This document shows, piece after piece, positions 1-64,000 of a stretch of 64,000 nucleotides of DNA. Source of the DNA: an uncultured virus (IMG/VR IMGVR_UViG_3300025313_000005) (taxonomy: Duplodnaviria; Heunggongvirae; Uroviricota; Caudoviricetes); IMG/VR virus record IMGVR_UViG_3300025313_000005. One strand, written 5' to 3'. The notes under the pieces were generated by a model that searched no databases, was not told the DNA's origin, and saw nothing but the letters and a program-made list of their open reading frames with translations. The translations under genes and the position numbers were made by a program. How positions within the stretch are numbered: position 1 is the first letter of the stretch; each line of letters begins with the position of its first letter.

Positions 1-9764: not shown

Positions 9765-10900
9765 GAAATAATCTCCTCTAATTGGTTATTGTATTCTATT
9801 GGTAAACCTATATTAGAACATCCAGATACTAGTGTTGCATTGATGTAATCTATTTGTATATTCTTGGGCATATTATTGTTGATTAATTCTACCGCTACAC
9901 AACAAGCTTCTTCAAGGCTACCGTCAAAGGGTATAGATAAACTAATAATCATTTGTATCCTATTTGTCATTTTGTTCTCCTAATCTATTTTTTTGAATAT
10001 ACTTTGAATAATAACTATATCCAATTTTATAGATAATGCTAAAATTAAAAACCATATAGCATTAAAGTCATCGTGTTTGCTTAAAGAAAACATAGACAAA
10101 CCAAAAAATATAACAAACAGAACCGCTAAGCCCACATATGGTATATATTTCATCATTCCTTACTCCTTCTTTTTTATTGTAGTTAATATATCTTCGAGGA
10201 ACTCAAGTAATTCCCCTTGTCCTTTGTTATCTAATTGATTGATATGTGTTAATCCCTTAACTTTAAGAAAGGATTGTACCACAGGGAAACTATTATTTAG
10301 ATCTGCTAGGGTATTAACTTGATCTGATAGTTTATTTAAATCTCCATCTGTATAGTTGGCTATGTCGAAATTACTCATTACTTCGGAGGTTTCTTTAACT
10401 GCTTTGACGATGTCTTCATATGAGGACATACTTATCACCTTTCTTCGCTATGAAATATACATGGCACATATTGTCTACCTGATTTACCTGAGCGTTTATA
10501 TCCTCGTACTAAACCAGATGGTACTAACATGAGTCTGTCTAATATATAATTAATAGAACAGCATATTGGTGCTTTATTTTTAATAGAGTTCCATATAGCA
10601 GATGGAACTCTTGGTGGAATATATCTAAAATAGTTAGTAATACGATATATGCATCTTGGTATATTTATGGTAAGCTTAAGTCTACTCATCATCTAATACG
10701 CCACAGTTTCTACACCAGTATCCTTTTACTTTACCATTATTTACATATATCATTTCTCCATCACAAGCATACTCCAAACATGCTCTGCTAGGGTAATTCA
10801 ATTTAGACTCTAATAAATTAATATATTCGCCAATGGTCTCCTTGTCACTTCTAGATTCTGTATAAAACTCCATATCATCTAACAATCGGTAATTCCTCCT

Positions 10901-11377
10901 TCAGCTTGCTTCTTGCCCACCTAGGGCAACATAGAGCTTATGTATGTCATGCACATAGTCTTGAGCCTTAGATGGCATACCTGATAGTCTAAACGCCGCT
11001 TTCTTAAGTGTCCCTATGCCACTATAATATGCTGCCAATGCCAGCTCTATATATAGGTCTCTCTTTTTATCTAGTTTCATACCTCCTTCTATAGTATCAT
11101 ACAGCCATTTCATGTATAATATCCCAGCTTGTATATTATATTCTGGATCCAATAAATCACCCATGGGTAATCCATATCTCTGATGTACATCAAAAGCTGC
11201 CATATCCTTAAGTTGAAGTAACCCCTTAGCATTAGATGTACTAACAGCATCAGGATTCATAGATGATTCTCTAAACATCTGTGCTTTAGTCCATCGCCAG
11301 TCAAAAGGTAATTTATGTTGTTTATTATACTTGAGCATTACTGTATCGTATATATTGGGTATTTTGGATATATCCAT
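10901..11377 (-). CDS. lytic transglycosylase (SLT domain)
   Basis: ESS...AVS...AKGLLQL...NIQAG..Y...ALAAY motifs. Confidence 0.88.
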   Translation of the reverse strand: MDISKIPNIYDTVMLKYNKQHKLPFDWRWTKAQMFRESSMNPDAVSTSNAKGLLQLKDMAAFDVHQRYGLPMGDLLDPEYNIQAGILYMKWLYDTIEGGMKLDKKRDLYIELALAAYYSGIGTLKKAAFRLSGMPSKAQDYVHDIHKLYVALGGQEAS

Positions 11378-11978
11378 TAATCTACCTTCCTTCCATATTC
11401 TCTATAGTCTTGAGTTTGATCTATACATTTAGTAGAAAAACAATCTGGGCATATAAAAGATTTAAGTCTTAGGCACATTCCAGCCCCTTCGTACTTTGAG
11501 TTAACTTGTTCATGGTAGTATTCATGGGGTTGCCAGTCGTGATTACATGCGTAGTACTTTGAATCTAAACTTGGCATTTATTAAGAACTCCCTTCTTTTA
11601 GTTTTTCTATTACACTATTTTTAAGTAGCTTAAGATAATCCTGTACTCGGGATGTGTGTTTACTTATATCGGTATTAATTATCATATCTAAGAAAGATAA
11701 GCTAGTTAGTAGCCCTATATAATCTCCTATTATAAACGGAGACATAGGATTACTTGATAGACGTAGTATATCATCTATTACATGCTTACGTAAGGAAGCT
11801 GTCTCTATCTTAAGAGAGTTTAAGGGTATCTTAGGTAGAATGCTTGCATTCTTACGTATAAGCTGACGAACCTTATCTTCTACTGATTTACTTTTAATTT
11901 TACTATTTAGAATAGGCTTATTATCTTCATAGCTCATAACTTACTAAGTATTCCTGCTCCTTTTCTTTCTTATATAAG

Positions 11979-12008
11979 CAAACAAGCCCATTTGACAGGG
12001 CTTGTTTG
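11979..12008. promoter_or_regulatory. intergenic hairpin (terminator or regulatory site)
   Basis: CAAACAAGCCC-ATTTGACA-GGGCTTGTTTG 11 bp stem. Confidence 0.5.
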
Positions 12009-12078
12009 TAGGGGTGATGATATGGCGCTGGCTGCTACCAAGATTATATTATCATATTAAGTAAGATAAGTCAAGTAA

Positions 12079-12375
12079 TTACTTGTCCTCATCTCTTAGT
12101 TTATTACGTAATACCTCAGAGGGTGTAAACTTAACTGTTTTACGCTCAGGCACTACTATTGGTTCCTGTGTTGCAGGATGCAGAGCTGCATGCTCTGGTT
12201 TGATCTTAGTAGAAAATGACCCTAGACTTGTCAATCTTACCTTCTTGCCATCACTTAGAGACTCTACTATTAAATCTATCATTGTATTAATTATTATTGA
12301 AGTTACTACCTTAGGTATATGGGCTCTAGATGCTATCTCACTAATTAGATCTCGTTTATTTAGTATTTCGTCCAT
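12079..12375 (-). CDS. hup: HU/IHF-family DNA-binding protein
   Basis: LNKRDLI...GKKVRLTSLGSF...HPATQEPIVVPERKTVKFTPS. Confidence 0.92.
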   Translation of the reverse strand: MDEILNKRDLISEIASRAHIPKVVTSIIINTMIDLIVESLSDGKKVRLTSLGSFSTKIKPEHAALHPATQEPIVVPERKTVKFTPSEVLRNKLRDEDK

Positions 12376-12771
12376 AAAGAATACCTCTTTTATTAGTTGG
12401 TAAATAATATAATAGCGGATTACCTAGGTAATAGCGGCATATTTGTTGTTTAGTTTAGATTAACATCTATCTTATACCATAGGTTATCATCTTTGCCTGT
12501 ATCTTCGTGATGAGAACTGCAATTATCACAGTCGTGATTACAATCAAGTTCGCCCAATATGTCCTTAGGGGATGTATGTGTGGTTCTATATATTTCAGCT
12601 ACGGCTTTTAAGAGGCTCTCTGCCTCATCAGGTGTCATGCCCATACCCAACATACCAGCTCTAGCTACTGTCATTGATATACCTATACCCGATAGGTAAT
12701 CTATATCATACTTGGCAAACACCTCTGTTATCTCTTTTAATATAGCTCTAAGAGATCCACTATCTAAATCA

Positions 12772-13296
12772 TTAGACATGTTGTCCTCCATATAATACTT
12801 GATATTGATCAGGAAATAATGTCATAAACTGGTGTTTAACATAGGGAAGCTCAGCATAAGCTGGATACTCCTCTACTGTTTGTTCATTATCTCCAAATAA
12901 CAATAAGAATCCCTTCATACACTTACTACATAAAACATACTGATCTTTTTCATAGTTGTATAGATTAGCTATAGTATGCATAAAATAGGCATGTTTAGTT
13001 GCTCCACACCTACCACACTTCTGATTTAATACATTAAATGGTGTGTTTCTAGGGAATGAGGATGTTTTACCGTACACCATCCATTTCTGTACCGTACCCC
13101 AGCATGGGGTACATAATGTATGATAATCCCTACGCATATTAGGATTACCATTATTAGTATACATCCTAACTATTTGGTTCATTCTAGCAGCTACATCTAT
13201 AGTGTTTTGAGTGCTAGTCTCATCAATATCTTTAGGTATGGATACTAGATTTTTTTTATTACACTTATCACATATGTTATTGTGTATTGCCATCAA
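12772..13296 (-). CDS. multi-CxxC zinc-binding hypothetical protein
   Basis: four CxxC pairs. Confidence 0.5.
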   Translation of the reverse strand: MMAIHNNICDKCNKKNLVSIPKDIDETSTQNTIDVAARMNQIVRMYTNNGNPNMRRDYHTLCTPCWGTVQKWMVYGKTSSFPRNTPFNVLNQKCGRCGATKHAYFMHTIANLYNYEKDQYVLCSKCMKGFLLLFGDNEQTVEEYPAYAELPYVKHQFMTLFPDQYQVLYGGQHV

Positions 13297-13822
13297 TCTT
13301 TCGCTCCTTTGTTTTATAATCTACACAAGAAAACACGGGTCCTTGTCGCCACAACAAGTTATATGCTGGTCTAAATACTACTATCATACTAGGGAAGGGT
13401 GCTGCTGATTTAGCACCCTTAAATCTAACACGACCTTTAATAAATCTAACCTCACTTGCTAGGGGTATATATTCTTGAAACCACTTAACATCTGTCCGCG
13501 CAGGTAATAGACATACCACTGTTAAATTGCCTGTCTGCGATTCTTGATATGCTTTAGCTACCCATTTTCCCGTATTTCTGCCATATGGTGGATTAAGATA
13601 TACGGATTTATTAAATGTATTCCCATAGCTTCCAGGGATTAATCCTACCCATGATATTGCAAGCGCATTAAGGGATTCATCTAGGTAATTATTGTGTTTG
13701 TAGTTAGACTCATCCGCAGCCGCATCAAGAGAAAAATTAAATTCATAATCTAATTTACTATATAAACTATCTGGTGTTTCCCAATCTAGTTTATTGGAAC
13801 TAAACAATGCTTGATTTATCAT
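13277..13822 (-). CDS. phage DNA N6-adenine methyltransferase (Dam-type)
   Basis: WETP, FSLDAAA, LNPPY, LLPARTD, GRVRF and APFPS motifs. Confidence 0.92.
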   Translation of the reverse strand: MINQALFSSNKLDWETPDSLYSKLDYEFNFSLDAAADESNYKHNNYLDESLNALAISWVGLIPGSYGNTFNKSVYLNPPYGRNTGKWVAKAYQESQTGNLTVVCLLPARTDVKWFQEYIPLASEVRFIKGRVRFKGAKSAAPFPSMIVVFRPAYNLLWRQGPVFSCVDYKTKERKIDGNTQ

Positions 13823-14241
13823 GTATCTATCCTTAATATGTACTCTGCTATATACTCCATAGCTTGCTCCATGGTTTTTACTATCTTAGTCGAGTGATAC
13901 TCTACCCAGTATCCTAAGTTTTCTTTTGCATCACCATAGAAGACTACCACTGGTATCTCATGCTCCCAGGCATATAATATCTCCATCATAGTTCCTTTAT
14001 AGCATGTGTGGTGTGTGAGATTAACTATTATAGCATCTGAATTTCTCATATCACGTTTATCTCGTGTTACTGCCTCAGATGGCTCGAGAGAACGAGGTTT
14101 GTCTGCATCCATTCCGCGAAGAGGATTGAATGTAGATATGCCATACTTGGCCAAGGCGTGAGAGGCTTTCTCACGCCAGTCCATAGCATCTTCGTAGCTT
14201 AAGTTATCAATACTACCTGATAAATATACTTTACGTGACAT
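13819..14241 (-). CDS. nucleoside 2-deoxyribosyltransferase-like protein
   Basis: VYLSGSI...WR...FNP...D...SDAIIV...GTMMEI.YA. Confidence 0.8.
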   Translation of the reverse strand: MSRKVYLSGSIDNLSYEDAMDWREKASHALAKYGISTFNPLRGMDADKPRSLEPSEAVTRDKRDMRNSDAIIVNLTHHTCYKGTMMEILYAWEHEIPVVVFYGDAKENLGYWVEYHSTKIVKTMEQAMEYIAEYILRIDT

Positions 14242-14446
14242 ATGTTATCCCAATAAGAATCCTTTTATTTTATTATATAAAGTATTAGGTATGTTTATAT
14301 GGGTTAATGCAGACTTGCCAAGTAAGTAACTTGCTCCACCAACTATAAGGCTATGTAATAATTTAGCGGGTAATACCATAAAGGCTAATTGAAATATTCC
14401 TGAACCTATTAATATTAAAGCAATAATTTTTCCTAATATTAATAGG

Positions 14447-14902
14447 TTAACTTTTAAATTCTTCATAACTACCTCCTTGATCTAAGCTTAGTGATATCTT
14501 AACTAGATCGCTAAGCGTTATAACTATATATACTTCTTCGTCTTCTTTAAATCCAAATGGAAGAGCAGATACTCTACCTCCTTCTCCCCTAGCTTCATTG
14601 CTTATTTTATTCAACCATTCTTTCTTGATAGTAATTTGTTGTTTACCATTCGATTTTATAGTTCTTAACTTGCATTCCATAAGAAAATGCTGGTCTATTA
14701 AGTCACCCTTGTGGAAAGCACCACCACTTGCAAGTTGTTTCTTAAGTTTATTATACTGATTTACTACATGGTTTTCAAATATAGTACCACTAACTTTAGA
14801 TATATTTTTGGTATCACGGAAAAGGCGATAAGCTACACATTGTCCACACTTATCTCTGTTGGCGCATGTATTATACTTATCGCAACTCTTCCAATTACTC
14901 AT
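14447..14902 (-). CDS. putative Holliday junction resolvase (PD-(D/E)XK)
   Basis: FE...SGGA..KGD......ECK...ITIKKEWL.KI..EA. Confidence 0.7.
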   Translation of the reverse strand: MSNWKSCDKYNTCANRDKCGQCVAYRLFRDTKNISKVSGTIFENHVVNQYNKLKKQLASGGAFHKGDLIDQHFLMECKLRTIKSNGKQQITIKKEWLNKISNEARGEGGRVSALPFGFKEDEEVYIVITLSDLVKISLSLDQGGSYEEFKS

Positions 14903-15965
14903 ACCTAGTCAGAACCTAGTATTATTTCTTTGAGTTTATTTTGTGCAATACCATATAAGTCCATTGTAGGCAGATCCCGATCTGGGTGTTTATCCTTAAA
15001 CATTGTATGCATAAGTTTTGAAAACTTAGATGGTTCTCCATTTTTATCTGTATGTAATTGATAGCTATAATAATCTTGTACAATAATAGGTGGAGTATTT
15101 AGATTGCATTTTTTACATACACCTATATAATATACTCCATCATTATCATTAAGTGGTGAGTAACACCCACAACCAAGTCCATTTGGTTTAGATATATTGG
15201 GTCCTTCTAGATCAAAATCATGCATTAATGATGGACATGGTATTTGCTTTAAAGTTGTATCACATTTTTGACATACGTATTTAAAAGATAGTGTGCTACC
15301 ACTGTCAACATATGTTTTGGTCCACACATGGTCTTGTAGTTTGCATAATTGTTTGTCCAGGTAATGGTTCTTTATCTTCTTCACCCTCTTTCTTAGTTAA
15401 GTTTATGCCTCTTTTAGCTAACTCGGCAGTATCAGGCTTAAATACTGTCACCAGTATGTTGTCTATACATATACCACATAGCTTTTCACCTATTAATATT
15501 GTAGCAGGTCCACGTTTAATTTTTTTAATTAAAATATCAGGATTCAACATCCTTCTAATAGATGCTTTAGCCTTGCGTGGGGTTGCGTGCTTGTATCCGT
15601 CAACTCGTTGGCGTAGGCGTTTTATTGCGTGGTCACTAACCTCATAACTTTTCATGATGACCTACTTAGTTTTTTTTAGTAGGTCAAAATGCTCTTGGGT
15701 TATAGGTACTATCGACATACGCTTGGGTGACTTACATTTCTGACAATCTAATTGTATCATAGGTATAGCTGGCGGGCGTTTCCCTGTACCAGATTTTTGT
15801 ACTATTCCTGTGTCGTCTGATTGTGTGTACAGAAATGGTAGTTTACAATCTAAACACTCACAAGCATAGAATAAATGTATATCTTCTTTAATTTTAGACA
15901 TAATATTAATATGTACTTGAGGTGGTAATTGCTTTAATAAGTCTATTACTTGGGTACTGTTCATT

Positions 15966-16463
15966 TTAATAACCTCCCATCTTAATTATTCCTAGTTGCT
16001 TCTCGTATTTCTGTTCTAGTTTATTAATAAACTTAGCTATGGGTTCTAAATACCTAACAACTTTCTGTTGTTTGGATTCCAAGTCAAGAAGATTAACTGT
16101 TTTACCCTTAAAATCATAACCTTGACAAGCTTGGATAGCTTGTGCTTTACGAATATCTGCATTTTCTCCACGCTTTTCTATTGTCTTGGCTTTAATTATT
16201 TCCACTAGCCTCCTGGTATCCCACAGTAGTTGATCTGCAACAGCTACTGCGTACATCACGCGTTCTTGTAAGCACTGTAGTTTCTCATATAGTGCAGCTA
16301 AGTCTCCTGGTGTCATATCATGGGTAGACTTAAGTGTGCTTGCTTCATCTGCAAATTCTCCACATATATTCATCCATTGTTGGTGAGAGAATTGTTCATA
16401 ATTAGTAAAGATATTCAAAGTATCGCCTTCTTTTAATTTGTTATATTTATCCTGTAGAACCAA
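15966..16463 (-). CDS. helical coiled-coil hypothetical protein
   Basis: 165 aa helical ORF overlapping the dUTPase stop. Confidence 0.5.
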   Translation of the reverse strand: MVLQDKYNKLKEGDTLNIFTNYEQFSHQQWMNICGEFADEASTLKSTHDMTPGDLAALYEKLQCLQERVMYAVAVADQLLWDTRRLVEIIKAKTIEKRGENADIRKAQAIQACQGYDFKGKTVNLLDLESKQQKVVRYLEPIAKFINKLEQKYEKQLGIIKMGGY

Positions 16464-16923
16464 AACCCCCTCTAGATTCTATTGATGATGTCTCATCTAC
16501 TATAATAATCATGGGAGTGATATATGTCAAGCATACTAGCTGGCATATGCGCTCTCCTCTGGGTATTATAACTGGTTCGTTACCCATATTATATAGGGCA
16601 GCTTTAACTTCGTCATTGGGTCCACGATAGCTAGCATCTATGACACCTACTGAGTTTGTCATAATAAGGTTGTATTTAGAAAACAGACTACTTCTTGGAA
16701 ATAAAAATGAACCCATCGGATCTATCAATTCTTTATTGTTGTATCTTTCACCCAGGAATACTATAACATTAAGTGGTACTAATTGCATGGTGTGTGGTTG
16801 AATAGTAATATCTAAACGACTATATAAATCTATACCCGTATTATCTTCAGTTTGAGTTGGTATAGGCAAACCTTTGTCTATTAACCTAAAATTAATTTTT
16901 ACTATATGATAGTTTATCTTCAT
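16447..16923 (-). CDS. dut: dUTPase (trimeric type)
   Basis: GIDL, PRSS, GVIDASYRG, ERICQL and RGGFGSTG motifs. Confidence 0.95.
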   Translation of the reverse strand: MKINYHIVKINFRLIDKGLPIPTQTEDNTGIDLYSRLDITIQPHTMQLVPLNVIVFLGERYNNKELIDPMGSFLFPRSSLFSKYNLIMTNSVGVIDASYRGPNDEVKAALYNMGNEPVIIPRGERICQLVCLTYITPMIIIVDETSSIESRGGFGSTG

Positions 16924-16936
16924 TTAGCCTCCTAAT

Positions 16937-16963
16937 AAAAAAAGAACTACCAAAAGGTAGTTC
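16937..16963 (-). terminator. rho-independent terminator
   Basis: GAACTACC-TTTT-GGTAGTTC stem followed by a T7 run on the minus strand. Confidence 0.7.
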
Positions 16964-17001
16964 CTCCTATGTAAATATGTTGTATCTAATTGTTTTGTTG
17001 A

Positions 17002-17061
17002 CTAGCCACTACATTTTTTAAGTGGATGGTGTACATTACCACACTTTCTACAAACTGACAT
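17002..17061 (-). CDS. 19 aa zinc-finger-like microprotein MSVCRKCGNVHHPLKKCSG
   Basis: translated by hand; AGGGGTG RBS upstream and terminator downstream; below the ORF-track cutoff. Confidence 0.45.
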   Translation of the reverse strand: MSVCRKCGNVHHPLKKCSG

Positions 17062-17090
17062 ATCATATCACCCCTATATATATAATAGAG

Positions 17091-17333
17091 TTATGTGACG
17101 CCATTAGATGGCAGCTCATTATCCTTTTTACATCCATCCTTACATTCATCTATAAGCCTCTTATAAAAGTAATAGTATAGCTGAAAGAATTCTTCCTCGT
17201 TATATACTCGGTTTTTACCCTTACGTCTAGCTTTAGGGATAGCACCAGAACGCTCTAAACGGCGTATAGTAACATTACTTACACGAAGATAGTATACAAC
17301 GTCAGCCAACCCTATTTCCTTCTTCTTAGCCAT
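17091..17333 (-). CDS. MerR/Xis-like helix-turn-helix protein
   Basis: VVYYLRVSNVTIRRLERSGAIP...RVY. Confidence 0.75.
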   Translation of the reverse strand: MAKKKEIGLADVVYYLRVSNVTIRRLERSGAIPKARRKGKNRVYNEEEFFQLYYYFYKRLIDECKDGCKKDNELPSNGVT

Positions 17334-17335
17334 GG

Positions 17336-18316
17336 TTACTTTGTTTTCTGAGCGTTTTGATTTAGAACTATAGTTTCCTGAGCAGCAAGTGATAGATTTT
17401 CTTTAGCTAATACTAGATGATTAATGAACTCACCGAGCGTACTTTGTTGTTTTTGTCTCATAACATATGATGGATGATAAGTAGGAACCACTACTATTTC
17501 TTGCCATCTAAATGGTTTACCTGCCTCAGTTAATATACCAGTATTCTTGGGTTTTAACAATCTTAATATTGTATTACCCATAGCTATGATTACCTCAGGT
17601 TTGTTCAGTTTAATAAGCTCCATAAGAAATGGAGCACAGTTAACTATTTGCATATTAGTAGGTGGGTCGTTGTTCTCCGATGGTCTACACATCACCGTAT
17701 TGGTTACTAGTATCTTGGTGCGATCTATATTAGCTTTCTTTAAGCACTCATCTAAGAGATTGCCTGAGGTTTTAAATAGGTCTATTGTCTGACCACGAAT
17801 ATTTTGGGAAGAATCATGTCCATAACCCATACACGACTTGGTTATATGACTATCTGCTTCGCCTAAGAACCAACCATAACATCCCTTAACATTAACACAA
17901 GACATGCAATCTTCTTGTCTTGGTGATTTAGCTTTAAACTCGCGTTTGCCAACTAGTGGTATACCCTTGAAGTCTTCTGCCATCGCAGGAGCCTCACCTA
18001 TTATCATAAGTGGACTTACCCATTTACCATGAGGAGGAACTGGTCCTCTATTAATGCATTCAAAAGTACAGCGCTTACATGCTAGAGCGCGTTCATTAAA
18101 TTCTTCCTGTTCGTTGTTGTTCTCAATAACCAGAGGTTGTGCAGGAACCTGCACAACCTCTTCCTTGGGTTCTTGTTTGTTTTCTCCGCGTAGGAACTTA
18201 AATACTTCATAAGATATATGATCGCATACATCCTGTGTTGCTCTGTCGCTACCTACATAATTAGGGAGTATTTTATGAAAGAACCTCCTAAGGGCCTTAA
18301 AATTTGGTACAGCCAT
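17336..18316 (-). CDS. uracil-DNA glycosylase family 4 (Fe-S type) with a Cys-rich insertion
   Basis: CxxC, IGEAP, TNTVMCRP and PTYHPSY motifs. Confidence 0.88.
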   Translation of the reverse strand: MAVPNFKALRRFFHKILPNYVGSDRATQDVCDHISYEVFKFLRGENKQEPKEEVVQVPAQPLVIENNNEQEEFNERALACKRCTFECINRGPVPPHGKWVSPLMIIGEAPAMAEDFKGIPLVGKREFKAKSPRQEDCMSCVNVKGCYGWFLGEADSHITKSCMGYGHDSSQNIRGQTIDLFKTSGNLLDECLKKANIDRTKILVTNTVMCRPSENNDPPTNMQIVNCAPFLMELIKLNKPEVIIAMGNTILRLLKPKNTGILTEAGKPFRWQEIVVVPTYHPSYVMRQKQQSTLGEFINHLVLAKENLSLAAQETIVLNQNAQKTK

Positions 18317-18339
18317 CTAATTATTTCAACCCCTTTATA

Positions 18340-19431
18340 TCAGTATTCGTTTTCCTCTTTTTCGTCCTTATTGATTTCTTCGCCTACTGTTCCTGTTAGT
18401 TGACGTATTAAATCATCTATCTTATTGCGCATATCTAAATTTGTTTCTAGTAATTCATATAAAGCATCTCTACCGCGAGCTATAGGTTTAGTGTTATTAG
18501 GTAAATAAAACATACCTCCACCCTTCATTGTAAGGATGTTATATATCTTAGCTGTTTCTATTAATTCATTGATTAGGTCTATACCCGTACCATTTAAGAA
18601 TCTAAATTCAAACTTATTGCCACGAGCAGGGCTTACTTTAGACTTCTTAATTAATCCCTTTACAATATATCCTATTTGTTGATTGCCCTTTTTAATAGGT
18701 TCGCCAGGACGAAACTCTACACGTAGCTTAGCGTAGTGAGGTAATGCTCTACCGCCCGTAGTTTTATATTGGACAGCCCCAAACCTACCCATCATACCAC
18801 CCATCTGCTCTCGTATCTGATTAATAAATATAATTGACGTGGGATTCATCTTATTGTTGTACATATCAATGGATAGTTTATTTAAAAGTATACTCATGGC
18901 CAGGGCTAGTGCTCCTGTTATATTAGTATCAGCACTATTCTCATCTATTTTCTTAGGTAATAATGCACTAACCGAATCATACCCAACTAAATCAATACGT
19001 GCACTACGCAGATAAGCACATACATTATCTGCTGATTCCTGAGCTGTACGAGAGCGCAATAGGATTAATTGATCATTGTTGATACCATGTATAACTCCCC
19101 ATTCAGGAGTATATGATCGCTCAGCATCCTCTAGGATCACTATACCTCCCCTCTTTTGTGCTTCAGCTATAGTCTTATAAAGTACTAACGATTTACATCC
19201 ACTTGGTGGGCCAAAGAACTCGGCTATAGTACCACGAGGTATACCCCCTACTAACGTAGCCATATCCATCGATATTATTCCTGTTGAAAAGGAGTTTGGA
19301 GCGAATAACTCCTTTGGTGCTGATGATGGAATTATAGCTGTATATTCGCCATGCTGTTTATTAATGTGATCTGTTACTTTACTGGCTAATTTTAATCGCT
19401 CTTCTAGACTAAGTTCTGTTTCTTCTTTCAT
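18340..19431 (-). CDS. recA: RecA/UvsX-like recombinase
   Basis: GGIPRG, variant Walker A GPPSGCKS, DAE, YDSVSAL, IFINQIRE and TTGGRAL. Confidence 0.93.
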   Translation of the reverse strand: MKEETELSLEERLKLASKVTDHINKQHGEYTAIIPSSAPKELFAPNSFSTGIISMDMATLVGGIPRGTIAEFFGPPSGCKSLVLYKTIAEAQKRGGIVILEDAERSYTPEWGVIHGINNDQLILLRSRTAQESADNVCAYLRSARIDLVGYDSVSALLPKKIDENSADTNITGALALAMSILLNKLSIDMYNNKMNPTSIIFINQIREQMGGMMGRFGAVQYKTTGGRALPHYAKLRVEFRPGEPIKKGNQQIGYIVKGLIKKSKVSPARGNKFEFRFLNGTGIDLINELIETAKIYNILTMKGGGMFYLPNNTKPIARGRDALYELLETNLDMRNKIDDLIRQLTGTVGEEINKDEKEENEY

Positions 19432-19453
19432 GCTATCACCTCTGTGGTTCTGT

Positions 19454-19918
19454 TTAGTCTGCTATTAACGGCATGTCATCATAGATAGATAAATCTATCT
19501 CTGTTGTTTCTTCTCCTGTTTCAACTTCTATTATTGGCGCTTTCTTAGGTGCAGACTTAATAGCGTTAGATATATTATTGGTATTTTTGCGAGGAACTGC
19601 TTGATTGTTCTGTTTGGGTACTACTCCTATAGACGCAGCATTGATAAGAACAACAGTACTCTGTGCTCCAGATCTATTTGTGTACTTACGTATTGAAGGT
19701 GTGCCTCTGACCAATACACGATCTCCCTTTGTTATACTTTGTGCAAGATCGCGTAAGTATTCTGACCATACTTGTACAGCATACCAATCTGGTTCTTGGT
19801 CTTTGCCATTTGATACGGCTACCGAAAATGTACCAACCTCACTATTATTGGGACTTACTTCATAGCTTCTACCAACAAATCCTTCTATGAAAATCTCTGA
19901 ATTTTTAACATGTGACAT
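19454..19918 (-). CDS. ssb: single-stranded DNA-binding protein
   Basis: OB-fold FSVAV...W..V..W...KGDRVLVRG; acidic tail ending DDMPLIAD. Confidence 0.9.
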   Translation of the reverse strand: MSHVKNSEIFIEGFVGRSYEVSPNNSEVGTFSVAVSNGKDQEPDWYAVQVWSEYLRDLAQSITKGDRVLVRGTPSIRKYTNRSGAQSTVVLINAASIGVVPKQNNQAVPRKNTNNISNAIKSAPKKAPIIEVETGEETTEIDLSIYDDMPLIAD

Positions 19919-19936
19919 ATTTTATCATCCTCCTAA

Positions 19937-20472
19937 TTATATATTACTTGAAATATCAATTACGTCAAGTTGACGTAGCTTATTCTTAAGATAATCCAAA
20001 ACCAAATCATATACTTCTCTCTTTTCTTGTTCTTGTCCACACATGCAAGCATGTTCTATTCTATCTGCAGAGCCATCTTGGATAGCTTCATTACAGTAAT
20101 CTATTCTACTACCATGTGAACTCTACTACCATGTGAACTAGCCCATTTCATTAAGTTATGGGTATATGGATCTGCTTCTATATGGGGTTCATCTAGCCCG
20201 TTTTCAGCTATGTCATTGATAGCATTATGTATAAATTTATATTTGTAATCATCAGGGAACATATCGCTATGCGCTTCGTGTACCATTTCTCTAACCCACG
20301 ATGGCGTACCATCTTTACAACATACTATATACTTATCTGTGTTATGTCTTTGTTTTAATTCAAAATATTCACTCACTTCTAGGGCTAGTTGCTTTAAGCA
20401 GATCACACACGCGTCCTCATCTATTTCTTGACCACATTTATTGCATATCAAATTCTCATACATATTACTCAC
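19937..20472 (-). pseudogene. hypothetical gene frameshifted by a 17 bp tandem duplication
   Basis: CTACTACCATGTGAACT at 20106-20122 and 20123-20139; removing one copy gives a continuous 172 aa ORF. Confidence 0.7.
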
Positions 20473-20767
20473 CTCCTTCCATACCTAGTAATGCCCTTAC
20501 TATATCTAGGGGTATCGCAGCCTCTTGTTTTAAATCAAATTTACCTGAAGCTATTACTGCCTTAAGATTTAATATGGTAATAGTAGAATTACTTATAGTA
20601 TGTCCTGTGTTAAGTATGAGGTCCTTACCATCTAGATGTAAGCCAAAGAGTATCTCATCTACTAACCTAGTGGTGCTTGAGGTATCTAGTTGTATCTTAT
20701 GTAAAAGATAGGGATAGTGAGCTGGTAATATCTTGGTTATTTTTTTGGTTGCTTTATTCAAATGCAT
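20465..20767 (-). CDS. C-terminal-box family protein
   Basis: ends AIPLDIVRALLGMEGGE. Confidence 0.55.
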   Translation of the reverse strand: MHLNKATKKITKILPAHYPYLLHKIQLDTSSTTRLVDEILFGLHLDGKDLILNTGHTISNSTITILNLKAVIASGKFDLKQEAAIPLDIVRALLGMEGGE

Positions 20768-20776
20768 AAGTCTGTT

Positions 20777-20840
20777 AATAATTCTTTAAGCTCTGCAATT
20801 GGTTCTTGTCTAGGTCTTGTCTTACTCATTATTGTCTCCT
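20777..20840. repeat. 64 bp direct repeat of 21480-21543 (RBS plus 5' end of the 21083..21532 gene)
   Basis: identical sequence AATAATTCTTTAAGCTC...ATTATTGTCTCCT at both sites. Confidence 0.9.
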
Positions 20841-21082
20841 TATATTCTCTTGATATAATTGATATCCCTTTCATTAAACCATTCTATCTTTAACTTATCC
20901 TTATTATTTAATTCATCTATAGATAGCTTACGTGTGTCTGTGACCATGTTACTAAGCCAGTCATCCATATCTTTATTAAATTGTTTTTCATTGTTATACT
21001 TAACTTCTATTAAGCGTTCTCTAAATGGGTAATATACAGTCCATGCTTGTTCTATTTCCATCTAATTTCCCCCGTTATATTG

Positions 21083-21532
21083 TTAGTCTGTTAAGGATTC
21101 TTGAAGCATTTCTTTAAAGGTATTTTTTGTTAAATTAACAAATCCTCCTTCGGTCATGTAATTCCACCGATTGTTCATGCAACAAACTGTTCTGGTCATC
21201 CAAGGAATTTCTATGTTGATTGCTCCATCTACACCTGATACCACGCAACCTATAGGTCGAATAGTAATAAAGGTATTGCTTGTTCTTAAACATAGGCATT
21301 GTATTGCATACTCACCTAACTCATTTACTAATATTGTCTTGTTTTCTATAATTATTAATCCCTTACTTACTTCTTCCTTGAGCCATTGTTTAATTTTAGC
21401 CAATAACTCGTTAACATTATTGATATAATTTTCTTTTTCTGCGTGCCAGTTCTTACTGGCTTTGTATTCTTTTGATTGCAATAATTCTTTAAGCTCTGCA
21501 ATTGGTTCTTGTCTAGGTCTTGTCTTACTCAT
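21083..21532 (-). CDS. hypothetical protein
   Basis: AGGAG RBS; 149 aa ORF. Confidence 0.6.
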   Translation of the reverse strand: MSKTRPRQEPIAELKELLQSKEYKASKNWHAEKENYINNVNELLAKIKQWLKEEVSKGLIIIENKTILVNELGEYAIQCLCLRTSNTFITIRPIGCVVSGVDGAINIEIPWMTRTVCCMNNRWNYMTEGGFVNLTKNTFKEMLQESLTD

Positions 21533-21705
21533 TATTGTCTCCTGTATCTAAGATATGCCATGCTCCACAACAACATGGCCCTATTTCTACATCACAAGGT
21601 TCAGTACAAGCATTATACTTCTTTTGCCTATTATTGTCTTTCGTGGTTGCATCTTTATCTTGCATGATTTATACCCCATATTTTTATATATGGATCCTTT
21701 CTAGA

Positions 21706-22584
21706 TCAACTCTTAATGATGCACGAAGTTTCTTCTAATAATCCAGCCATCCTCATGGCTCTTATTAGTCTGGTTAGTCCTATACCACCACCACATCTAG
21801 TAAAGAAAGATGATGACAAAAATTCTTTTAATTCTTTTTCTACCCGCTCCTTACCAAATTGAGAATACAATATCTTAGCATACATACCGTCGCTTATCGT
21901 ATGAAAAAGATAATTCATTTCTTCTGGATCAGAAGATCTCTCGGCAGAACCTATCGTTTCCATACCATATAAAATAACATCAACCTTAGCTGCTTTATCT
22001 CTTCTAATTTTATCTACTACACACATATTCCAAAATGGTGAAGTATACTGTGGAAACAATGTTAAGAAAGCAATTGGTATATGACGTTCTTTATATAACA
22101 ATTCCTCATGTTCTGCTGTTAATATTTTAGTCTTAAATGTTTCTGCAAGTTGCGAGTAGTCATATATGGCCGAGCAATACTCTTGTTGATCTCCGAAACC
22201 TAAATGTTCCAATAACTCTAATTCCAGATTTACCAGATTATTTATATCACCATGTGTTTCGAATTCAAACATGGGGAAAACCAAATCATGTCTACCTGGT
22301 ATGGGATTAGCTTCATTGCGATAGCTTGTACTTATGCAATAGAATCCCGTTTCACTTGGGTTCTTGAGTAACTCATATTCTAGCCACATCTGACCTGTTT
22401 GTGGAAGAGGCCATAGTTCTCCTGCGTAGTTAAATGTAGCTATCGTAGATGGATCTTCACATGCTGCTAGGATGCTTAGTCTGTGTTGTACTGGTGTTTC
22501 TATAAAACCTTTAGCCTGAAAGAATTGCCGTAGTTTAGTTACAACATAATTGTATTCCTTAGGGTTGATTAAATTTATCGTCAT
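21706..22584 (-). CDS. class II aaRS catalytic-domain-only protein (AsnRS-like / asparagine synthetase-like)
   Basis: motif 1 LRQFFQAKGFIET, motif 2 SYRNE...RH...FEFE, motif 3 GGGIGLTRL; no N-terminal anticodon-binding OB domain. Confidence 0.85.
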   Translation of the reverse strand: MTINLINPKEYNYVVTKLRQFFQAKGFIETPVQHRLSILAACEDPSTIATFNYAGELWPLPQTGQMWLEYELLKNPSETGFYCISTSYRNEANPIPGRHDLVFPMFEFETHGDINNLVNLELELLEHLGFGDQQEYCSAIYDYSQLAETFKTKILTAEHEELLYKERHIPIAFLTLFPQYTSPFWNMCVVDKIRRDKAAKVDVILYGMETIGSAERSSDPEEMNYLFHTISDGMYAKILYSQFGKERVEKELKEFLSSSFFTRCGGGIGLTRLIRAMRMAGLLEETSCIIKS

Positions 22585-22889
22585 TACATCTCCTTTGGTA
22601 ATATACTTATTTTAACGCTCTCTCTTCTTTACTGAGATAAATATCTTCTGTCAATTCTTGTATCTTATTTACTTCTAGATTATCTAAATGCTCTTGTATG
22701 TGTTCTTGTATCCATACGTCTTTTTCTGTTTCTGTTTCATAAACAGCAATGGAGGAAAGAATTTCTACACAAGCCCTACTTTGTTTTAATTGATACTCAT
22801 ACGCTTTCTGTAGAGCTTCTTCTTTAGATCCTGCCAATACGATCATATTACAATCATAGTGTATATCGCTTACTGGTATTTTGTATAAT

Positions 22890-23579
22890 TTATTCATTTA
22901 AAACCCCATTCGACTTAAAAGGCTCATAACAAAGTTTAAAGAAATCTTCTCTACATTTAGTTATTTTACCAGTATCACGATCCAAAATAATGTAATCTCC
23001 TAGGAAGACGCACTCTCCTGCACCCAAAGACAATCTCATACCCAAATGCCCTTTTTGTTCTATTAGAATATCACCAAATTTGATTGCTTCGCAAATCCAC
23101 TCAGGGTATTCTTCTTCCCTGCTTGTCCAATGGAACACATCAACTTCTTTTGATCTTATTATATATTTAGATTTCTCATTGCTTTGTTCCTTTAAATGTT
23201 TATCTAGAAATTCCCTTCTATCATTCGCAAGTTCTTCTATGGTTTTAGGAGTATCAATGTCTGCTTCAAATTCTTTTTTCTTATCTTCCCAAAAGTTATC
23301 ATTACATAAATCTTCTATTGTCCATATATCCCCAAAATTATTATAAATATAAGGTGGATAATTTATCCCCATATCATGCAATGCGGTTACCAAAACGCTT
23401 ATTATTTCAAAAAACCAATCTCCATTATAATGTTCTTTACTTCTTTTTAATAATCCTAATAGATTGCCTATCTGATATTCATTAACAGGAATCATTATAA
23501 ATTCAGATGATCCACTAAAATCTTTTTCTGATGTAGTTTGTTTATGAATTAATGCTCTCCAATTTGATATATCAGTCAT
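22890..23579 (-). CDS. hypothetical protein
   Basis: 229 aa; C-terminal V..FHW...PEW...GDYII...F...YE phage domain. Confidence 0.55.
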   Translation of the reverse strand: MTDISNWRALIHKQTTSEKDFSGSSEFIMIPVNEYQIGNLLGLLKRSKEHYNGDWFFEIISVLVTALHDMGINYPPYIYNNFGDIWTIEDLCNDNFWEDKKKEFEADIDTPKTIEELANDRREFLDKHLKEQSNEKSKYIIRSKEVDVFHWTSREEEYPEWICEAIKFGDILIEQKGHLGMRLSLGAGECVFLGDYIILDRDTGKITKCREDFFKLCYEPFKSNGVLNE

Positions 23580-24104
23580 TTACCCACCTCCATTAGTTTT
23601 TATAATTTTTAATCGAAACTAATATCTTTATCTTGTAAATTACAAATTCGCCAGCCATTTACGTAGGGAAGCGCTATATCTTGCCGCTCTTATATAATTA
23701 CCCAATATGGCTTTGTAAGTATAAATATAACACGGTATTCCACTGGTTAATTGACCCAGGCTCTCACAGAGGGTGTCCCAAGTATAATATGCAAGACCGT
23801 GGATGTATAGTAATCTATCCAAAAATTCAATAGGAAAATAAGTTCCATAACTACTACGTCTTTGTCCACATAACACATAGCTTTCTGGACATGAGTACCA
23901 TAAATAAAAATCCCATAGAGATCGGTAGATTTTCAATTCTGCAATCTCACCAGGGTCTAATGTTCCATACATACCTATACCAGGTCGTGATATCTCGAAG
24001 GACAATATTTCGGCTTGTGTAACATCTTGCTTCCAGTTCTCTAGGGTTTCTTTGTTGATGCCCTCTGTTAGTCTCATGTAGTTATTATGGATATAATTAT
24101 TCAT

Positions 24105-24524
24105 TTATCTCTCTTCTTGTAATGATTCCTTATAAGGAATCCACTTGCCGTTCATTCTAGATTCAATAACCAGAGAATCTGGTTGTATTTGATCTTCAAC
24201 TATCTTTTCTATATCTACGTATTTACCTAGTCTTTTAGATATTTCAATTTTATGCCATATTTTAAATTTTACTGTTTCAACTACCCTTTTAAACGCTTCT
24301 TTTTTATTCTGTAACTGATTTTTATGTTCTCTGCTTTCAGCTACAGCTCCTGAGGGGTGGTGGATTAATCTAACAGCACTCTCTGTTTTGTTTTGGTGTT
24401 GTCCCCCCTTGCCGCCTGCTTTAAAAGTTTGTATTTCAAAATCATCTATTGTAATTGAAAACAGTAATTGTTTATTTATATTCTTTTGTCCTTCTTCACC
24501 AACTTTAAACTTATTCATTCTCAA
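24105..24524 (-). CDS. peptide chain release factor-like (ArfB/PrfH-type GGQ) peptidyl-tRNA hydrolase
   Basis: FKAGGKGGQHQNKTESAVRLIHHPSG...QLQNKKEA; only 139 aa, so no codon-recognition domains. Confidence 0.88.
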   Translation of the reverse strand: MRMNKFKVGEEGQKNINKQLLFSITIDDFEIQTFKAGGKGGQHQNKTESAVRLIHHPSGAVAESREHKNQLQNKKEAFKRVVETVKFKIWHKIEISKRLGKYVDIEKIVEDQIQPDSLVIESRMNGKWIPYKESLQEER

Positions 24525-24978
24525 GGGCTTTCTTACTTAAATTTTCTATATTAATTCTAGCAGCTTTTAGTTTCCGTTCAATACAATCTTTTAATTGATT
24601 CCATTCTTTATATTCTGGATTATATGTTGTATCGCCATCATCTGAGAGTGCACTACGGTTTACATCAATAAAATTTAAAGTATACTGCAAAATCCGTTTT
24701 CTTATATAGTAATCGATTTCTTTCATAATTGCCTCCATTCAACTAAACTACATGCTACCTATGTCAACCAAGGAAATATATTCATATCTAATGGAGAAGC
24801 ATCCCTTAATCTATCTATTTCTTTTAGTAGTATTCCTACGTCTTGGACATATAAGAATCGCTCATGTGGTATTGTATCCTCGTCTTCTGCTAAACCACTA
24901 TGTTTCAGGTACTTACTCAATACCCTACACTGTTCTTTAATTCTATTTAATTCTTCTTCTGGTAGTTGAGATTTCATA

Positions 24979-25935
24979 TTAAGCCCTCTCTAGATATTTA
25001 TTACTAACTACTTTTAATATAACTCTACCTATAGCATCATCCTGTCGATTGACGACAGGTTTAATTACAATACCTTCTCGTATGTGATTGGCTTTAGGTA
25101 TACAACTATCTCCATCTGCATATTGTATTAATGTGGGGTGATAATGCCCAACATATAGTGTTGGTACTAGTTTATTGAAATCCAATCCAATCCGAAATAG
25201 TTCATCGAAATCTAACCACCTACCTCTATGGAGCACATCAAATACTCTAAAACTATACTGTCCTTTACCGTGACCGTATTTTAAATCCTGCACATAGCCA
25301 AATACTTCACCATATAAGGCATACCCTTCATGTGCTCTACACCATTCTTCTATCCATGTATTTTGCTTAAGGGCTCCTGCCCAAATATTACCATCGCCCT
25401 TTTTCCATTCATTGCGCGATCCAATATACATATCATTATCTTGGAACACATACCTTGCCGAAGATCCATGTAGTTTCTCTGTTATCCATACTTCATCTTC
25501 TTTTTGGAAGATAGTAGGATAACGATAGTATGTATCTATATCGTATTTGTAATATATGCCGTCTGGTGTGGGTCCAATTTCTCCGCCTGTGCTTAAGTTT
25601 TCAAGTGGTGGTTCGTACCTAGTCACTCCATAATATTCTGCTACATCATCACCTACCTGAGCTCCAAGAGGAGCAGGCATAAGAAGACCCATAGATACCA
25701 CACCACGCAGTTTCTTAACTTTAATACGAGGATTAGTTAAGAAAGAAAACTCGGGACGTGTAATATCAACAACACTGTCAGGCACTATATACGCTCCAAT
25801 ATTGATTCCTTCCCATTGCTCAGTCTTAACTACAATTGTATAGCCAAAAATACGTACTATAGATAGACTATCAGCGTTTGGATGTGGCTCCAATGTAATA
25901 GACACTACTTCAACCTTATGAGTGGACTTATTCAT
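24979..25935 (-). CDS. ATP-dependent RNA ligase (DRB0094/Rnl2-like)
   Basis: N-terminal HPNADSL OB domain; TEKLHGS, YGEVFG, FDV, EGIVIK and LKVVS ligase motifs. Confidence 0.9.
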   Translation of the reverse strand: MNKSTHKVEVVSITLEPHPNADSLSIVRIFGYTIVVKTEQWEGINIGAYIVPDSVVDITRPEFSFLTNPRIKVKKLRGVVSMGLLMPAPLGAQVGDDVAEYYGVTRYEPPLENLSTGGEIGPTPDGIYYKYDIDTYYRYPTIFQKEDEVWITEKLHGSSARYVFQDNDMYIGSRNEWKKGDGNIWAGALKQNTWIEEWCRAHEGYALYGEVFGYVQDLKYGHGKGQYSFRVFDVLHRGRWLDFDELFRIGLDFNKLVPTLYVGHYHPTLIQYADGDSCIPKANHIREGIVIKPVVNRQDDAIGRVILKVVSNKYLERA

Positions 25936-25967
25936 TTTCTAAATTAGGGATTATTTGTATTGTCATT

Positions 25968-26570
25968 TTAAGAATACCTCCTCTCTATTAAATTTAAACC
26001 AAAATCTAATATTTTTTTACCTGTTGCCTTTGCAACATTAGAAGCATTAATAGCAAAACCAGACTTAGTAGCAGTATAGTAAGCAGTATAAGCAACGTTA
26101 GCAGCGTTAGCAGCAGCAGTAGCAACAGCATTAGCATCAGTAACAGTATTATTATTATTAGCTTCAATATAAGCAGCATAAGCATCATTAGCTTCAATAT
26201 AAGCAGCATTAACAGCATTAGCAGCATTAGTGGTGAAGACAACTTTAGTAGCATCAGCAATATAAGCAATATAAGCAGTATTAGCTGCAGCAATAACAGA
26301 CTTAGCAGCTTCTATCGCTAGGTGTGGCTTATCACTATCTGTACACTTTTCAAAAATCGGTAATACTAATTTTGCAGCATACATTGCATATTCCACTAAT
26401 TCCTTCTCTTTTAAAATTTTTGTCAGGAGCAAATTACCCAAATCGAATTTATTATTATGTATGTAGAATTGAATCAAAGTCTTCAATTCTATCTTTCTTA
26501 ATCCGTCGCACGTGGCTACGTCACCTTCGCAGGCATTGTTTTTTACTAAAAATTCTCTAGTTATCTTCAT
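25968..26570 (-). CDS. Imm5-like protein with an Ala-rich low-complexity region
   Basis: YAAKLVLPIFE...DKPHLAIEAAK followed by Ala/Asn/Tyr repeats. Confidence 0.6.
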   Translation of the reverse strand: MKITREFLVKNNACEGDVATCDGLRKIELKTLIQFYIHNNKFDLGNLLLTKILKEKELVEYAMYAAKLVLPIFEKCTDSDKPHLAIEAAKSVIAAANTAYIAYIADATKVVFTTNAANAVNAAYIEANDAYAAYIEANNNNTVTDANAVATAAANAANVAYTAYYTATKSGFAINASNVAKATGKKILDFGLNLIERRYS

Positions 26571-27701
26571 TTTTACACCCTCCTTTTATCCCCTCTTCAT
26601 GTACTATTAACTATAATGCTTCTCTATGTATTGTTTCAGTTTGCATACACTTATTATCATTATTATGATTAGTGACCACAGTACTAGGTGCGGGCAAATG
26701 ATCAATCCGAGTATAATACCTCCTGCTCCTAACATAAATGTCCTTAGCCCCTTCTTAAGAGACTTATCTTCACCTGCTATCTTCAGTAGCAACCAACCTA
26801 TAAAAACAAAAAGAGCAAGCGCTTCCCATATCATTTTATTTACCTCCCTTTAGCTTGAAGATACATAAAACAATCTTCACGAGTATAATTTAGTATTTTT
26901 ATTTTATCTTGCGATATTTACACCTCAATGTACAAAGAATATCACTAAACAACACTATACATGTTATACCAAGATGTGTAATTGTCAACCATAGCAATGT
27001 CTTCATAGTAACACCATCTATTATTGTTTGTGTGGTAATAAACACCCCTATACCAAATAAAACAAGTGAACCAAAAAATAACCCCAAAAATATTAAGTGT
27101 AGTAATATCATCTACCCACATCCCATTCTTTGTAATATCAAATTGGCAGCCACATAGGGATAAGAGAAGGGAAAGTTTTTATTATTACTCCAATTATTAT
27201 AATAGATTAGACATTCTATACCCATTAAAATGGGTAATATATAGGGTAGGTTTGTCTCTGAAATATACATTACTTATACCTCCTTCGAAAACAGGTCTCT
27301 ATGTTTAGTATCAGTAAATATCTCCCATTCGAACGGGTTACCAATGATTTAAGTCTGGATACAAATTCTTCAAACAGTAGTACTTGAGGCAGCACGCTGG
27401 GCTTATCCTAAGCTTCATTCTCAAATACTCATCCCCATAATGACAATCCCTGCAAATGCGACGGCCGTTAATGATGGGTATAGTATACTGTAAAACGATA
27501 TTTGAAGCCCTTATAGTCCATATGTGTGGATCAAGTGTTTTAAGGGGGCGGTGATGTAGATGATCTCTAGTAGACAAATACATAACATTCATTGCTAAGA
27601 TCATTTGTAATATAAGATTATTCCTAGGTCCTAAACTTATCGTGTGCATATATCTCCCTCCAACTACCTAACCACTCCATAAGGCTAAGCCACAATGTGG
27701 C

Positions 27702-29996
27702 TTAGCCGCACTTACTATACATACATTCATCATTCTTACATACCTTACAGCCAGCTTCGACTACAAAGGTCATCTGCTTACACTTTGGACATTTCTGGCC
27801 TAGAACAACTTCTTTAGTATCTACTGTAGCTGTAGGTATTAAATTAATTATAGTACCACTAAAGTGTCTTAAGCCCTCTCTGAAGGCTGCTGCTAACGCT
27901 TCACCTAGTGAGGCATAGCGATGTCGTAAGAATGTAGTAATACCTCGTGTTGATTGACCTTGTTCTAATTGTTTAGCAAAGGCTTCCATCTCATCAGGAT
28001 CTAGTCTACGTAGGGCCATTGTACCTAAGCGCCCTATTATTGCACAGAAGTCTGCTTCTGTTGGATGGCTTGAGCTCAAGAAGAGCTCATCTGTTTGTCC
28101 AGATTCGTTGGGAAACATCTGAAGGTAATAAGTAATTTTCTCTCCCTCTTTGCCAAACATCTGGATCTTAGCACGGTAACCTCCAGTAAGTATATCGGGA
28201 GATATAAGCTTACTTCTCTTAACTGTGGTTGGTTTCGTTACTATGCCTGTTGATAGTACCGCAGAAGTCCTGCTTTTATCTCTGTAGATCGTAATTCCTT
28301 TACAGTCGAGCTCCCACGCTAGCTGATATGCCTTTAGCACATCTTCTATAGTGGCTGTCTCTGCAAGATTAATTGTTTTAGATATGCTAGATGTTACACC
28401 GTTATTCTGAAACGCTGCCTGCATACGTATGTGTGCTTCAGCAGATAGTATCTTATCAGGATACTTCTCTGACACAGCACACCTAAAGCACTTCTCATCA
28501 GCACTAGGATGTGTGGTGTGATAGGTGCCTGTTTTATCGGTACGTGTTATAGAATCACTGTAGCATGGCTCTACACCGCTAGAACAATTAGCCAGGAGAC
28601 TTATGCTTCCTGTTGGTGCTATACTGGTTATACAAGTATTGCGTCGTATATTTTCTAGGGCACCTTTGCCAGTTAGATTAAGCATTCCCTTTTCATTAGC
28701 TAAGCTTACAGAAACTTCATTAGTTTTATCATGGATAAATGACATTACTTGTTTAGCTAACCTATAACTATTTTGAGAGCCATAAGCCATCTTCATATTA
28801 ATAAGCATATCAGCCCATCCCATAACACCAAGGCCGATAGGACGGTTTCGAGAAGCCCAGTCTTCTATCTTAGGCGTAGGAAACTGGTTCATATCTATTA
28901 CATTATCCAGAAACCTAGTTGCTATGTTGATCCTATCTGCTAGTAGATCCCAGTTTACCTTACCATTACTAGTAACAAATTTAGTTAAGTTTAAACTTCC
29001 TAAATTACATGAGCCATAAGGTGGAAGTTGCTGCTCACCGCATGGATTACTTGATTGTATTTCTTCTGTATAAGACTTGTCTTCGCTATTGACCTTGTTA
29101 TAAAACATTAAACCTGGGTCTCCCCATGTCCATGCGTTCTTAGCTATCTCTTTAAATACTTCTTTAGCAGATAGTGTTTTGTAAATTTTACCATCAAAAG
29201 TTAGATTATAGTCCTTATTATCATGTACGGCTTCCATGAATTCATCTGTTACCATAATGGAGATATTAAAGTTATGCAAAAAATCTTCTATTAATTTCTG
29301 AACCTGAGAAGGAATGCCTTCATCTAACATATTCTTAGCTTCATCATCGGTAATATTAAAGGTATACTGAAGAGCAGCTAATGGTGTTTTACAACGTATG
29401 CACTCTAGTATATCTGGATGATCTACTCTCATCGTAGCCATACATGCCATATCTCTGAAGCCTGACTGTGTCATAGCTATCATATCAGATGATATTGTTC
29501 TCAAGAATGCAATGGGTCCACCTGCCTGAGCGTGCGTTGACCCCGCTACATAGTTGCCTTTTGGACGGAGGTTTGATAGGGTTGTCCCACAACCACCTCC
29601 TTTTTGGGCTATCTTCATGAAGGACTTTTTAGTCTCAGCTATACCGTCTATACTGTCTTCTAGAGGTACTACAAAGCACGCAAGCAGTCCACCTATATTA
29701 GTACCAGCATTAACTAAGCATGGACTGTTGGGTAGAAACCATAGATCGTGAATAAGATCGTAGAATTGTTGAGCCCAATATGTTTGGAGTTCAAGAGTAA
29801 TTTCTGCTCTTGCTATATGATTGGCTACGCGATGACAAAGATCTTCCCAGGTTTCCTGAGTACCATCTTCTTTGGTTTTAAAATAACGTTTAGTAAGTAT
29901 TTGTTGAGCGATGGGGGTTAAAGATATTAAAGATGGGGACATAGTCCCTGTTGTTGTATGCATGCCAGCATCTCCTTTTAGATAGAACAAGGGCAT
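27702..29996 (-). CDS. nrdJ: ribonucleotide reductase, probably class II (B12-dependent)
   Basis: FLPNSP, LACFV, GGGCG, NPCGEQ, CNLGSLNL, IAPTGSIS and a C-terminal zinc ribbon; no beta subunit in the window. Confidence 0.9.
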   Translation of the reverse strand: MPLFYLKGDAGMHTTTGTMSPSLISLTPIAQQILTKRYFKTKEDGTQETWEDLCHRVANHIARAEITLELQTYWAQQFYDLIHDLWFLPNSPCLVNAGTNIGGLLACFVVPLEDSIDGIAETKKSFMKIAQKGGGCGTTLSNLRPKGNYVAGSTHAQAGGPIAFLRTISSDMIAMTQSGFRDMACMATMRVDHPDILECIRCKTPLAALQYTFNITDDEAKNMLDEGIPSQVQKLIEDFLHNFNISIMVTDEFMEAVHDNKDYNLTFDGKIYKTLSAKEVFKEIAKNAWTWGDPGLMFYNKVNSEDKSYTEEIQSSNPCGEQQLPPYGSCNLGSLNLTKFVTSNGKVNWDLLADRINIATRFLDNVIDMNQFPTPKIEDWASRNRPIGLGVMGWADMLINMKMAYGSQNSYRLAKQVMSFIHDKTNEVSVSLANEKGMLNLTGKGALENIRRNTCITSIAPTGSISLLANCSSGVEPCYSDSITRTDKTGTYHTTHPSADEKCFRCAVSEKYPDKILSAEAHIRMQAAFQNNGVTSSISKTINLAETATIEDVLKAYQLAWELDCKGITIYRDKSRTSAVLSTGIVTKPTTVKRSKLISPDILTGGYRAKIQMFGKEGEKITYYLQMFPNESGQTDELFLSSSHPTEADFCAIIGRLGTMALRRLDPDEMEAFAKQLEQGQSTRGITTFLRHRYASLGEALAAAFREGLRHFSGTIINLIPTATVDTKEVVLGQKCPKCKQMTFVVEAGCKVCKNDECMYSKCG

Positions 29997-30017
29997 GGAT
30001 AACCGCCCTCTATTGTT

Positions 30018-30045
30018 ATTATACTGCTTTAGGAGAAGCTGTCAA
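30018..30045 (-). promoter_or_regulatory. sigma70-type promoter upstream of the RNR gene
   Basis: TTGACA-N16-TATAAT on the minus strand. Confidence 0.7.
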
Positions 30046-30083
30046 GATCTTAAAATGATAGGTATTTAGGCTTATTTACTAGC

Positions 30084-30491
30084 TTAAATATGCTTAGGTG
30101 TTCTCTTAGCCTTTAGTTTCTTGGTATTAAAAGCTACTATATATGGAAAATGATTATCGTGGTAATACATTATGGCCCCTTCAACTATAATTAAATCTCC
30201 AACTTTTAATTCATTTTCTATAAGTAATGTTTCTGGTATGGCTGATATAGTTAGGGTATCTAATCCATCATCTATAACTATATGATATACATCATGATAG
30301 TTATCGTGTGGTTCTGAACCTATGAAGTCTTTAAGTTCAGGTAGTTTACCTATAAATACTATATCCCCACCAACTTTAACTACGTCATGCTGACTATACT
30401 GTGGTAGTTGCACGCTGTAAACTATTTTACCTTTGAGCTCTTCATGGAACATAGGTTTAAAGCTCCGTCTCTGCATTATATCTTTTACCAA
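30084..30491 (-). CDS. stand-alone OB-fold protein
   Basis: VKVGGDI...IVIDDG...LKVGDLIIVEGAI resembles DnaE-type OB folds. Confidence 0.5.
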   Translation of the reverse strand: MVKDIMQRRSFKPMFHEELKGKIVYSVQLPQYSQHDVVKVGGDIVFIGKLPELKDFIGSEPHDNYHDVYHIVIDDGLDTLTISAIPETLLIENELKVGDLIIVEGAIMYYHDNHFPYIVAFNTKKLKAKRTPKHI

Positions 30492-31518
30492 TTTACATAC
30501 CTTATTAATTTATGTATTAATCTTAATGGTCCATATCGCAACCATTTTAATGATGACAACGGGGTAAAACTTAGGGCAAACGGCAGAATAGTTACTACAC
30601 CTTTGGCTATAGTAGTTAGCCAGTTCCTCCTTCTATTTTTAATAGCCGAGACCCTGGTTCTCCTTGCTCTCAACCTGCGTTTGTTTAGAAGCGCTGGAAT
30701 CTCTACGTGCTTAATATATTTCATATGAATTATCTACTTGCTTAATTGTTTTTATTTCATATAAAGAAGATAGTATTTTCATCTTATCTATGGATTCGCT
30801 GGCTACATCCATAACATCTATATATTGATATATTATCTGAGCTACCTTAAGCAATCCATACTCAATATCATTCATGGAAATATCAATATCTCCCTTCTCA
30901 TTATAGAAAATATTACGATATAATCCTTGTATGTTGATTTTAAAAACATTAGAGCCATCTCTAAGGATAAGGTGTTTCCCTTTAGATTTCATCGATGCTT
31001 CATCTATTTTATAGCTGTGTTCCTTCAGAAGACGTAGGATCTCTACTTCTATGGAGGGCATGTATAGGTCTAACATAGCTTGATGCTTCATATTATCTCC
31101 TATGTCTTTGTAATATTTAGTAAAGCTCACATACTTGATAAGGAACAGCTTGTTTTTTGTTGTATAAACAGCCATTTATACCATAATTAAACATCATTTT
31201 CTCATCTAGAGTATGATACCTTATAAAACTAGGGTATATCCTTACTTCCTGTATAAGATCAAGATGTGGAGATCTAATATAAATAGTTTTCTCGGCTATA
31301 GTAATCATTGATCTTATCATATATGTATCCAATTTTTATTAAATAATCCACAGCTCCTTGATATGTATTAAAATTAGGAGGATATATACTTGGGTTAATA
31401 TCCCAAGTTAAGGAATTGCTGTAGCTATAATAAGATCGATCAACCACGGCAAGTGTTTCGTCTATGACAGGATAAAGTCTTACTATTTTAGTTGTGTGTA
31501 CCATACCCCTCCTTATAT

Positions 31519-31551
31519 AAAAGAAGAAGGGGCTCTTCCGTCGCCCCTTCT
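31519..31551 (-). terminator. intrinsic terminator
   Basis: AGAAGGGGC...GCCCCTTCT stem followed by TCTTTT on the minus strand. Confidence 0.65.
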
Positions 31552-31923
31552 CGTACCTACCCACACAAGGTGGACCCGCTAAAAAACGGATTACGTAGGT
31601 AAACTTATTACAAATTGATAAGTTCGTCTCTTACGCCATCGTTGTTGTAAACAATTCTTGCAGGGAACCCATCTTGAGCTCTCGCTGTAAGGGTTAGAAA
31701 TGACATATCTGTAAATTGAATTACCATTTGCATCGAACCTGTAGGTAATGCTTGTTCAGCAGCTACTGGTTTATCTGTTATCGAATCAATTGTTTTGCCA
31801 ATCAGATTCGCGAACTCTGAAAGGTTTGCCATGTACACAGCCTCCTTAAATTAGGTTAATTATACTATTAACCGTCTTAATAAATATAAGGTGTTGGATC
31901 CATCTATAATAAAAGCAATTTTT

Positions 31924-32361
31924 CTATGTTGCACGGTTCTTCTTCTTTTTAGAAGGAAGAGATATAGACTCTACATATTGCTCTAGTATCTTTAGGTCTA
32001 ATTTATTACCATATAGGCGGGATATAGGGGACATCCCATCATCTAAAGTGGCATGTAACCATATCTCTATCTCTTTCATAGGTAATTTCATCATAACATT
32101 ATTTCTAATACGTAACCTATGTCTGTCTTTTTCTATCTCTAGATAATTTACACCATAATAGGTAAGTGCTTCTTCGATAGCCTCAAAAGATACATCTAAA
32201 CCTGCTGCTGCATCATGGAGATATCCATCATATTTGTTGTTTATTATAGCTACTACTTCATGTATGTGTTTACCTACACCACCTACTATGGGTTGATGTA
32301 CCCACGGATCAGTACTTGGTGTTAGGTATCTGTATTGTATTTTCTCAGGATTCATTAGCAT
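31924..32361 (-). CDS. DUF433-like HTH protein
   Basis: QPIVGG...V...AAAGLDVSFEAIEEALTYY. Confidence 0.55.
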   Translation of the reverse strand: MLMNPEKIQYRYLTPSTDPWVHQPIVGGVGKHIHEVVAIINNKYDGYLHDAAAGLDVSFEAIEEALTYYGVNYLEIEKDRHRLRIRNNVMMKLPMKEIEIWLHATLDDGMSPISRLYGNKLDLKILEQYVESISLPSKKKKNRAT

Positions 32362-32599
32362 CTCCAGGTATTCCTAGTAATGCCCTACATACATCAACAG
32401 GTCTACAGCTATATTCGAAAAAATTACATAATTTGAAATTGGTAGTGACAGTTCCCCATAATCGAGATGGGTAAATATTTACAGCACACAAATGTAGGAT
32501 ATTATCTATGTACCCGTAGGTGGCTATAGTGGTACCTCCAATACTTTTGAAGGCACAATGTGATACCACACATTCTATGGGGGATAATACTGGGAACAA
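32345..32599 (-). CDS. C-terminal-box family protein
   Basis: ends CRPVDVCRALLGIPGDANES; GGAGG RBS. Confidence 0.55.
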   Translation of the reverse strand: MFPVLSPIECVVSHCAFKSIGGTTIATYGYIDNILHLCAVNIYPSRLWGTVTTNFKLCNFFEYSCRPVDVCRALLGIPGDANES

Positions 32600-33055
32600 T
32601 TTAATCCTCCTAATCTTCTGTAGGTGTTACGCCTGCATTATCTGAAGTTGCTTCTGTAATTGTTTGCATTTGGCTACTTGCCTGTTGTTGTATAAAAGAG
32701 ACATGTCTTTTAATTCCCAGACTCATGGCTGCAAGTACACCTGCAAGTATGAATGTAGTGTAGGCTATGTTGGTATTGAGACCATGTTGTTTAAGCGTAT
32801 CCATAATTTCTAAAGATCTTGTTTCTATCATTTGCTTATCTTCTTCTGATACTTGGTAATTATTATTAGTTAAAAACATAGTAGTAGTACCTACTAACAT
32901 AGTAGCAAATCCCTCTACTACATCTAGATATGTTAATCCTGTTTTATCAAATGAGGGATCCTCAAAAGCTTCCTCTATTTTTTTGATAACCCTAATGGTA
33001 TTTAGATCTATATCCACTGTAGCCGTAGGTGTTTGATTAATTTCTTGTTCGTTCA

Positions 33056-34909
33056 TTATATTACCTCCTTATATAAATGTTTTAAAACATCTGGTGTTAT
33101 AAAGCGACTGCATTTAGTTCCTGATTTCCTATTAAAGCCCAATCTTGAATTAGTATGAGATAGAAATAAGTTTTTCCTAGCTCGAGTAGTTGCTACATAT
33201 AATAACCTACGCTCTTCCTCTATCCTGTCAAGTCCCTCTGATATGGATTTACTGTGTGGTATAATACCATCTTCTACTCCCAATATAAATACCGCATCGA
33301 ATTCTAACCCCTTAGCAGCATGCATTGTTAGTAGGTGTATGGCAGATCCTACCTGTTTAACTCCATCTTCTATAGTGGCAATCTCTTCTAATAATTTATC
33401 ATATGTAACACACTGATTAATCATCACACCTAATTGTTCTATGTTTTGTACTCTCTCTTCACCTGTCTCTTTGTCAAAGGAGAGAAGATATTGTTTATAT
33501 CTAGTTAGCTCAACTATGGCTCCAAACTGTTCAGTTAACGTAGGCAGATCTGATATTTTATTTATTAGTTTGATAAAACTTTTTATAGGTTTAGCCTTGG
33601 TTAATTGTAACATATCCCACAATGATTTGTCTAGCGATAAAGCTTCCGCCATTATTGGATTCAAGGTTACTGGTCCTATTTTGCGCGAAGGCATGTTGAT
33701 TATACGTTTAATCGCTTCAGTATCTTTATTGTGTATTACTGATAAGTAAGACAGTATATCTCTGATTTCCTTACGTCTAGTAAAAGACAATGCATGATCT
33801 AATTTATATGGTACTTTCTCCTTAGAAAGTACTTGTTCTAGTACTCTACTAAGGGCATGTGTACGATATAGTATGCCAATCTCATGCAGTGGTGTATTTC
33901 TGGATCGTAATCCCTTAATAGTACGAGCTATCCACGTAGCTTCAGCATACTCATCCATGTGTTGTGTTATTACAGGCTGAATACCTTCTCCATTTACTCC
34001 ATTTAGAGATGCTTGTAGTGGCAGAGATGATGCTTTAATTAATGACTGAGCTAAATTTAATATCTTCTGCCCAGATCTATAATTGGTTTCTAATTTAATA
34101 ATATCAGTTTTCCAGTTCTCTGAGAACTTATTAATATAATCAGGCAGACTACCTCTCCAACCATAGATACTTTGAGCAAAATCACCTACACCAAAAAAGG
34201 TGGAGTTATTAGATATTAAACTTTCTAATATAGAGAATTGGACCATATTAGTATCTTGTAATTCATCTACTAATATATGTTGAAATTGGTTTTGCCACTT
34301 GTACCTAGTTTCTGGATGAGCATCAAAGAGTTGTTTGGTTCTTAAGAGAATGTCATCGTAATCTAATAGCTTTTCTTTATTTAAAGCATTCTCATACTCT
34401 TGGAATACATCTCTTACTAGTTTGCTTTCAACTGCTGATGGTCCTCTGCCAAATGCTTTCTCATAGTTTATTCTATGTAATGCATCATACACAAAGTCTT
34501 GGTCTATATTTGAACGCATTAATATTTTTTTAATAATATCACGCTGCTTATCAGCATCGGCAACCCCATGATTAATTCCCTCAGCACGTAGTATTTTAAG
34601 ACATATACTATGGAATGTACCTATCATCATACTCCCAAGATAGATATTTTCGTCTATAGACTCAAGCAACCTATTTGTTCTGTCTATCATCTCACGAGAA
34701 GCTTTGCGTGTAAAGGTAACACACAATATATTAGAAGGATTAATACCCTCTACAATAAGAGATGCTAGGCGGTGCGTAAGACACCGCGTCTTGCCACTAC
34801 CAGGACAACTAATAACAAGCAGATGTTTGTTGCGATGCTTAACAGCATCTGTCTGAGCTAGGTTTAGTGGTTCAATAAGTTGATTGATTTTATTTATGCT
34901 AGTATTCAA
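33056..34909 (-). CDS. uvrD: UvrD/PcrA-family SF1 helicase
   Basis: PGSGKT, TFTRKA, VDELQD, GDFAQSIYGWRG, NYRS, TMHAAKGLEF and EERRLLYVATTRAR. Confidence 0.96.
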   Translation of the reverse strand: MNTSINKINQLIEPLNLAQTDAVKHRNKHLLVISCPGSGKTRCLTHRLASLIVEGINPSNILCVTFTRKASREMIDRTNRLLESIDENIYLGSMMIGTFHSICLKILRAEGINHGVADADKQRDIIKKILMRSNIDQDFVYDALHRINYEKAFGRGPSAVESKLVRDVFQEYENALNKEKLLDYDDILLRTKQLFDAHPETRYKWQNQFQHILVDELQDTNMVQFSILESLISNNSTFFGVGDFAQSIYGWRGSLPDYINKFSENWKTDIIKLETNYRSGQKILNLAQSLIKASSLPLQASLNGVNGEGIQPVITQHMDEYAEATWIARTIKGLRSRNTPLHEIGILYRTHALSRVLEQVLSKEKVPYKLDHALSFTRRKEIRDILSYLSVIHNKDTEAIKRIINMPSRKIGPVTLNPIMAEALSLDKSLWDMLQLTKAKPIKSFIKLINKISDLPTLTEQFGAIVELTRYKQYLLSFDKETGEERVQNIEQLGVMINQCVTYDKLLEEIATIEDGVKQVGSAIHLLTMHAAKGLEFDAVFILGVEDGIIPHSKSISEGLDRIEEERRLLYVATTRARKNLFLSHTNSRLGFNRKSGTKCSRFITPDVLKHLYKEVI

Positions 34910-35171
34910 CTTATTTTAAATCCTCATACATAACATAAGTATTAAATATAGTAATTAAAACAAGTAATATGGGTGATAAACCAAATGTATTACTTGTTGC
35001 CAATAATATGATGGGTAAGAATATAATACAAAACATTAGTGCTGCATGTATGGTATGGTATAATCTCTTGATTGTAGTGGCTGCTATAGACATTAGTAGG
35101 GCTAACATTGCTTTAGTTGTTGATCCTAGTTTAATTAATAAATCTAAAATATAATTCATTTTATCTCCTTT

Positions 35172-35723
35172 TTAAATTATTTCTGTGGCTATATTATATA
35201 GAAGTGCTTCGTCAGCACTAAGCCATGCATCATGATCTCTTAATAAATATTTAAGCACGTCTTCTCTCGATAGTCCTGTGCGTTCTATGTACCAATCTAT
35301 ACATCTTTCTACTAATAAATCTTCTTCCCTTCTCCTTGCTAACAAAGCTGGCTGAGATCCGTGGTTACCCCATATAAAGTGATGAGATAGTATGGATGCT
35401 CTTTTGGTTATCTTACGCACATCTCCTGCTAAGAATATGTCTAATCCTGCAGAACACACATCTCCTACACCAACTGTTATAATTTGATTACGAGGACGTA
35501 TATAATTAATTACATCTATAATAGTAAATGCTGCTGATGTACTACCACCTGGACAATTAACGAGTATTTGAATTGGATCACTATTACTATTTAGATCTAT
35601 AAGTAATAAGTCCTCTACTATCTGATCTACGCAATCTTCTGGTGATTTAAACAAGCGTATAATATTATAGTCACGTAAGTTTCTTGCGCCAATATTCGGT
35701 GGCGGAGCGGGTGTTGGTTCCAT
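35172..35723 (-). CDS. clpP: ClpP-family protease
   Basis: VNCPGGS, CSAG (catalytic Ser), LSHH (His), DAWLSADEAL (Asp). Confidence 0.85.
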   Translation of the reverse strand: MEPTPAPPPNIGARNLRDYNIIRLFKSPEDCVDQIVEDLLLIDLNSNSDPIQILVNCPGGSTSAAFTIIDVINYIRPRNQIITVGVGDVCSAGLDIFLAGDVRKITKRASILSHHFIWGNHGSQPALLARRREEDLLVERCIDWYIERTGLSREDVLKYLLRDHDAWLSADEALLYNIATEII

Positions 35724-35766
35724 ATCAATAACCTCCTAATAATTGTCAATTGCAAGTATATTATAC

Positions 35767-36681
35767 TTAGTTTTCTTTAAATTGCAACCTAACTGGATAA
35801 GCACTACCAGGTATAGGATAAGTTGTAATAGTCATTTCACCCTTAGACAATACATACGTAGCTGATTCATACGCTTGTAAATCAACTATTACCCATGACC
35901 CTTCAGGTGTATCCAAACATGAACGAATGTGTAATACCACATAAGCCCTTCCACCTCTTGCACTTATAGTTAATTTACGTTCTTTAAAGGACATAGATAG
36001 CTTTAATTTTGTAGTAATACCATAGTTGCCCTTATTGGTATGACCAGTGATAGGGTCTGTTAAATATGGTGACATGCCCAAGGACACCGTAGTGTCCTTC
36101 TTAATATCATAAGCAGTTATATTATATCTATAAATACCAGCTATGTGATGACTACGTCCTTGGGCCAAGTAACTAGCTCTACCAAATATCACCTGTATAT
36201 TAATAGGCTCATCTGTTTCTATATCTCCTGTTATAGAGAATACTTCATATCTATGAGCTGTTCCTAATAATATTTTAACAGGTTTAGTAATTAACAACTT
36301 ATTATTTATAGATTCGCCTGTGGTTAGGTGGCTAGGAGGCATTGCCTGGGTTAACTCTAAGTATTTATTGGTTGAATTAACTCCTGCTACGTATCCACTT
36401 CTACTTGTGTCCTTACCACCAACTAAGATTACATTGGCCTGTTTATTAACAGGGGTAATAATCAAACTAAACTGATTACCTTCCTCAGTAATATCTGTAA
36501 ACTGCATATTCTTATGATGTATAATCAACCTTGCTTTACCTGAGAAGTTGTTGAGTTGATATAATATACCACCAGATGTAATTGTTTCTGGAGCATTACT
36601 TATAACAACTTGTTCCGCAAAGGAACAAGTTGGCAATAATAGTAAAATAAGTATTATGGTTTTGTATATATTTCTTGTCAT
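35767..36681 (-). CDS. exported protein, DUF3370-like
   Basis: signal peptide; SNAPE and NKGNYG motifs. Confidence 0.45.
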   Translation of the reverse strand: MTRNIYKTIILILLLLPTCSFAEQVVISNAPETITSGGILYQLNNFSGKARLIIHHKNMQFTDITEEGNQFSLIITPVNKQANVILVGGKDTSRSGYVAGVNSTNKYLELTQAMPPSHLTTGESINNKLLITKPVKILLGTAHRYEVFSITGDIETDEPINIQVIFGRASYLAQGRSHHIAGIYRYNITAYDIKKDTTVSLGMSPYLTDPITGHTNKGNYGITTKLKLSMSFKERKLTISARGGRAYVVLHIRSCLDTPEGSWVIVDLQAYESATYVLSKGEMTITTYPIPGSAYPVRLQFKEN

Positions 36682-36932
36682 GGTAATCCTAGTAAGATTC
36701 TACTAACAGACGCAGGTGTTGATGTTGATTTATATGGTGTAGGAGAGAGCATACCGCATGCATTGTCTGTGCTCCATTCTGAGGCTATTATGCGGTGTGG
36801 TGTGACTTCATAGGCGGCTATAACTGTATTTTCTTTGAGTAATTGTTTTTCTATAAATCTATAGATTGTATTTTGTATTTGCATAATAGTTATTTTCATA
36901 GGATTACATATACTCCTCAAAAATAAATTCAT
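36678..36932 (-). CDS. C-terminal-box family protein
   Basis: ends STPASVSRILLGLP. Confidence 0.6.
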   Translation of the reverse strand: MNLFLRSICNPMKITIMQIQNTIYRFIEKQLLKENTVIAAYEVTPHRIIASEWSTDNACGMLSPTPYKSTSTPASVSRILLGLP

Positions 36933-37129
36933 CTAGACTGTCTAATAATTGATGATTATCTACGGGTACTGTAGCGACTGATGCTAGAGTGCAAACAACT
37001 TCGTCTGCGGTTAATCTGGTTGCTCTAGTATTGCCGTAGTCATACGCATCATTAAGACATGGAAATTCAAGTGTCTCACTTATAATATACCACTCTTCTG
37101 TTGTGTCTATTTCCCAAGTAATTACATAT

Positions 37130-37384
37130 TTATCCATGTGATTCAGTATTATATATATCAAGTAATGCTCTACATATGTCTTCTGGTATACAAAACTGAA
37201 ACATATTATCTGCTCCTATTATATCTTTTTCTGTTGCTGTGTGATTTTTGATATGATCTGGATAGATATATATATCACGAAGTTCATTTTTTAGATTATG
37301 TTGTATAACTGTTGCCGCATTTATTCTCAAGCTATGCGGTATTATAATTGGGGTAGTAATGGTTACTCTTGTAGCTTTATGCAT
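37130..37384 (-). CDS. C-terminal-box family protein
   Basis: ends CIPEDICRALLDIYNTESHG. Confidence 0.55.
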   Translation of the reverse strand: MHKATRVTITTPIIIPHSLRINAATVIQHNLKNELRDIYIYPDHIKNHTATEKDIIGADNMFQFCIPEDICRALLDIYNTESHG

Positions 37385-37385
37385 A

Positions 37386-37655
37386 CTATATCCCTAAAAG
37401 TATTCTTGCCATATCCGATGGTCCTATATGTTTGGCAGTATCTGGCAATGATACAATATGCAAACTTCCACAACCACATTGATCTGTGCTCATTATTTTT
37501 GTTTTTTTAATTACGATCTTACTGTAATGACTATGATATACCATGTCTGGTTTAATTTTACTACATAGTGTATTTTCATAGTTTAACACTAGATAGCTAC
37601 AATAAGTATTTCCCCACTCATATATTACCTCTGAAACACCATCCATATTATTCAT
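37386..37655 (-). CDS. C-terminal-box family protein
   Basis: ends IGPSDMARILLGI. Confidence 0.6.
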   Translation of the reverse strand: MNNMDGVSEVIYEWGNTYCSYLVLNYENTLCSKIKPDMVYHSHYSKIVIKKTKIMSTDQCGCGSLHIVSLPDTAKHIGPSDMARILLGI

Positions 37656-38155
37656 TTAATTATAGGTGGTATAACAATACCATCTCTCCACCATTGATAG
37701 GCTGGATCTTCTATATTCCTAAGAACATATTCTGCCCACCTAATATCGTGTTTGGCTCCATACTTCTTAAGATACTCTAGCTGATGTGTGAGACATACTT
37801 TCTCACCAGCTAAACCATACCATGGCTTCCCCTTATCCCTAAGGCGAAGATGCCATGCTTCATGGAGTAATACTGAAGCTAACCACGAACTAGACATATC
37901 TTTAATAGGGTGTTCTTTTAAATAGAATATTGCCTTATCTCCCCTTACCTCTGAGCGCTTGATGTTTGCGCTATAAATAACTTTTCTTAAGTAGATAAGG
38001 GTATCGGTATACCCCTGTGATATTAATGTGTTGTAGGCTCTATTAATTGCAAATGTAGCATCGTTATCTTGAGAAACAATCTCTAGATTAGAAGTTGCGT
38101 ATGTATATAAATTAAGCATAACCATAAATAAGATAACTAACCAAAATTTCTTCAT
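37652..38155 (-). CDS. exported zincin-like metallopeptidase
   Basis: signal peptide; LLHEAWH (HExxH) followed by a downstream Glu. Confidence 0.6.
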   Translation of the reverse strand: MKKFWLVILFMVMLNLYTYATSNLEIVSQDNDATFAINRAYNTLISQGYTDTLIYLRKVIYSANIKRSEVRGDKAIFYLKEHPIKDMSSSWLASVLLHEAWHLRLRDKGKPWYGLAGEKVCLTHQLEYLKKYGAKHDIRWAEYVLRNIEDPAYQWWRDGIVIPPIIK

Positions 38156-38619
38156 GGCTTATTAATATAGAATGAATATGATATCTTTTCTTGCAGCATA
38201 TCTGAAAGTTCATTTCGACTGATTAATCCTATCTCTACAGCATTACGTACCTTGCTCTCGTCTATATTGACTGTAGTAGTGGTACAGGCATCAAATATGA
38301 CTTGACCTTTTTTCATTAATATTTCTTTAGCTACCTCTACATTAAATGTAATTAGGTGGCGAGCTTCTTTCTTGAGAACTAAATCAGATCTTATTTCAAA
38401 ATACTTATTCTTCTTAGTATCTTCTCTACCAAATTGTTCTGCTGCTATAAGCAATGACTTCTTAAGTTCATCTATTCTAGCTTCAAGTAATTTCTTCTGA
38501 CCACCCAATTCCACATATTCCTCAGCCATTAGCGTTAACTCAGCTGAAGGTGTTGGTATAGATATGAATGGGTTCTTTTTAGTAAGTTTAGTTGTTGGTG
38601 GTGACTTTGCTTTAGGCAT
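38152..38619 (-). CDS. phage hypothetical coiled-coil protein
   Basis: 155 aa; overlaps the def stop codon. Confidence 0.55.
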   Translation of the reverse strand: MPKAKSPPTTKLTKKNPFISIPTPSAELTLMAEEYVELGGQKKLLEARIDELKKSLLIAAEQFGREDTKKNKYFEIRSDLVLKKEARHLITFNVEVAKEILMKKGQVIFDACTTTTVNIDESKVRNAVEIGLISRNELSDMLQEKISYSFYINKP

Positions 38620-39103
38620 GATTATCTTCCTCTCGGATAATTAATTTACCACTTATAGCTAATGTTATACCCTTTAGATGATCTATTTCATGCTGTATTA
38701 TAACAGCTGACATGCCATCAAAAAACTGTCTGGTATGCTTACTTTGTTTGTTATAGTACCCAACTTCTATTTGCTTAAACCTTTTTACTTGATATTGTTC
38801 TCCTGGGAATGATAGACATCCCTCTGTGGATTCAAACTCATCTTGCATACTATATATCTTAGGATTAATTAATTCATAATACTTATCTTTGTGTTTAAAG
38901 ATAATAACTTGTAATAATACTCCCACTTGTGAAGCAGCTAGGCCTATACCACCATTTTCATCACATATCTTTATCATATATTGTAGTAGAGCGTGTATAT
39001 TGGTATCGGCAGGATTAACTACTTTCTTAGATATTCTATCTAGAATAGAATTACCCTTAAATCTTAATTGTCCTCCTAGCATCCTAAGAATCCACTTCGC
39101 CAA
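38612..39103 (-). CDS. def: peptide deformylase
   Basis: GIGLAASQVG, EGCLSFPG and QHEIDHLKG. Confidence 0.95.
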   Translation of the reverse strand: MAKWILRMLGGQLRFKGNSILDRISKKVVNPADTNIHALLQYMIKICDENGGIGLAASQVGVLLQVIIFKHKDKYYELINPKIYSMQDEFESTEGCLSFPGEQYQVKRFKQIEVGYYNKQSKHTRQFFDGMSAVIIQHEIDHLKGITLAISGKLIIREEDNHA

Positions 39104-39836
39104 GACTTAACAGCCTCTACCACAACCTTATTCATACGTTGGTAAGTTAACTTACCATACAATTGATTTTTACTATTATTAAACAGATGAATTAGTGATG
39201 AACTATTATTTATATTAATATCAAAATTACTTGATGGTAAATTATCTAAATCTCTTTCACTTATATGATTGAAGATTTCTTCTGTAGCTTGATCTGCTCC
39301 TCTAAATATACGCACCCTATCTCGTCTAATCTCTTCCTCTGTATGGAGTATGACCCTTGTTAGGTTGTGATTATTGGCAAACTCTATCTCATTCTTAAAC
39401 TATTGGCAAACTCTATCTCATTCTTAAACCTACAGTCAGATATTACATACATTATATTATTGTTGATTGATCTACTAAGTTGTAGTTTCAAATGTTCTAT
39501 CCAGATATTAGAATTAATACTTCTTAGTTGTACGCCTAGATCTTGGAGAAATTCTCTTGGTTTTCTGCCAGGAATAAGAGGATGTTTATCGTGACACCTA
39601 TGTATTGCTGCTTCCATGATTTTAACATCTGCTTCTGAGTACCCCAGCTCATAACAATCACGCATAAAGATAAGTATGTTGGTGTGATCTGTAAGTGTCT
39701 TTAGTTTATCTGCAAACGCAATTTGCTCACCAACATATTCACCATTAGTTAAGAGTGGTATAATACTACAATAATATGCAGCTAATAAGTCTTTACCTGT
39801 GCACATCTTACCTGAAATAGATATACCTCTAATCAT
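39076..39836 (-). pseudogene. deoxynucleoside monophosphate kinase frameshifted by a 29 bp tandem duplication
   Basis: GKMCTGKD, AFADKLK, REFLQDLG and ISDCRFKNE in the 5' part, HISERDLD in the 3' part; duplication at 39372-39400 / 39401-39429. Confidence 0.85.
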
Positions 39837-40135
39837 CTTACCTCCGCGCCATTGTTAATTTTTAGTAGTTTAATCAATGAATTCTTCACGTTCAGGAATC
39901 TCATGTGTGGTTGTGTTATTTACATAGTTGCGTAATCGCAGAGCTAGCAAAGCTATCTCTTCCGCTTTCTCTAGGACTGTTTCCTCTACACGCTTATGCA
40001 TCTTATCAGGCATAACAGCTAAGTAGAGAGATATTATATCAGCAACTAATTCCGCTTCTGTTTTACTTAATGGAAATGCGAAATCGTTAATCATTTTAAC
40101 CTCCTATTATGTATACTTATATACACTAAACAAAG

Positions 40136-40164
40136 ACGAACCTGTCTTTAATTGACAGGTTCGT
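40136..40164. promoter_or_regulatory. intergenic hairpin
   Basis: ACGAACCTGTC-TTTAATT-GACAGGTTCGT. Confidence 0.5.
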
Positions 40165-40269
40165 TGAATTTGTGTCAATTATTCAAAACCTCTTGGTCGT
40201 TTGGATGTCATACCTGGGAACTCGGATGGATAAGTTGGTCCTTGTCCAGGAAAGGGGCTACCACACTGA

Positions 40270-40614
40270 CTATTTCCTTTTGGGCTTTTTCTTTTTGCCT
40301 TTCCCTTGGAATTCTTTGATGTAGGTCGAGATGGCTTGCTCGATTTTACCATAATCCATATCCTCCTCTTGTAATTCTTTTATTCTATTCTCAAATTTTG
40401 AGACTTCAATAAAATCATTCAGACTCATAATATCCTTAGATTCATTACAATCCATACATGCTAAAGCGTAATTGCTTATGGTGCTTTCTCCACCTATTGC
40501 TTCTGGAACTATATGGTCTATAGTTAGTTCATCCACATTAAATTCGTTAAGGCAATACCAACAGAGGTTCCCATACTTCTTTACCATTCTCTTCTTGTAT
40601 CGCCTTAGTGACAT
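40270..40614 (-). CDS. HNH endonuclease
   Basis: CWYC...TIDHIVP..IGG.....N...ACMDCN..K. Confidence 0.9.
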   Translation of the reverse strand: MSLRRYKKRMVKKYGNLCWYCLNEFNVDELTIDHIVPEAIGGESTISNYALACMDCNESKDIMSLNDFIEVSKFENRIKELQEEDMDYGKIEQAISTYIKEFQGKGKKKKPKRK

Positions 40615-40617
40615 AAG

Positions 40618-43600
40618 CTAGGTTAATATCATAGTTAATGTAGGTACTCGCACTATATCATTAGCGAATACAACCCTTTGATCACTACTGTCTTTTTCAT
40701 TTCCATATGTATATATAATATCATTTACCTCAACTTCATTCCAAACCTTAGATTTCATGGCATAACCAAATGCATAGACCTGTACTGGTGAAGTAGATGT
40801 TTCTATAACCACTTTATGATATGGTTTATTTGTTTTACTTGTTTGATTTAGTAATTTCTTAGTTACTATGCCTGTTGCTATAGCTGGTCTAGCGGGCTTC
40901 GGCACTATCCCCAAGTATGGTATCATACATAATTCATATTGCTGTACAATAAGTTGTTTAATAGGCTGTATTGTTGGTCCAACATCTATTAGGGCTTGAC
41001 GCTTATATTTAACTGTTTCATTAAGTATAAGGAATTGGTGCATTAATAAATCTCTTTGACCAAATTTATCAAATGCACCAGCATATATTAGGTTATGTAT
41101 TGTTTGCTTTGTTATGCCCGAACCAAACCTACCCTTTCCCTTACCTCTTGGTGTAGATGCTGTAAGTGCTCGTGTTTTCTCTAGAAACTCATCGAAGGAA
41201 CCGTAGGGTCTATGTTTTTCTATCTCACGCACAGCTGCTACACCTACGTTAGGTAGGGCCCGTAAGCCGTATTGTATATATTTAGTGCCTTGAACTGGAT
41301 CAAATCCACTGAGAGAATCATTGATATCAGGAGATAGTATAACTAACCCACTATCTCTACAGTCATCAAGAAGTTCTTTGAGTTTTTCTCTATCTGTACC
41401 GCCCTCTGCTTCTACTGATATAAGTGCTGACATATATTCTGCTGGAAAATTAGCTTTTAAATATGCGGTAGTGTATGATAGGTGTCCATATCCAACAGCA
41501 TGACCCTTACCAAAACCATAACCTGCGAAGTAGGCTACCTTTTCAAACAGATCGTTAGCTACTTCCTTACTATAGTTATTAGCTATGCAACCGTTTACAA
41601 ATTTTTCTTTTTCTTCTTGAACTTGAGACTTGATTTTCTTACCTAAGATTTTCCTTAGCTTATCTGCCTCAAGCCAATCATACCCTGCAGCTTCTACTGC
41701 AATTTGCAGTGCCTGGTCTTGAAATAATATAATTCCATAAGTTTCTTCCAGTATTGGTTGTAATCTAGGATCTGGATAATCTACTTCCTCCTTACCGTTT
41801 TTACGAGCTATGAAGCGCTCATGTGCTTTTGCTTGGAGTATAGCTGTTCTACCAAGTGATACAGTAGCTACAACATCAAAGAAGCATGTAGGTTTAACAT
41901 CGCGTAAGAGATTACGCATCAATCGTGTACCAAGTTGGAATACTCCCTTTGTCTTACCTGATCTAAGTAGCGCATATGTGCGCTCATCATCTAGGGGAAA
42001 CTGAGTATTAACAGTTATGTCTTCTCTATCTATAAACTCTATGGTTTTTTGCACAACATCCAGTTGATCGATGCGTAATAAATCAAATTTAAGTAGTCCA
42101 GATAGCTCAATTACATTCATATCATACTGAGATATCTTTGTCTCATTGCGGACATATAAGGGAACATGCTCGTGTATGGGATCGGGTGATATAACTACGC
42201 CAGACGCATGTACGCTACCCTGTCTATGTAGTCCTATAAATGACTCTGCTATCTTAAACCACTGTCTGTGACTATCACTCTTTTCACGTAAGTCACGCAG
42301 GTCATTGCTTATTTCACAAGCAGCTTCTAGAGATATAAGGGCTTTGTTGTCTAGATCTGGATCATCAGGTATTAAATCTTTAATAGAATTAACATCTTCT
42401 TTGGATATTACTGTCTCTTTAGAATTAAGTATTCTTGCTGTATCACGTAGCGCTTGACGCGCTCCTACTGTCGCAAATGTACCTATACGTGCAATATTAT
42501 CTTCGCCGTACTTTTGTATTAAATACTTATATACTTTCTCTACACCACTGGTTGAGAAATCAACATCAATATCAGGCAAGGACTTTCGACCTGGAGTTAA
42601 GAATCTCTCAAACATTATATTATGTTCGATAGGATCTATGCTAGTTATACCAGTAAGGAATGCTACTAGACTACCAACTCCCGATCCTCGCCCACTCCCA
42701 ACTGGAACACACGCGCAACGCGCGTAAGAAGTGTAATCTTGAACTAAGAGAAAATAAACACTAAAACCCAGCTGCTTAATCGTATCCAATTCCTTACGAA
42801 GTCTAGTTAAATATAAATTGGTATCTTTATTGTAAGCACTGGTATACTCCATGCACTTATTAATACATAAGTCAGATAGATAATCATCATACCCCTTGTA
42901 TCCTGACGGAACAGGGAACTTAGGCCATAGTGTTTTACCTAGTGGTATCTCAACATTACATTGATCTGCTATTAGTTGTGTAATACTAATTGCCGAATCA
43001 GGTATTGTATCTATGGAGCCGCCAGGACGGAACCAGCATCCCTCTGACCAGTTAACATACTGGCTACTTTCATCTGCATCCTGAGCAAGCATCAGCCATA
43101 TCTTGTGGAGCTCATGATCCTGTTCCTTAACATAGTGGCTATCACATGTTAATACAGCTGGTATGCCTTTTTGCTTAGATGCATCTAAGAGATATTCATT
43201 TACTAGTACTTGATCAGACATATGAAGGTGAGGTTGTAGCTCTAGATAGAATCTGCCTGGGAACTTAGTGGCATACCATTCAATTAATCGATCTGCTTGT
43301 AAGAATTGTCCTGCCAGCACTGCTTTGTTTATGTCACTATTTAAACATCCAGATAGTATTATTAATCCCTCATTATTTTGAGCCAATAAATTTCTATCTA
43401 TACAGGGCTTCTTATAGAAGCCCTCTGTATAGCTACGAGTTGATAGTATTTTAAGATTACGCCAGCCCTCATTATTTTGAGCCAATAAAATTAGGTGACC
43501 TGGTTTCTCATCTTTATCTTTAATTCCTAAATCTTTACGGGTATATGCTTCCATCCCCAAGATAGGCTTAATACCCTCGTCTATGCATTGCTTATAGAAC

Positions 43601-43758
43601 TTGGTAATATTAAATAGATTACCATGATTGGTAACAGCTAGTGCATTCATATTAAATACTTTAGCTTGATCTATTAGCTCTTCTGTGCGAGACATGCCGT
43701 CTAATAGAGATAGCTCGGTATGTGTATGTAAATGTATATAAGGTAATTGTTTGTTCAT
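40618..43758 (-). CDS. dnaE: DNA polymerase III alpha subunit (family C)
   Basis: HLHTHTELSLLDG PHP domain, GRGSGVGSLVA, FERFL, PDIDVDF, HASGVVI, KFDLL and YLKANFP. Confidence 0.97.
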   Translation of the reverse strand: MNKQLPYIHLHTHTELSLLDGMSRTEELIDQAKVFNMNALAVTNHGNLFNITKFYKQCIDEGIKPILGMEAYTRKDLGIKDKDEKPGHLILLAQNNEGWRNLKILSTRSYTEGFYKKPCIDRNLLAQNNEGLIILSGCLNSDINKAVLAGQFLQADRLIEWYATKFPGRFYLELQPHLHMSDQVLVNEYLLDASKQKGIPAVLTCDSHYVKEQDHELHKIWLMLAQDADESSQYVNWSEGCWFRPGGSIDTIPDSAISITQLIADQCNVEIPLGKTLWPKFPVPSGYKGYDDYLSDLCINKCMEYTSAYNKDTNLYLTRLRKELDTIKQLGFSVYFLLVQDYTSYARCACVPVGSGRGSGVGSLVAFLTGITSIDPIEHNIMFERFLTPGRKSLPDIDVDFSTSGVEKVYKYLIQKYGEDNIARIGTFATVGARQALRDTARILNSKETVISKEDVNSIKDLIPDDPDLDNKALISLEAACEISNDLRDLREKSDSHRQWFKIAESFIGLHRQGSVHASGVVISPDPIHEHVPLYVRNETKISQYDMNVIELSGLLKFDLLRIDQLDVVQKTIEFIDREDITVNTQFPLDDERTYALLRSGKTKGVFQLGTRLMRNLLRDVKPTCFFDVVATVSLGRTAILQAKAHERFIARKNGKEEVDYPDPRLQPILEETYGIILFQDQALQIAVEAAGYDWLEADKLRKILGKKIKSQVQEEKEKFVNGCIANNYSKEVANDLFEKVAYFAGYGFGKGHAVGYGHLSYTTAYLKANFPAEYMSALISVEAEGGTDREKLKELLDDCRDSGLVILSPDINDSLSGFDPVQGTKYIQYGLRALPNVGVAAVREIEKHRPYGSFDEFLEKTRALTASTPRGKGKGRFGSGITKQTIHNLIYAGAFDKFGQRDLLMHQFLILNETVKYKRQALIDVGPTIQPIKQLIVQQYELCMIPYLGIVPKPARPAIATGIVTKKLLNQTSKTNKPYHKVVIETSTSPVQVYAFGYAMKSKVWNEVEVNDIIYTYGNEKDSSDQRVVFANDIVRVPTLTMILT

Positions 43759-43759
43759 T

Positions 43760-43993
43760 TTATATCCCCAAAAGTGCTCTTGCCATTATTGAAGGAGTAG
43801 CTTTATCTGCATCTATAAATTTACTCCTAGATTTATTTGTGGTTATTTTGTCTTTAAAGATGTGATATTGGTGAGTGATCTGTAGATTGTAGTCAGTTAA
43901 TAAGAAACTGGTATAGGTCTTAGCATCAATATGTGGTGTCCATGAACGAACGAGAGTTTTAAAGTGTTTATATTTTATTTCTATATTAGTCAA
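43760..43993 (-). CDS. C-terminal-box family protein
   Basis: ends ATPSIMARALLGI. Confidence 0.6.
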   Translation of the reverse strand: MTNIEIKYKHFKTLVRSWTPHIDAKTYTSFLLTDYNLQITHQYHIFKDKITTNKSRSKFIDADKATPSIMARALLGI

Positions 43994-44041
43994 GACTTAC
44001 TCCTAAAAGTATTCGAATTGTGTATGATGGACCTCTATATA

Positions 44042-44257
44042 TTATAAATTAAGTAATATTTTACATATACTACTTGGTGTGGATATTGTATTATTTTTAT
44101 ATACCATCCAGTTGTCTGGTCTGTTTCTTTCAATACTAGTTGAACATATACTTATCAGCTCTCCATATGCACGAGTACAGAATACACCAGCACCGACTTC
44201 TACTTTTTCTTTTGTAGTAAGTATTTCATAATAAGTTTCTAGTTGTTGAGTAATCAT
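44042..44257 (-). CDS. C-terminal-box family protein
   Basis: ends STPSSICKILLNL. Confidence 0.6.
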   Translation of the reverse strand: MITQQLETYYEILTTKEKVEVGAGVFCTRAYGELISICSTSIERNRPDNWMVYKNNTISTPSSICKILLNL

Positions 44258-44260
44258 AGT

Positions 44261-45436
44261 CTAATCCCTAAAGCCCATACGTTTCTTTTGTTGTTCTACT
44301 TCTATTACTGGTTTATTATTAAGCTTACTATATAATTCAGCTATGGTTTGCGGCTTCTTTATATCATTGTAATTAAGTTCTCGTTGCCTGCACCACTCTA
44401 TGGATTCATCTACGGTTAGGGGTGTAAATTCTATGTTTGCTAGACACCTTCCTGGACGTGATAGGGCTGGATGTATTTTGCTCATAGGTTCATTTGTTGT
44501 CATCAAAAATATAATATGTAGTCCTTGACCAACTAATCCGTCCACTAGATTAAGAAGTCTAGATAGATTTTGGCCTGTACGCTTCTTGGCATCAGATGAG
44601 ATTAATTCATCCACATCTTCTACTATAAATAATGTCCATTTCTTTTCTGTCTTATCTGATAGGCGCTCTTTTAGATGAGCACCCATATCTTCAAGTTCTA
44701 TATCTTCAAGTTCTATATCTTCAAATATATTTCCATCAGAATGCTCGCTGTCTAATACCATCTCAAACATATACGATGGACTGCCAAAAAATGATTCTGG
44801 ATCAACAATATATGATGACTTACACCATGGTGCCCACTGCCGCACTAACGATCTTATTGCATGTGTTTTGCCTGTACCAGGCACCCCATGCAATAAGATC
44901 ATTTTGCCACTGGTGGTTGGTTGTGCTGTTGCAATAAGCAAATCCAACTTCTCTCTTACCGTATGGGGATAGTTACCCTGAATTTGTTCCCATGTTGGAG
45001 CTTCTATCTTGCGTAATCTATTGTTGGTACCACCTGATTCGCTAAAATAACAAAATGACATAGATATCTTAGATGGATCATCGTTTTCCAGTATTGGTAA
45101 TATGTTTATTATTGTCTTTTCTGTTGCTTCAACTATTGCATTGTCTGGTCCAGCTAATGTTATAGAATAGGTATTACCACCCTCCTCTATGTCTAAGTCT
45201 AGTTCTAGAAGAGCGTTATTAATAGAGACCAGCGACCTACAAGTTCTTTTCCCTTGAAAACACGCGAGTATCTTTCCACCAACTCCTTCTAGGAAGGATT
45301 TTAAAGGTTGACTAGATACTCGATGGATCGATTTAACTATGGTTAATTGCTCACTCATTACTCTTTGCCAAAAGAGAGCACTAATATATCTCCTCTCATA
45401 CATTTGAGAAATATCTATTGTATAATCAATACCCAT
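44261..45436 (-). CDS. AAA+ ATPase
   Basis: Walker A GVPGTGKT, Walker B FIVED, LLNLVDG, TTN and PALSRPGR arginine finger. Confidence 0.9.
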   Translation of the reverse strand: MGIDYTIDISQMYERRYISALFWQRVMSEQLTIVKSIHRVSSQPLKSFLEGVGGKILACFQGKRTCRSLVSINNALLELDLDIEEGGNTYSITLAGPDNAIVEATEKTIINILPILENDDPSKISMSFCYFSESGGTNNRLRKIEAPTWEQIQGNYPHTVREKLDLLIATAQPTTSGKMILLHGVPGTGKTHAIRSLVRQWAPWCKSSYIVDPESFFGSPSYMFEMVLDSEHSDGNIFEDIELEDIELEDMGAHLKERLSDKTEKKWTLFIVEDVDELISSDAKKRTGQNLSRLLNLVDGLVGQGLHIIFLMTTNEPMSKIHPALSRPGRCLANIEFTPLTVDESIEWCRQRELNYNDIKKPQTIAELYSKLNNKPVIEVEQQKKRMGFRD

Positions 45437-45941
45437 TTGGGTCCTCCTGTTGCGGTAAGGTTAGTGAATGTACATTTGTAATACATTCCCAAGCAAACTG
45501 TTTGATAGGTAATTTATAATATAACTTATTGTTATCTGGAAAGCAAGCAGATTCGGATTTATTACATAAACCAACTACCTCATTCAATGGTATGCCAAAA
45601 CATATCTTACTTTTATTAGAGTGATATATACTAAAGTATACGGGCATTCTTTGTTGCCATTCAGATAATATGTCTATATCTTGTTGTTTAATCTTAACAA
45701 TTCCATCTCTCCCTACGCCCTTGCCCTCTACAAACACCAATTCCTTGTTAAATCCCTCAACTATAAAATCTGGCATATGTTGAAGAAAACCAGGAAGTTT
45801 TCGGAATGTAATATTAGGACGGTTGAATCCAAAAGGGGTATATTTATAGTTGTGTTGATTACAATACTCAACTATAGCCGCTTCAGACCAATCACCCATT
45901 ATTTCAAATCTACGCCAGAATGGGGCTTTATAATAATTCAT
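45426..45941 (-). CDS. PD-(D/E)XK nuclease-like protein
   Basis: E...MPDFIV...VFVEGKG. Confidence 0.6.
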   Translation of the reverse strand: MNYYKAPFWRRFEIMGDWSEAAIVEYCNQHNYKYTPFGFNRPNITFRKLPGFLQHMPDFIVEGFNKELVFVEGKGVGRDGIVKIKQQDIDILSEWQQRMPVYFSIYHSNKSKICFGIPLNEVVGLCNKSESACFPDNNKLYYKLPIKQFAWECITNVHSLTLPQQEDPNGY

Positions 45942-46457
45942 ACAATAGGTTTCTTACTTAATATTTATCAGTTAAGTTACACATCAACTCATCTATAACA
46001 TCTTGAGCTGTTACTTTAAGTATTGGTGCTTTGAGTGCAATACTATCCTGTGTAATAAATCTCTTAACTTGTTTGTCGCTAACTTGAATAATGCCCTTTA
46101 ATCCAATTACCTGCACAGCATATGTTGCTCCAGGATCTTGTAGTATATTATCTGCTATGACAAATGTTTTGTTATTAATATCACTATCAGCAAATATATT
46201 CATTTTTCCTCCTTATTATATGTTAATGAATACTTTTAAACTTAATATTTATCTTTAGATCTTCATGATGTTTTAACATACATTCAAGGAAAGCTCGTGT
46301 TCTAGATTGTCCACTACCCTCTGTTTTATCTATGAGCTTGCAGTAATATGTATTGCCATCAAAAGATATGTTTACTATATTGTATTGTTCTAGTACGTTA
46401 ATAATATCTATCATGGGTTCAACTCCTATTTTATATATCCTACTAATTACCAAGTCG

Positions 46458-46937
46458 TCATAGTGGTTTATATATCTCATACCTAGTAGCTGTAAAGCCT
46501 TCTCGTGCAGCTGATTTGAGAGCGCGAAGGTTATTGTTAACCACCATACCAGATAGGGCACAACAACCTCTATCCTTAGCCCACAATTCAGCAGTTTCAA
46601 TTAACCTCTTATGAAACCACTTACCTCTATAGTCAGGGCGAATATAAATAGATAATATCTGTGCCTGCATCTTACCTGTGGTATCGTTCTCTTGTTGATA
46701 TAACCAAATATGTCCAATTATATCAGTATCATTCTTAAGAATATATCCTCCAAAACATGTATTTGTATTATTAAATTGATCAGACAATACATGTCGGCAT
46801 CGTTTGGTAAGAGATTCCAGCAATCCTAAGTCCATAACTACATCAAAACTATCATGTAACCACGTGGGATAAGCACATATTATCTGAGATATAATTGCAT
46901 TACTATCGGATTCTTGCATCTCTTGGACAGATATCAT
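46458..46937 (-). CDS. GNAT-family acetyltransferase
   Basis: IYIRPDYRGK...LIETAELWAKDRGC...N..A.....GF. Confidence 0.8.
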   Translation of the reverse strand: MISVQEMQESDSNAIISQIICAYPTWLHDSFDVVMDLGLLESLTKRCRHVLSDQFNNTNTCFGGYILKNDTDIIGHIWLYQQENDTTGKMQAQILSIYIRPDYRGKWFHKRLIETAELWAKDRGCCALSGMVVNNNLRALKSAAREGFTATRYEIYKPL

Positions 46938-47444
46938 GCTCTACGCTCCTTGTGCATTACTGGCCAGACTATCTCTGGTAGTCTGCAAATACTCTCTAGT
47001 ACATTGGCTACTCCATTTCTATCTACTGTATGTTCTTTAGATTCTAGTGTAAAATCTTCTGGGTCATCAGAAAGATATATGATAGGACATATAGATATCT
47101 TCCTACTACCTTCAAGGACAGAGGCACCGCGCTTATTATTAAACTTATATATTGTTTGCATATGCCCACATAATAATGGATGTGGTCTGCGTATAACTGG
47201 TTTGAAGTTTAATACTGACATCTAATTTTTCTTATTGCCTTTCTTTGTTTCCTGATCATAGTGTTTGTTAATGCTTGTGTTTAATACTTTCAATGCATCT
47301 TCTAAGCTTAAATTATTATCCTCACAGTATTCTGCTGCCTCAAGAAGAAGATCCTCCTTTAATTGTTCTACCTTTAGAACTTGTCGGAGGATCTCCTGGA
47401 GCTTTGGATGCTCTATTTGACGGGCTTGTGAAGATGAGGGCTTT

Positions 47445-47540
47445 TTACTTTTTCTTTTTGGCGGGTTTGTTCGTTTTGTTGGCCGCAAATGCTGGTGCCT
47501 TCTTTTTTGTAGTTGTTTTCTTACTTTTTTTAGTTGCCAC
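47445..47540 (-). CDS. 31 aa Lys-rich microprotein, or the 5' part of a frameshifted gene
   Basis: GTG start after AGGAG; MATKKSKKTTTKKKAPAFAANKTNKPAKKKK. Confidence 0.45.
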   Translation of the reverse strand: MATKKSKKTTTKKKAPAFAANKTNKPAKKKK

Positions 47541-47592
47541 TTTCAATCTCCTTTACAAAAGAGGTAGGAAGAATAAATTACTCTTCTTTTTA

Positions 47593-47621
47593 TTTATAAC
47601 ATAAATAGTGAGATTTGTCAA
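47593..47621 (-). promoter_or_regulatory. sigma70-type promoter
   Basis: TTGACA-N17-TATAAA with an extended TG. Confidence 0.6.
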
Positions 47622-48066
47622 ACTAAATACGTACGTCTTCTATTCTATGATTACACTCTGAACACATAGTAAATCTCTTTAGTTTTATGTCAACAACATC
47701 AAGACGTTCCAATTCTAATACTGCCTCACAATTAGTGCAGGTTAGTTTATTTCCTATTTCTGCAAACTCAAATAACGAAACACCATTAGGTATTTGTTTC
47801 ATCGCATACTCCTTGTTTTAAGTTTAATGGAATAATACTATAGCAGCTTGTACAATGTATACTTATACAACATTCTTTGTTTAGTTTATGACGATACATG
47901 AAATAACCCCAATCTTTAAGTTCTAAAACAAAAGACACATTACAATCAGGACAAGTAAATTGTCTACCTTCCCAAAACCTACTCTTACCTTGTGTAATTA
48001 CTTTCATAATACCTACCTTTCTTAATCTATTATATATATAATATAATAATTGTGACTTGTCAAATT

Positions 48067-48921
48067 CTATATAGTAGTACTACTTAGATAATCTAGGAGA
48101 TCAAGTCCCGACTCGGTAATATATGTGTATCCATTTATATTGTTAATACAATCAATGTCTTCTAATTTATCTAGAATAAGTTGATTATCTGTGGTGGATG
48201 CCATTAGAGACAACTGTATACCAGTTAAGCTATTATCGCTAAGCTTGCTTAGTACAGCAATATATTTATTTATCTTGTGTTGCTTATCATAAAGAAGGTG
48301 TTCAGCTAAATTAACAACCTGATCTGGAATATTGGATTTTTCTGTGTAACTATCAAATAAGTCATTTTTCCAGGGGACATCGTGGTTTTGCGGGAAACTA
48401 TAATCTTCTATACGCTCATAGGCAAACGTAGTTTGAGGTTTTACACTAACGGTTCTTAGTATAACTGACCTTATTTGTTCGCTATCAACAAATGCTGGAC
48501 TAATAATTATATTTATTTTCTTATATCCCTTGCCTCCGCAAGGCAAGTCTACCTGTTCAGTTGCTTCTATATTCCCCATATGATTAGTTACTATGGCAAA
48601 TTTGTAATTAGGTAAAACAGTATCATAGTCCATACTGGAAAATTTAGCGGACATAGTATGATGAGAATGTATCATTCCATCCCACTGCCCTTTTTGTTCT
48701 TTTAATAAGCAATCTGCAACTGCAATTTCCTGTTCTGGAAATACTAGTTCGGTAATTTCACGGGATTTATTTACTTTAAATAAAGCAAGTAGCTCTAAGT
48801 CTGGATAAACCTTAGTGGCGTATACCCATTTCTCCCATAGTTTCATTGAGAAATATAGTACATCACTCTGAGCAGATACCCAGTCACAACTTATACATGG
48901 TTTTGTAGCTAATGTCATCAT
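48067..48921 (-). CDS. JAB/MPN (JAMM) metalloprotease, deubiquitinase-like
   Basis: upstream Glu (DLEL) and GMIHSHHTMSAKFSSMD = HxH-x7-S-x2-D. Confidence 0.85.
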   Translation of the reverse strand: MMTLATKPCISCDWVSAQSDVLYFSMKLWEKWVYATKVYPDLELLALFKVNKSREITELVFPEQEIAVADCLLKEQKGQWDGMIHSHHTMSAKFSSMDYDTVLPNYKFAIVTNHMGNIEATEQVDLPCGGKGYKKINIIISPAFVDSEQIRSVILRTVSVKPQTTFAYERIEDYSFPQNHDVPWKNDLFDSYTEKSNIPDQVVNLAEHLLYDKQHKINKYIAVLSKLSDNSLTGIQLSLMASTTDNQLILDKLEDIDCINNINGYTYITESGLDLLDYLSSTTI

Positions 48922-48924
48922 AAA

Positions 48925-49863
48925 TTAATCCTCCGATGTTGTAAAATTAATTTTAAGTTCTCTTATTAGTTCATTAGGAATATCGTCTTCAGTCATCTCG
49001 TCTTTAAAATCTTCAATAATATCGTCTATGAGATTTTGTGGAACATCATGTTTATCCATACGTTCTATATATTTATCAACAACATCTTGAACTCTACTTG
49101 GCAAACTATCAATATCTATATTGTCTAAGTAGCTATCTATTGCGTCATCAAATACCCAACAATCTTCATGGTTACAGTCATCACTGCCATGGTAATCACC
49201 ATCATCAAGTATCTCATCCTTAACATCATCTTTTATCTTATTTAATATTGTTTTCGGTATTAAGGAGGAATTAAACGCAGTTAAAGTACTCATTGGAGCA
49301 GATATAGAAACCTCATTCTCAAACATAGAGTATACAGCAAGTAATCCAGCAAGAGCAGCTTGATAAACCTTTGGTTTATCGCTGTAGTCAGTTCCTTCTT
49401 GATGTTCTTGCTGGGGATCAAAGGTTATTGGTATACCTCTTGTAATTGTAATCCAATCACCGTCATATCCAGCGCGTTGATATTTTATTCGATTGTCTTG
49501 ACAGTAAGTTCTAACTAATCTCTGAATATCTACAGTATCAGTAGCACAAAATACATGTGTAGTATCATTTAATAAAACACTAATGTTATCACTAGATAAA
49601 GCACTAGACATAACGTTTATTGTAAATGCAGGTTTTGTATCGTAAATGGTCTTGCTAAGATATGTTACTTTTTTTGTGTTTCTATCAGTATGTGTTGTAG
49701 GTAATCTTGTAAGATTATTGTCTTCTAATGTATCATAATCAATAAGAGTTAGGTTATTAATACTAGAAAAATGTGAATCTTTCGAAGCTAATGCAAGAAA
49801 GTAAGCAATCCACGATCCAACACCTCCACATCCTATTATTGTTATGTTTGTTGTTTTTACCAT
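48925..49863 (-). CDS. ThiF/MoeB/E1-like adenylyltransferase with an acidic C-terminal extension
   Basis: IIGCGGVGS, IDYDTLEDNNLTR, KV and CATD motifs. Confidence 0.88.
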   Translation of the reverse strand: MVKTTNITIIGCGGVGSWIAYFLALASKDSHFSSINNLTLIDYDTLEDNNLTRLPTTHTDRNTKKVTYLSKTIYDTKPAFTINVMSSALSSDNISVLLNDTTHVFCATDTVDIQRLVRTYCQDNRIKYQRAGYDGDWITITRGIPITFDPQQEHQEGTDYSDKPKVYQAALAGLLAVYSMFENEVSISAPMSTLTAFNSSLIPKTILNKIKDDVKDEILDDGDYHGSDDCNHEDCWVFDDAIDSYLDNIDIDSLPSRVQDVVDKYIERMDKHDVPQNLIDDIIEDFKDEMTEDDIPNELIRELKINFTTSED

Positions 49864-49875
49864 GGTTTAGCCTCC

Positions 49876-50493
49876 TTAAATTAAGACTGCTGTAAGAAAC
49901 TTAGGAATACTTCCTAAAGATATATTTCTTAGATCATCTAATATTTGTGTCCAACTAGATGATAAATCGCAATCATCCCTAAGAGTATGTGCGCTATCTG
50001 TATTATAGATACTTAAAATATTTTCTATGTCAGAAACTCTGTTTTGTAAGTTTTCAGGCTTTGTTGTAAAGACAGTGCTTCCAAAGCAAACCTGATTGGT
50101 ATCTTTATCATAATGAAAAGGCGGAAAATACTCTTTCCAATTATCTGGTGTAATGCCTGGAATAGGCAAAAGCCGTATGCTTACTGGTGGCTCATATATT
50201 ATCATGAGTGGTACTGTTTCTTGCATATGAACTGGAATGTTCCAGGTTACATTATTATGATATATTTTTTTAATAGAAAAGTTTCCAAATGCTATTGAGT
50301 AGATCTGGCTATCCTCAACCTGGTATATACCAGGTTGAGGTAGTGTTATTGTGTTTGTGATGTGATTATTTAAGACTCTCAAACATGTATTGTGCGTCGC
50401 AAGACCGCTTTCTATATCATATCTGTCTTGTTTTTCCTGCTCTTGTACAATAGCATAGAGCGTTTCTACTTCATTATCTTCCAGGTTTAGCAT
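49876..50493 (-). CDS. prokaryotic E2-like (UBC fold) protein
   Basis: PPFHYDKDTNQVCFG (HPN...CL-like) and ILSIYNTDSA (LLxxPNxxSP-like); lies between Ubl and E1. Confidence 0.65.
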   Translation of the reverse strand: MLNLEDNEVETLYAIVQEQEKQDRYDIESGLATHNTCLRVLNNHITNTITLPQPGIYQVEDSQIYSIAFGNFSIKKIYHNNVTWNIPVHMQETVPLMIIYEPPVSIRLLPIPGITPDNWKEYFPPFHYDKDTNQVCFGSTVFTTKPENLQNRVSDIENILSIYNTDSAHTLRDDCDLSSSWTQILDDLRNISLGSIPKFLTAVLI

Positions 50494-50710
50494 ATGTTCT
50501 CAATTCTAGGACATCATCGTGTGCTAGGTCAAGAGGCAGCTCATTCTTATTAACTATTTCACGACCATTAAGGATTACGTCTACGGTAGTAATATTCCTA
50601 GTTTTTAGAGCTTGTTTTAAAGCCTCTAAAAGGGACATGCTCCCGTCATAAGAAATTACCTCTCCATTTATGAGAATCTTTCCTACTTCATTAAAGTCAT
50701 TGATATTCAT
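50474..50710 (-). CDS. ubiquitin-like (beta-grasp) protein
   Basis: 78 aa; SLLEALK helix, VILNGREI, L..DDVLELR and C-terminal KPG-R; AGGAG RBS. Confidence 0.7.
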   Translation of the reverse strand: MNINDFNEVGKILINGEVISYDGSMSLLEALKQALKTRNITTVDVILNGREIVNKNELPLDLAHDDVLELRTYAKPGR

Positions 50711-50726
50711 TATATACTTCTCCTTC

Positions 50727-50939
50727 TTAGTCTGTTATGTACTCATTATTGTCGTCATATTCACCCAATGTTTTCTTAATTACTCTTGGCGCAGGCATAT
50801 TAAAATCAGACAAGCTGATTATTAATTTGGTTATTCCTTCGCATATACTACATGGAGGTGTATTATGACGATTATCTATAGTATTAATATGTGTGGTTAT
50901 TTTATTACAATCACCACATTTATATTCGTATATAGGCAC
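50727..50939 (-). CDS. FmdB-family zinc ribbon protein
   Basis: MPIYEYKCGDC...CSIC. Confidence 0.75.
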   Translation of the reverse strand: MPIYEYKCGDCNKITTHINTIDNRHNTPPCSICEGITKLIISLSDFNMPAPRVIKKTLGEYDDNNEYITD

Positions 50940-50963
50940 GTTATCCTCCTATTTGAAGATAGA

Positions 50964-50988
50964 GGGGCGGGGCTATAAGCCCCGCCCT
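50964..50988. terminator. GC-rich hairpin, probable terminator
   Basis: GGGCGGGGCT-ATA-AGCCCCGCCC. Confidence 0.55.
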
Positions 50989-51382
50989 GTTCTATTTTAG
51001 CGCCGTTCTCCTACATTGTAAGGGAATTGGCCCTTCATGGTTCCCCATGCTTTTACTGCTGCAACTTGAGATGTTGAGAACCCAAGCTTCTCAGCAAGAT
51101 TACTAATAGGGAGAGGCTTCTTCTTGCCACTATTCTTAATAACAGCATTGAAGATTTTGTTCCTTTGTCTGTTTGTGAGCATTATGCTCCTCCTTTCGAT
51201 ACTATTTTTTGTTTTTGTAGTGCAAACTCCTGGCACGCTGTTCAGTATGCCATAAGAAGTTTGCTATTTCATCAGACGGAAAAGAACTAGATGTAACTTT
51301 ATTTACAGGGTTAGATTCTTTTTGTTTTACAAACAATAGATTTATCATCTGCTTTATCCATCTAAACATTTTATTTGATTCC

Positions 51383-52108
51383 TTAGCTTTTTACTTTTTC
51401 TTTTGGCTTACTCGTTGATTCTCCAATCAATTGATTGATTACTTTGCTTACTTCAGATTGTGTTAAGTTGCCTTCTTGTAAACCAAAATCAGCAACTGTT
51501 TTGCTATGCTCTCCTAACAACTTAAACATAAGGTTCAGTGACTTTTCAGATGCTGGAGCGGGGTTGGTGTTATTAGATGTACTGCTAGAGTCGGTAGTTA
51601 CTATTGGTTTTCTATTAAACTTATTAGGTGTTTTAATTGTTGTTACTGGAACTGGGGTAGTTAGTGTAGTATCAGAGGACATCTCTGTTGCGATCTCATC
51701 ACTATCATCATATAGATGTAGACCAATACCTAATTGTGATGCAGCTTTCTTGATAGCATCTGATGATGCTGCTTTATAATCATTACCCAAGTCTACTATA
51801 ATACCAGCCTGGGTCTTTTTAACCTTAGCTGAACCAAAGCCTTGCTTTACTATTGTGGTACCCTCATGTCGAACGGTTAATTCAACAACAACAACTATAT
51901 TACCTTCGTCTGTTGCTGTACTTTCTGGCGTAAAATAAAGTATACGACTATCCACGTCATGTCCAAATACTTCATTTAACCGCTCTAATACTGCATGAGT
52001 GGGGATATAACTAAGAACCTTACCCCCTTTATGTAATTCACGTTTTTTAATTAAACTAGGATCAAATTTCCTATTTATTTTTTCAACTATCTCTTTTGGC
52101 AAAAACAT
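51383..52108 (-). CDS. Rad52/Sak-like ssDNA annealing protein
   Basis: LSYIPTHAVLERLNEVFG...KQGFG...KAASSDAIKKAASQLGIGLHLY. Confidence 0.85.
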   Translation of the reverse strand: MFLPKEIVEKINRKFDPSLIKKRELHKGGKVLSYIPTHAVLERLNEVFGHDVDSRILYFTPESTATDEGNIVVVVELTVRHEGTTIVKQGFGSAKVKKTQAGIIVDLGNDYKAASSDAIKKAASQLGIGLHLYDDSDEIATEMSSDTTLTTPVPVTTIKTPNKFNRKPIVTTDSSSTSNNTNPAPASEKSLNLMFKLLGEHSKTVADFGLQEGNLTQSEVSKVINQLIGESTSKPKEKVKS

Positions 52109-52767
52109 TACGTATTACTTACCTCCTTTTATTTTACTAATATAGTTTTCTCTTTACTACATACCGTACAACGTAATTTAGTACCCTTGCCAGCTTCACT
52201 GTGAACTCTCTGGCCCTTGCCATATCTTTTATCTTGGAATTCGTGTGAGCAATTACAACCATATATTTGTGCTGGCACTTATACATCCTCCTTTCTTTTA
52301 ATCTCATTGCGATCAAGGTTTTCTTGCAATCTATCTATGTCTTCTTTTGATAAATCACCAACCTTAATAGACTTGATATGTATGCCATCAAACAATACGC
52401 TTACAAGAAGCAATATAGAACCGCATCCAAGTATCATCCCAGCTATAACAGCTGGTAGTTGTTCTATTCTACCCCATGTAATTAGTACTGGTGAAGCAGC
52501 AATCGATAAGAGAACTAATACTATCTTAAATATCTTATTCAATAGTTTTCTCCTTCTGGTTTAGCTCTGGAAAGATATCTAACAGCATAACTAATATCCT
52601 ACCCAGGCATTGCATCTCTACTTCTTCTTCGATACAGTTACCTTCTTTGTATGGATGTACCAAACGCTCCAAAGGATACTTGCCATTAATACCCAAGTAC
52701 CAATCTTCCACACCAGCATAAAATATTTCTAATCTCTTGGTTATTGATTTAGCCATATTACACCTTC

Positions 52768-52974
52768 TTATTCAAAAAATTCTTTATTGTAAATACCAAG
52801 TAAAAATTTGACTACAAGACTAGGCGTTGAAATCTCAGCATTTGGCGAACAAGATACCAACTCATAACAATATGAAGTGTCAAGTTTGGTCTTTGCTACG
52901 TGCACACCCCAATGATTAATACCATGGTATATTGATATAGATTGATATAGAGAATTACAGCATTGTTTAATCAT
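52768..52974 (-). CDS. C-terminal-box family protein
   Basis: ends STPSLVVKFLLGIYNKEFFE. Confidence 0.6.
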   Translation of the reverse strand: MIKQCCNSLYQSISIYHGINHWGVHVAKTKLDTSYCYELVSCSPNAEISTPSLVVKFLLGIYNKEFFE

Positions 52975-53191
52975 ATAAACATGGTACTTCTATACCAAAG
53001 AGTGCTTGACATACTATTGCTGGTGTTGTTGTATTAAGACCTCTGCATTTAGGATACATAGCCCTAATCTTATTCATCTCACGGACGGTAATTCTTACCC
53101 GTAAATCTAGATAGTCATCCATAATATCTATTGCTACTACATTGGTTGAAGCTAATGGTGTTTTCATTTGAGTTGGCGCATACCATTCCAA
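52967..53191 (-). CDS. C-terminal-box family protein
   Basis: ends TTPAIVCQALFGIEVPCLYD. Confidence 0.55.
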   Translation of the reverse strand: MEWYAPTQMKTPLASTNVVAIDIMDDYLDLRVRITVREMNKIRAMYPKCRGLNTTTPAIVCQALFGIEVPCLYD

Positions 53192-53334
53192 CTTATCCTG
53201 TAGAGCACAATGAGCTAAATGGGATGGTGTTATAGATAGTCTACTCGACCACTTATTTGTTATAGTGTTCTTGAAAAATATTATTGTTTAATCAAACAAT
53301 AAATTATACCTAACTTCGCTAACATACATATTAC

Positions 53335-53363
53335 TTGTATATCCTCCTATACTATGCTATTAT
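53335..53363 (+). promoter_or_regulatory. sigma70-type promoter for the lone + strand gene
   Basis: TTGTAT-N17-TATTAT with an extended TG. Confidence 0.45.
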
Positions 53364-53398
53364 TGTCTTTGTAAGCTACCTCAAATAAGAAAGGAGAT

Positions 53399-53629
53399 AT
53401 GTACATGGCTGCTTTCAAAGTTCGCTATATTAAACGTGGACTTAGGAACACTGAGTCTTTTATAGACCATAAGAACGGTATTGTTTTAACCTCAGACAAT
53501 CCCGTTTCCGACGACCTCTCAGGACTTGCTGATTTAAGCATTATCCTACGTGGTCTTAAGATGGACCTTCTTAAGATAGAACAAGGTACGTTAGCTGATA
53601 TCAACGTAACTACAAGTTACCACTACTAA
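53399..53629 (+). CDS. hypothetical protein, isolated counter-oriented transcription unit
   Basis: AAGGAG RBS; own promoter-like site and terminator. Confidence 0.6.
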   Translation: MYMAAFKVRYIKRGLRNTESFIDHKNGIVLTSDNPVSDDLSGLADLSIILRGLKMDLLKIEQGTLADINVTTSYHY

Positions 53630-53710
53630 TTAAAACTTTGTCTTAAAAGACAATCACTAGATAAGATATGGACGAATACAACCCAAAGTTCTGGTGGTTA
53701 TACGATCTGT

Positions 53711-53740
53711 GCGTATCCTTTGGGATACGCTTTTGTTTTT
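53711..53740 (+). terminator. rho-independent terminator
   Basis: GCGTATCC-TTTG-GGATACGC-TTTTGTTTTT. Confidence 0.8.
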
Positions 53741-53931
53741 TATTTGGCTATACCCAATAACATCCCAATAACAAAATCTGGCGTAGCTATACCACTAGTC
53801 ATTGTTGGTGGTATAGCACGATTAAAACAACACATATAACTACTAGCAATTATATAAAGCACTGAAGCATTACTACCACAGTAACAATTAAGAACGGCAT
53901 TATTGCTATATGTAATTATATCATAAATCAT
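53740..53931 (-). CDS. C-terminal-box family protein
   Basis: ends ATPDFVIGMLLGIAK. Confidence 0.55.
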   Translation of the reverse strand: MIYDIITYSNNAVLNCYCGSNASVLYIIASSYMCCFNRAIPPTMTSGIATPDFVIGMLLGIAK

Positions 53932-54119
53932 TATCGTCTATACACACTTTCAAGCACTCTTCACATAAAGTCATAGGAGAGTTAACTGATATTTCTCCAC
54001 AATTATCACACACATAGTCACCACTATCATACATTAAGTCATCTTTTTTATTCATATCTATCTCCTATAATATTAAGTAGTAATCTACATATTCTCTCAG
54101 TGGTTGCCTCATCATTCCA

Positions 54120-55397
54120 TTAAGTACCCTGCATAATCACACTACTACCCCAAGGAGCAGCTCTATCATGATCTTTAGTATATACCCATAGTACGGGGAA
54201 CTTGGGTTTATCTTGTGGTGCAGTACCACAACCATCTGTAAAATAAACTACACCATCAAAAGATAATCTCTTTTCGGCTATGTAATCAAATGCAGGTCTA
54301 AAATCAGTACCTCCCCTACCTGTAAATTCATGAACTTCTTTACGTTTGAACTTATATACAGCTCCAACCCTTGCATCTGATTCTATAATGGTTAGTTCTG
54401 TACTTTTATATCTTGATATAGTATTGAGCTCGTTTAGGAAAGCTGATAATTGCTTATTGTTTATCGATCCAGATGTATCTATAATAGCACACAGGTTGAG
54501 CTTACGCTCCCTGCAATATCCTGGCGGTAGCTGTAACCTACGATTATAACGTTTGAGCGTATAACGCCTGGTATTATTGCGTGTGCTAGTTACAAATCTA
54601 CGAAGAACTACATTCCAAGGTACTTCACTATTTAATATTCTTCTAATAAGAGATTTAATTTGTCCTGGCAGTTTCCCTTGTGTTTTAATATAAGCTTCTT
54701 GGAGCTCACCTTTTATTATACCTTCATAGTATTTTTTACTTATATCTTTATAATCAGCCATGTCTTCTTCATCTGGAGTACCCCACATGCTATGGTCATC
54801 TATCATCTTTACCTCAGCTTTCCCTCCACCAGGCATTTTTAATTCTCCATCTTGCTCTATTTTCTGACGTAAGAATTGATAGTAAACATTTGCAGAACTA
54901 AACCTAGAAGGAAAGTCATGATACTGCTCAAGAAATCCATCATAAGTTATATTTTCTTTTTCTAAAAAGTTAGATTCCATAAACTCATTAACCACAATAT
55001 CACAAGCAATATTCCATAAAGTATGCTCTAAGACAATGGGTGTTCTTATTGGATGCATCATTATTATGTGTAGAAATTCATGTTCTAAGACTGTCTGTAT
55101 CTGATTCTGATTAAGCGATAAGACATAATGTGGATTAATACATAATATCAGACTTGTCGCACTCATACCTACACCCATTGTTGGGACGTTTTTGGTGCTA
55201 AAGATACGCTTAAACCGCATAAGAAGATAAGCATATAATGCTTTATCTCCTGCAATTATCATGGAAGCAAGAGCGCTAGCAAATACCTGTTCTGCTTTTT
55301 TATACTCTACAGGACTCGCATCTTCCCCACTAGCCCACTTGGGTAGTTCTTTTTTATCTACACTAGCAATACCATTATCAGCAATATCATTAGACAC
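54120..55397 (-). CDS. metallopeptidase-VWA fusion (DUF2201-like), MoxR partner
   Basis: VLEHEFLH, WNIACD..VN, DDHSMW, IDTSGSI (MIDAS), GRGGTDF and YFTDG; likely GTG start at 55397. Confidence 0.85.
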   Translation of the reverse strand: MSNDIADNGIASVDKKELPKWASGEDASPVEYKKAEQVFASALASMIIAGDKALYAYLLMRFKRIFSTKNVPTMGVGMSATSLILCINPHYVLSLNQNQIQTVLEHEFLHIIMMHPIRTPIVLEHTLWNIACDIVVNEFMESNFLEKENITYDGFLEQYHDFPSRFSSANVYYQFLRQKIEQDGELKMPGGGKAEVKMIDDHSMWGTPDEEDMADYKDISKKYYEGIIKGELQEAYIKTQGKLPGQIKSLIRRILNSEVPWNVVLRRFVTSTRNNTRRYTLKRYNRRLQLPPGYCRERKLNLCAIIDTSGSINNKQLSAFLNELNTISRYKSTELTIIESDARVGAVYKFKRKEVHEFTGRGGTDFRPAFDYIAEKRLSFDGVVYFTDGCGTAPQDKPKFPVLWVYTKDHDRAAPWGSSVIMQGT

Positions 55398-56556
55398 TTG
55401 CTGTTGCCTTCTTCTTTTCTTTCTCTTCCAACTCCAACTCTTGTTCAAGTAGTGTATCAAAGATATCTATCAGATGATGTTCGTTAGCAACATCTCTTGT
55501 CCTAACCACTTGACTAAACACTTCTTTATTTCTACATATTAATTTAAACAGATTAAACAATCTTTGGTTACAACCTATTGCTCTCATAAAACTTACAACT
55601 AAATCAAGAGGAAGATCTATTATTAATAAACATATACTCTCGACAAAGCTAGACTGAGTAATGTTAGAGTCTATATACTTGTCAAGATACCTAGCCGTGT
55701 CATCTAATCCACGAGACAATACATCCATCTGTTGGTTTTGAATAAGCTTCTGAATTTTAGTGCGAATTTTTTTATAGTTTTCTACAAGAAGTTTAGAATC
55801 TAATGGTTGGTATTTGTCAATAACAAATCTCTTATATGATAGTCCACCAGCCTCACCGATATTGCCCATAGCAATATCTAGAAATAAATCATAATCTTTC
55901 TTCTCAATGAATTTATCCAACTCAACTAACTTAAGTGCATTGCTTAAGCGTTCCCAACCTCTACGAGTTGGATAGGCTTGCCCCTTACTTGGGTCAAGAT
56001 ATATATTATCTTGCTTAATAAATTCGCAGACAGATTTGCATATATTATTTTTCTCTGCCCAACTCAACCACTCTTCAACTGTTGGTTCATATATTACTTT
56101 CCAGAACCTATCTTGCAACGCTATATCTAATGGAGATACATCATATCCATCTATCTCAGGATTTATAGCTGAGACAACAATACAATCTAGAGGCAATGTA
56201 TGTGTATGTAATTTGAAATCTCTCACTAATTGAAAGATAGCTTGTTTTACATCCTGGGTACCACGATTTAATTCATCTAAAAAGATAACAACTTTCTCGC
56301 CCTCTTTAGGCCACCAACTTGGGGGAGCCCAATAGGTATAACCGTCTTTAACTATAGGCATACCTATTAAATCAGCCACTTCTTGCTGCCCTAATCTTAA
56401 ATCTGCCAAACGATAACCTAATTCGCTTGCGACTTCAGCAACAACAGCCGACTTCCCTATTCCATGCACCCCTTCTATCAGTAATGATACTCGATTACCG
56501 TTACCACTGTTCTGAATAAGTTTTCTTAGTACCTCTTGTAGCTGTAAAGTATTCAC
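55390..56556 (-). CDS. MoxR-type AAA+ ATPase
   Basis: GVHGIGKS, DLIGMP, IFLDELNR, AINP, ALQDRF and TRRGWE. Confidence 0.88.
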   Translation of the reverse strand: MNTLQLQEVLRKLIQNSGNGNRVSLLIEGVHGIGKSAVVAEVASELGYRLADLRLGQQEVADLIGMPIVKDGYTYWAPPSWWPKEGEKVVIFLDELNRGTQDVKQAIFQLVRDFKLHTHTLPLDCIVVSAINPEIDGYDVSPLDIALQDRFWKVIYEPTVEEWLSWAEKNNICKSVCEFIKQDNIYLDPSKGQAYPTRRGWERLSNALKLVELDKFIEKKDYDLFLDIAMGNIGEAGGLSYKRFVIDKYQPLDSKLLVENYKKIRTKIQKLIQNQQMDVLSRGLDDTARYLDKYIDSNITQSSFVESICLLIIDLPLDLVVSFMRAIGCNQRLFNLFKLICRNKEVFSQVVRTRDVANEHHLIDIFDTLLEQELELEEKEKKKATASV

Positions 56557-56618
56557 CTACCAATACCTCTTTCTTTATTATATTCTAATATCAATACCCA
56601 GTAATGCTCTTACTATAT

Positions 56619-57605
56619 CTACACATATTGTTTTCTCATATAAGCCAGATCAGCCTTACCGAGCTCTTCTCCTAATACATCTAGTTCTATTAACCTTATT
56701 TTATGTCCCATAATCTCACATACATGTGTATTATCTTTAAACCAACGTATGGTCTTAGGATTAATATCTTTTAATCTACTTGCTTCATCTTGATATTGCT
56801 CTCTTGCTTTAAACATATGAGCTGGACATGTATTTTCCTCTAAAGACATTTGCCTTAATTTGACAATACTTAAATACCTACTTTCGTCTTCCCCTCTCGG
56901 ACGTGACATTGTTTGTGGCTCGCCTTGTGTTCTAACATATCCCCTATCTTTCTGTACTCTGGAATATCCATGGCTTTGATCGGAGTTCCATGTTGCATTA
57001 ATATTATTAGTTATCTCTTTATCTACAAACGCACCAGTTACAGCACACCGCCATAAAGGAAGATGTGGTTGATCTTTTATGTCCTGAACACTTCTCTCGT
57101 AGGGTTGATTTCTAAAGCTGTTTTCTTTATCTCTACATGCGAAGGAGCAATTACTACAATTACGATATTGACTTACGTTATTATTACGTCTGTAAGCAGG
57201 CCACTCTTCTCCATACAATCCTTTAACAACCAGTCTAGGTACTCCATAGAATAATACGGGCGATATATTTCTTCCTAGATTATAACCATCTAGGATATTT
57301 ATCTGAGGAATACCTGGCTGATAAGTGCGCAGAGCTTGCTGTATCTTACTTAGAATATCACCATCTACCCCTTGCTTTGCAAGGGTAGATGTTATGTGTT
57401 GATTGGTTTCTTGCGTATTACCTAATGCCCAACTAGCCCAAAATCTATAACCAATTGTTTGGGTAGTATCCTTAATCTTATATATCCACCCCCTATAAGA
57501 TATACTATTGCTTTCATCTACTATGAAATCAAACTGAGCAATACGTTCATTTCCACTCTTGTTTGTGACGCTACACTTCTGTGCTCTTACATACATGAAC
57601 ATCAC
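56619..57605 (-). CDS. Cys-containing hypothetical protein upstream of the MoxR-VWA pair
   Basis: 328 aa; CSNC...C...CPAH; GAGGTG RBS. Confidence 0.6.
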   Translation of the reverse strand: MMFMYVRAQKCSVTNKSGNERIAQFDFIVDESNSISYRGWIYKIKDTTQTIGYRFWASWALGNTQETNQHITSTLAKQGVDGDILSKIQQALRTYQPGIPQINILDGYNLGRNISPVLFYGVPRLVVKGLYGEEWPAYRRNNNVSQYRNCSNCSFACRDKENSFRNQPYERSVQDIKDQPHLPLWRCAVTGAFVDKEITNNINATWNSDQSHGYSRVQKDRGYVRTQGEPQTMSRPRGEDESRYLSIVKLRQMSLEENTCPAHMFKAREQYQDEASRLKDINPKTIRWFKDNTHVCEIMGHKIRLIELDVLGEELGKADLAYMRKQYV

Positions 57606-57620
57606 CTCTTGTTAAAAGAT

Positions 57621-57716
57621 AGCTTGCGAAGCAAGCTTCGTTTACTTAGACCACCTGAAAAGCAAGACGTCAAGGCTTTAAGCGAAGCGTGCCTTGACGT
57701 TGAAGCTGCAGGTGGT
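57621..57716. other. structured intergenic element, copy 1
   Basis: AGCTTGC-GAA-GCAAGCT hairpin; ACCACCTG...CAGGTGGT enclosing ACGTCAAGGC...GCCTTGACGT. Confidence 0.8.
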
Positions 57717-57738
57717 TGCAGTTTATTTTAATTTTTCT

Positions 57739-57999
57739 TTATATATTTAATAATATTCTTGCTAGATTACTAGGCGTTGCAGGTGTAGGTGAAACATTAT
57801 TGAAATCAGAATATATCCCTGGTTGATGGACTTTCTTTATAACAGATGGTGTAATATAAGTAATTGAATTTGCTTTTAAGAACTGATTATTATCAAATCT
57901 ACTATCATATATCTCGTAAACTTTACTTCTTAGTAAGTATGATATACCCATAATATTGATAGTTAAATATATTTCATACGGAAGTAATTGATTAGACAT
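57739..57999 (-). CDS. C-terminal-box family protein
   Basis: ends ATPSNLARILLNI. Confidence 0.6.
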   Translation of the reverse strand: MSNQLLPYEIYLTINIMGISYLLRSKVYEIYDSRFDNNQFLKANSITYITPSVIKKVHQPGIYSDFNNVSPTPATPSNLARILLNI

Positions 58000-58394
58000 G
58001 TGTTTCTTCTTCTTATGAAATACCTAGTAATAACATAGACACATTTCTCTCTTAGCTCCTGCCAATGTCTGGATATGCTTTTGGGGCTGCAGGATAATTA
58101 GTACCTCTTGTAGGTCCATCAGCACCTACCAATGAATTAATTCTACTATGGAAGTGAGGTCTATTGCTACCAAATATCTTAGGGAACATAGACGTACTAA
58201 ATTCTTGCACGGTTATTATCTCACTAGCAAAGAGAGTTTGTGCTTGAGCCCTAGCATCAATTAAGCTTAATGCATCTATTATAAAATCATCGTAGCCACC
58301 TCTACGGTGGCTTATGTGTACTAAAAATTGAGGCATACTATCTCCTTCTTATGGGTATTCCTAGTAATGCTGAAACTAATATATATAGAAATAC

Positions 58395-58769
58395 TCATAG
58401 TGGTCTCAGATGTAATTCTATTTTATCTTCGTACGTATTAATATCACAGTTAGAACACGAACATATAATGAGAAACCCCCTACCATTTTCTGGAAGTTCT
58501 CCATCAATAGAACATAGGCTATCGATTGGTAGACCCTGAGATATTATCCTTACGCCATCGGCCTTATCCACAACTAAATCAAACATATGAGATGGAGTGT
58601 GTAGTGCGTTAATGGCCGCTTCATGGAAAGCCACGGCTAATTGAATACCAAATAATCTACATACAGCCCTTCTAAGGGCTCTTATTTGTAGTCTATCTGA
58701 TGCATCATATGAACCCTCATGCCTATTGTTCAATTTAATATCATGGCGTAAACCAGTGAGTAATCCCAT
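58395..58769 (-). CDS. RsbW/SpoIIAB-like anti-sigma factor (HATPase_c fold)
   Basis: LAVAFHEAAINA (N-box) and ENGRGFLII (G2 box). Confidence 0.6.
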   Translation of the reverse strand: MGLLTGLRHDIKLNNRHEGSYDASDRLQIRALRRAVCRLFGIQLAVAFHEAAINALHTPSHMFDLVVDKADGVRIISQGLPIDSLCSIDGELPENGRGFLIICSCSNCDINTYEDKIELHLRPL

Positions 58770-58774
58770 GTCAG

Positions 58775-58996
58775 CTACCTCCTTAAGTTAAGTAACATAA
58801 TAACCATGTGTGATAGAGTACAAAAACACTCCTCGTCCCTATTAAGAGGGTCTGCATGTTTTATTGGTGTATCCTCCTGAATTCCATGAGGATTTATCGT
58901 GATAAATCTACAAAAATTATTCTCATAACATATATGTAGGTAGTTTATTGTACACTTCATTGAATGATATACGGCTACAGGGTTCATATTATTCAT
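58775..58996 (-). CDS. C-terminal-box family protein (divergent)
   Basis: ends CTLSHMVIMLLNLRR. Confidence 0.45.
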   Translation of the reverse strand: MNNMNPVAVYHSMKCTINYLHICYENNFCRFITINPHGIQEDTPIKHADPLNRDEECFCTLSHMVIMLLNLRR

Positions 58997-59594
58997 TGCT
59001 TTAATTCATATGTGCATTCGGCATATGTTCTGGTTTATGTCCTGTTTCTTCTTTGTATCTCTCCACAATATTATCTACTACCTCTTGTGCTTCTTCGTGG
59101 GTATCAAATATAACTTGAAATATCTTATTTGTATCACCATCTTCTACTCGAACGATCCATTTATTAGTCATAACACTATAACCTAATTGTAATCTAGCTG
59201 GCATAAACTTCTCCTTCTTATATTAAATTTAGTATATGTTTAGTAATTGTTTAACCAGTATATATAGCGATGCCAAATGCTTCAATTCCTCTCTCTATAC
59301 TCTCTTAGTCATAGGCTTTATAGATAGTAAGGCATGGTCCCGCAGGAGGAACCAATACCAATTGAGTATCCCTCCTATGTTTCATCTTAACAGGTATAAA
59401 TATCTGCCTATCTTGTAACCATGTAGCTATTATAGATGTGCTTAATCTATACCTACCTTTTTGAATTATATTTTTAGGTTTACGTCTAAGACTTAGTTTA
59501 TTCTTCTGCATGTAAAATATGGTTCTCCTCTTCTTCGTCGTAAATAGAGCCATCTATGGCGCTTTATCCACGGTCCTATCGTGGAGGGGAATAG

Positions 59595-59855
59595 CTAAAT
59601 ATTTAATAGTGTTTTACAAAACGAACTTAAACAAGCGATATCATCTTCATATAATAAATTGATAAGCGCAGTACCTGATGCAGATGTTATAATATTAGGA
59701 TAAACATAATATGATTTATAGTTTCTACACCAACCGACGCTAGACATTGAGCCCTCATATATAACCATTATGCCTTCAGAATTAAAAGGCTTAGTAGTAG
59801 GATCGGGTAAGTTAAGGATCTTATTTATTCTTTCCATAGAAGATAGCCACAGCAT
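59595..59855 (-). CDS. C-terminal-box family protein
   Basis: ends ACLSSFCKTLLNI. Confidence 0.5.
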   Translation of the reverse strand: MLWLSSMERINKILNLPDPTTKPFNSEGIMVIYEGSMSSVGWCRNYKSYYVYPNIITSASGTALINLLYEDDIACLSSFCKTLLNI

Positions 59856-60050
59856 GGTTTGCCATAGTGTGGTGGTTTCTTATAATGTCTAAAATAGTAA
59901 TCATAGTTGTATCCCTTTGGATAGTTACGAAAGTACATCTCCTCTTTAGCATATGTATGTGTTGCTTCATAAAGAACTATTAAGGCGCGTGGTATAAAAT
60001 TCCTTATCCAAAAATTTATTAGCATTGTGGGGTTCAAATACAAATACGCT

Positions 60051-60965
60051 TTATATGTGAACATTTACTTGTCCGTCCTTAACTACTAATTCGTCATATG
60101 TTTTAGTTTGTAATCCCTTATGTAATACTAGTGTAGCCATAGATACTACATCACAATATTTAATGGTAGCTACAGGATAATAATTAATATTTAATTCCTT
60201 AGCCATATCTTTAATAACCCGCCATACCGCATCGATTTGATCTTCTGCTTTATCTTTTTTATCTTTAATATATTTAGTTGTTCCCCTAGCTCGCATCATC
60301 GTAATAGCTAATTGTCCGCCATGATGAAGCTTACTTAATGCTAGCTCAATTGTTTTACCTTCTTCCGCCTTGACCTTGCCACAATAATCCAAATAAATCA
60401 GATCGTATTTGTTTTTTGTATCCCATAAGAACTCATAGATATTCTCATGATGTACGTGAACATTGTTCTTATAGGCTGCTCGTGCTTTAACAGCAGCACA
60501 AACATAGCTGTGTATGTTGTGTTCTATTGAGTCTATTTGTGTACCAGGATTATACTTTAATATCTCTGGTATATCATGTAGGTATGGTCCACCTAGAATA
60601 AGTATTTTAGGCTGTTTCTTACTATATAGACTTCGCTTGGCATATCTATACACAAGCTGTCTATTGATAGCTTTATTAATACCATCAAAAGGTAGTTGTT
60701 GCTTAATCCTATCTATTAAATCACTAGATTTATTTAGAGTAATAACATTAGCAGTACGATAACCTTTATTAAATTGAATTAACCCAAGCTTATGCATACG
60801 TTGAATGAATCCACGCGCTTCAACGTAACTCTTATATCTACGTAACTCTGGTACAGATCTATAGAGGTCCGCAATAGAGTCTACTTGTTTGTGTTGTTCC
60901 AAATAGTCAATAGTAGCCTGCATGCGGTCTACTGCTTTCTTGCGAGTAATAGATGGATTACTCAT
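60051..60965 (-). CDS. winged-HTH plus SAM-dependent methyltransferase-like fusion
   Basis: N-terminal MHKLGLIQF wHTH-like segment; ILILGG, DSIE and YDLIYLDYCG Rossmann motifs. Confidence 0.6.
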   Translation of the reverse strand: MSNPSITRKKAVDRMQATIDYLEQHKQVDSIADLYRSVPELRRYKSYVEARGFIQRMHKLGLIQFNKGYRTANVITLNKSSDLIDRIKQQLPFDGINKAINRQLVYRYAKRSLYSKKQPKILILGGPYLHDIPEILKYNPGTQIDSIEHNIHSYVCAAVKARAAYKNNVHVHHENIYEFLWDTKNKYDLIYLDYCGKVKAEEGKTIELALSKLHHGGQLAITMMRARGTTKYIKDKKDKAEDQIDAVWRVIKDMAKELNINYYPVATIKYCDVVSMATLVLHKGLQTKTYDELVVKDGQVNVHI

Positions 60966-61024
60966 AGGAAGATCCTTCTTTCTCTAGATTGCTTCTTTAA
61001 TCTTACTTATATTTATACTAGTAG

Positions 61025-61222
61025 TCATATTCCTAGTAATAATTTACATACCATATGAGGTGTTGCAATATCTTCACTAGAACATATCTTACTTTGATCA
61101 TATTTTTGTGATCGTGATATGATAGCATTTCTAAATATACCAACGAGGAATAAAACTTCACCCGTATCATTTCCAGTTTTATCAATGTGAACATTAGCAT
61201 AACCAAATATCCACTTCTCCAT
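61025..61222 (-). CDS. C-terminal-box family protein
   Basis: ends ATPHMVCKLLLGI. Confidence 0.6.
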   Translation of the reverse strand: MEKWIFGYANVHIDKTGNDTGEVLFLVGIFRNAIISRSQKYDQSKICSSEDIATPHMVCKLLLGI

Positions 61223-61829
61223 TTCGGTTATTAGTTACATTTAATAACCCATCAGTCTTCTCATAAGTGACTCACAGAAGGCAAGATTACCATCTCTACA
61301 CATCTGTAATTTCATAGAGAACTCATAGTCATTCATGGGTGGTTGTGTATATGATGAGTTAGCTTCGTAATATGTACGATTAGGTACATAGCCTGGTTGA
61401 ATAGGTATTGTTTGCAGGTTATATGGTCTAGGGTATGGCTCATAATACTGTTGTTGATAGATTGGATAAGGTTGGCATCTATGCTGTCCTTGTATAGCCT
61501 GAGTTAAAGTTAGAATACCAATAGCTAGGTTAATTGGATTAATCTGATCTGCATAAGATACCCTAACTGGTATTAAACATATGGCTAATAACAATATACA
61601 CACTGTTTTATTTGCTGTTCTCATTGAATAACCCCATTCCTGTTAAAAATGACATAGGAAATGCTATAGCACAACTTAGAATGATTCCCAATAACATATC
61701 AATATTATGATCTATATAATACAAAGTACTAGCTGCGCCGTATTGGAACACTGTTATTATTAGTATATTAATTAATACTTTTAATATTATATTTAACTTC
61801 ATAATTACCTCCACTTTTATTGACTACGC

Positions 61830-62060
61830 TTATATCCCCAGTAGTATTCGTGCAATAACAGACGGTGTAGACTTTTCATAATTATCTCTTGGACGCATTT
61901 TTCTGACTCGTTGTTTTGATGAATCAATATACGTAGAAAAAACCAATATATCAGAAGATATATTGGCTTGTAATTTTAATATCAAAGTTGCCGCATGTTT
62001 TGCACGTAATGTACGTTTTCTATCATCAAATATTTCAATGTTTTGATTAGTCATTTTCAT
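61830..62060 (-). CDS. C-terminal-box family protein
   Basis: ends STPSVIARILLGI. Confidence 0.6.
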   Translation of the reverse strand: MKMTNQNIEIFDDRKRTLRAKHAATLILKLQANISSDILVFSTYIDSSKQRVRKMRPRDNYEKSTPSVIARILLGI

Positions 62061-62329
62061 ACATCCAACTATAGAATACAGGATCTATGCCAGAATTGCA
62101 TATTCTATTCTCTAATATCTTAACTAGACACGTAGAACTACACGTGTATATGTTATCCGACTTTAATTTAAAGAGAGCGAGTTCCTTACAATACCCACAT
62201 ATCTCTTTGTTGGGAACTATAGTTTCTACTAAATTATGAAAGATCATATACTTCATAATATGTTACACCCCTAATAATTGACGTACTAGTGTACTTGAAC
62301 TAGCTACTCGATCTTTATAAAGAGGAGGC

Positions 62330-62361
62330 GCAGGAGCGCCCCCTCTATTAGGCGCTCCTGC
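62330..62361. terminator. GC-rich hairpin, probable terminator
   Basis: GCAGGAGCGCC-N10-GGCGCTCCTGC. Confidence 0.5.
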
Positions 62362-62385
62362 TATAGGAGGGAAAACAATGTAGTT

Positions 62386-62853
62386 TTACTTATGATTACG
62401 TTCTTCAGCTTTAGTTAACTGATCAATAGGATCTACTATCTGAATATACTCTCTTGTATCCGTTATCATACCACGCTCTATTACTTCACTGGGAGTTGTA
62501 TATGCTTGTTTAAGTTGACTAAAGAATCCAAGCTTACGTATCTGTACTTGAGGACGCATGCGCTCATTAAATGGTTCACTAATACTTATCATATAATCTA
62601 TCTCGTAGGTATTACCATTCTTACCTGTTTTGGGTATACTTACTTTTTGATTTAGTATATTAATTATAACATCTGTCTTTTTGCTCTTAAAGCTCTTATT
62701 GCGTTCACCTGTGGTGAACTTGGCTATAACCCCAGCTAATGCCACCTTAAGAGGTATGGTATCAAATACACGCAGTTCTAATTTGCGCGGAGAATCAACA
62801 GCACCTTGAACCTGACTTGCTACTTCTTCTGTAATTATTTCTTTTATTATCAT
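62386..62853 (-). CDS. hypothetical protein downstream of structured element copy 2
   Basis: AAGGA RBS; 155 aa ORF. Confidence 0.6.
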   Translation of the reverse strand: MIIKEIITEEVASQVQGAVDSPRKLELRVFDTIPLKVALAGVIAKFTTGERNKSFKSKKTDVIINILNQKVSIPKTGKNGNTYEIDYMISISEPFNERMRPQVQIRKLGFFSQLKQAYTTPSEVIERGMITDTREYIQIVDPIDQLTKAEERNHK

Positions 62854-62881
62854 ATCCTTATGCTCCTTTTAAATTAAGATG

Positions 62882-62972
62882 AGCTTGCGAAGCAAGCTTA
62901 TAAACCCCGCACCACCTGTAACGTGAAGAAGTCAAGGGATGTTTTGTCCCTTGACTTCAAGCGGCAGGTGGT
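62882..62972. other. structured intergenic element, copy 2
   Basis: AGCTTGC-GAA-GCAAGCT hairpin; ACCACCTG...CAGGTGGT enclosing GAAGTCAAGGGA...TCCCTTGACTTC. Confidence 0.8.
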
Positions 62973-63384
62973 AGATAAAGTACTATTTAGAATTTAATGT
63001 TTCATATAAGAGATTAGCACAGTCTTCACTGCATATAAATGCTCTCATATCTTCATCATACCATTGAGTTATACTGCCACATTGCATACAATTTGTTTTC
63101 TTATTAGTTAGTATTAAATAATCTTGATAAATATTATTATCCAATTTATCACTTCTCTATAATGATCTATAAAAAATCAAAAAACTTTTGTTGTTCTGGA
63201 TTCATAAACCCCTACTCCATTTCAGATTCTAGTATCTTTCCTACTACTAACTCCACACATCCAACATGTAAAAGAGTGTACAATAAAGATAAAAGACAAA
63301 GCAATATATTCAGATATATCACGCGTACTTAGTGCTATATAAAGAAGAAGTGATATCCCTGTAATAATAATACACAATACAATA

Positions 63385-63645
63385 CTAAACATTATTAAAG
63401 TATGGACCATTACTTCGATATGCGTCTTCGGCTTGCTTATATAGTCCAAGTAATGCAAATACCACATGGTAAGGCGTACAAATAGAATTTGTTGGAATAT
63501 GGTTTTCTGTGTTAATAATACTTATATTATTTATTTTAATTTTTTTAAAACGATTAAAATCTTGCATGAACAATACGGACACTTCAAGTTCACTATTACT
63601 CCAGCAGTAAACAGTTTTTTTATGATTCATAGTATACCAATTCAA
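63385..63645 (-). CDS. C-terminal-box family protein
   Basis: contains CTPYHVVFALLGL near the C-terminus. Confidence 0.55.
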   Translation of the reverse strand: MNWYTMNHKKTVYCWSNSELEVSVLFMQDFNRFKKIKINNISIINTENHIPTNSICTPYHVVFALLGLYKQAEDAYRSNGPYFNNV

Positions 63646-64000
63646 AGAGAGCTGTTGGTTTATTTTGGTCCATTAGAATCCACTTGTTTGATAAAAGATT
63701 TAGCTACAGCAGTAATAATCACACCTATTATACAACAAGCAACTACTATCATGACTAGAGGGAGAGATATAAAACATAAGGTAGCTATAGCAAGAAATAG
63801 TATACCGTAGCCTACTACTTGAGCGGCTTGTGTGTGATAAAGAGCTGCTGCTACTACTCCTAATATAATTAATATTAGTAACATTGTAAACATATCATTC
63901 CTCCTTGATGTCACCTATAAGTTTGCTTAAAATTTTATTTACTTTACTTTCTCCAATGCTATTAATTTGTTGCTCAAGACAATTTAACAAACCAGACTTA

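Follow-up and report, generated by a model that had tools for sequence, protein, structure and literature searches.

A dispersed family of small phage proteins with dissimilar bodies and a common C-terminal box, a possible portable docking helix

Why would numerous small proteins encoded in one phage genome, with seemingly unrelated bodies, end in the same short peptide? The question is raised by a 64-kb window of the ~180-kb genome of an uncultured soil/groundwater phage, in which inspection of the open reading frames (ORFs) had led to the claim that 16 minus-strand ORFs share a C-terminal box. We analyzed this window along with a comparison sample, namely, one contig of 9.1 kb (L052) from a diverged relative.

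Results

Census of the box family

All 16 ORFs, 63-100 aa long, are present at the left coordinates given in the original prediction, and the 13-aa box is followed by a tail of 0-18 residues (Table 1). A profile HMM built from the 16 boxes was run against the six-frame translation of the window and produced 18 matches of at least 10 bits and 22 matches of at least 8 bits. The box is clearly enriched over shuffled controls: across 30 dinucleotide shuffles of the window, the mean number of matches was 0.33 (maximum 2) at the higher threshold and 1.4 (maximum 3) at the lower one. Of the 22 matches, 16 are the ORFs themselves, at 15.9-22.4 bits, and five are additional copies on the minus strand, at 8.1-14.8 bits; the last, a partial match at 2040-2084, lacks the LLG end and was dropped from the family. 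The top score on the plus strand of the window was 7.7 bits. When each box was withheld in turn, 13 of the 16 were recovered at 9.2-21.2 bits. The remaining three, 52967 (7.0 bits), 59595 (3.6 bits) and 53740 (2.8 bits), scored weakly and are putative members, assigned by position and pattern only. In L052, the window-trained HMM identified 8 box ORFs of 69-81 aa (8.2-19.6 bits; next best 4.9), all with the box on the coding strand and 1-14 residues from the stop. Comparison with Pfam, PHROG and PDB yielded no match for the box family, in agreement with the earlier statement that it was not recognized as a described family.

Table 1. Copies of the C-terminal box in the 64-kb window
Feature	Position	Strand	Box	Remarks	HMM score (bits)
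Box ORF, 100 aa	20465..20767	-	20480-20518	tail 4 aa	15.9
Box ORF, 84 aa	32345..32599	-	32369-32407	TTG start with Shine-Dalgarno; tail 7 aa	21.4
Box ORF, 84 aa	36678..36932	-	36684-36722		16.8
Box ORF, 84 aa	37130..37384	-	37154-37192	Asp at position 12; tail 7 aa	20.4
Box ORF, 89 aa	37386..37655	-	37389-37427	box runs to stop	18.4
Box ORF, 77 aa	43760..43993	-	43763-43801	TTG start with Shine-Dalgarno	22.4
Box copy without ORF, 20-aa stop-to-stop piece	43998..44036	-		between two box ORFs	8.4
Box ORF, 71 aa	44042..44257	-	44045-44083	Asn at position 12	21.5
Box ORF, 68 aa	52768..52974	-	52792-52830	tail 7 aa	18.5
Box ORF, 74 aa	52967..53191	-	52991-53029	TTG start; Gln at 8, Phe at 11	18.9
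Box ORF, 63 aa	53740..53931	-	53749-53787	followed by terminator hairpin	17.3
Box remnant	54069..54107	-		between vWA/metallopeptidase gene and 44-aa zinc-ribbon gene	12.6
Box copy without ORF, 23-aa piece	56593..56631	-		just upstream of Shine-Dalgarno and GTG start of MoxR-like gene	14.8
Box ORF, 86 aa	57739..57999	-	57742-57780	Asn at position 12	17.7
Partial box copy without ORF, 18-aa piece	58356..58394	-		upstream of Shine-Dalgarno and ATG of next gene	8.7
Box ORF, 73 aa	58775..58996	-	58784-58822	Leu at 3, Asn at 12	17.9
Partial box copy without ORF, 21-aa piece	59235..59273	-		upstream of Shine-Dalgarno and ATG of next gene	8.1
Box ORF, 86 aa	59595..59855	-	59598-59636	Leu at 3, Asn at 12	16.8
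Box ORF, 65 aa	61025..61222	-	61028-61066		21.6
Box ORF, 76 aa	61830..62060	-	61833-61871		19.5
Box ORF, 86 aa	63385..63645	-	63442-63480	TTG start; tail 18 aa	19.5

The distance from the box to the next start ranges from 2 to ~135 nt, the latter behind ORF 57739, and the box of 53740 directly precedes a terminator. In ORF 36678, the Gly codon of the box doubles as the Shine-Dalgarno (SD) sequence of the next gene, the ATG of which overlaps the 36678 stop; the box of ORF 43760 lies 4 nt ahead of the DnaE start. Each of the five copies outside ORFs is located directly ahead of the SD of the next gene; the copy at 43998..44036 carries the SD of the 43760 ORF, and the one at 58356..58394 is in frame past the TGA of a 124-aa ORF.

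Box anatomy

The module conforms to the 13-residue pattern x-[T]-P-x-x-h-[C/A/V]-[R/K]-h-L-L-[G/N/D]-[I/L]. It starts with S/T-P, carries hydrophobic residues at positions 6, 9, 10 and 13, and has G, N or D, residues that favor a helix C-cap, at position 12 in 21/21 window copies. In single-sequence AlphaFold2 (AF2) models, the box was predicted to form a helix in ORF 61830 (residues 68-75 of 76, next to one long helix) and in ORF 43760 (residues 67-74 of 77), with pLDDT on the box helix of only ~50-60 in both. A polar linker occupies positions -2 to -4 ahead of the box (hydrophobic fraction at -2, 0.08; z = -3.3) and is the only conserved feature found upstream at fixed distances. The residue pattern and the two low-confidence models thus agree with the helix part of the original proposal of a capped amphipathic docking helix; they do not extend to docking.

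The Leu-Leu-Gly stretch could also be read as a ubiquitin-like C-terminal activation or cleavage site for a ThiF/E1 operon of the phage or for a peptidase, with the tails removed. The tails behind the Gly vary in length, and the window indeed encompasses a ThiF/E1-containing operon (48067-50710), in which the E1-like ThiF is accompanied by three small or unassigned neighbors and which is 75-86% conserved in L052. However, position 12 is not Gly in 5/16 window ORFs (Asn/Asp) and 2/8 L052 ORFs (Tyr, Arg), the AF2 models are helical rather than beta-grasp, albeit at low confidence, and the bodies have no common feature for an E1 to recognize; we regard such processing as highly improbable.

Conservation of the peptide

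Averaged over the 13 box codons, the information content at the first, second and third codon positions is 0.81, 1.14 and 0.63 bits, that is, the second positions are the most conserved and the third the least, which is not the equal third-position conservation expected of a DNA-level element. In a leave-one-out comparison, a model combining amino acids with the codon usage of the genome outperformed an independent-nucleotide model by 62.9 bits for 16 copies and by 64.9 bits for 21 copies. The choice of synonymous codons in the box follows the usage of the genome; codons for Leu, Arg, Thr, Pro and Gly vary synonymously both within and between genomes, and the sets of LLG codons reported earlier proved correct on re-reading. 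The Leu codons switch between TTR and CTN: the two Leu columns of 29 copies comprise 58 codons, and 29/30 of those starting with T end in a purine, as against 16/28 of those starting with C (Fisher p = 3e-4). Four box codons differ synonymously between window ORF 52768 and its L052 counterpart at 3983 (those for Ser, Thr and Val, and one for Leu with two base changes), and in the positional pair 53740 and L052 3102, box codons 2, 3, 6, 10 and 11 differ in DNA while the residues are kept. Together, these observations support the original claim of selection at the protein level, acting on the peptide rather than on the DNA.

A trace of DNA-level history is nevertheless discernible. TTACT[A/T] occurs in 11/21 window boxes vs 15.6% expected from codon usage (p = 1e-4), indicating some DNA-level relatedness or homogenization among the copies; in the L052 boxes (2/8), there is no excess. 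Promoters of the sigma-70-like type are not enriched (97 vs 96.3 expected), RNAalifold predicted 0 pairs over the 21 copies, and Rfam and tRNA scans detected nothing.

Gene turnover and box remnants

The 14 non-box genes that neighbor the family show 48-93% protein identity between the window and L052, whereas 6 of the 8 L052 box ORFs resemble the window through the box only. In the same interval, L052 carries 8 box ORFs, compared to three and one remnant in the window. ORF 52768 is the only window member with a recognizable L052 ortholog (3983-4213), conserved at both ends with an unalignable middle, and ORF 53740 is matched in position by L052 3102-3311 in the box and tail. The bodies of positional counterparts are no more alike than shuffled sequences (z = 0.3-1.4); next to neighbors so well conserved, this implies fast turnover of the family with the box kept. 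The boundaries of the segments that vary between the two genomes fall at or inside the box. The copy at 54069..54107 and the box of L052 ORF 2517-2762 are orthologous, three L052 box ORFs are absent here in the window, and by this comparison the copy is evidently what a deletion has left of a box gene.

Such boundaries recall PeSL (promoter-early stem-loop), described in two reports on T4-type hyperplastic regions (PMC2839356, PMC4122927) as a short element bordering small non-essential ORFs, the insertion, deletion or replacement of which distinguishes close relatives. The likeness lies in the gene content between boxes, which differs between the window and L052, and PeSL-mediated shuffling of small ORFs is a documented precedent. 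By analogy, the 39-bp box might serve in DNA as a regulatory cassette or as a linker for recombination that swaps small genes, with the common peptide arising as a by-product of a consensus that closes the two other frames with TAG (...TGTAG... and ...CTAGG...). The five copies outside ORFs and the TTACT[A/T] excess are compatible with such an element. Unlike PeSL, which is intergenic DNA with a sigma-70-like promoter and a terminator stem-loop, the box belongs to coding sequence and is kept as a peptide, with neither promoter enrichment nor a stem-loop or consensus structure. The codon-position profile, the 63-bit advantage of the protein model and the synonymous changes all run counter to a DNA element, the copies are only ~60-70% alike in DNA, a poor homology for recombination, and one of those outside ORFs (54069..54107) is explained by deletion. 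We consider it very unlikely that the box is primarily a DNA element, although it may have a supporting role in gene turnover.

Bodies of the box ORFs

The proposition that the N-terminal parts are unrelated withstood three comparisons with near-null outcomes. Pairwise BLASTP of the upstream parts gave a best E of 0.001, for one pair; an ungapped motif search in the bodies found no shared motif (IC 13.56 vs 13.05 +/- 0.28 in shuffled sequences, maximum 13.9); and Smith-Waterman scores among all 24 bodies from the window and L052 averaged 22.5 vs 21.5 after shuffling, with a null-like distribution and two pairs over the shuffled maximum. One could envisage a single old domain family, with a common ancestor, one fold and bodies diverged past recognition, in which the box is the most constrained core or oligomerization helix. 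The location of all copies on one strand within a single genome region, the common size range, the two high-scoring body pairs and the TTACT[A/T] excess, which suggests shared ancestry or gene conversion, are in its favor. Conversely, the bodies contain no conserved column or motif even when anchored on the box, vary in length between 48 and 83 aa, are separated from the box by the polar linker, have no detectable similarity to their L052 positional counterparts beside small neighbors that do retain it, and differ in helix layout between the two low-confidence AF2 models. Such an origin appears unlikely.

The box ORFs appear to be coding, given that the in-frame codon score of the bodies is positive in 16/16 (mean 0.31, compared with 0.41 for long genes, 0.34 for other small ORFs and 0.10 for antisense ORFs). 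In 15/16 window ORFs, the first start codon follows the opening of the frame by 1-10 codons. The composition of the bodies is slightly closer to random translation than to the long proteins of the phage (KL 0.054 vs 0.066), which is compatible with bodies that serve as carriers and have no function themselves, and likewise with non-functional proto-genes. An SD precedes the start in only 6/24 box ORFs (3/16 in the window, 3/8 in L052) compared to 66/94 other genes (p = 1e-4), and the match rate at random positions is 24%; expression may therefore be low or coupled to the upstream gene. In combination, the five intergenic copies, the missing SDs and the near-random bodies none of which figured in the original prediction, leave room for a young or proto-gene origin and for a nascent-peptide function.

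Under the latter scenario, the box ORFs would be upstream or leader ORFs, the last residues of which slow or arrest translation or termination in the ribosome tunnel in cis, tuning the translation, mRNA stability or transcription termination of the neighboring gene, for ~20 genes at once. SecM, MifM and TnaC represent such arrest or regulatory leader peptides. Like the box ORFs, they are conserved in amino acid sequence only at the C-terminal residues and are encoded just ahead of another gene. The scenario predicts conservation confined to the C-terminal 13 residues, a free upstream part and an irrelevant tail. Most box ORFs have no SD of their own, whereas a strong one precedes the gene behind them, 10/16 boxes end at most 40 nt from the next start, and the window contains translation-related genes of the phage, one for a protein with an RF-1 domain (GGQ) and one for a peptide deformylase. 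On the other side, the N-cap/C-cap signature and the amphipathic spacing are folded-helix features that, to our knowledge, are not found in known arrest motifs; 63-100 codons is long for a leader peptide; several box ORFs have no adjacent downstream gene; one directly precedes a terminator, and others are followed by gaps of 40-135 nt; the distance to the next SD is not fixed; and box remnants without an ORF persist ahead of genes. We accordingly rate cis-acting arrest as quite unlikely.

Discussion

Selection on this family evidently keeps two things only, a near-arbitrary open frame of ~50-85 codons and the C-terminal 13-residue module, and the 0-18 residues after the module are apparently unconstrained. 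As judged from the genes compared, related phages acquire, lose and replace entire genes of this family but keep the module, with deletions leaving box remnants ahead of the next gene.

The T-even internal proteins (IPI, IPII, IPIII and the polymorphic ip loci) resemble the box family in that they are small phage proteins of highly diverse sequence with nothing but a short terminal peptide in common, and an arms race has been proposed to drive the evolution of their bodies. However, the T4 capsid targeting sequence, which is cleaved by the prohead protease, is N-terminal, whereas the box is C-terminal, of different sequence and without sequence relationship to it; furthermore, the box ORFs sit among replication and early-type genes. 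Another parallel is provided by hub-docking peptides: the sliding-clamp-binding tails of T4 and bacterial replication proteins, encapsulin cargo-loading peptides and the F-box-like PRANC ends of poxvirus ankyrin proteins. In these cases, unrelated proteins reach one partner through a short, portable, mostly C-terminal Leu/Ile-rich peptide with Gly; the box is similar by description only. The bacterial clamp motif begins with Gln, a residue present at position 8 of the box in just 1/16 window ORFs.

We put at about even the chance that the box is a C-terminal docking helix on genuine small genes that are translated and belong to a lineage-specific phage family. The module would be a self-contained amphipathic helix with an S/T-Pro N-cap and a Gly/Asn/Asp C-cap followed by a hydrophobic residue. 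Acting in trans, it would be a portable peptide through which a multitude of dissimilar and disposable bodies dock onto a single shared partner, be it a host hub or a phage machine; the outcome of docking might be packaging, degradation, inhibition or recruitment. If docking holds true, the family may consist of early accessory or host-takeover proteins that are routed to one place; alternatively, the box may be a conserved "warhead" peptide mounted on variable carriers.

A family of small proteins with a common C-terminal box

All 16 minus-strand ORFs of the original prediction (63–100 aa, referred to here by their left coordinates) and their C-terminal boxes were recovered at the reported positions. 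A profile of the 16 boxes, run against the six-frame translation of the window, produced 18 matches of at least 10 bits, compared to a mean of 0.33 (maximum 2) among 30 dinucleotide shuffles, in agreement with the predicted enrichment over shuffled controls. The estimate of at least 16 members is firm for 13 of them (leave-one-out score of at least 9.2 bits); for 52967 (7.0 bits), 59595 (3.6 bits) and 53740 (2.8 bits), membership is plausible rather than firm because the leave-one-out scores are weak. A DNA profile of the box recovered the same copies and nothing further above 6.9 bits, all of them minus-strand copies within the 20–64 kb interval. The box itself is undescribed, as originally proposed: none of the 16 ORFs scored above the Pfam cut-off (best E = 0.069), the best PHROGs match had E = 0.011 with no family common to two members, the box profile had no matches to PDB sequences at E ≤ 10, and the box does not appear in the abstracts of the literature on small paralogous phage proteins with a conserved C-terminal motif or on promoter-early stem-loop (PeSL) cassettes.

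Rapid turnover of the protein bodies in a diverged relative

The sequence covered here comprises 64 kb of a phage of about 180 kb and one 9.1-kb fragment of one relative. Contigs from other sequencing runs revealed this diverged relative, in which alignments to the window cover the conserved genes yet skip the bodies of the box ORFs, that is, the parts N-terminal of the box. A metagenome search with an exact 29-mer from a conserved stretch retrieved contigs L051–L053, among which L051, from the 180-kb contig, is 100% identical to the window, and L052 is the 9.1-kb fragment of the relative, with DNA 68–88% identical to the window. As for the scan of related phages that had been suggested as a check, between its vWA and Rad52 genes, L052 carries eight box-ended ORFs (69–81 aa) that score 8.2–19.6 bits with the window-trained profile (next best match, 4.9), an independent confirmation of the family.

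Fourteen non-box genes of L052, some of which encode only 45–78 aa, share 48–93% protein identity with their window counterparts. Six of the eight L052 box ORFs match the window through the box only, and one shows a weak likeness to the window over 38 residues (E = 0.002). The ORF at 3983–4213 of L052 is the ortholog of window 52768–52974; the two ends are conserved (14 codons at the start and about 20 at the end, the latter comprising the box and the residues that follow it), and the middle 35–45 codons are unequal in length and unalignable in protein or DNA, which suggests internal replacement or very local hyper-divergence. Likeness between positional counterparts is at the level of shuffled sequences (z = 0.3–1.4). 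In both the orthologous and the positional box pairs, the conserved residues are retained through synonymous changes. Altogether, the same interval contains eight box ORFs in L052 and three plus one remnant in the window, with unrelated bodies. What these data show is rapid turnover of the family, with selection maintaining an open frame and the terminal peptide.

Searches for further relatives were conducted with several kinds of queries. In IMG/VR, protein scans with DnaE and MoxR produced only another locus, L050 (MoxR 34% identical), 15 kb of which lack the box (best score, 4.7 bits); a degenerate DNA pattern of the box yielded 49 single matches, about the chance number, and no two-box locus; a peptide pattern from four members gave 12 stretches, none of which was confirmed; and the L052 E1 protein had no match. 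Against genome contigs, the degenerate DNA pattern gave at least 120 matches, among which those listed include two loci with two matches of at least 9 bits; the top matches looked like chance. A MoxR scan of metagenomes produced no match and the ESM Atlas no usable match. Protein-collection searches with the 43760 and 52768 proteins returned only the queries, and because the latter search missed even the known L052 ortholog, these blanks are weak evidence. ClpP-like proteins at 87% and 84% identity imply two more relatives. The chance DNA-pattern matches include one recurring stop-to-stop piece of 23–38 codons in six unrelated-looking viral contigs (L001, L019, L027, L028, L037 and L044), which probably represents a non-coding or RNA element conserved in a different group of phages.

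Selection on the peptide rather than on DNA

The claim that selection operates at the protein level was borne out: across the boxes, second codon positions are the most informative and third positions the least (1.14 vs 0.63 bits). In a leave-one-out likelihood comparison, a model of residues plus genome codon usage outperforms independent nucleotide columns by 62.9 bits, or by 64.9 bits once five extra copies of the box located outside the ORFs are included. In the conserved columns (Leu, Gly, Pro, Thr and Arg), codons are used much as in the genome as a whole. Among the Leu codons of 29 copies from the two genomes, 29 of the 30 that start with T end in a purine, as do 16 of the 28 that start with C (p = 3e-4). 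The hexamer TTACT(A/T) is over-represented in the window boxes (11/21 vs 15.6% expected) and not in those of L052 (2/8); we interpret this excess as a sign of common descent or of gene conversion within the genome. RNA pairing between the Pro and Gly codons was rejected since the 2-bp "helix" is too short for a structure; its weak covariation (11–18 of 500 shuffles) is better explained by Pro3 and Gly12 having been lost together (Fisher p = 0.03).

The five extra copies (43998, 54069, 56593, 58356 and 59235) lie in stop-to-stop pieces of 18–23 codons, each directly upstream of the ribosome-binding site of the following gene, and for this reason we considered the possibility that the box is regulatory DNA. 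In the interval from the vWA gene to a 44-aa zinc-ribbon gene, the window contains only the 54069 copy, where L052 has three intact box ORFs; 54069 can be aligned with the third of their boxes codon for codon and is therefore a deletion remnant, and the other four copies are assumed to be remnants as well. The box consensus contains TAG in both other frames, so that only one frame can read through it. Judged by eye, an alternative genetic code or read-through was rejected: the long genes are intact under table 11, and two of the five copies share the frame of the upstream stop, as many as expected by chance.

A DNA linker of the PeSL kind (PMC2839356, PMC4122927) resembles the box in one respect, namely, that the box accompanies small ORFs swapped between close relatives, here the window and L052. 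However, PeSLs are intergenic, whereas 16 of the 21 window copies and all eight L052 copies of the box are inside ORFs, and PeSLs consist of a sigma-70-like promoter and a terminator stem-loop, neither of which is found at the boxes. Promoter-like sites in the window number 97 vs 96.3 expected and do not coincide with boxes, RNAalifold predicted no pairs over the 21 copies and hence no consensus RNA structure, and scans for RNA families and tRNAs were likewise negative. A PeSL-like linker is contradicted as the main constraint and quite improbable as an explanation, but may contribute to turnover. An integron cassette with attC sites was rejected because the 21 copies with their flanks have no consensus structure and their conservation is codon-periodic.

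Anatomy of the box ORFs

The upstream parts are unrelated, as had been noticed by eye: the bodies share no pairwise similarity and no ungapped motif, and no column is conserved at a fixed distance from the box, save for a polar stretch at −2 to −4. Body composition is intermediate between the long proteins of the phage and random translation, slightly closer to random; the in-frame coding score is positive for all 16 window members. That the box is what is still recognizable, as a core helix, of a single old domain appears rather unlikely.

The box pattern comprises S/T-Pro, two free residues, a hydrophobic, a small, an Arg/Lys and a hydrophobic residue, Leu-Leu, Gly/Asn/Asp, and Ile or Leu. 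Given the helix-capping preferences of such residues, this pattern fits a helix of about nine residues, amphipathic and capped at both its N- and C-terminal ends, so the proposed capped amphipathic helix holds at the level of the residue pattern, but the AlphaFold2 helix at the box is weak (confidence about 50–60). Two single-sequence models (mean pLDDT 76 and 61) are all-helical, with a short helix exactly on the box and bodies of generic helices; with such low confidence at the box and such generic bodies, they lead to no conclusion on body folds. A membrane-targeting helix was given low weight as the box contains a single basic residue and, at positions 4–5, frequently an acidic one.

Shine-Dalgarno matches are unexpectedly rare upstream of the box ORFs: only three of the 16 window members and three of the eight L052 members have one, compared to 28/40 long genes, 28/42 other small minus-strand ORFs, 10/12 other L052 genes and 24% of random positions. 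Internal starts do not make up for the missing sites, and no shared motif was found upstream of the starts (information content 6.11 vs shuffled maximum 6.15). About half of the box ORFs start overlapping, or a few bases from, an upstream stop, so that coupling to the upstream gene is a possible route to translation. For ten of the 16 boxes, the next start is no more than 40 nt away; one box precedes a terminator, and others are followed by gaps of 40–135 nt; the box Gly codon forms the Shine-Dalgarno site of the next gene in a few cases only (36684, 37389, 43763 and 43998). A nascent peptide acting in cis, as a leader peptide that stalls the ribosome, would fit the free N-termini and the missing Shine-Dalgarno sites, but fits poorly with the helix-capping signature and with the members that have no downstream gene, and we regard this explanation as unlikely.

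Genomic setting

The window is a replication and nucleotide-metabolism region of a large phage, with almost all genes on the minus strand. Pfam identifies ThyX, Dam, dUTPase, UDG, RecA, SSB, a class II aaRS-like protein, an RF-1-domain protein, RNA ligase, RNR, UvrD, a ClpP-like protein, peptide deformylase, HNH, AAA, GNAT, ThiF/E1, Rad52 and a MoxR-like/vWA-metallopeptidase pair. The window further encodes a 1046-aa DnaE-type polymerase that shares about 35% identity with the DNA polymerase III alpha subunits of phages. No deposited phage in INPHARED is a near DNA match to the window. Exact database entries exist for 8 of the 10 family proteins looked up, on about 20 contigs, the longest of 180,683 bp, and the window DNA is present in metagenome runs from soil, sediment and groundwater. 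Several other features of the region are listed in the table.

Additional features of the window
Position	Strand	Feature	Observation
21706–22584		Class II aminoacyl-tRNA-synthetase-like protein	Translation-related
24105–24524		RF-1-domain (GGQ) protein	Translation-related
25968–26570		200-aa protein	Long Ala/Asn/Tyr-rich low-complexity stretch; no family match
35172–35723		ClpP-like protein	In the replication module; Ser, His and Asp invariant or nearly so (85 aligned homologs); several nearest relatives are domains within 600–1360-aa proteins
38612–39103		Peptide deformylase	Translation-related
44261–45436		AAA protein	Classical type; DUF5925 match; Met-Gly-Phe tail
48067–50710	minus	Four-gene block: 78-aa, 205-aa, ThiF/E1-like and 284-aa proteins	Family match for E1 only (Pfam, PADLOC E1-E2, NCBIfam); 78-aa, 205-aa and E1 proteins 75–86% identical to L052 counterparts; could be a phage-borne ubiquitin-like conjugation operon
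50313–50340		Perfect 28-nt palindrome, 12-bp stem	Inside the 205-aa gene of the ThiF/E1 block; 100% kept in L052, DNA of the surrounding gene only about 79% identical
53399–53629	plus	Lone 76-aa gene with its own Shine-Dalgarno site	Convergent on a shared terminator hairpin (53711–53730); best conserved gene of its interval, 93% protein identity to L052
57621–57637, 62882–62898		Identical 17-nt GC-rich hairpins	Each directly upstream of a larger minus-strand gene (328-aa and 155-aa ORFs); may be a shared regulatory or terminator element

Comparison with known systems

The internal proteins of T4-type phages are present in the virion and carry an N-terminal signal that is removed by the prohead protease. 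They resemble the products of the box ORFs in being small and diverse except for a short conserved peptide at one end, although this peptide is N-terminal in the former and C-terminal in the latter, and no sequence likeness between the two groups was detected using PHROGs. T-even internal proteins, which are diverse and have only a capsid targeting sequence in common (PMC3012670), offer a conceptual parallel to the docking helix proposed for the box.

Other candidates involve the box residues themselves. A ubiquitin-like tail with a C-terminal Gly is barely credible because five of the 16 window ORFs carry Asn or Asp at position 12, and two of the eight L052 ORFs carry Tyr or Arg there. Ubiquitin-like modifiers have a beta-grasp fold, and the two AlphaFold2 models, of low confidence at the box, are all-helical. 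The box resembles helix 2 and the turn of an Xre-type helix-turn-helix; this identity was rejected given that none of the 16 ORFs has a Pfam HTH match at E ≤ 1 and only 0–18 non-conserved residues follow the box. The consensus of the bacterial sliding-clamp-binding motif starts with Gln, and this motif was rejected as well: at position 8 of the box, 11 of the 16 window ORFs have Arg or Lys and one has Gln. The L-G-(I/L/M) ending is similar to the ClpX loop that docks on ClpP, for which reason the ClpP-like protein was chosen for complex prediction; the model of three copies with a 36-residue box segment scored 0.01, which is no evidence either way.

Implications for the function and origin of the family

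The simplest mechanism, to which we assign about an even chance judging from the sequences, is that the box is a putative portable docking helix that acts in trans on one common partner. More tentatively, the 13-residue helix could serve as an address label that routes more than 20 unrelated, fast-renewed mini-proteins to one machine, and the family could also be a "gene nursery." Under the address-label scenario, many bodies would probably have been born from near-random sequence upstream of a pre-existing box, and the common destination might be a hub of the host, the procapsid, or the ClpP-like, AAA or E1 proteins of the phage itself; in the nursery, a new open frame would gain function simply by reading into the box. 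If true, the address label would be a bacterial-virus counterpart of the poxvirus PRANC/F-box adaptors or of encapsulin cargo tags.

Large phages carry many small orphan genes; here, selection is seen to act on one short module at the C-terminus, the remainder of each gene being replaced from one close relative to another. One peptide with one presumed partner provides a defined, testable handle, and the identity of the partner would assign functions to over 20 orphan genes simultaneously. The partner could reveal a new phage-targeted host hub, or a new packaging or degradation signal, and the box would provide a portable tag of natural origin. With its near-random bodies, its lack of ribosome-binding sites in most members and its conserved end, this family is a candidate system for the study of gene birth in phages.

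Follow-up and report, generated by a model that had tools for sequence, protein, structure and literature searches.

Hairpins with a paired -35 box ahead of minus-strand genes in an uncultured large myovirus: candidate single-strand promoters for host RNA polymerase

Results and Discussion

Two structured elements in one arm of the genome

The window (the whole stretch of DNA that was analysed, 64,000 nucleotides) comes from a 129,959-base record of an uncultured large myovirus resembling 0305phi8-36 and MTATph1, with an almost closed genome of ~180.7 kb. By portal protein, the closest cultured relatives are Bacillus phage 0305phi8-36 and Moorella phage MTATph1 (about 30-35% identity). The phage shares their two-arm genome plan, in which one strand is described as carrying the virion genes and the opposite one the small early and replication genes (PMC2147016), and the arm that carries the elements reported here is likely the early-expressed one. 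Helicase, RecA, SSB, Rad52-like and Cas4-like genes are assigned by Pfam/PHROGs, and no tRNA is present in the window. The same arm contains a 5-kb gene cluster tiled with perfect palindromes, which starts 22-28 kb from the two copies of the element in the window (c1 and c2); contig depth over this cluster, considered as a possible terminal repeat, shows no doubling, contigs being unable to show termini.

Copies c1 and c2 and the genes behind them are laid out as follows.

56619..57596, minus strand: gene behind c1, 325 aa, no family, Cys-rich middle part
57621..57637, plus strand: c1 small hairpin, 7-bp stem with GAA triloop
57638..57649, plus strand: c1 spacer, 12 nt
57650..57716, plus strand: c1 long hairpin, 8-bp outer stem, internal loops, 10-bp inner stem, 14-nt loop
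57650..57657 with 57709..57716, plus strand: c1 outer stem
57667..57676 with 57691..57700, plus strand: c1 inner stem
57694..57699, plus strand: c1 -35-like hexamer TTGACG on the 3' arm, outer-stem end 17 bases beyond
62386..62853, minus strand: gene behind c2, 155 aa, no family
62882..62898, plus strand: c2 small hairpin, the same as in c1; a G-T pair and more A-T pairs could lengthen its stem on this strand
62899..62910, plus strand: c2 spacer, 12 nt
62911..62972, plus strand: c2 long hairpin, 8-bp outer stem, perfect 12-bp inner stem, 7-nt loop
62911..62918 with 62965..62972, plus strand: c2 outer stem
62928..62939 with 62947..62958, plus strand: c2 inner stem
62951..62956, plus strand: c2 -35-like hexamer TTGACT on the 3' arm, outer-stem end 16 bases beyond

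The first-pass annotation of this DNA had described two copies of the same architecture with an identical small hairpin, and both points are borne out (57621-57716 and 62882-62972): the 17-base hairpin occurs exactly twice in the record, and with up to 3 mismatches allowed the sole additions are these two sites read from the opposite strand. The 14-nt loop of c1 contains a second GCGAAGC (57682-57688). The annotation had also placed the copies 15-30 nt upstream of minus-strand gene starts; this distance holds (gaps of 24 and 28 bases), although the c1 gene more probably starts at ATG 57596 than at 57605. The former is the start of the database protein P0001 (325 aa), whose ortholog P0002 begins likewise, and GTG 57605 overlaps the ribosome-binding site.

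The c1 gene opens a block, and behind it come an AAA ATPase (55390-56556) and a DUF2201/VWA gene (54120-55460); the fold model of its 325-aa product is unusable (pLDDT 34). The 155-aa protein behind c2 has no Pfam, PHROG, Atlas or Foldseek assignment (model pLDDT 66), and its candidacy as an SSB finds no support in these four resources. It is a paralog (31% identity) of a 145-aa gene product encoded outside the window, behind a further copy, e5. No locus turned up in searches with the distant homolog P0010 or with the 155-aa family.

A family of five copies built on an inverted -35 box

The homologues that the earlier annotation had proposed to seek in the genome and in phage data do exist: two further copies in the phage (e4 and e5, both outside the window) and one in a relative (r1) bring the family to five. 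Each of them lies in an intergenic gap, and a ribosome-binding site of the opposite strand follows at a short distance. A covariance model built from c1, c2 and r1 picks up e5, on the template strand only (E 1e-5, a rough value), and does not recover e4; the 7-nt loop of c2 resembles the loops of both e4 and e5. The 12-base spacer of c1, c2 and r1 is kept in length and not in sequence.

The sole sequence common to all five copies is an inverted CTTGAC/GTCAAG pair, of which CTTGAC is a sigma-70 -35 box; TTGAC(G/T/A) is paired inside the inner stem in 5 out of 5. A count of the inverted core (GTCAAG-N8-24-CTTGAC) gave 4 in about 180.7 kb, versus a mean of 0.05 and a maximum of 1 in 60 simulated sequences.

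The exact hairpin-plus-stem pattern matched a single stretch in IMG/VR, from the same phage, and a relaxed 5'-arm pattern matched 48, of which 47 have no complementary arm. Among 61 stretches with the pattern in GTDB none scored with the covariance model, BLAST with the element found nothing in 50,697 phage and 72,556 plasmid records, and pattern and model were both negative in the five cultured relatives (a search run without a positive control genome). Logan contigs of four low-share runs contained only the variant of the known relative. In agreement with the supposition that the element is new, Rfam 15, whose families include 6S RNA, riboswitches, ribozymes and phage leaders, gave no match in the window at the gathering threshold, and L058, L061 and L068 had sub-threshold matches only. 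A match of a yeast snoRNA model over e4 (32.9 of 120 bits) was taken as chance, and a likeness to the hairpin ribozyme (AGAAGUCA) was dropped for lack of the substrate and loop B motifs. What had been proposed as a new cis-regulatory element thus stands as a conserved structured element with homologues and no Rfam match, and among the functions then listed for it the single-strand or cruciform promoter is the best reading, for the reasons given below.

Folding, covariation and strand

The plus strand of c1 and c2 folds with z-scores of -4.73 and -6.07 as DNA and of -4.96 and -6.62 as RNA, and none of 200 shuffles folded as well. The covarying inner stem of the first-pass annotation is real, with two double-sided changes as described. 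Among c1, c2 and r1 the stems differ by three double-sided changes and every core pair is kept; paired changes are seen in the outer stem and in the small hairpin. Three alignable sequences are too few for significant covariation.

GCGAAGC had been placed on the template strand of the downstream genes, and the template strand is predicted to fold somewhat better in all five copies. Outside e4 this bias is weak (energy gaps of 1.1-3.5 kcal/mol; G-T versus A-C mismatches of 1:0 in c1, 3:3 in c2, 0:1 in r1 and 1:0 in e5), and it rests mainly on that one copy. The e4 copy is predicted to form a ~240-base hairpin (z -11.5) with a 13-by-10-base bubble past 17 pairs, and its mismatches comprise 9 G-T and no A-C. 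On the other hand, a shorter stretch of e4 folds equally well on both strands as DNA (-42.5 versus -42.8), and the wobble bias does not extend to the palindrome-rich cluster (10 G-T and 13 A-C in the outer flanks).

These data bear on two RNA-based explanations. The first is a leader on the gene strand, in which a long early transcript would undergo RNase III-type processing, or attenuation, at the long hairpin, and the small one, immediately before the ribosome-binding site, would protect the new 5' end. Early mRNAs of T7 and SP82/SPO1 carry RNase III sites, and these are likewise long interrupted hairpins before ribosome-binding sites in an early region. A leader would fit the intergenic position of every copy on the gene strand, the sense-strand RNA fold (z -4.78 and -5.53, far better than shuffles) and the small hairpin with its U-rich run, which scored as terminator-like on the minus strand; the related or possibly related small proteins behind three copies would even allow autoregulation. 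However, the sense RNA is the poorer fold in 5 out of 5 copies, the mismatches of e4 pair on the antisense strand only, and a leader would leave unexplained both the retention of a -35 box and the near-constant length (16-17 bases) of the 3' arm on the opposite strand. Unlike the T7 and SP82/SPO1 sites, these elements have the better fold on the non-coding strand and a promoter box as their conserved bases, and we regard a leader as rather unlikely. A cUUCGg tetraloop on the mRNA was rejected, being out of register.

The second is a plus-strand transcript acting as a 6S RNA-like decoy (long stem with a central bubble) that would sequester the host sigma-70 polymerase or pair with the gene leader. 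The plus strand is the better RNA fold throughout, by 13 kcal/mol in e4, whose layout matches the 6S architecture. Yet there is no Rfam 6S match and no strong plus-strand promoter directed into c1 or c2, a base-specific -35 box is a rule for reading DNA, and a decoy would not need to sit ahead of a ribosome-binding site, all of which makes it decidedly improbable.

A -35 box without a -10 box

From the -35 box to the end of the stem the 3' arm measures 17, 16, 17 and 17 bases (c1, c2, r1 and e4), versus 18, 19, 19 and 27 for its 5' counterpart, and in e5 the stem ends about 17 bases after the box once bulges are looped out by eye. This near-constant 3' arm, set against a variable 5' arm, orients the element on the plus strand, firing toward the minus-strand genes. 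Past the long stem the template is predicted to be unpaired for 10-13 bases before a second duplex begins. A canonical -10 box (TAnnnT) 16-18 bases past the -35 box is found on the 3' flank in none of the five copies, and no hexamer is common to them at this distance on either strand. A TGnT motif 15-19 bases past the -35 box was noticed after the fact; a sigma-32 box in e4 was rejected, as it occurs in this copy only.

An obvious comparison is with the back-to-back divergent sigma-70 promoters of phages, which share the inverted CTTGAC pair (13-19 bases apart in the elements). We estimate that the inverted -35 pair occurs in about 1,400 IMG/VR stretches, and in other viruses inverted TTGACA pairs are mostly divergent promoters; since they are common there as ordinary promoters, the core may be what is left of such a pair. 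It might also be a double-stranded promoter or operator read with a phage sigma-like factor or activator that keeps the -35 box and uses another -10. In this respect, a 326-aa protein has a weak match to sigma-70 region 4 (E 1.9e-4, below the cut-off), e5 has TG-A-TAGATT 21 bases after the -35 box on the gene strand, and e4 lies at the midpoint of an inverted duplication in which a ribosome-binding site and a gene start are included. However, divergent phage promoters have a -10 box at 16-18 bases in 70 out of 111 cases (on both strands in 50), as opposed to 0 out of 5 here, and the lack of a common hexamer at that distance also counts against a double-stranded promoter. The stems of the elements, unlike those promoters, are extended and covarying, and the paired changes together with the 9:0 wobble bias of e4 point to selection on the fold. 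Finally, the half-sites are separated by 18, 13, 19, 13 and 13 bases across the five copies, a difference of half a helical turn, which does not fit one dimer on linear DNA at fixed spacing and would be free to vary in a hairpin. A double-stranded promoter is therefore, in our view, quite unlikely.

The small hairpin and the N4 analogy

The first-pass annotation had drawn an analogy to coliphage N4, whose promoters are described as extruded single-stranded hairpins (PMC13434306), and had suggested looking for a virion RNA polymerase to read the GNA mini-hairpin. Template-strand GNA triloops near the gene start do occur in c1, c2 and r1, and a ~1,500-aa protein of the virion module has no annotation. 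On the other hand, the triloop is missing in e4 and e5, and in r1 the stem differs and the predicted GGA triloop is closed by T-A. Unlike N4, the elements have stems of 7-10 bp, and the host -35 box that they conserve lies in a longer second stem, which the N4 mechanism leaves unexplained. No polymerase gene or catalytic motif was found in the almost closed genome: there is no ~3,500-codon frame (the longest, of 2,373 codons, is tape measure-like), frames of at least 250 codons have no polymerase motif except DnaE and a DADGD in a 263-codon frame of the structural region, and a PF05183 match is absent from G000 and G001. An N4-type mechanism is thus very improbable, the conserved sequence being the -35 box of the long stem rather than the mini-hairpin.

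A proposed single-strand promoter for host RNA polymerase

The reading that we favour, judging it about equally likely to prove right or wrong, is that the host RNA polymerase uses the elements as single-strand or extruded-hairpin promoters of the Frpo/ssi kind. In its favour, ordinary promoters of the phage carry the same -35 box, e.g. TTGACA-16-TATAAT at window position 30045, and promoters matching the consensus at 11-12 of 12 positions are absent from the 55 kb of gene strand with the four phage copies (0 versus 1.6 in simulation, alone not significant), with 4 in the adjoining 25.9 kb. Against it count the missing -10 box, the weak strand bias outside e4, the failure of the covariance model to recover e4 and the 22-28 kb that separate c1 and c2 from the start of the palindrome-rich cluster. 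The Frpo/ssi promoters of plasmids are stem-loops before operons with mapped start sites (PMC9849209, PMC12672017). According to the available descriptions, Frpo1 and Frpo2 of the F plasmid, ssi1-3 and the class 2/3 single-strand promoters of ColIb-P9 and pESBL share with the phage elements a long imperfect template-strand hairpin in a pre-operon gap (PMC9849209, PMC12672017, PMC11541004), a -35-like box within the stem, the host polymerase as likely reader and a predicted off state in duplex form. The differences are also clear. The phage copies lack the canonical -10 box, while both boxes are said to be reconstituted in the published promoters of Frpo type; four out of five are shorter (long stem of about 60-70 bases); and they add a separate small hairpin after a gap of 10-12 bases. 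We found no sequence homology by BLAST against the F leading region and PLSDB or with the covariance model on the F stretch. For two F-plasmid hairpins, picked out by position, the template strand is likewise the slightly better fold, and the -35/-10 scan was negative for them too, so that the -10 test is a blunt one.

On the modelled fold, the template-strand layout (stem, unpaired bases, second hairpin) probably mimics an open promoter complex. The plus strand would fold into an already-opened promoter, with sigma region 4 binding the paired -35 box and the unpaired stretch replacing the melted -11 to +1 bubble, so that a canonical -10 box would not be needed. The small hairpin, or long-range pairing in e4, would play the part of the downstream duplex. 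In c1 the spacer would be unpaired template from -12 to -1. Transcription is predicted to start near the first base of the small hairpin, on the minus strand near 57637 in c1 and near 62898 in c2, and the mRNA would thus begin with a protective stem-loop. Because a -10 box at 16-18 bases is absent from both strands, the site should be silent in ordinary double-stranded DNA and would therefore be a switch, on only during strand exposure; candidate routes are resection or unwinding of the incoming genome, replication and supercoil-driven extrusion.

The same fold could instead serve mainly as an ssi/sso-type initiation site, where RNA polymerase or a phage primase primes the second strand and gene proximity is secondary. 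Frpo transcripts are described as serving as primers (10.64898/2026.01.09.698686), the phage encodes an archaeo-eukaryotic-type primase and a DnaB helicase, and AGCG(T/A) repeats in the loops of c1 and r1 resemble the ssoA CS-6 box. However, c2 lacks this motif and e4 has it on the other strand, and the short distance to a ribosome-binding site in all five copies argues against a priming role, which we consider improbable.

Single-strand promoters for the host polymerase are established in conjugative plasmids, whose DNA enters the cell as one strand, and tailed phages inject duplex DNA. The present phage is a tailed double-stranded DNA phage in which Pfam/PHROGs detected no relaxase or coupling protein, hence no evident single-stranded phase. 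Its relative 0305phi8-36, on the other hand, has a relaxase operon, a PF05183-like polymerase and a 21-bp promoter motif; polymerase and relaxase are both undetected here. If the single-strand promoter reading is true, infection by tailed phages would have an early single-stranded or extruded phase that has gone unrecognised, and a timer that needs neither a repressor nor a phage polymerase. The design, which pairs the -35 box, fixes the length of the unpaired gap, caps it with a hairpin and does without a -10 box, would give a compact conditional promoter if it works. Searches of open-access text brought up no account of Frpo-like promoters from tailed phages.

A more far-reaching proposal, which we think unlikely, is that the first stage of infection is run from single-stranded DNA. 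Tens of kilobases of the early arm would be exposed as one strand and kept folded by the perfect palindromes of the small genes at its start, while the open-complex mimics would recruit the host polymerase and switch off once the second strand has been rebuilt. A tailed double-stranded DNA phage without its own polymerase would then show zygotic induction in the manner of plasmids.

A lineage-specific family of structured elements

The two structured elements that the first-pass annotation had described in the window are indeed present. In each, a small hairpin (7-bp stem, GAA loop) is separated by a 12-base spacer from a long hairpin whose stem is interrupted. In the 129,959-base record the 17-base small hairpin has two sites and, at up to 3 mismatches, no others. 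Whether modelled as DNA or as RNA, both strands of each copy (c1 and c2) are far more stably folded than 200 shuffled sequences, the plus strand (the template strand of the genes behind them) somewhat more so. For the gene behind c1, 57596 is a likelier start than the originally annotated 57605. Three further copies were found, one in a relative (r1) and two in the same phage outside the window (e4 and e5); the genes behind are all on the strand opposite the fold.

Copies of the element (positions without a prefix are those of the window; L061 and L068 are separate DNA stretches)
57621-57716, plus strand: c1, ahead of a 325-aa gene
62882-62972, plus strand: c2, ahead of a 155-aa gene
L061:1365-1465: r1, at the equivalent place in a relative
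L068 about 9800-10035: e4, ahead of a 121-aa gene
L068:14077-14187: e5, ahead of a 145-aa gene

The relative's ortholog of the 325-aa gene is 77% identical. In the outer stem of r1 a T-A pair is replaced by C-G through changes in both arms, and the spacer again measures 12 bases. The stem of its small hairpin is different and longer, and a T-A pair closes the GGA triloop. A covariance model built on c1, c2 and r1 recovered e5 on the template strand (E 1e-5, a rough value) and missed e4; the gene behind e5 is a paralog of that behind c2 (31% identity). The core pattern GTCAAG-N8-24-CTTGAC occurs 4 times in the phage versus 0.05 in simulation. The c1/c2 element had no match in Rfam, no copy was detected in 5 cultured relatives or by BLAST against phage and plasmid records, and the pattern matches in IMG/VR (48) and GTDB (61) included no copy apart from the phage itself. 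Overall, the earlier proposal of a conserved structured cis-element is upheld, and the elements are a real, lineage-specific family.

Anatomy of the element

Common to all five copies is CTTGAC paired with GTCAAG within the inner stem, the hexamers being TTGACG, TTGACT, TTGACT, TTGACA and TTGACA. Spacing between the half-sites ranges from 13 to 19 bases, and a fixed-spacing operator is therefore unlikely. From the hexamer to the stem end, the 3' arm on the plus strand measures 17, 16, 17 and 17 bases (c1, c2, r1 and e4, respectively), and the 5' arm is variable (18, 19, 19 and 27 bases), its surplus bases looping out; both arms of e5 have 19 bases, about 17 after bulges as judged by eye. The unpaired template bases between the long stem and the small hairpin number 12, 12, 12 and about 10. 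The copy e4 differs, its predicted fold showing a 13-by-10-base bubble and then a long pairing that covers the ribosome-binding site and the first codons.

In an open promoter complex the DNA is duplex from -35 to about -12, melted to about +1 and duplex again downstream. By analogy, the element may present the same layout: polymerase would travel toward lower coordinates, producing the mRNA of the gene behind, with a predicted start close to the small hairpin's first base. The leading reading of the elements is that they are single-strand or extruded-hairpin promoters for the host polymerase, to which we give about an even chance.

TAnnnT at 16-18 bases is absent from all five copies on either strand. 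TGnT ends 15-19 bases past the hexamer on the 3' arm in all five, a post hoc pattern, mirrored on the other strand by the perfect outer stem. Against the single-strand reading, viruses frequently carry inverted TTGACA pairs: a scan of 6 of 64 parts gave at least 120 stretches, and of the 111 distinct pairs among those listed, 70 have a -10 box on one strand and 50 on both. The five elements differ from such divergent pairs in lacking the -10 box and in having long stems that covary. The element may have descended from a divergent promoter pair, and in e4 the inverted duplication of a leader together with a gene start is plain to see. A duplex promoter, or the relic of one, and an RNA processing leader are the main alternatives, both of which we consider improbable. 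Strong promoters on the gene strand number 0 in the 55 kb holding the four copies and 4 in the next 25.9 kb, which is weak evidence for the single-strand reading because simulation expects only 1.6 and 0.75, respectively.

Strand preference of the fold

The template strand is lower in energy in all five copies, both as DNA (by 1.1, 3.5, 1.6, 1.3 and 6.0 kcal/mol) and as RNA. In a strand-neutral arm alignment, G-T mismatches outnumber A-C mismatches by 14 to 4 (P 0.03). The excess comes mostly from e4 (9 to 0, versus 5 to 4 in the other four copies), whose T-rich arm (28 T, 15 C) weakens its significance to about 0.02 by hand calculation; therefore, we accept the wobble bias as real for e4, and for the other copies as no more than suggestive. 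It fits single-stranded DNA and antisense RNA alike and does not discriminate between them. As to how a single strand might arise, the phage carries genes for UvrD, RecA, SSB, a Rad52-like and a Cas4-like protein, and resection of the right-hand genome end would expose the plus strand. A terminal repeat was not seen in contig depth.

Comparison with known single-strand promoters

The Frpo/ssi promoters of the conjugative plasmids F, ColIb-P9 and pESBL are described as stem-loops on single-stranded DNA that are read by the host polymerase and turned off by second-strand synthesis, with start sites mapped for six (PMC9849209, PMC12672017, PMC11541004, 10.1101/2023.02.15.528439); a further report describes their transcripts as able to prime DNA synthesis (10.64898/2026.01.09.698686). 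On our reading the phage elements would work alike, and they share with two F hairpins, located by position, a slightly better fold of the template strand. They are, however, not members of this group, having no homology to it, no canonical -10 box and no recognized leading region. The same two F hairpins likewise fail the -35/-10 scan, and the scan is therefore blunt. The 3' arms of the F hairpin ahead of ssb (F plasmid stretch L195, about 8360-8390) and of c2 (62960-62968) have nine bases in common just past a -35-like hexamer, a match that is not significant by BLAST and probably reflects chance.

The first-pass annotation had also raised an analogy with phage N4, whose promoters are reported to require a virion polymerase (PMC13434306). 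No such polymerase was found in this phage by searches of frames of at least 250 codons and with PF05183, which speaks against an N4-type reading.

The phage genome and the search for a polymerase

By its portal protein the phage is closest to Moorella phage MTATph1 and to Bacillus phages Edson, WH1, 0305phi8-36 and KLEB27-3 (about 29-35% identity). Its records G001 and G002 are the same phage as G000 and overlap it; by coordinates the three make a circle of about 180.9 kb with a ~164-base unseen gap inside a duplicated stretch, and a metagenome contig of the same phage has 180,683 bases. A duplicated stretch of ~430 bases (L068:16507-16940 and the right end of G000) holds a DUF4326 gene; assemblies break there. 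The plus strand carries the virion genes and the minus strand small unknown genes followed by replication genes, an arrangement like that described for 0305phi8-36, with virion and small/replication genes on opposite strands (PMC2147016).

Among the proteins scanned with Pfam (52, 25 and 86, with 12 of 98 listed frames set aside as antisense or overlapping) and PHROGs (52 and 27), none was named as an RNA polymerase, relaxase or coupling protein. The 0305phi8-36 polymerase family, PF05183, had no match in G000 or G001. In a polymerase motif search of all frames of at least 250 codons, the one match besides DnaE was a DADGD, in a frame of 263 codons that lies among structural genes. The phage does carry ordinary sigma-70-type promoters, including a perfect one at window position 30045, and the host polymerase is therefore the likely reader of the elements.

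The longest frame is a tape-measure-like gene of 2,373 codons. Beside it lie two very large virion-module proteins, one of 1,242 aa (L001:3415-7143) with a 3'-5' exonuclease domain at residues 588-750, and one of ~1,500 aa, spanning the G000 start, with no Pfam or PHROGs match. A cluster on the virion strand at L003:7049-13688 (G000 about 35000-41700) combines a polysaccharide pyruvyl transferase gene with five glycosyltransferase genes. On the minus strand of the window (48067-50710), ThiF (E1-like), weak Prok-JAB, 205-aa and 78-aa genes stand in a row, suggesting a putative ubiquitin-like module.

A palindrome-rich cluster and neighboring DNA

Outside the window, e4 sits among clustered small genes that have strong ribosome-binding sites and whose coding DNA is covered by perfect palindromes (L068:7000-12000, equal to L058 about 16200-20000 and beyond). 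Palindromic stems of at least 8 bp number 42 in 5 kb, compared with 1.1 in simulated sequence and a G000 density of 3.7 per 5 kb; comparable tiling was not seen in the examined stretches of 0305phi8-36 and MTATph1. No wobble strand bias was seen in the flanking pairs of these palindromes, a result that fits cruciforms as well as exposure of either strand. The cluster is the best independent hint that this arm is selected for folding, and is not evidence for promoter function.

Several other features were observed in this DNA. Just upstream of e4 (L068:9437-9604), contigs of 3 of 4 runs contain a joint skipping 166 bases, which reflects either assembly or a deletion carried by part of the population. 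The terminase operon is preceded by a promoter-like site (TTGACA-17-TATATA), next to which lies an imperfect AT-rich palindrome of some 90 bases (L058:15383-15520). A motif of some 35 bases that includes a small hairpin, recognized by eye, is shared by two leaders, in each just ahead of the ribosome-binding site (minus strand of the window at about 5465-5505; L068 about 7695-7730). Ala/Val/Asn-rich tandem repeats are shared by two early-arm genes (L068:13219-14088 and 14783-16060) and the exonuclease-domain virion gene (G000 about 5800-5980). Finally, two solitary 43-base intergenic repeats (L068:10437-10470 and 11464-11497), 93% identical, have a sub-threshold likeness to CRISPR-DR8 (25.5 and 29.1 bits, threshold 39); they are possible Cas6 processing sites or solitary repeats of the RNA anti-CRISPR kind described in PMC10651486.
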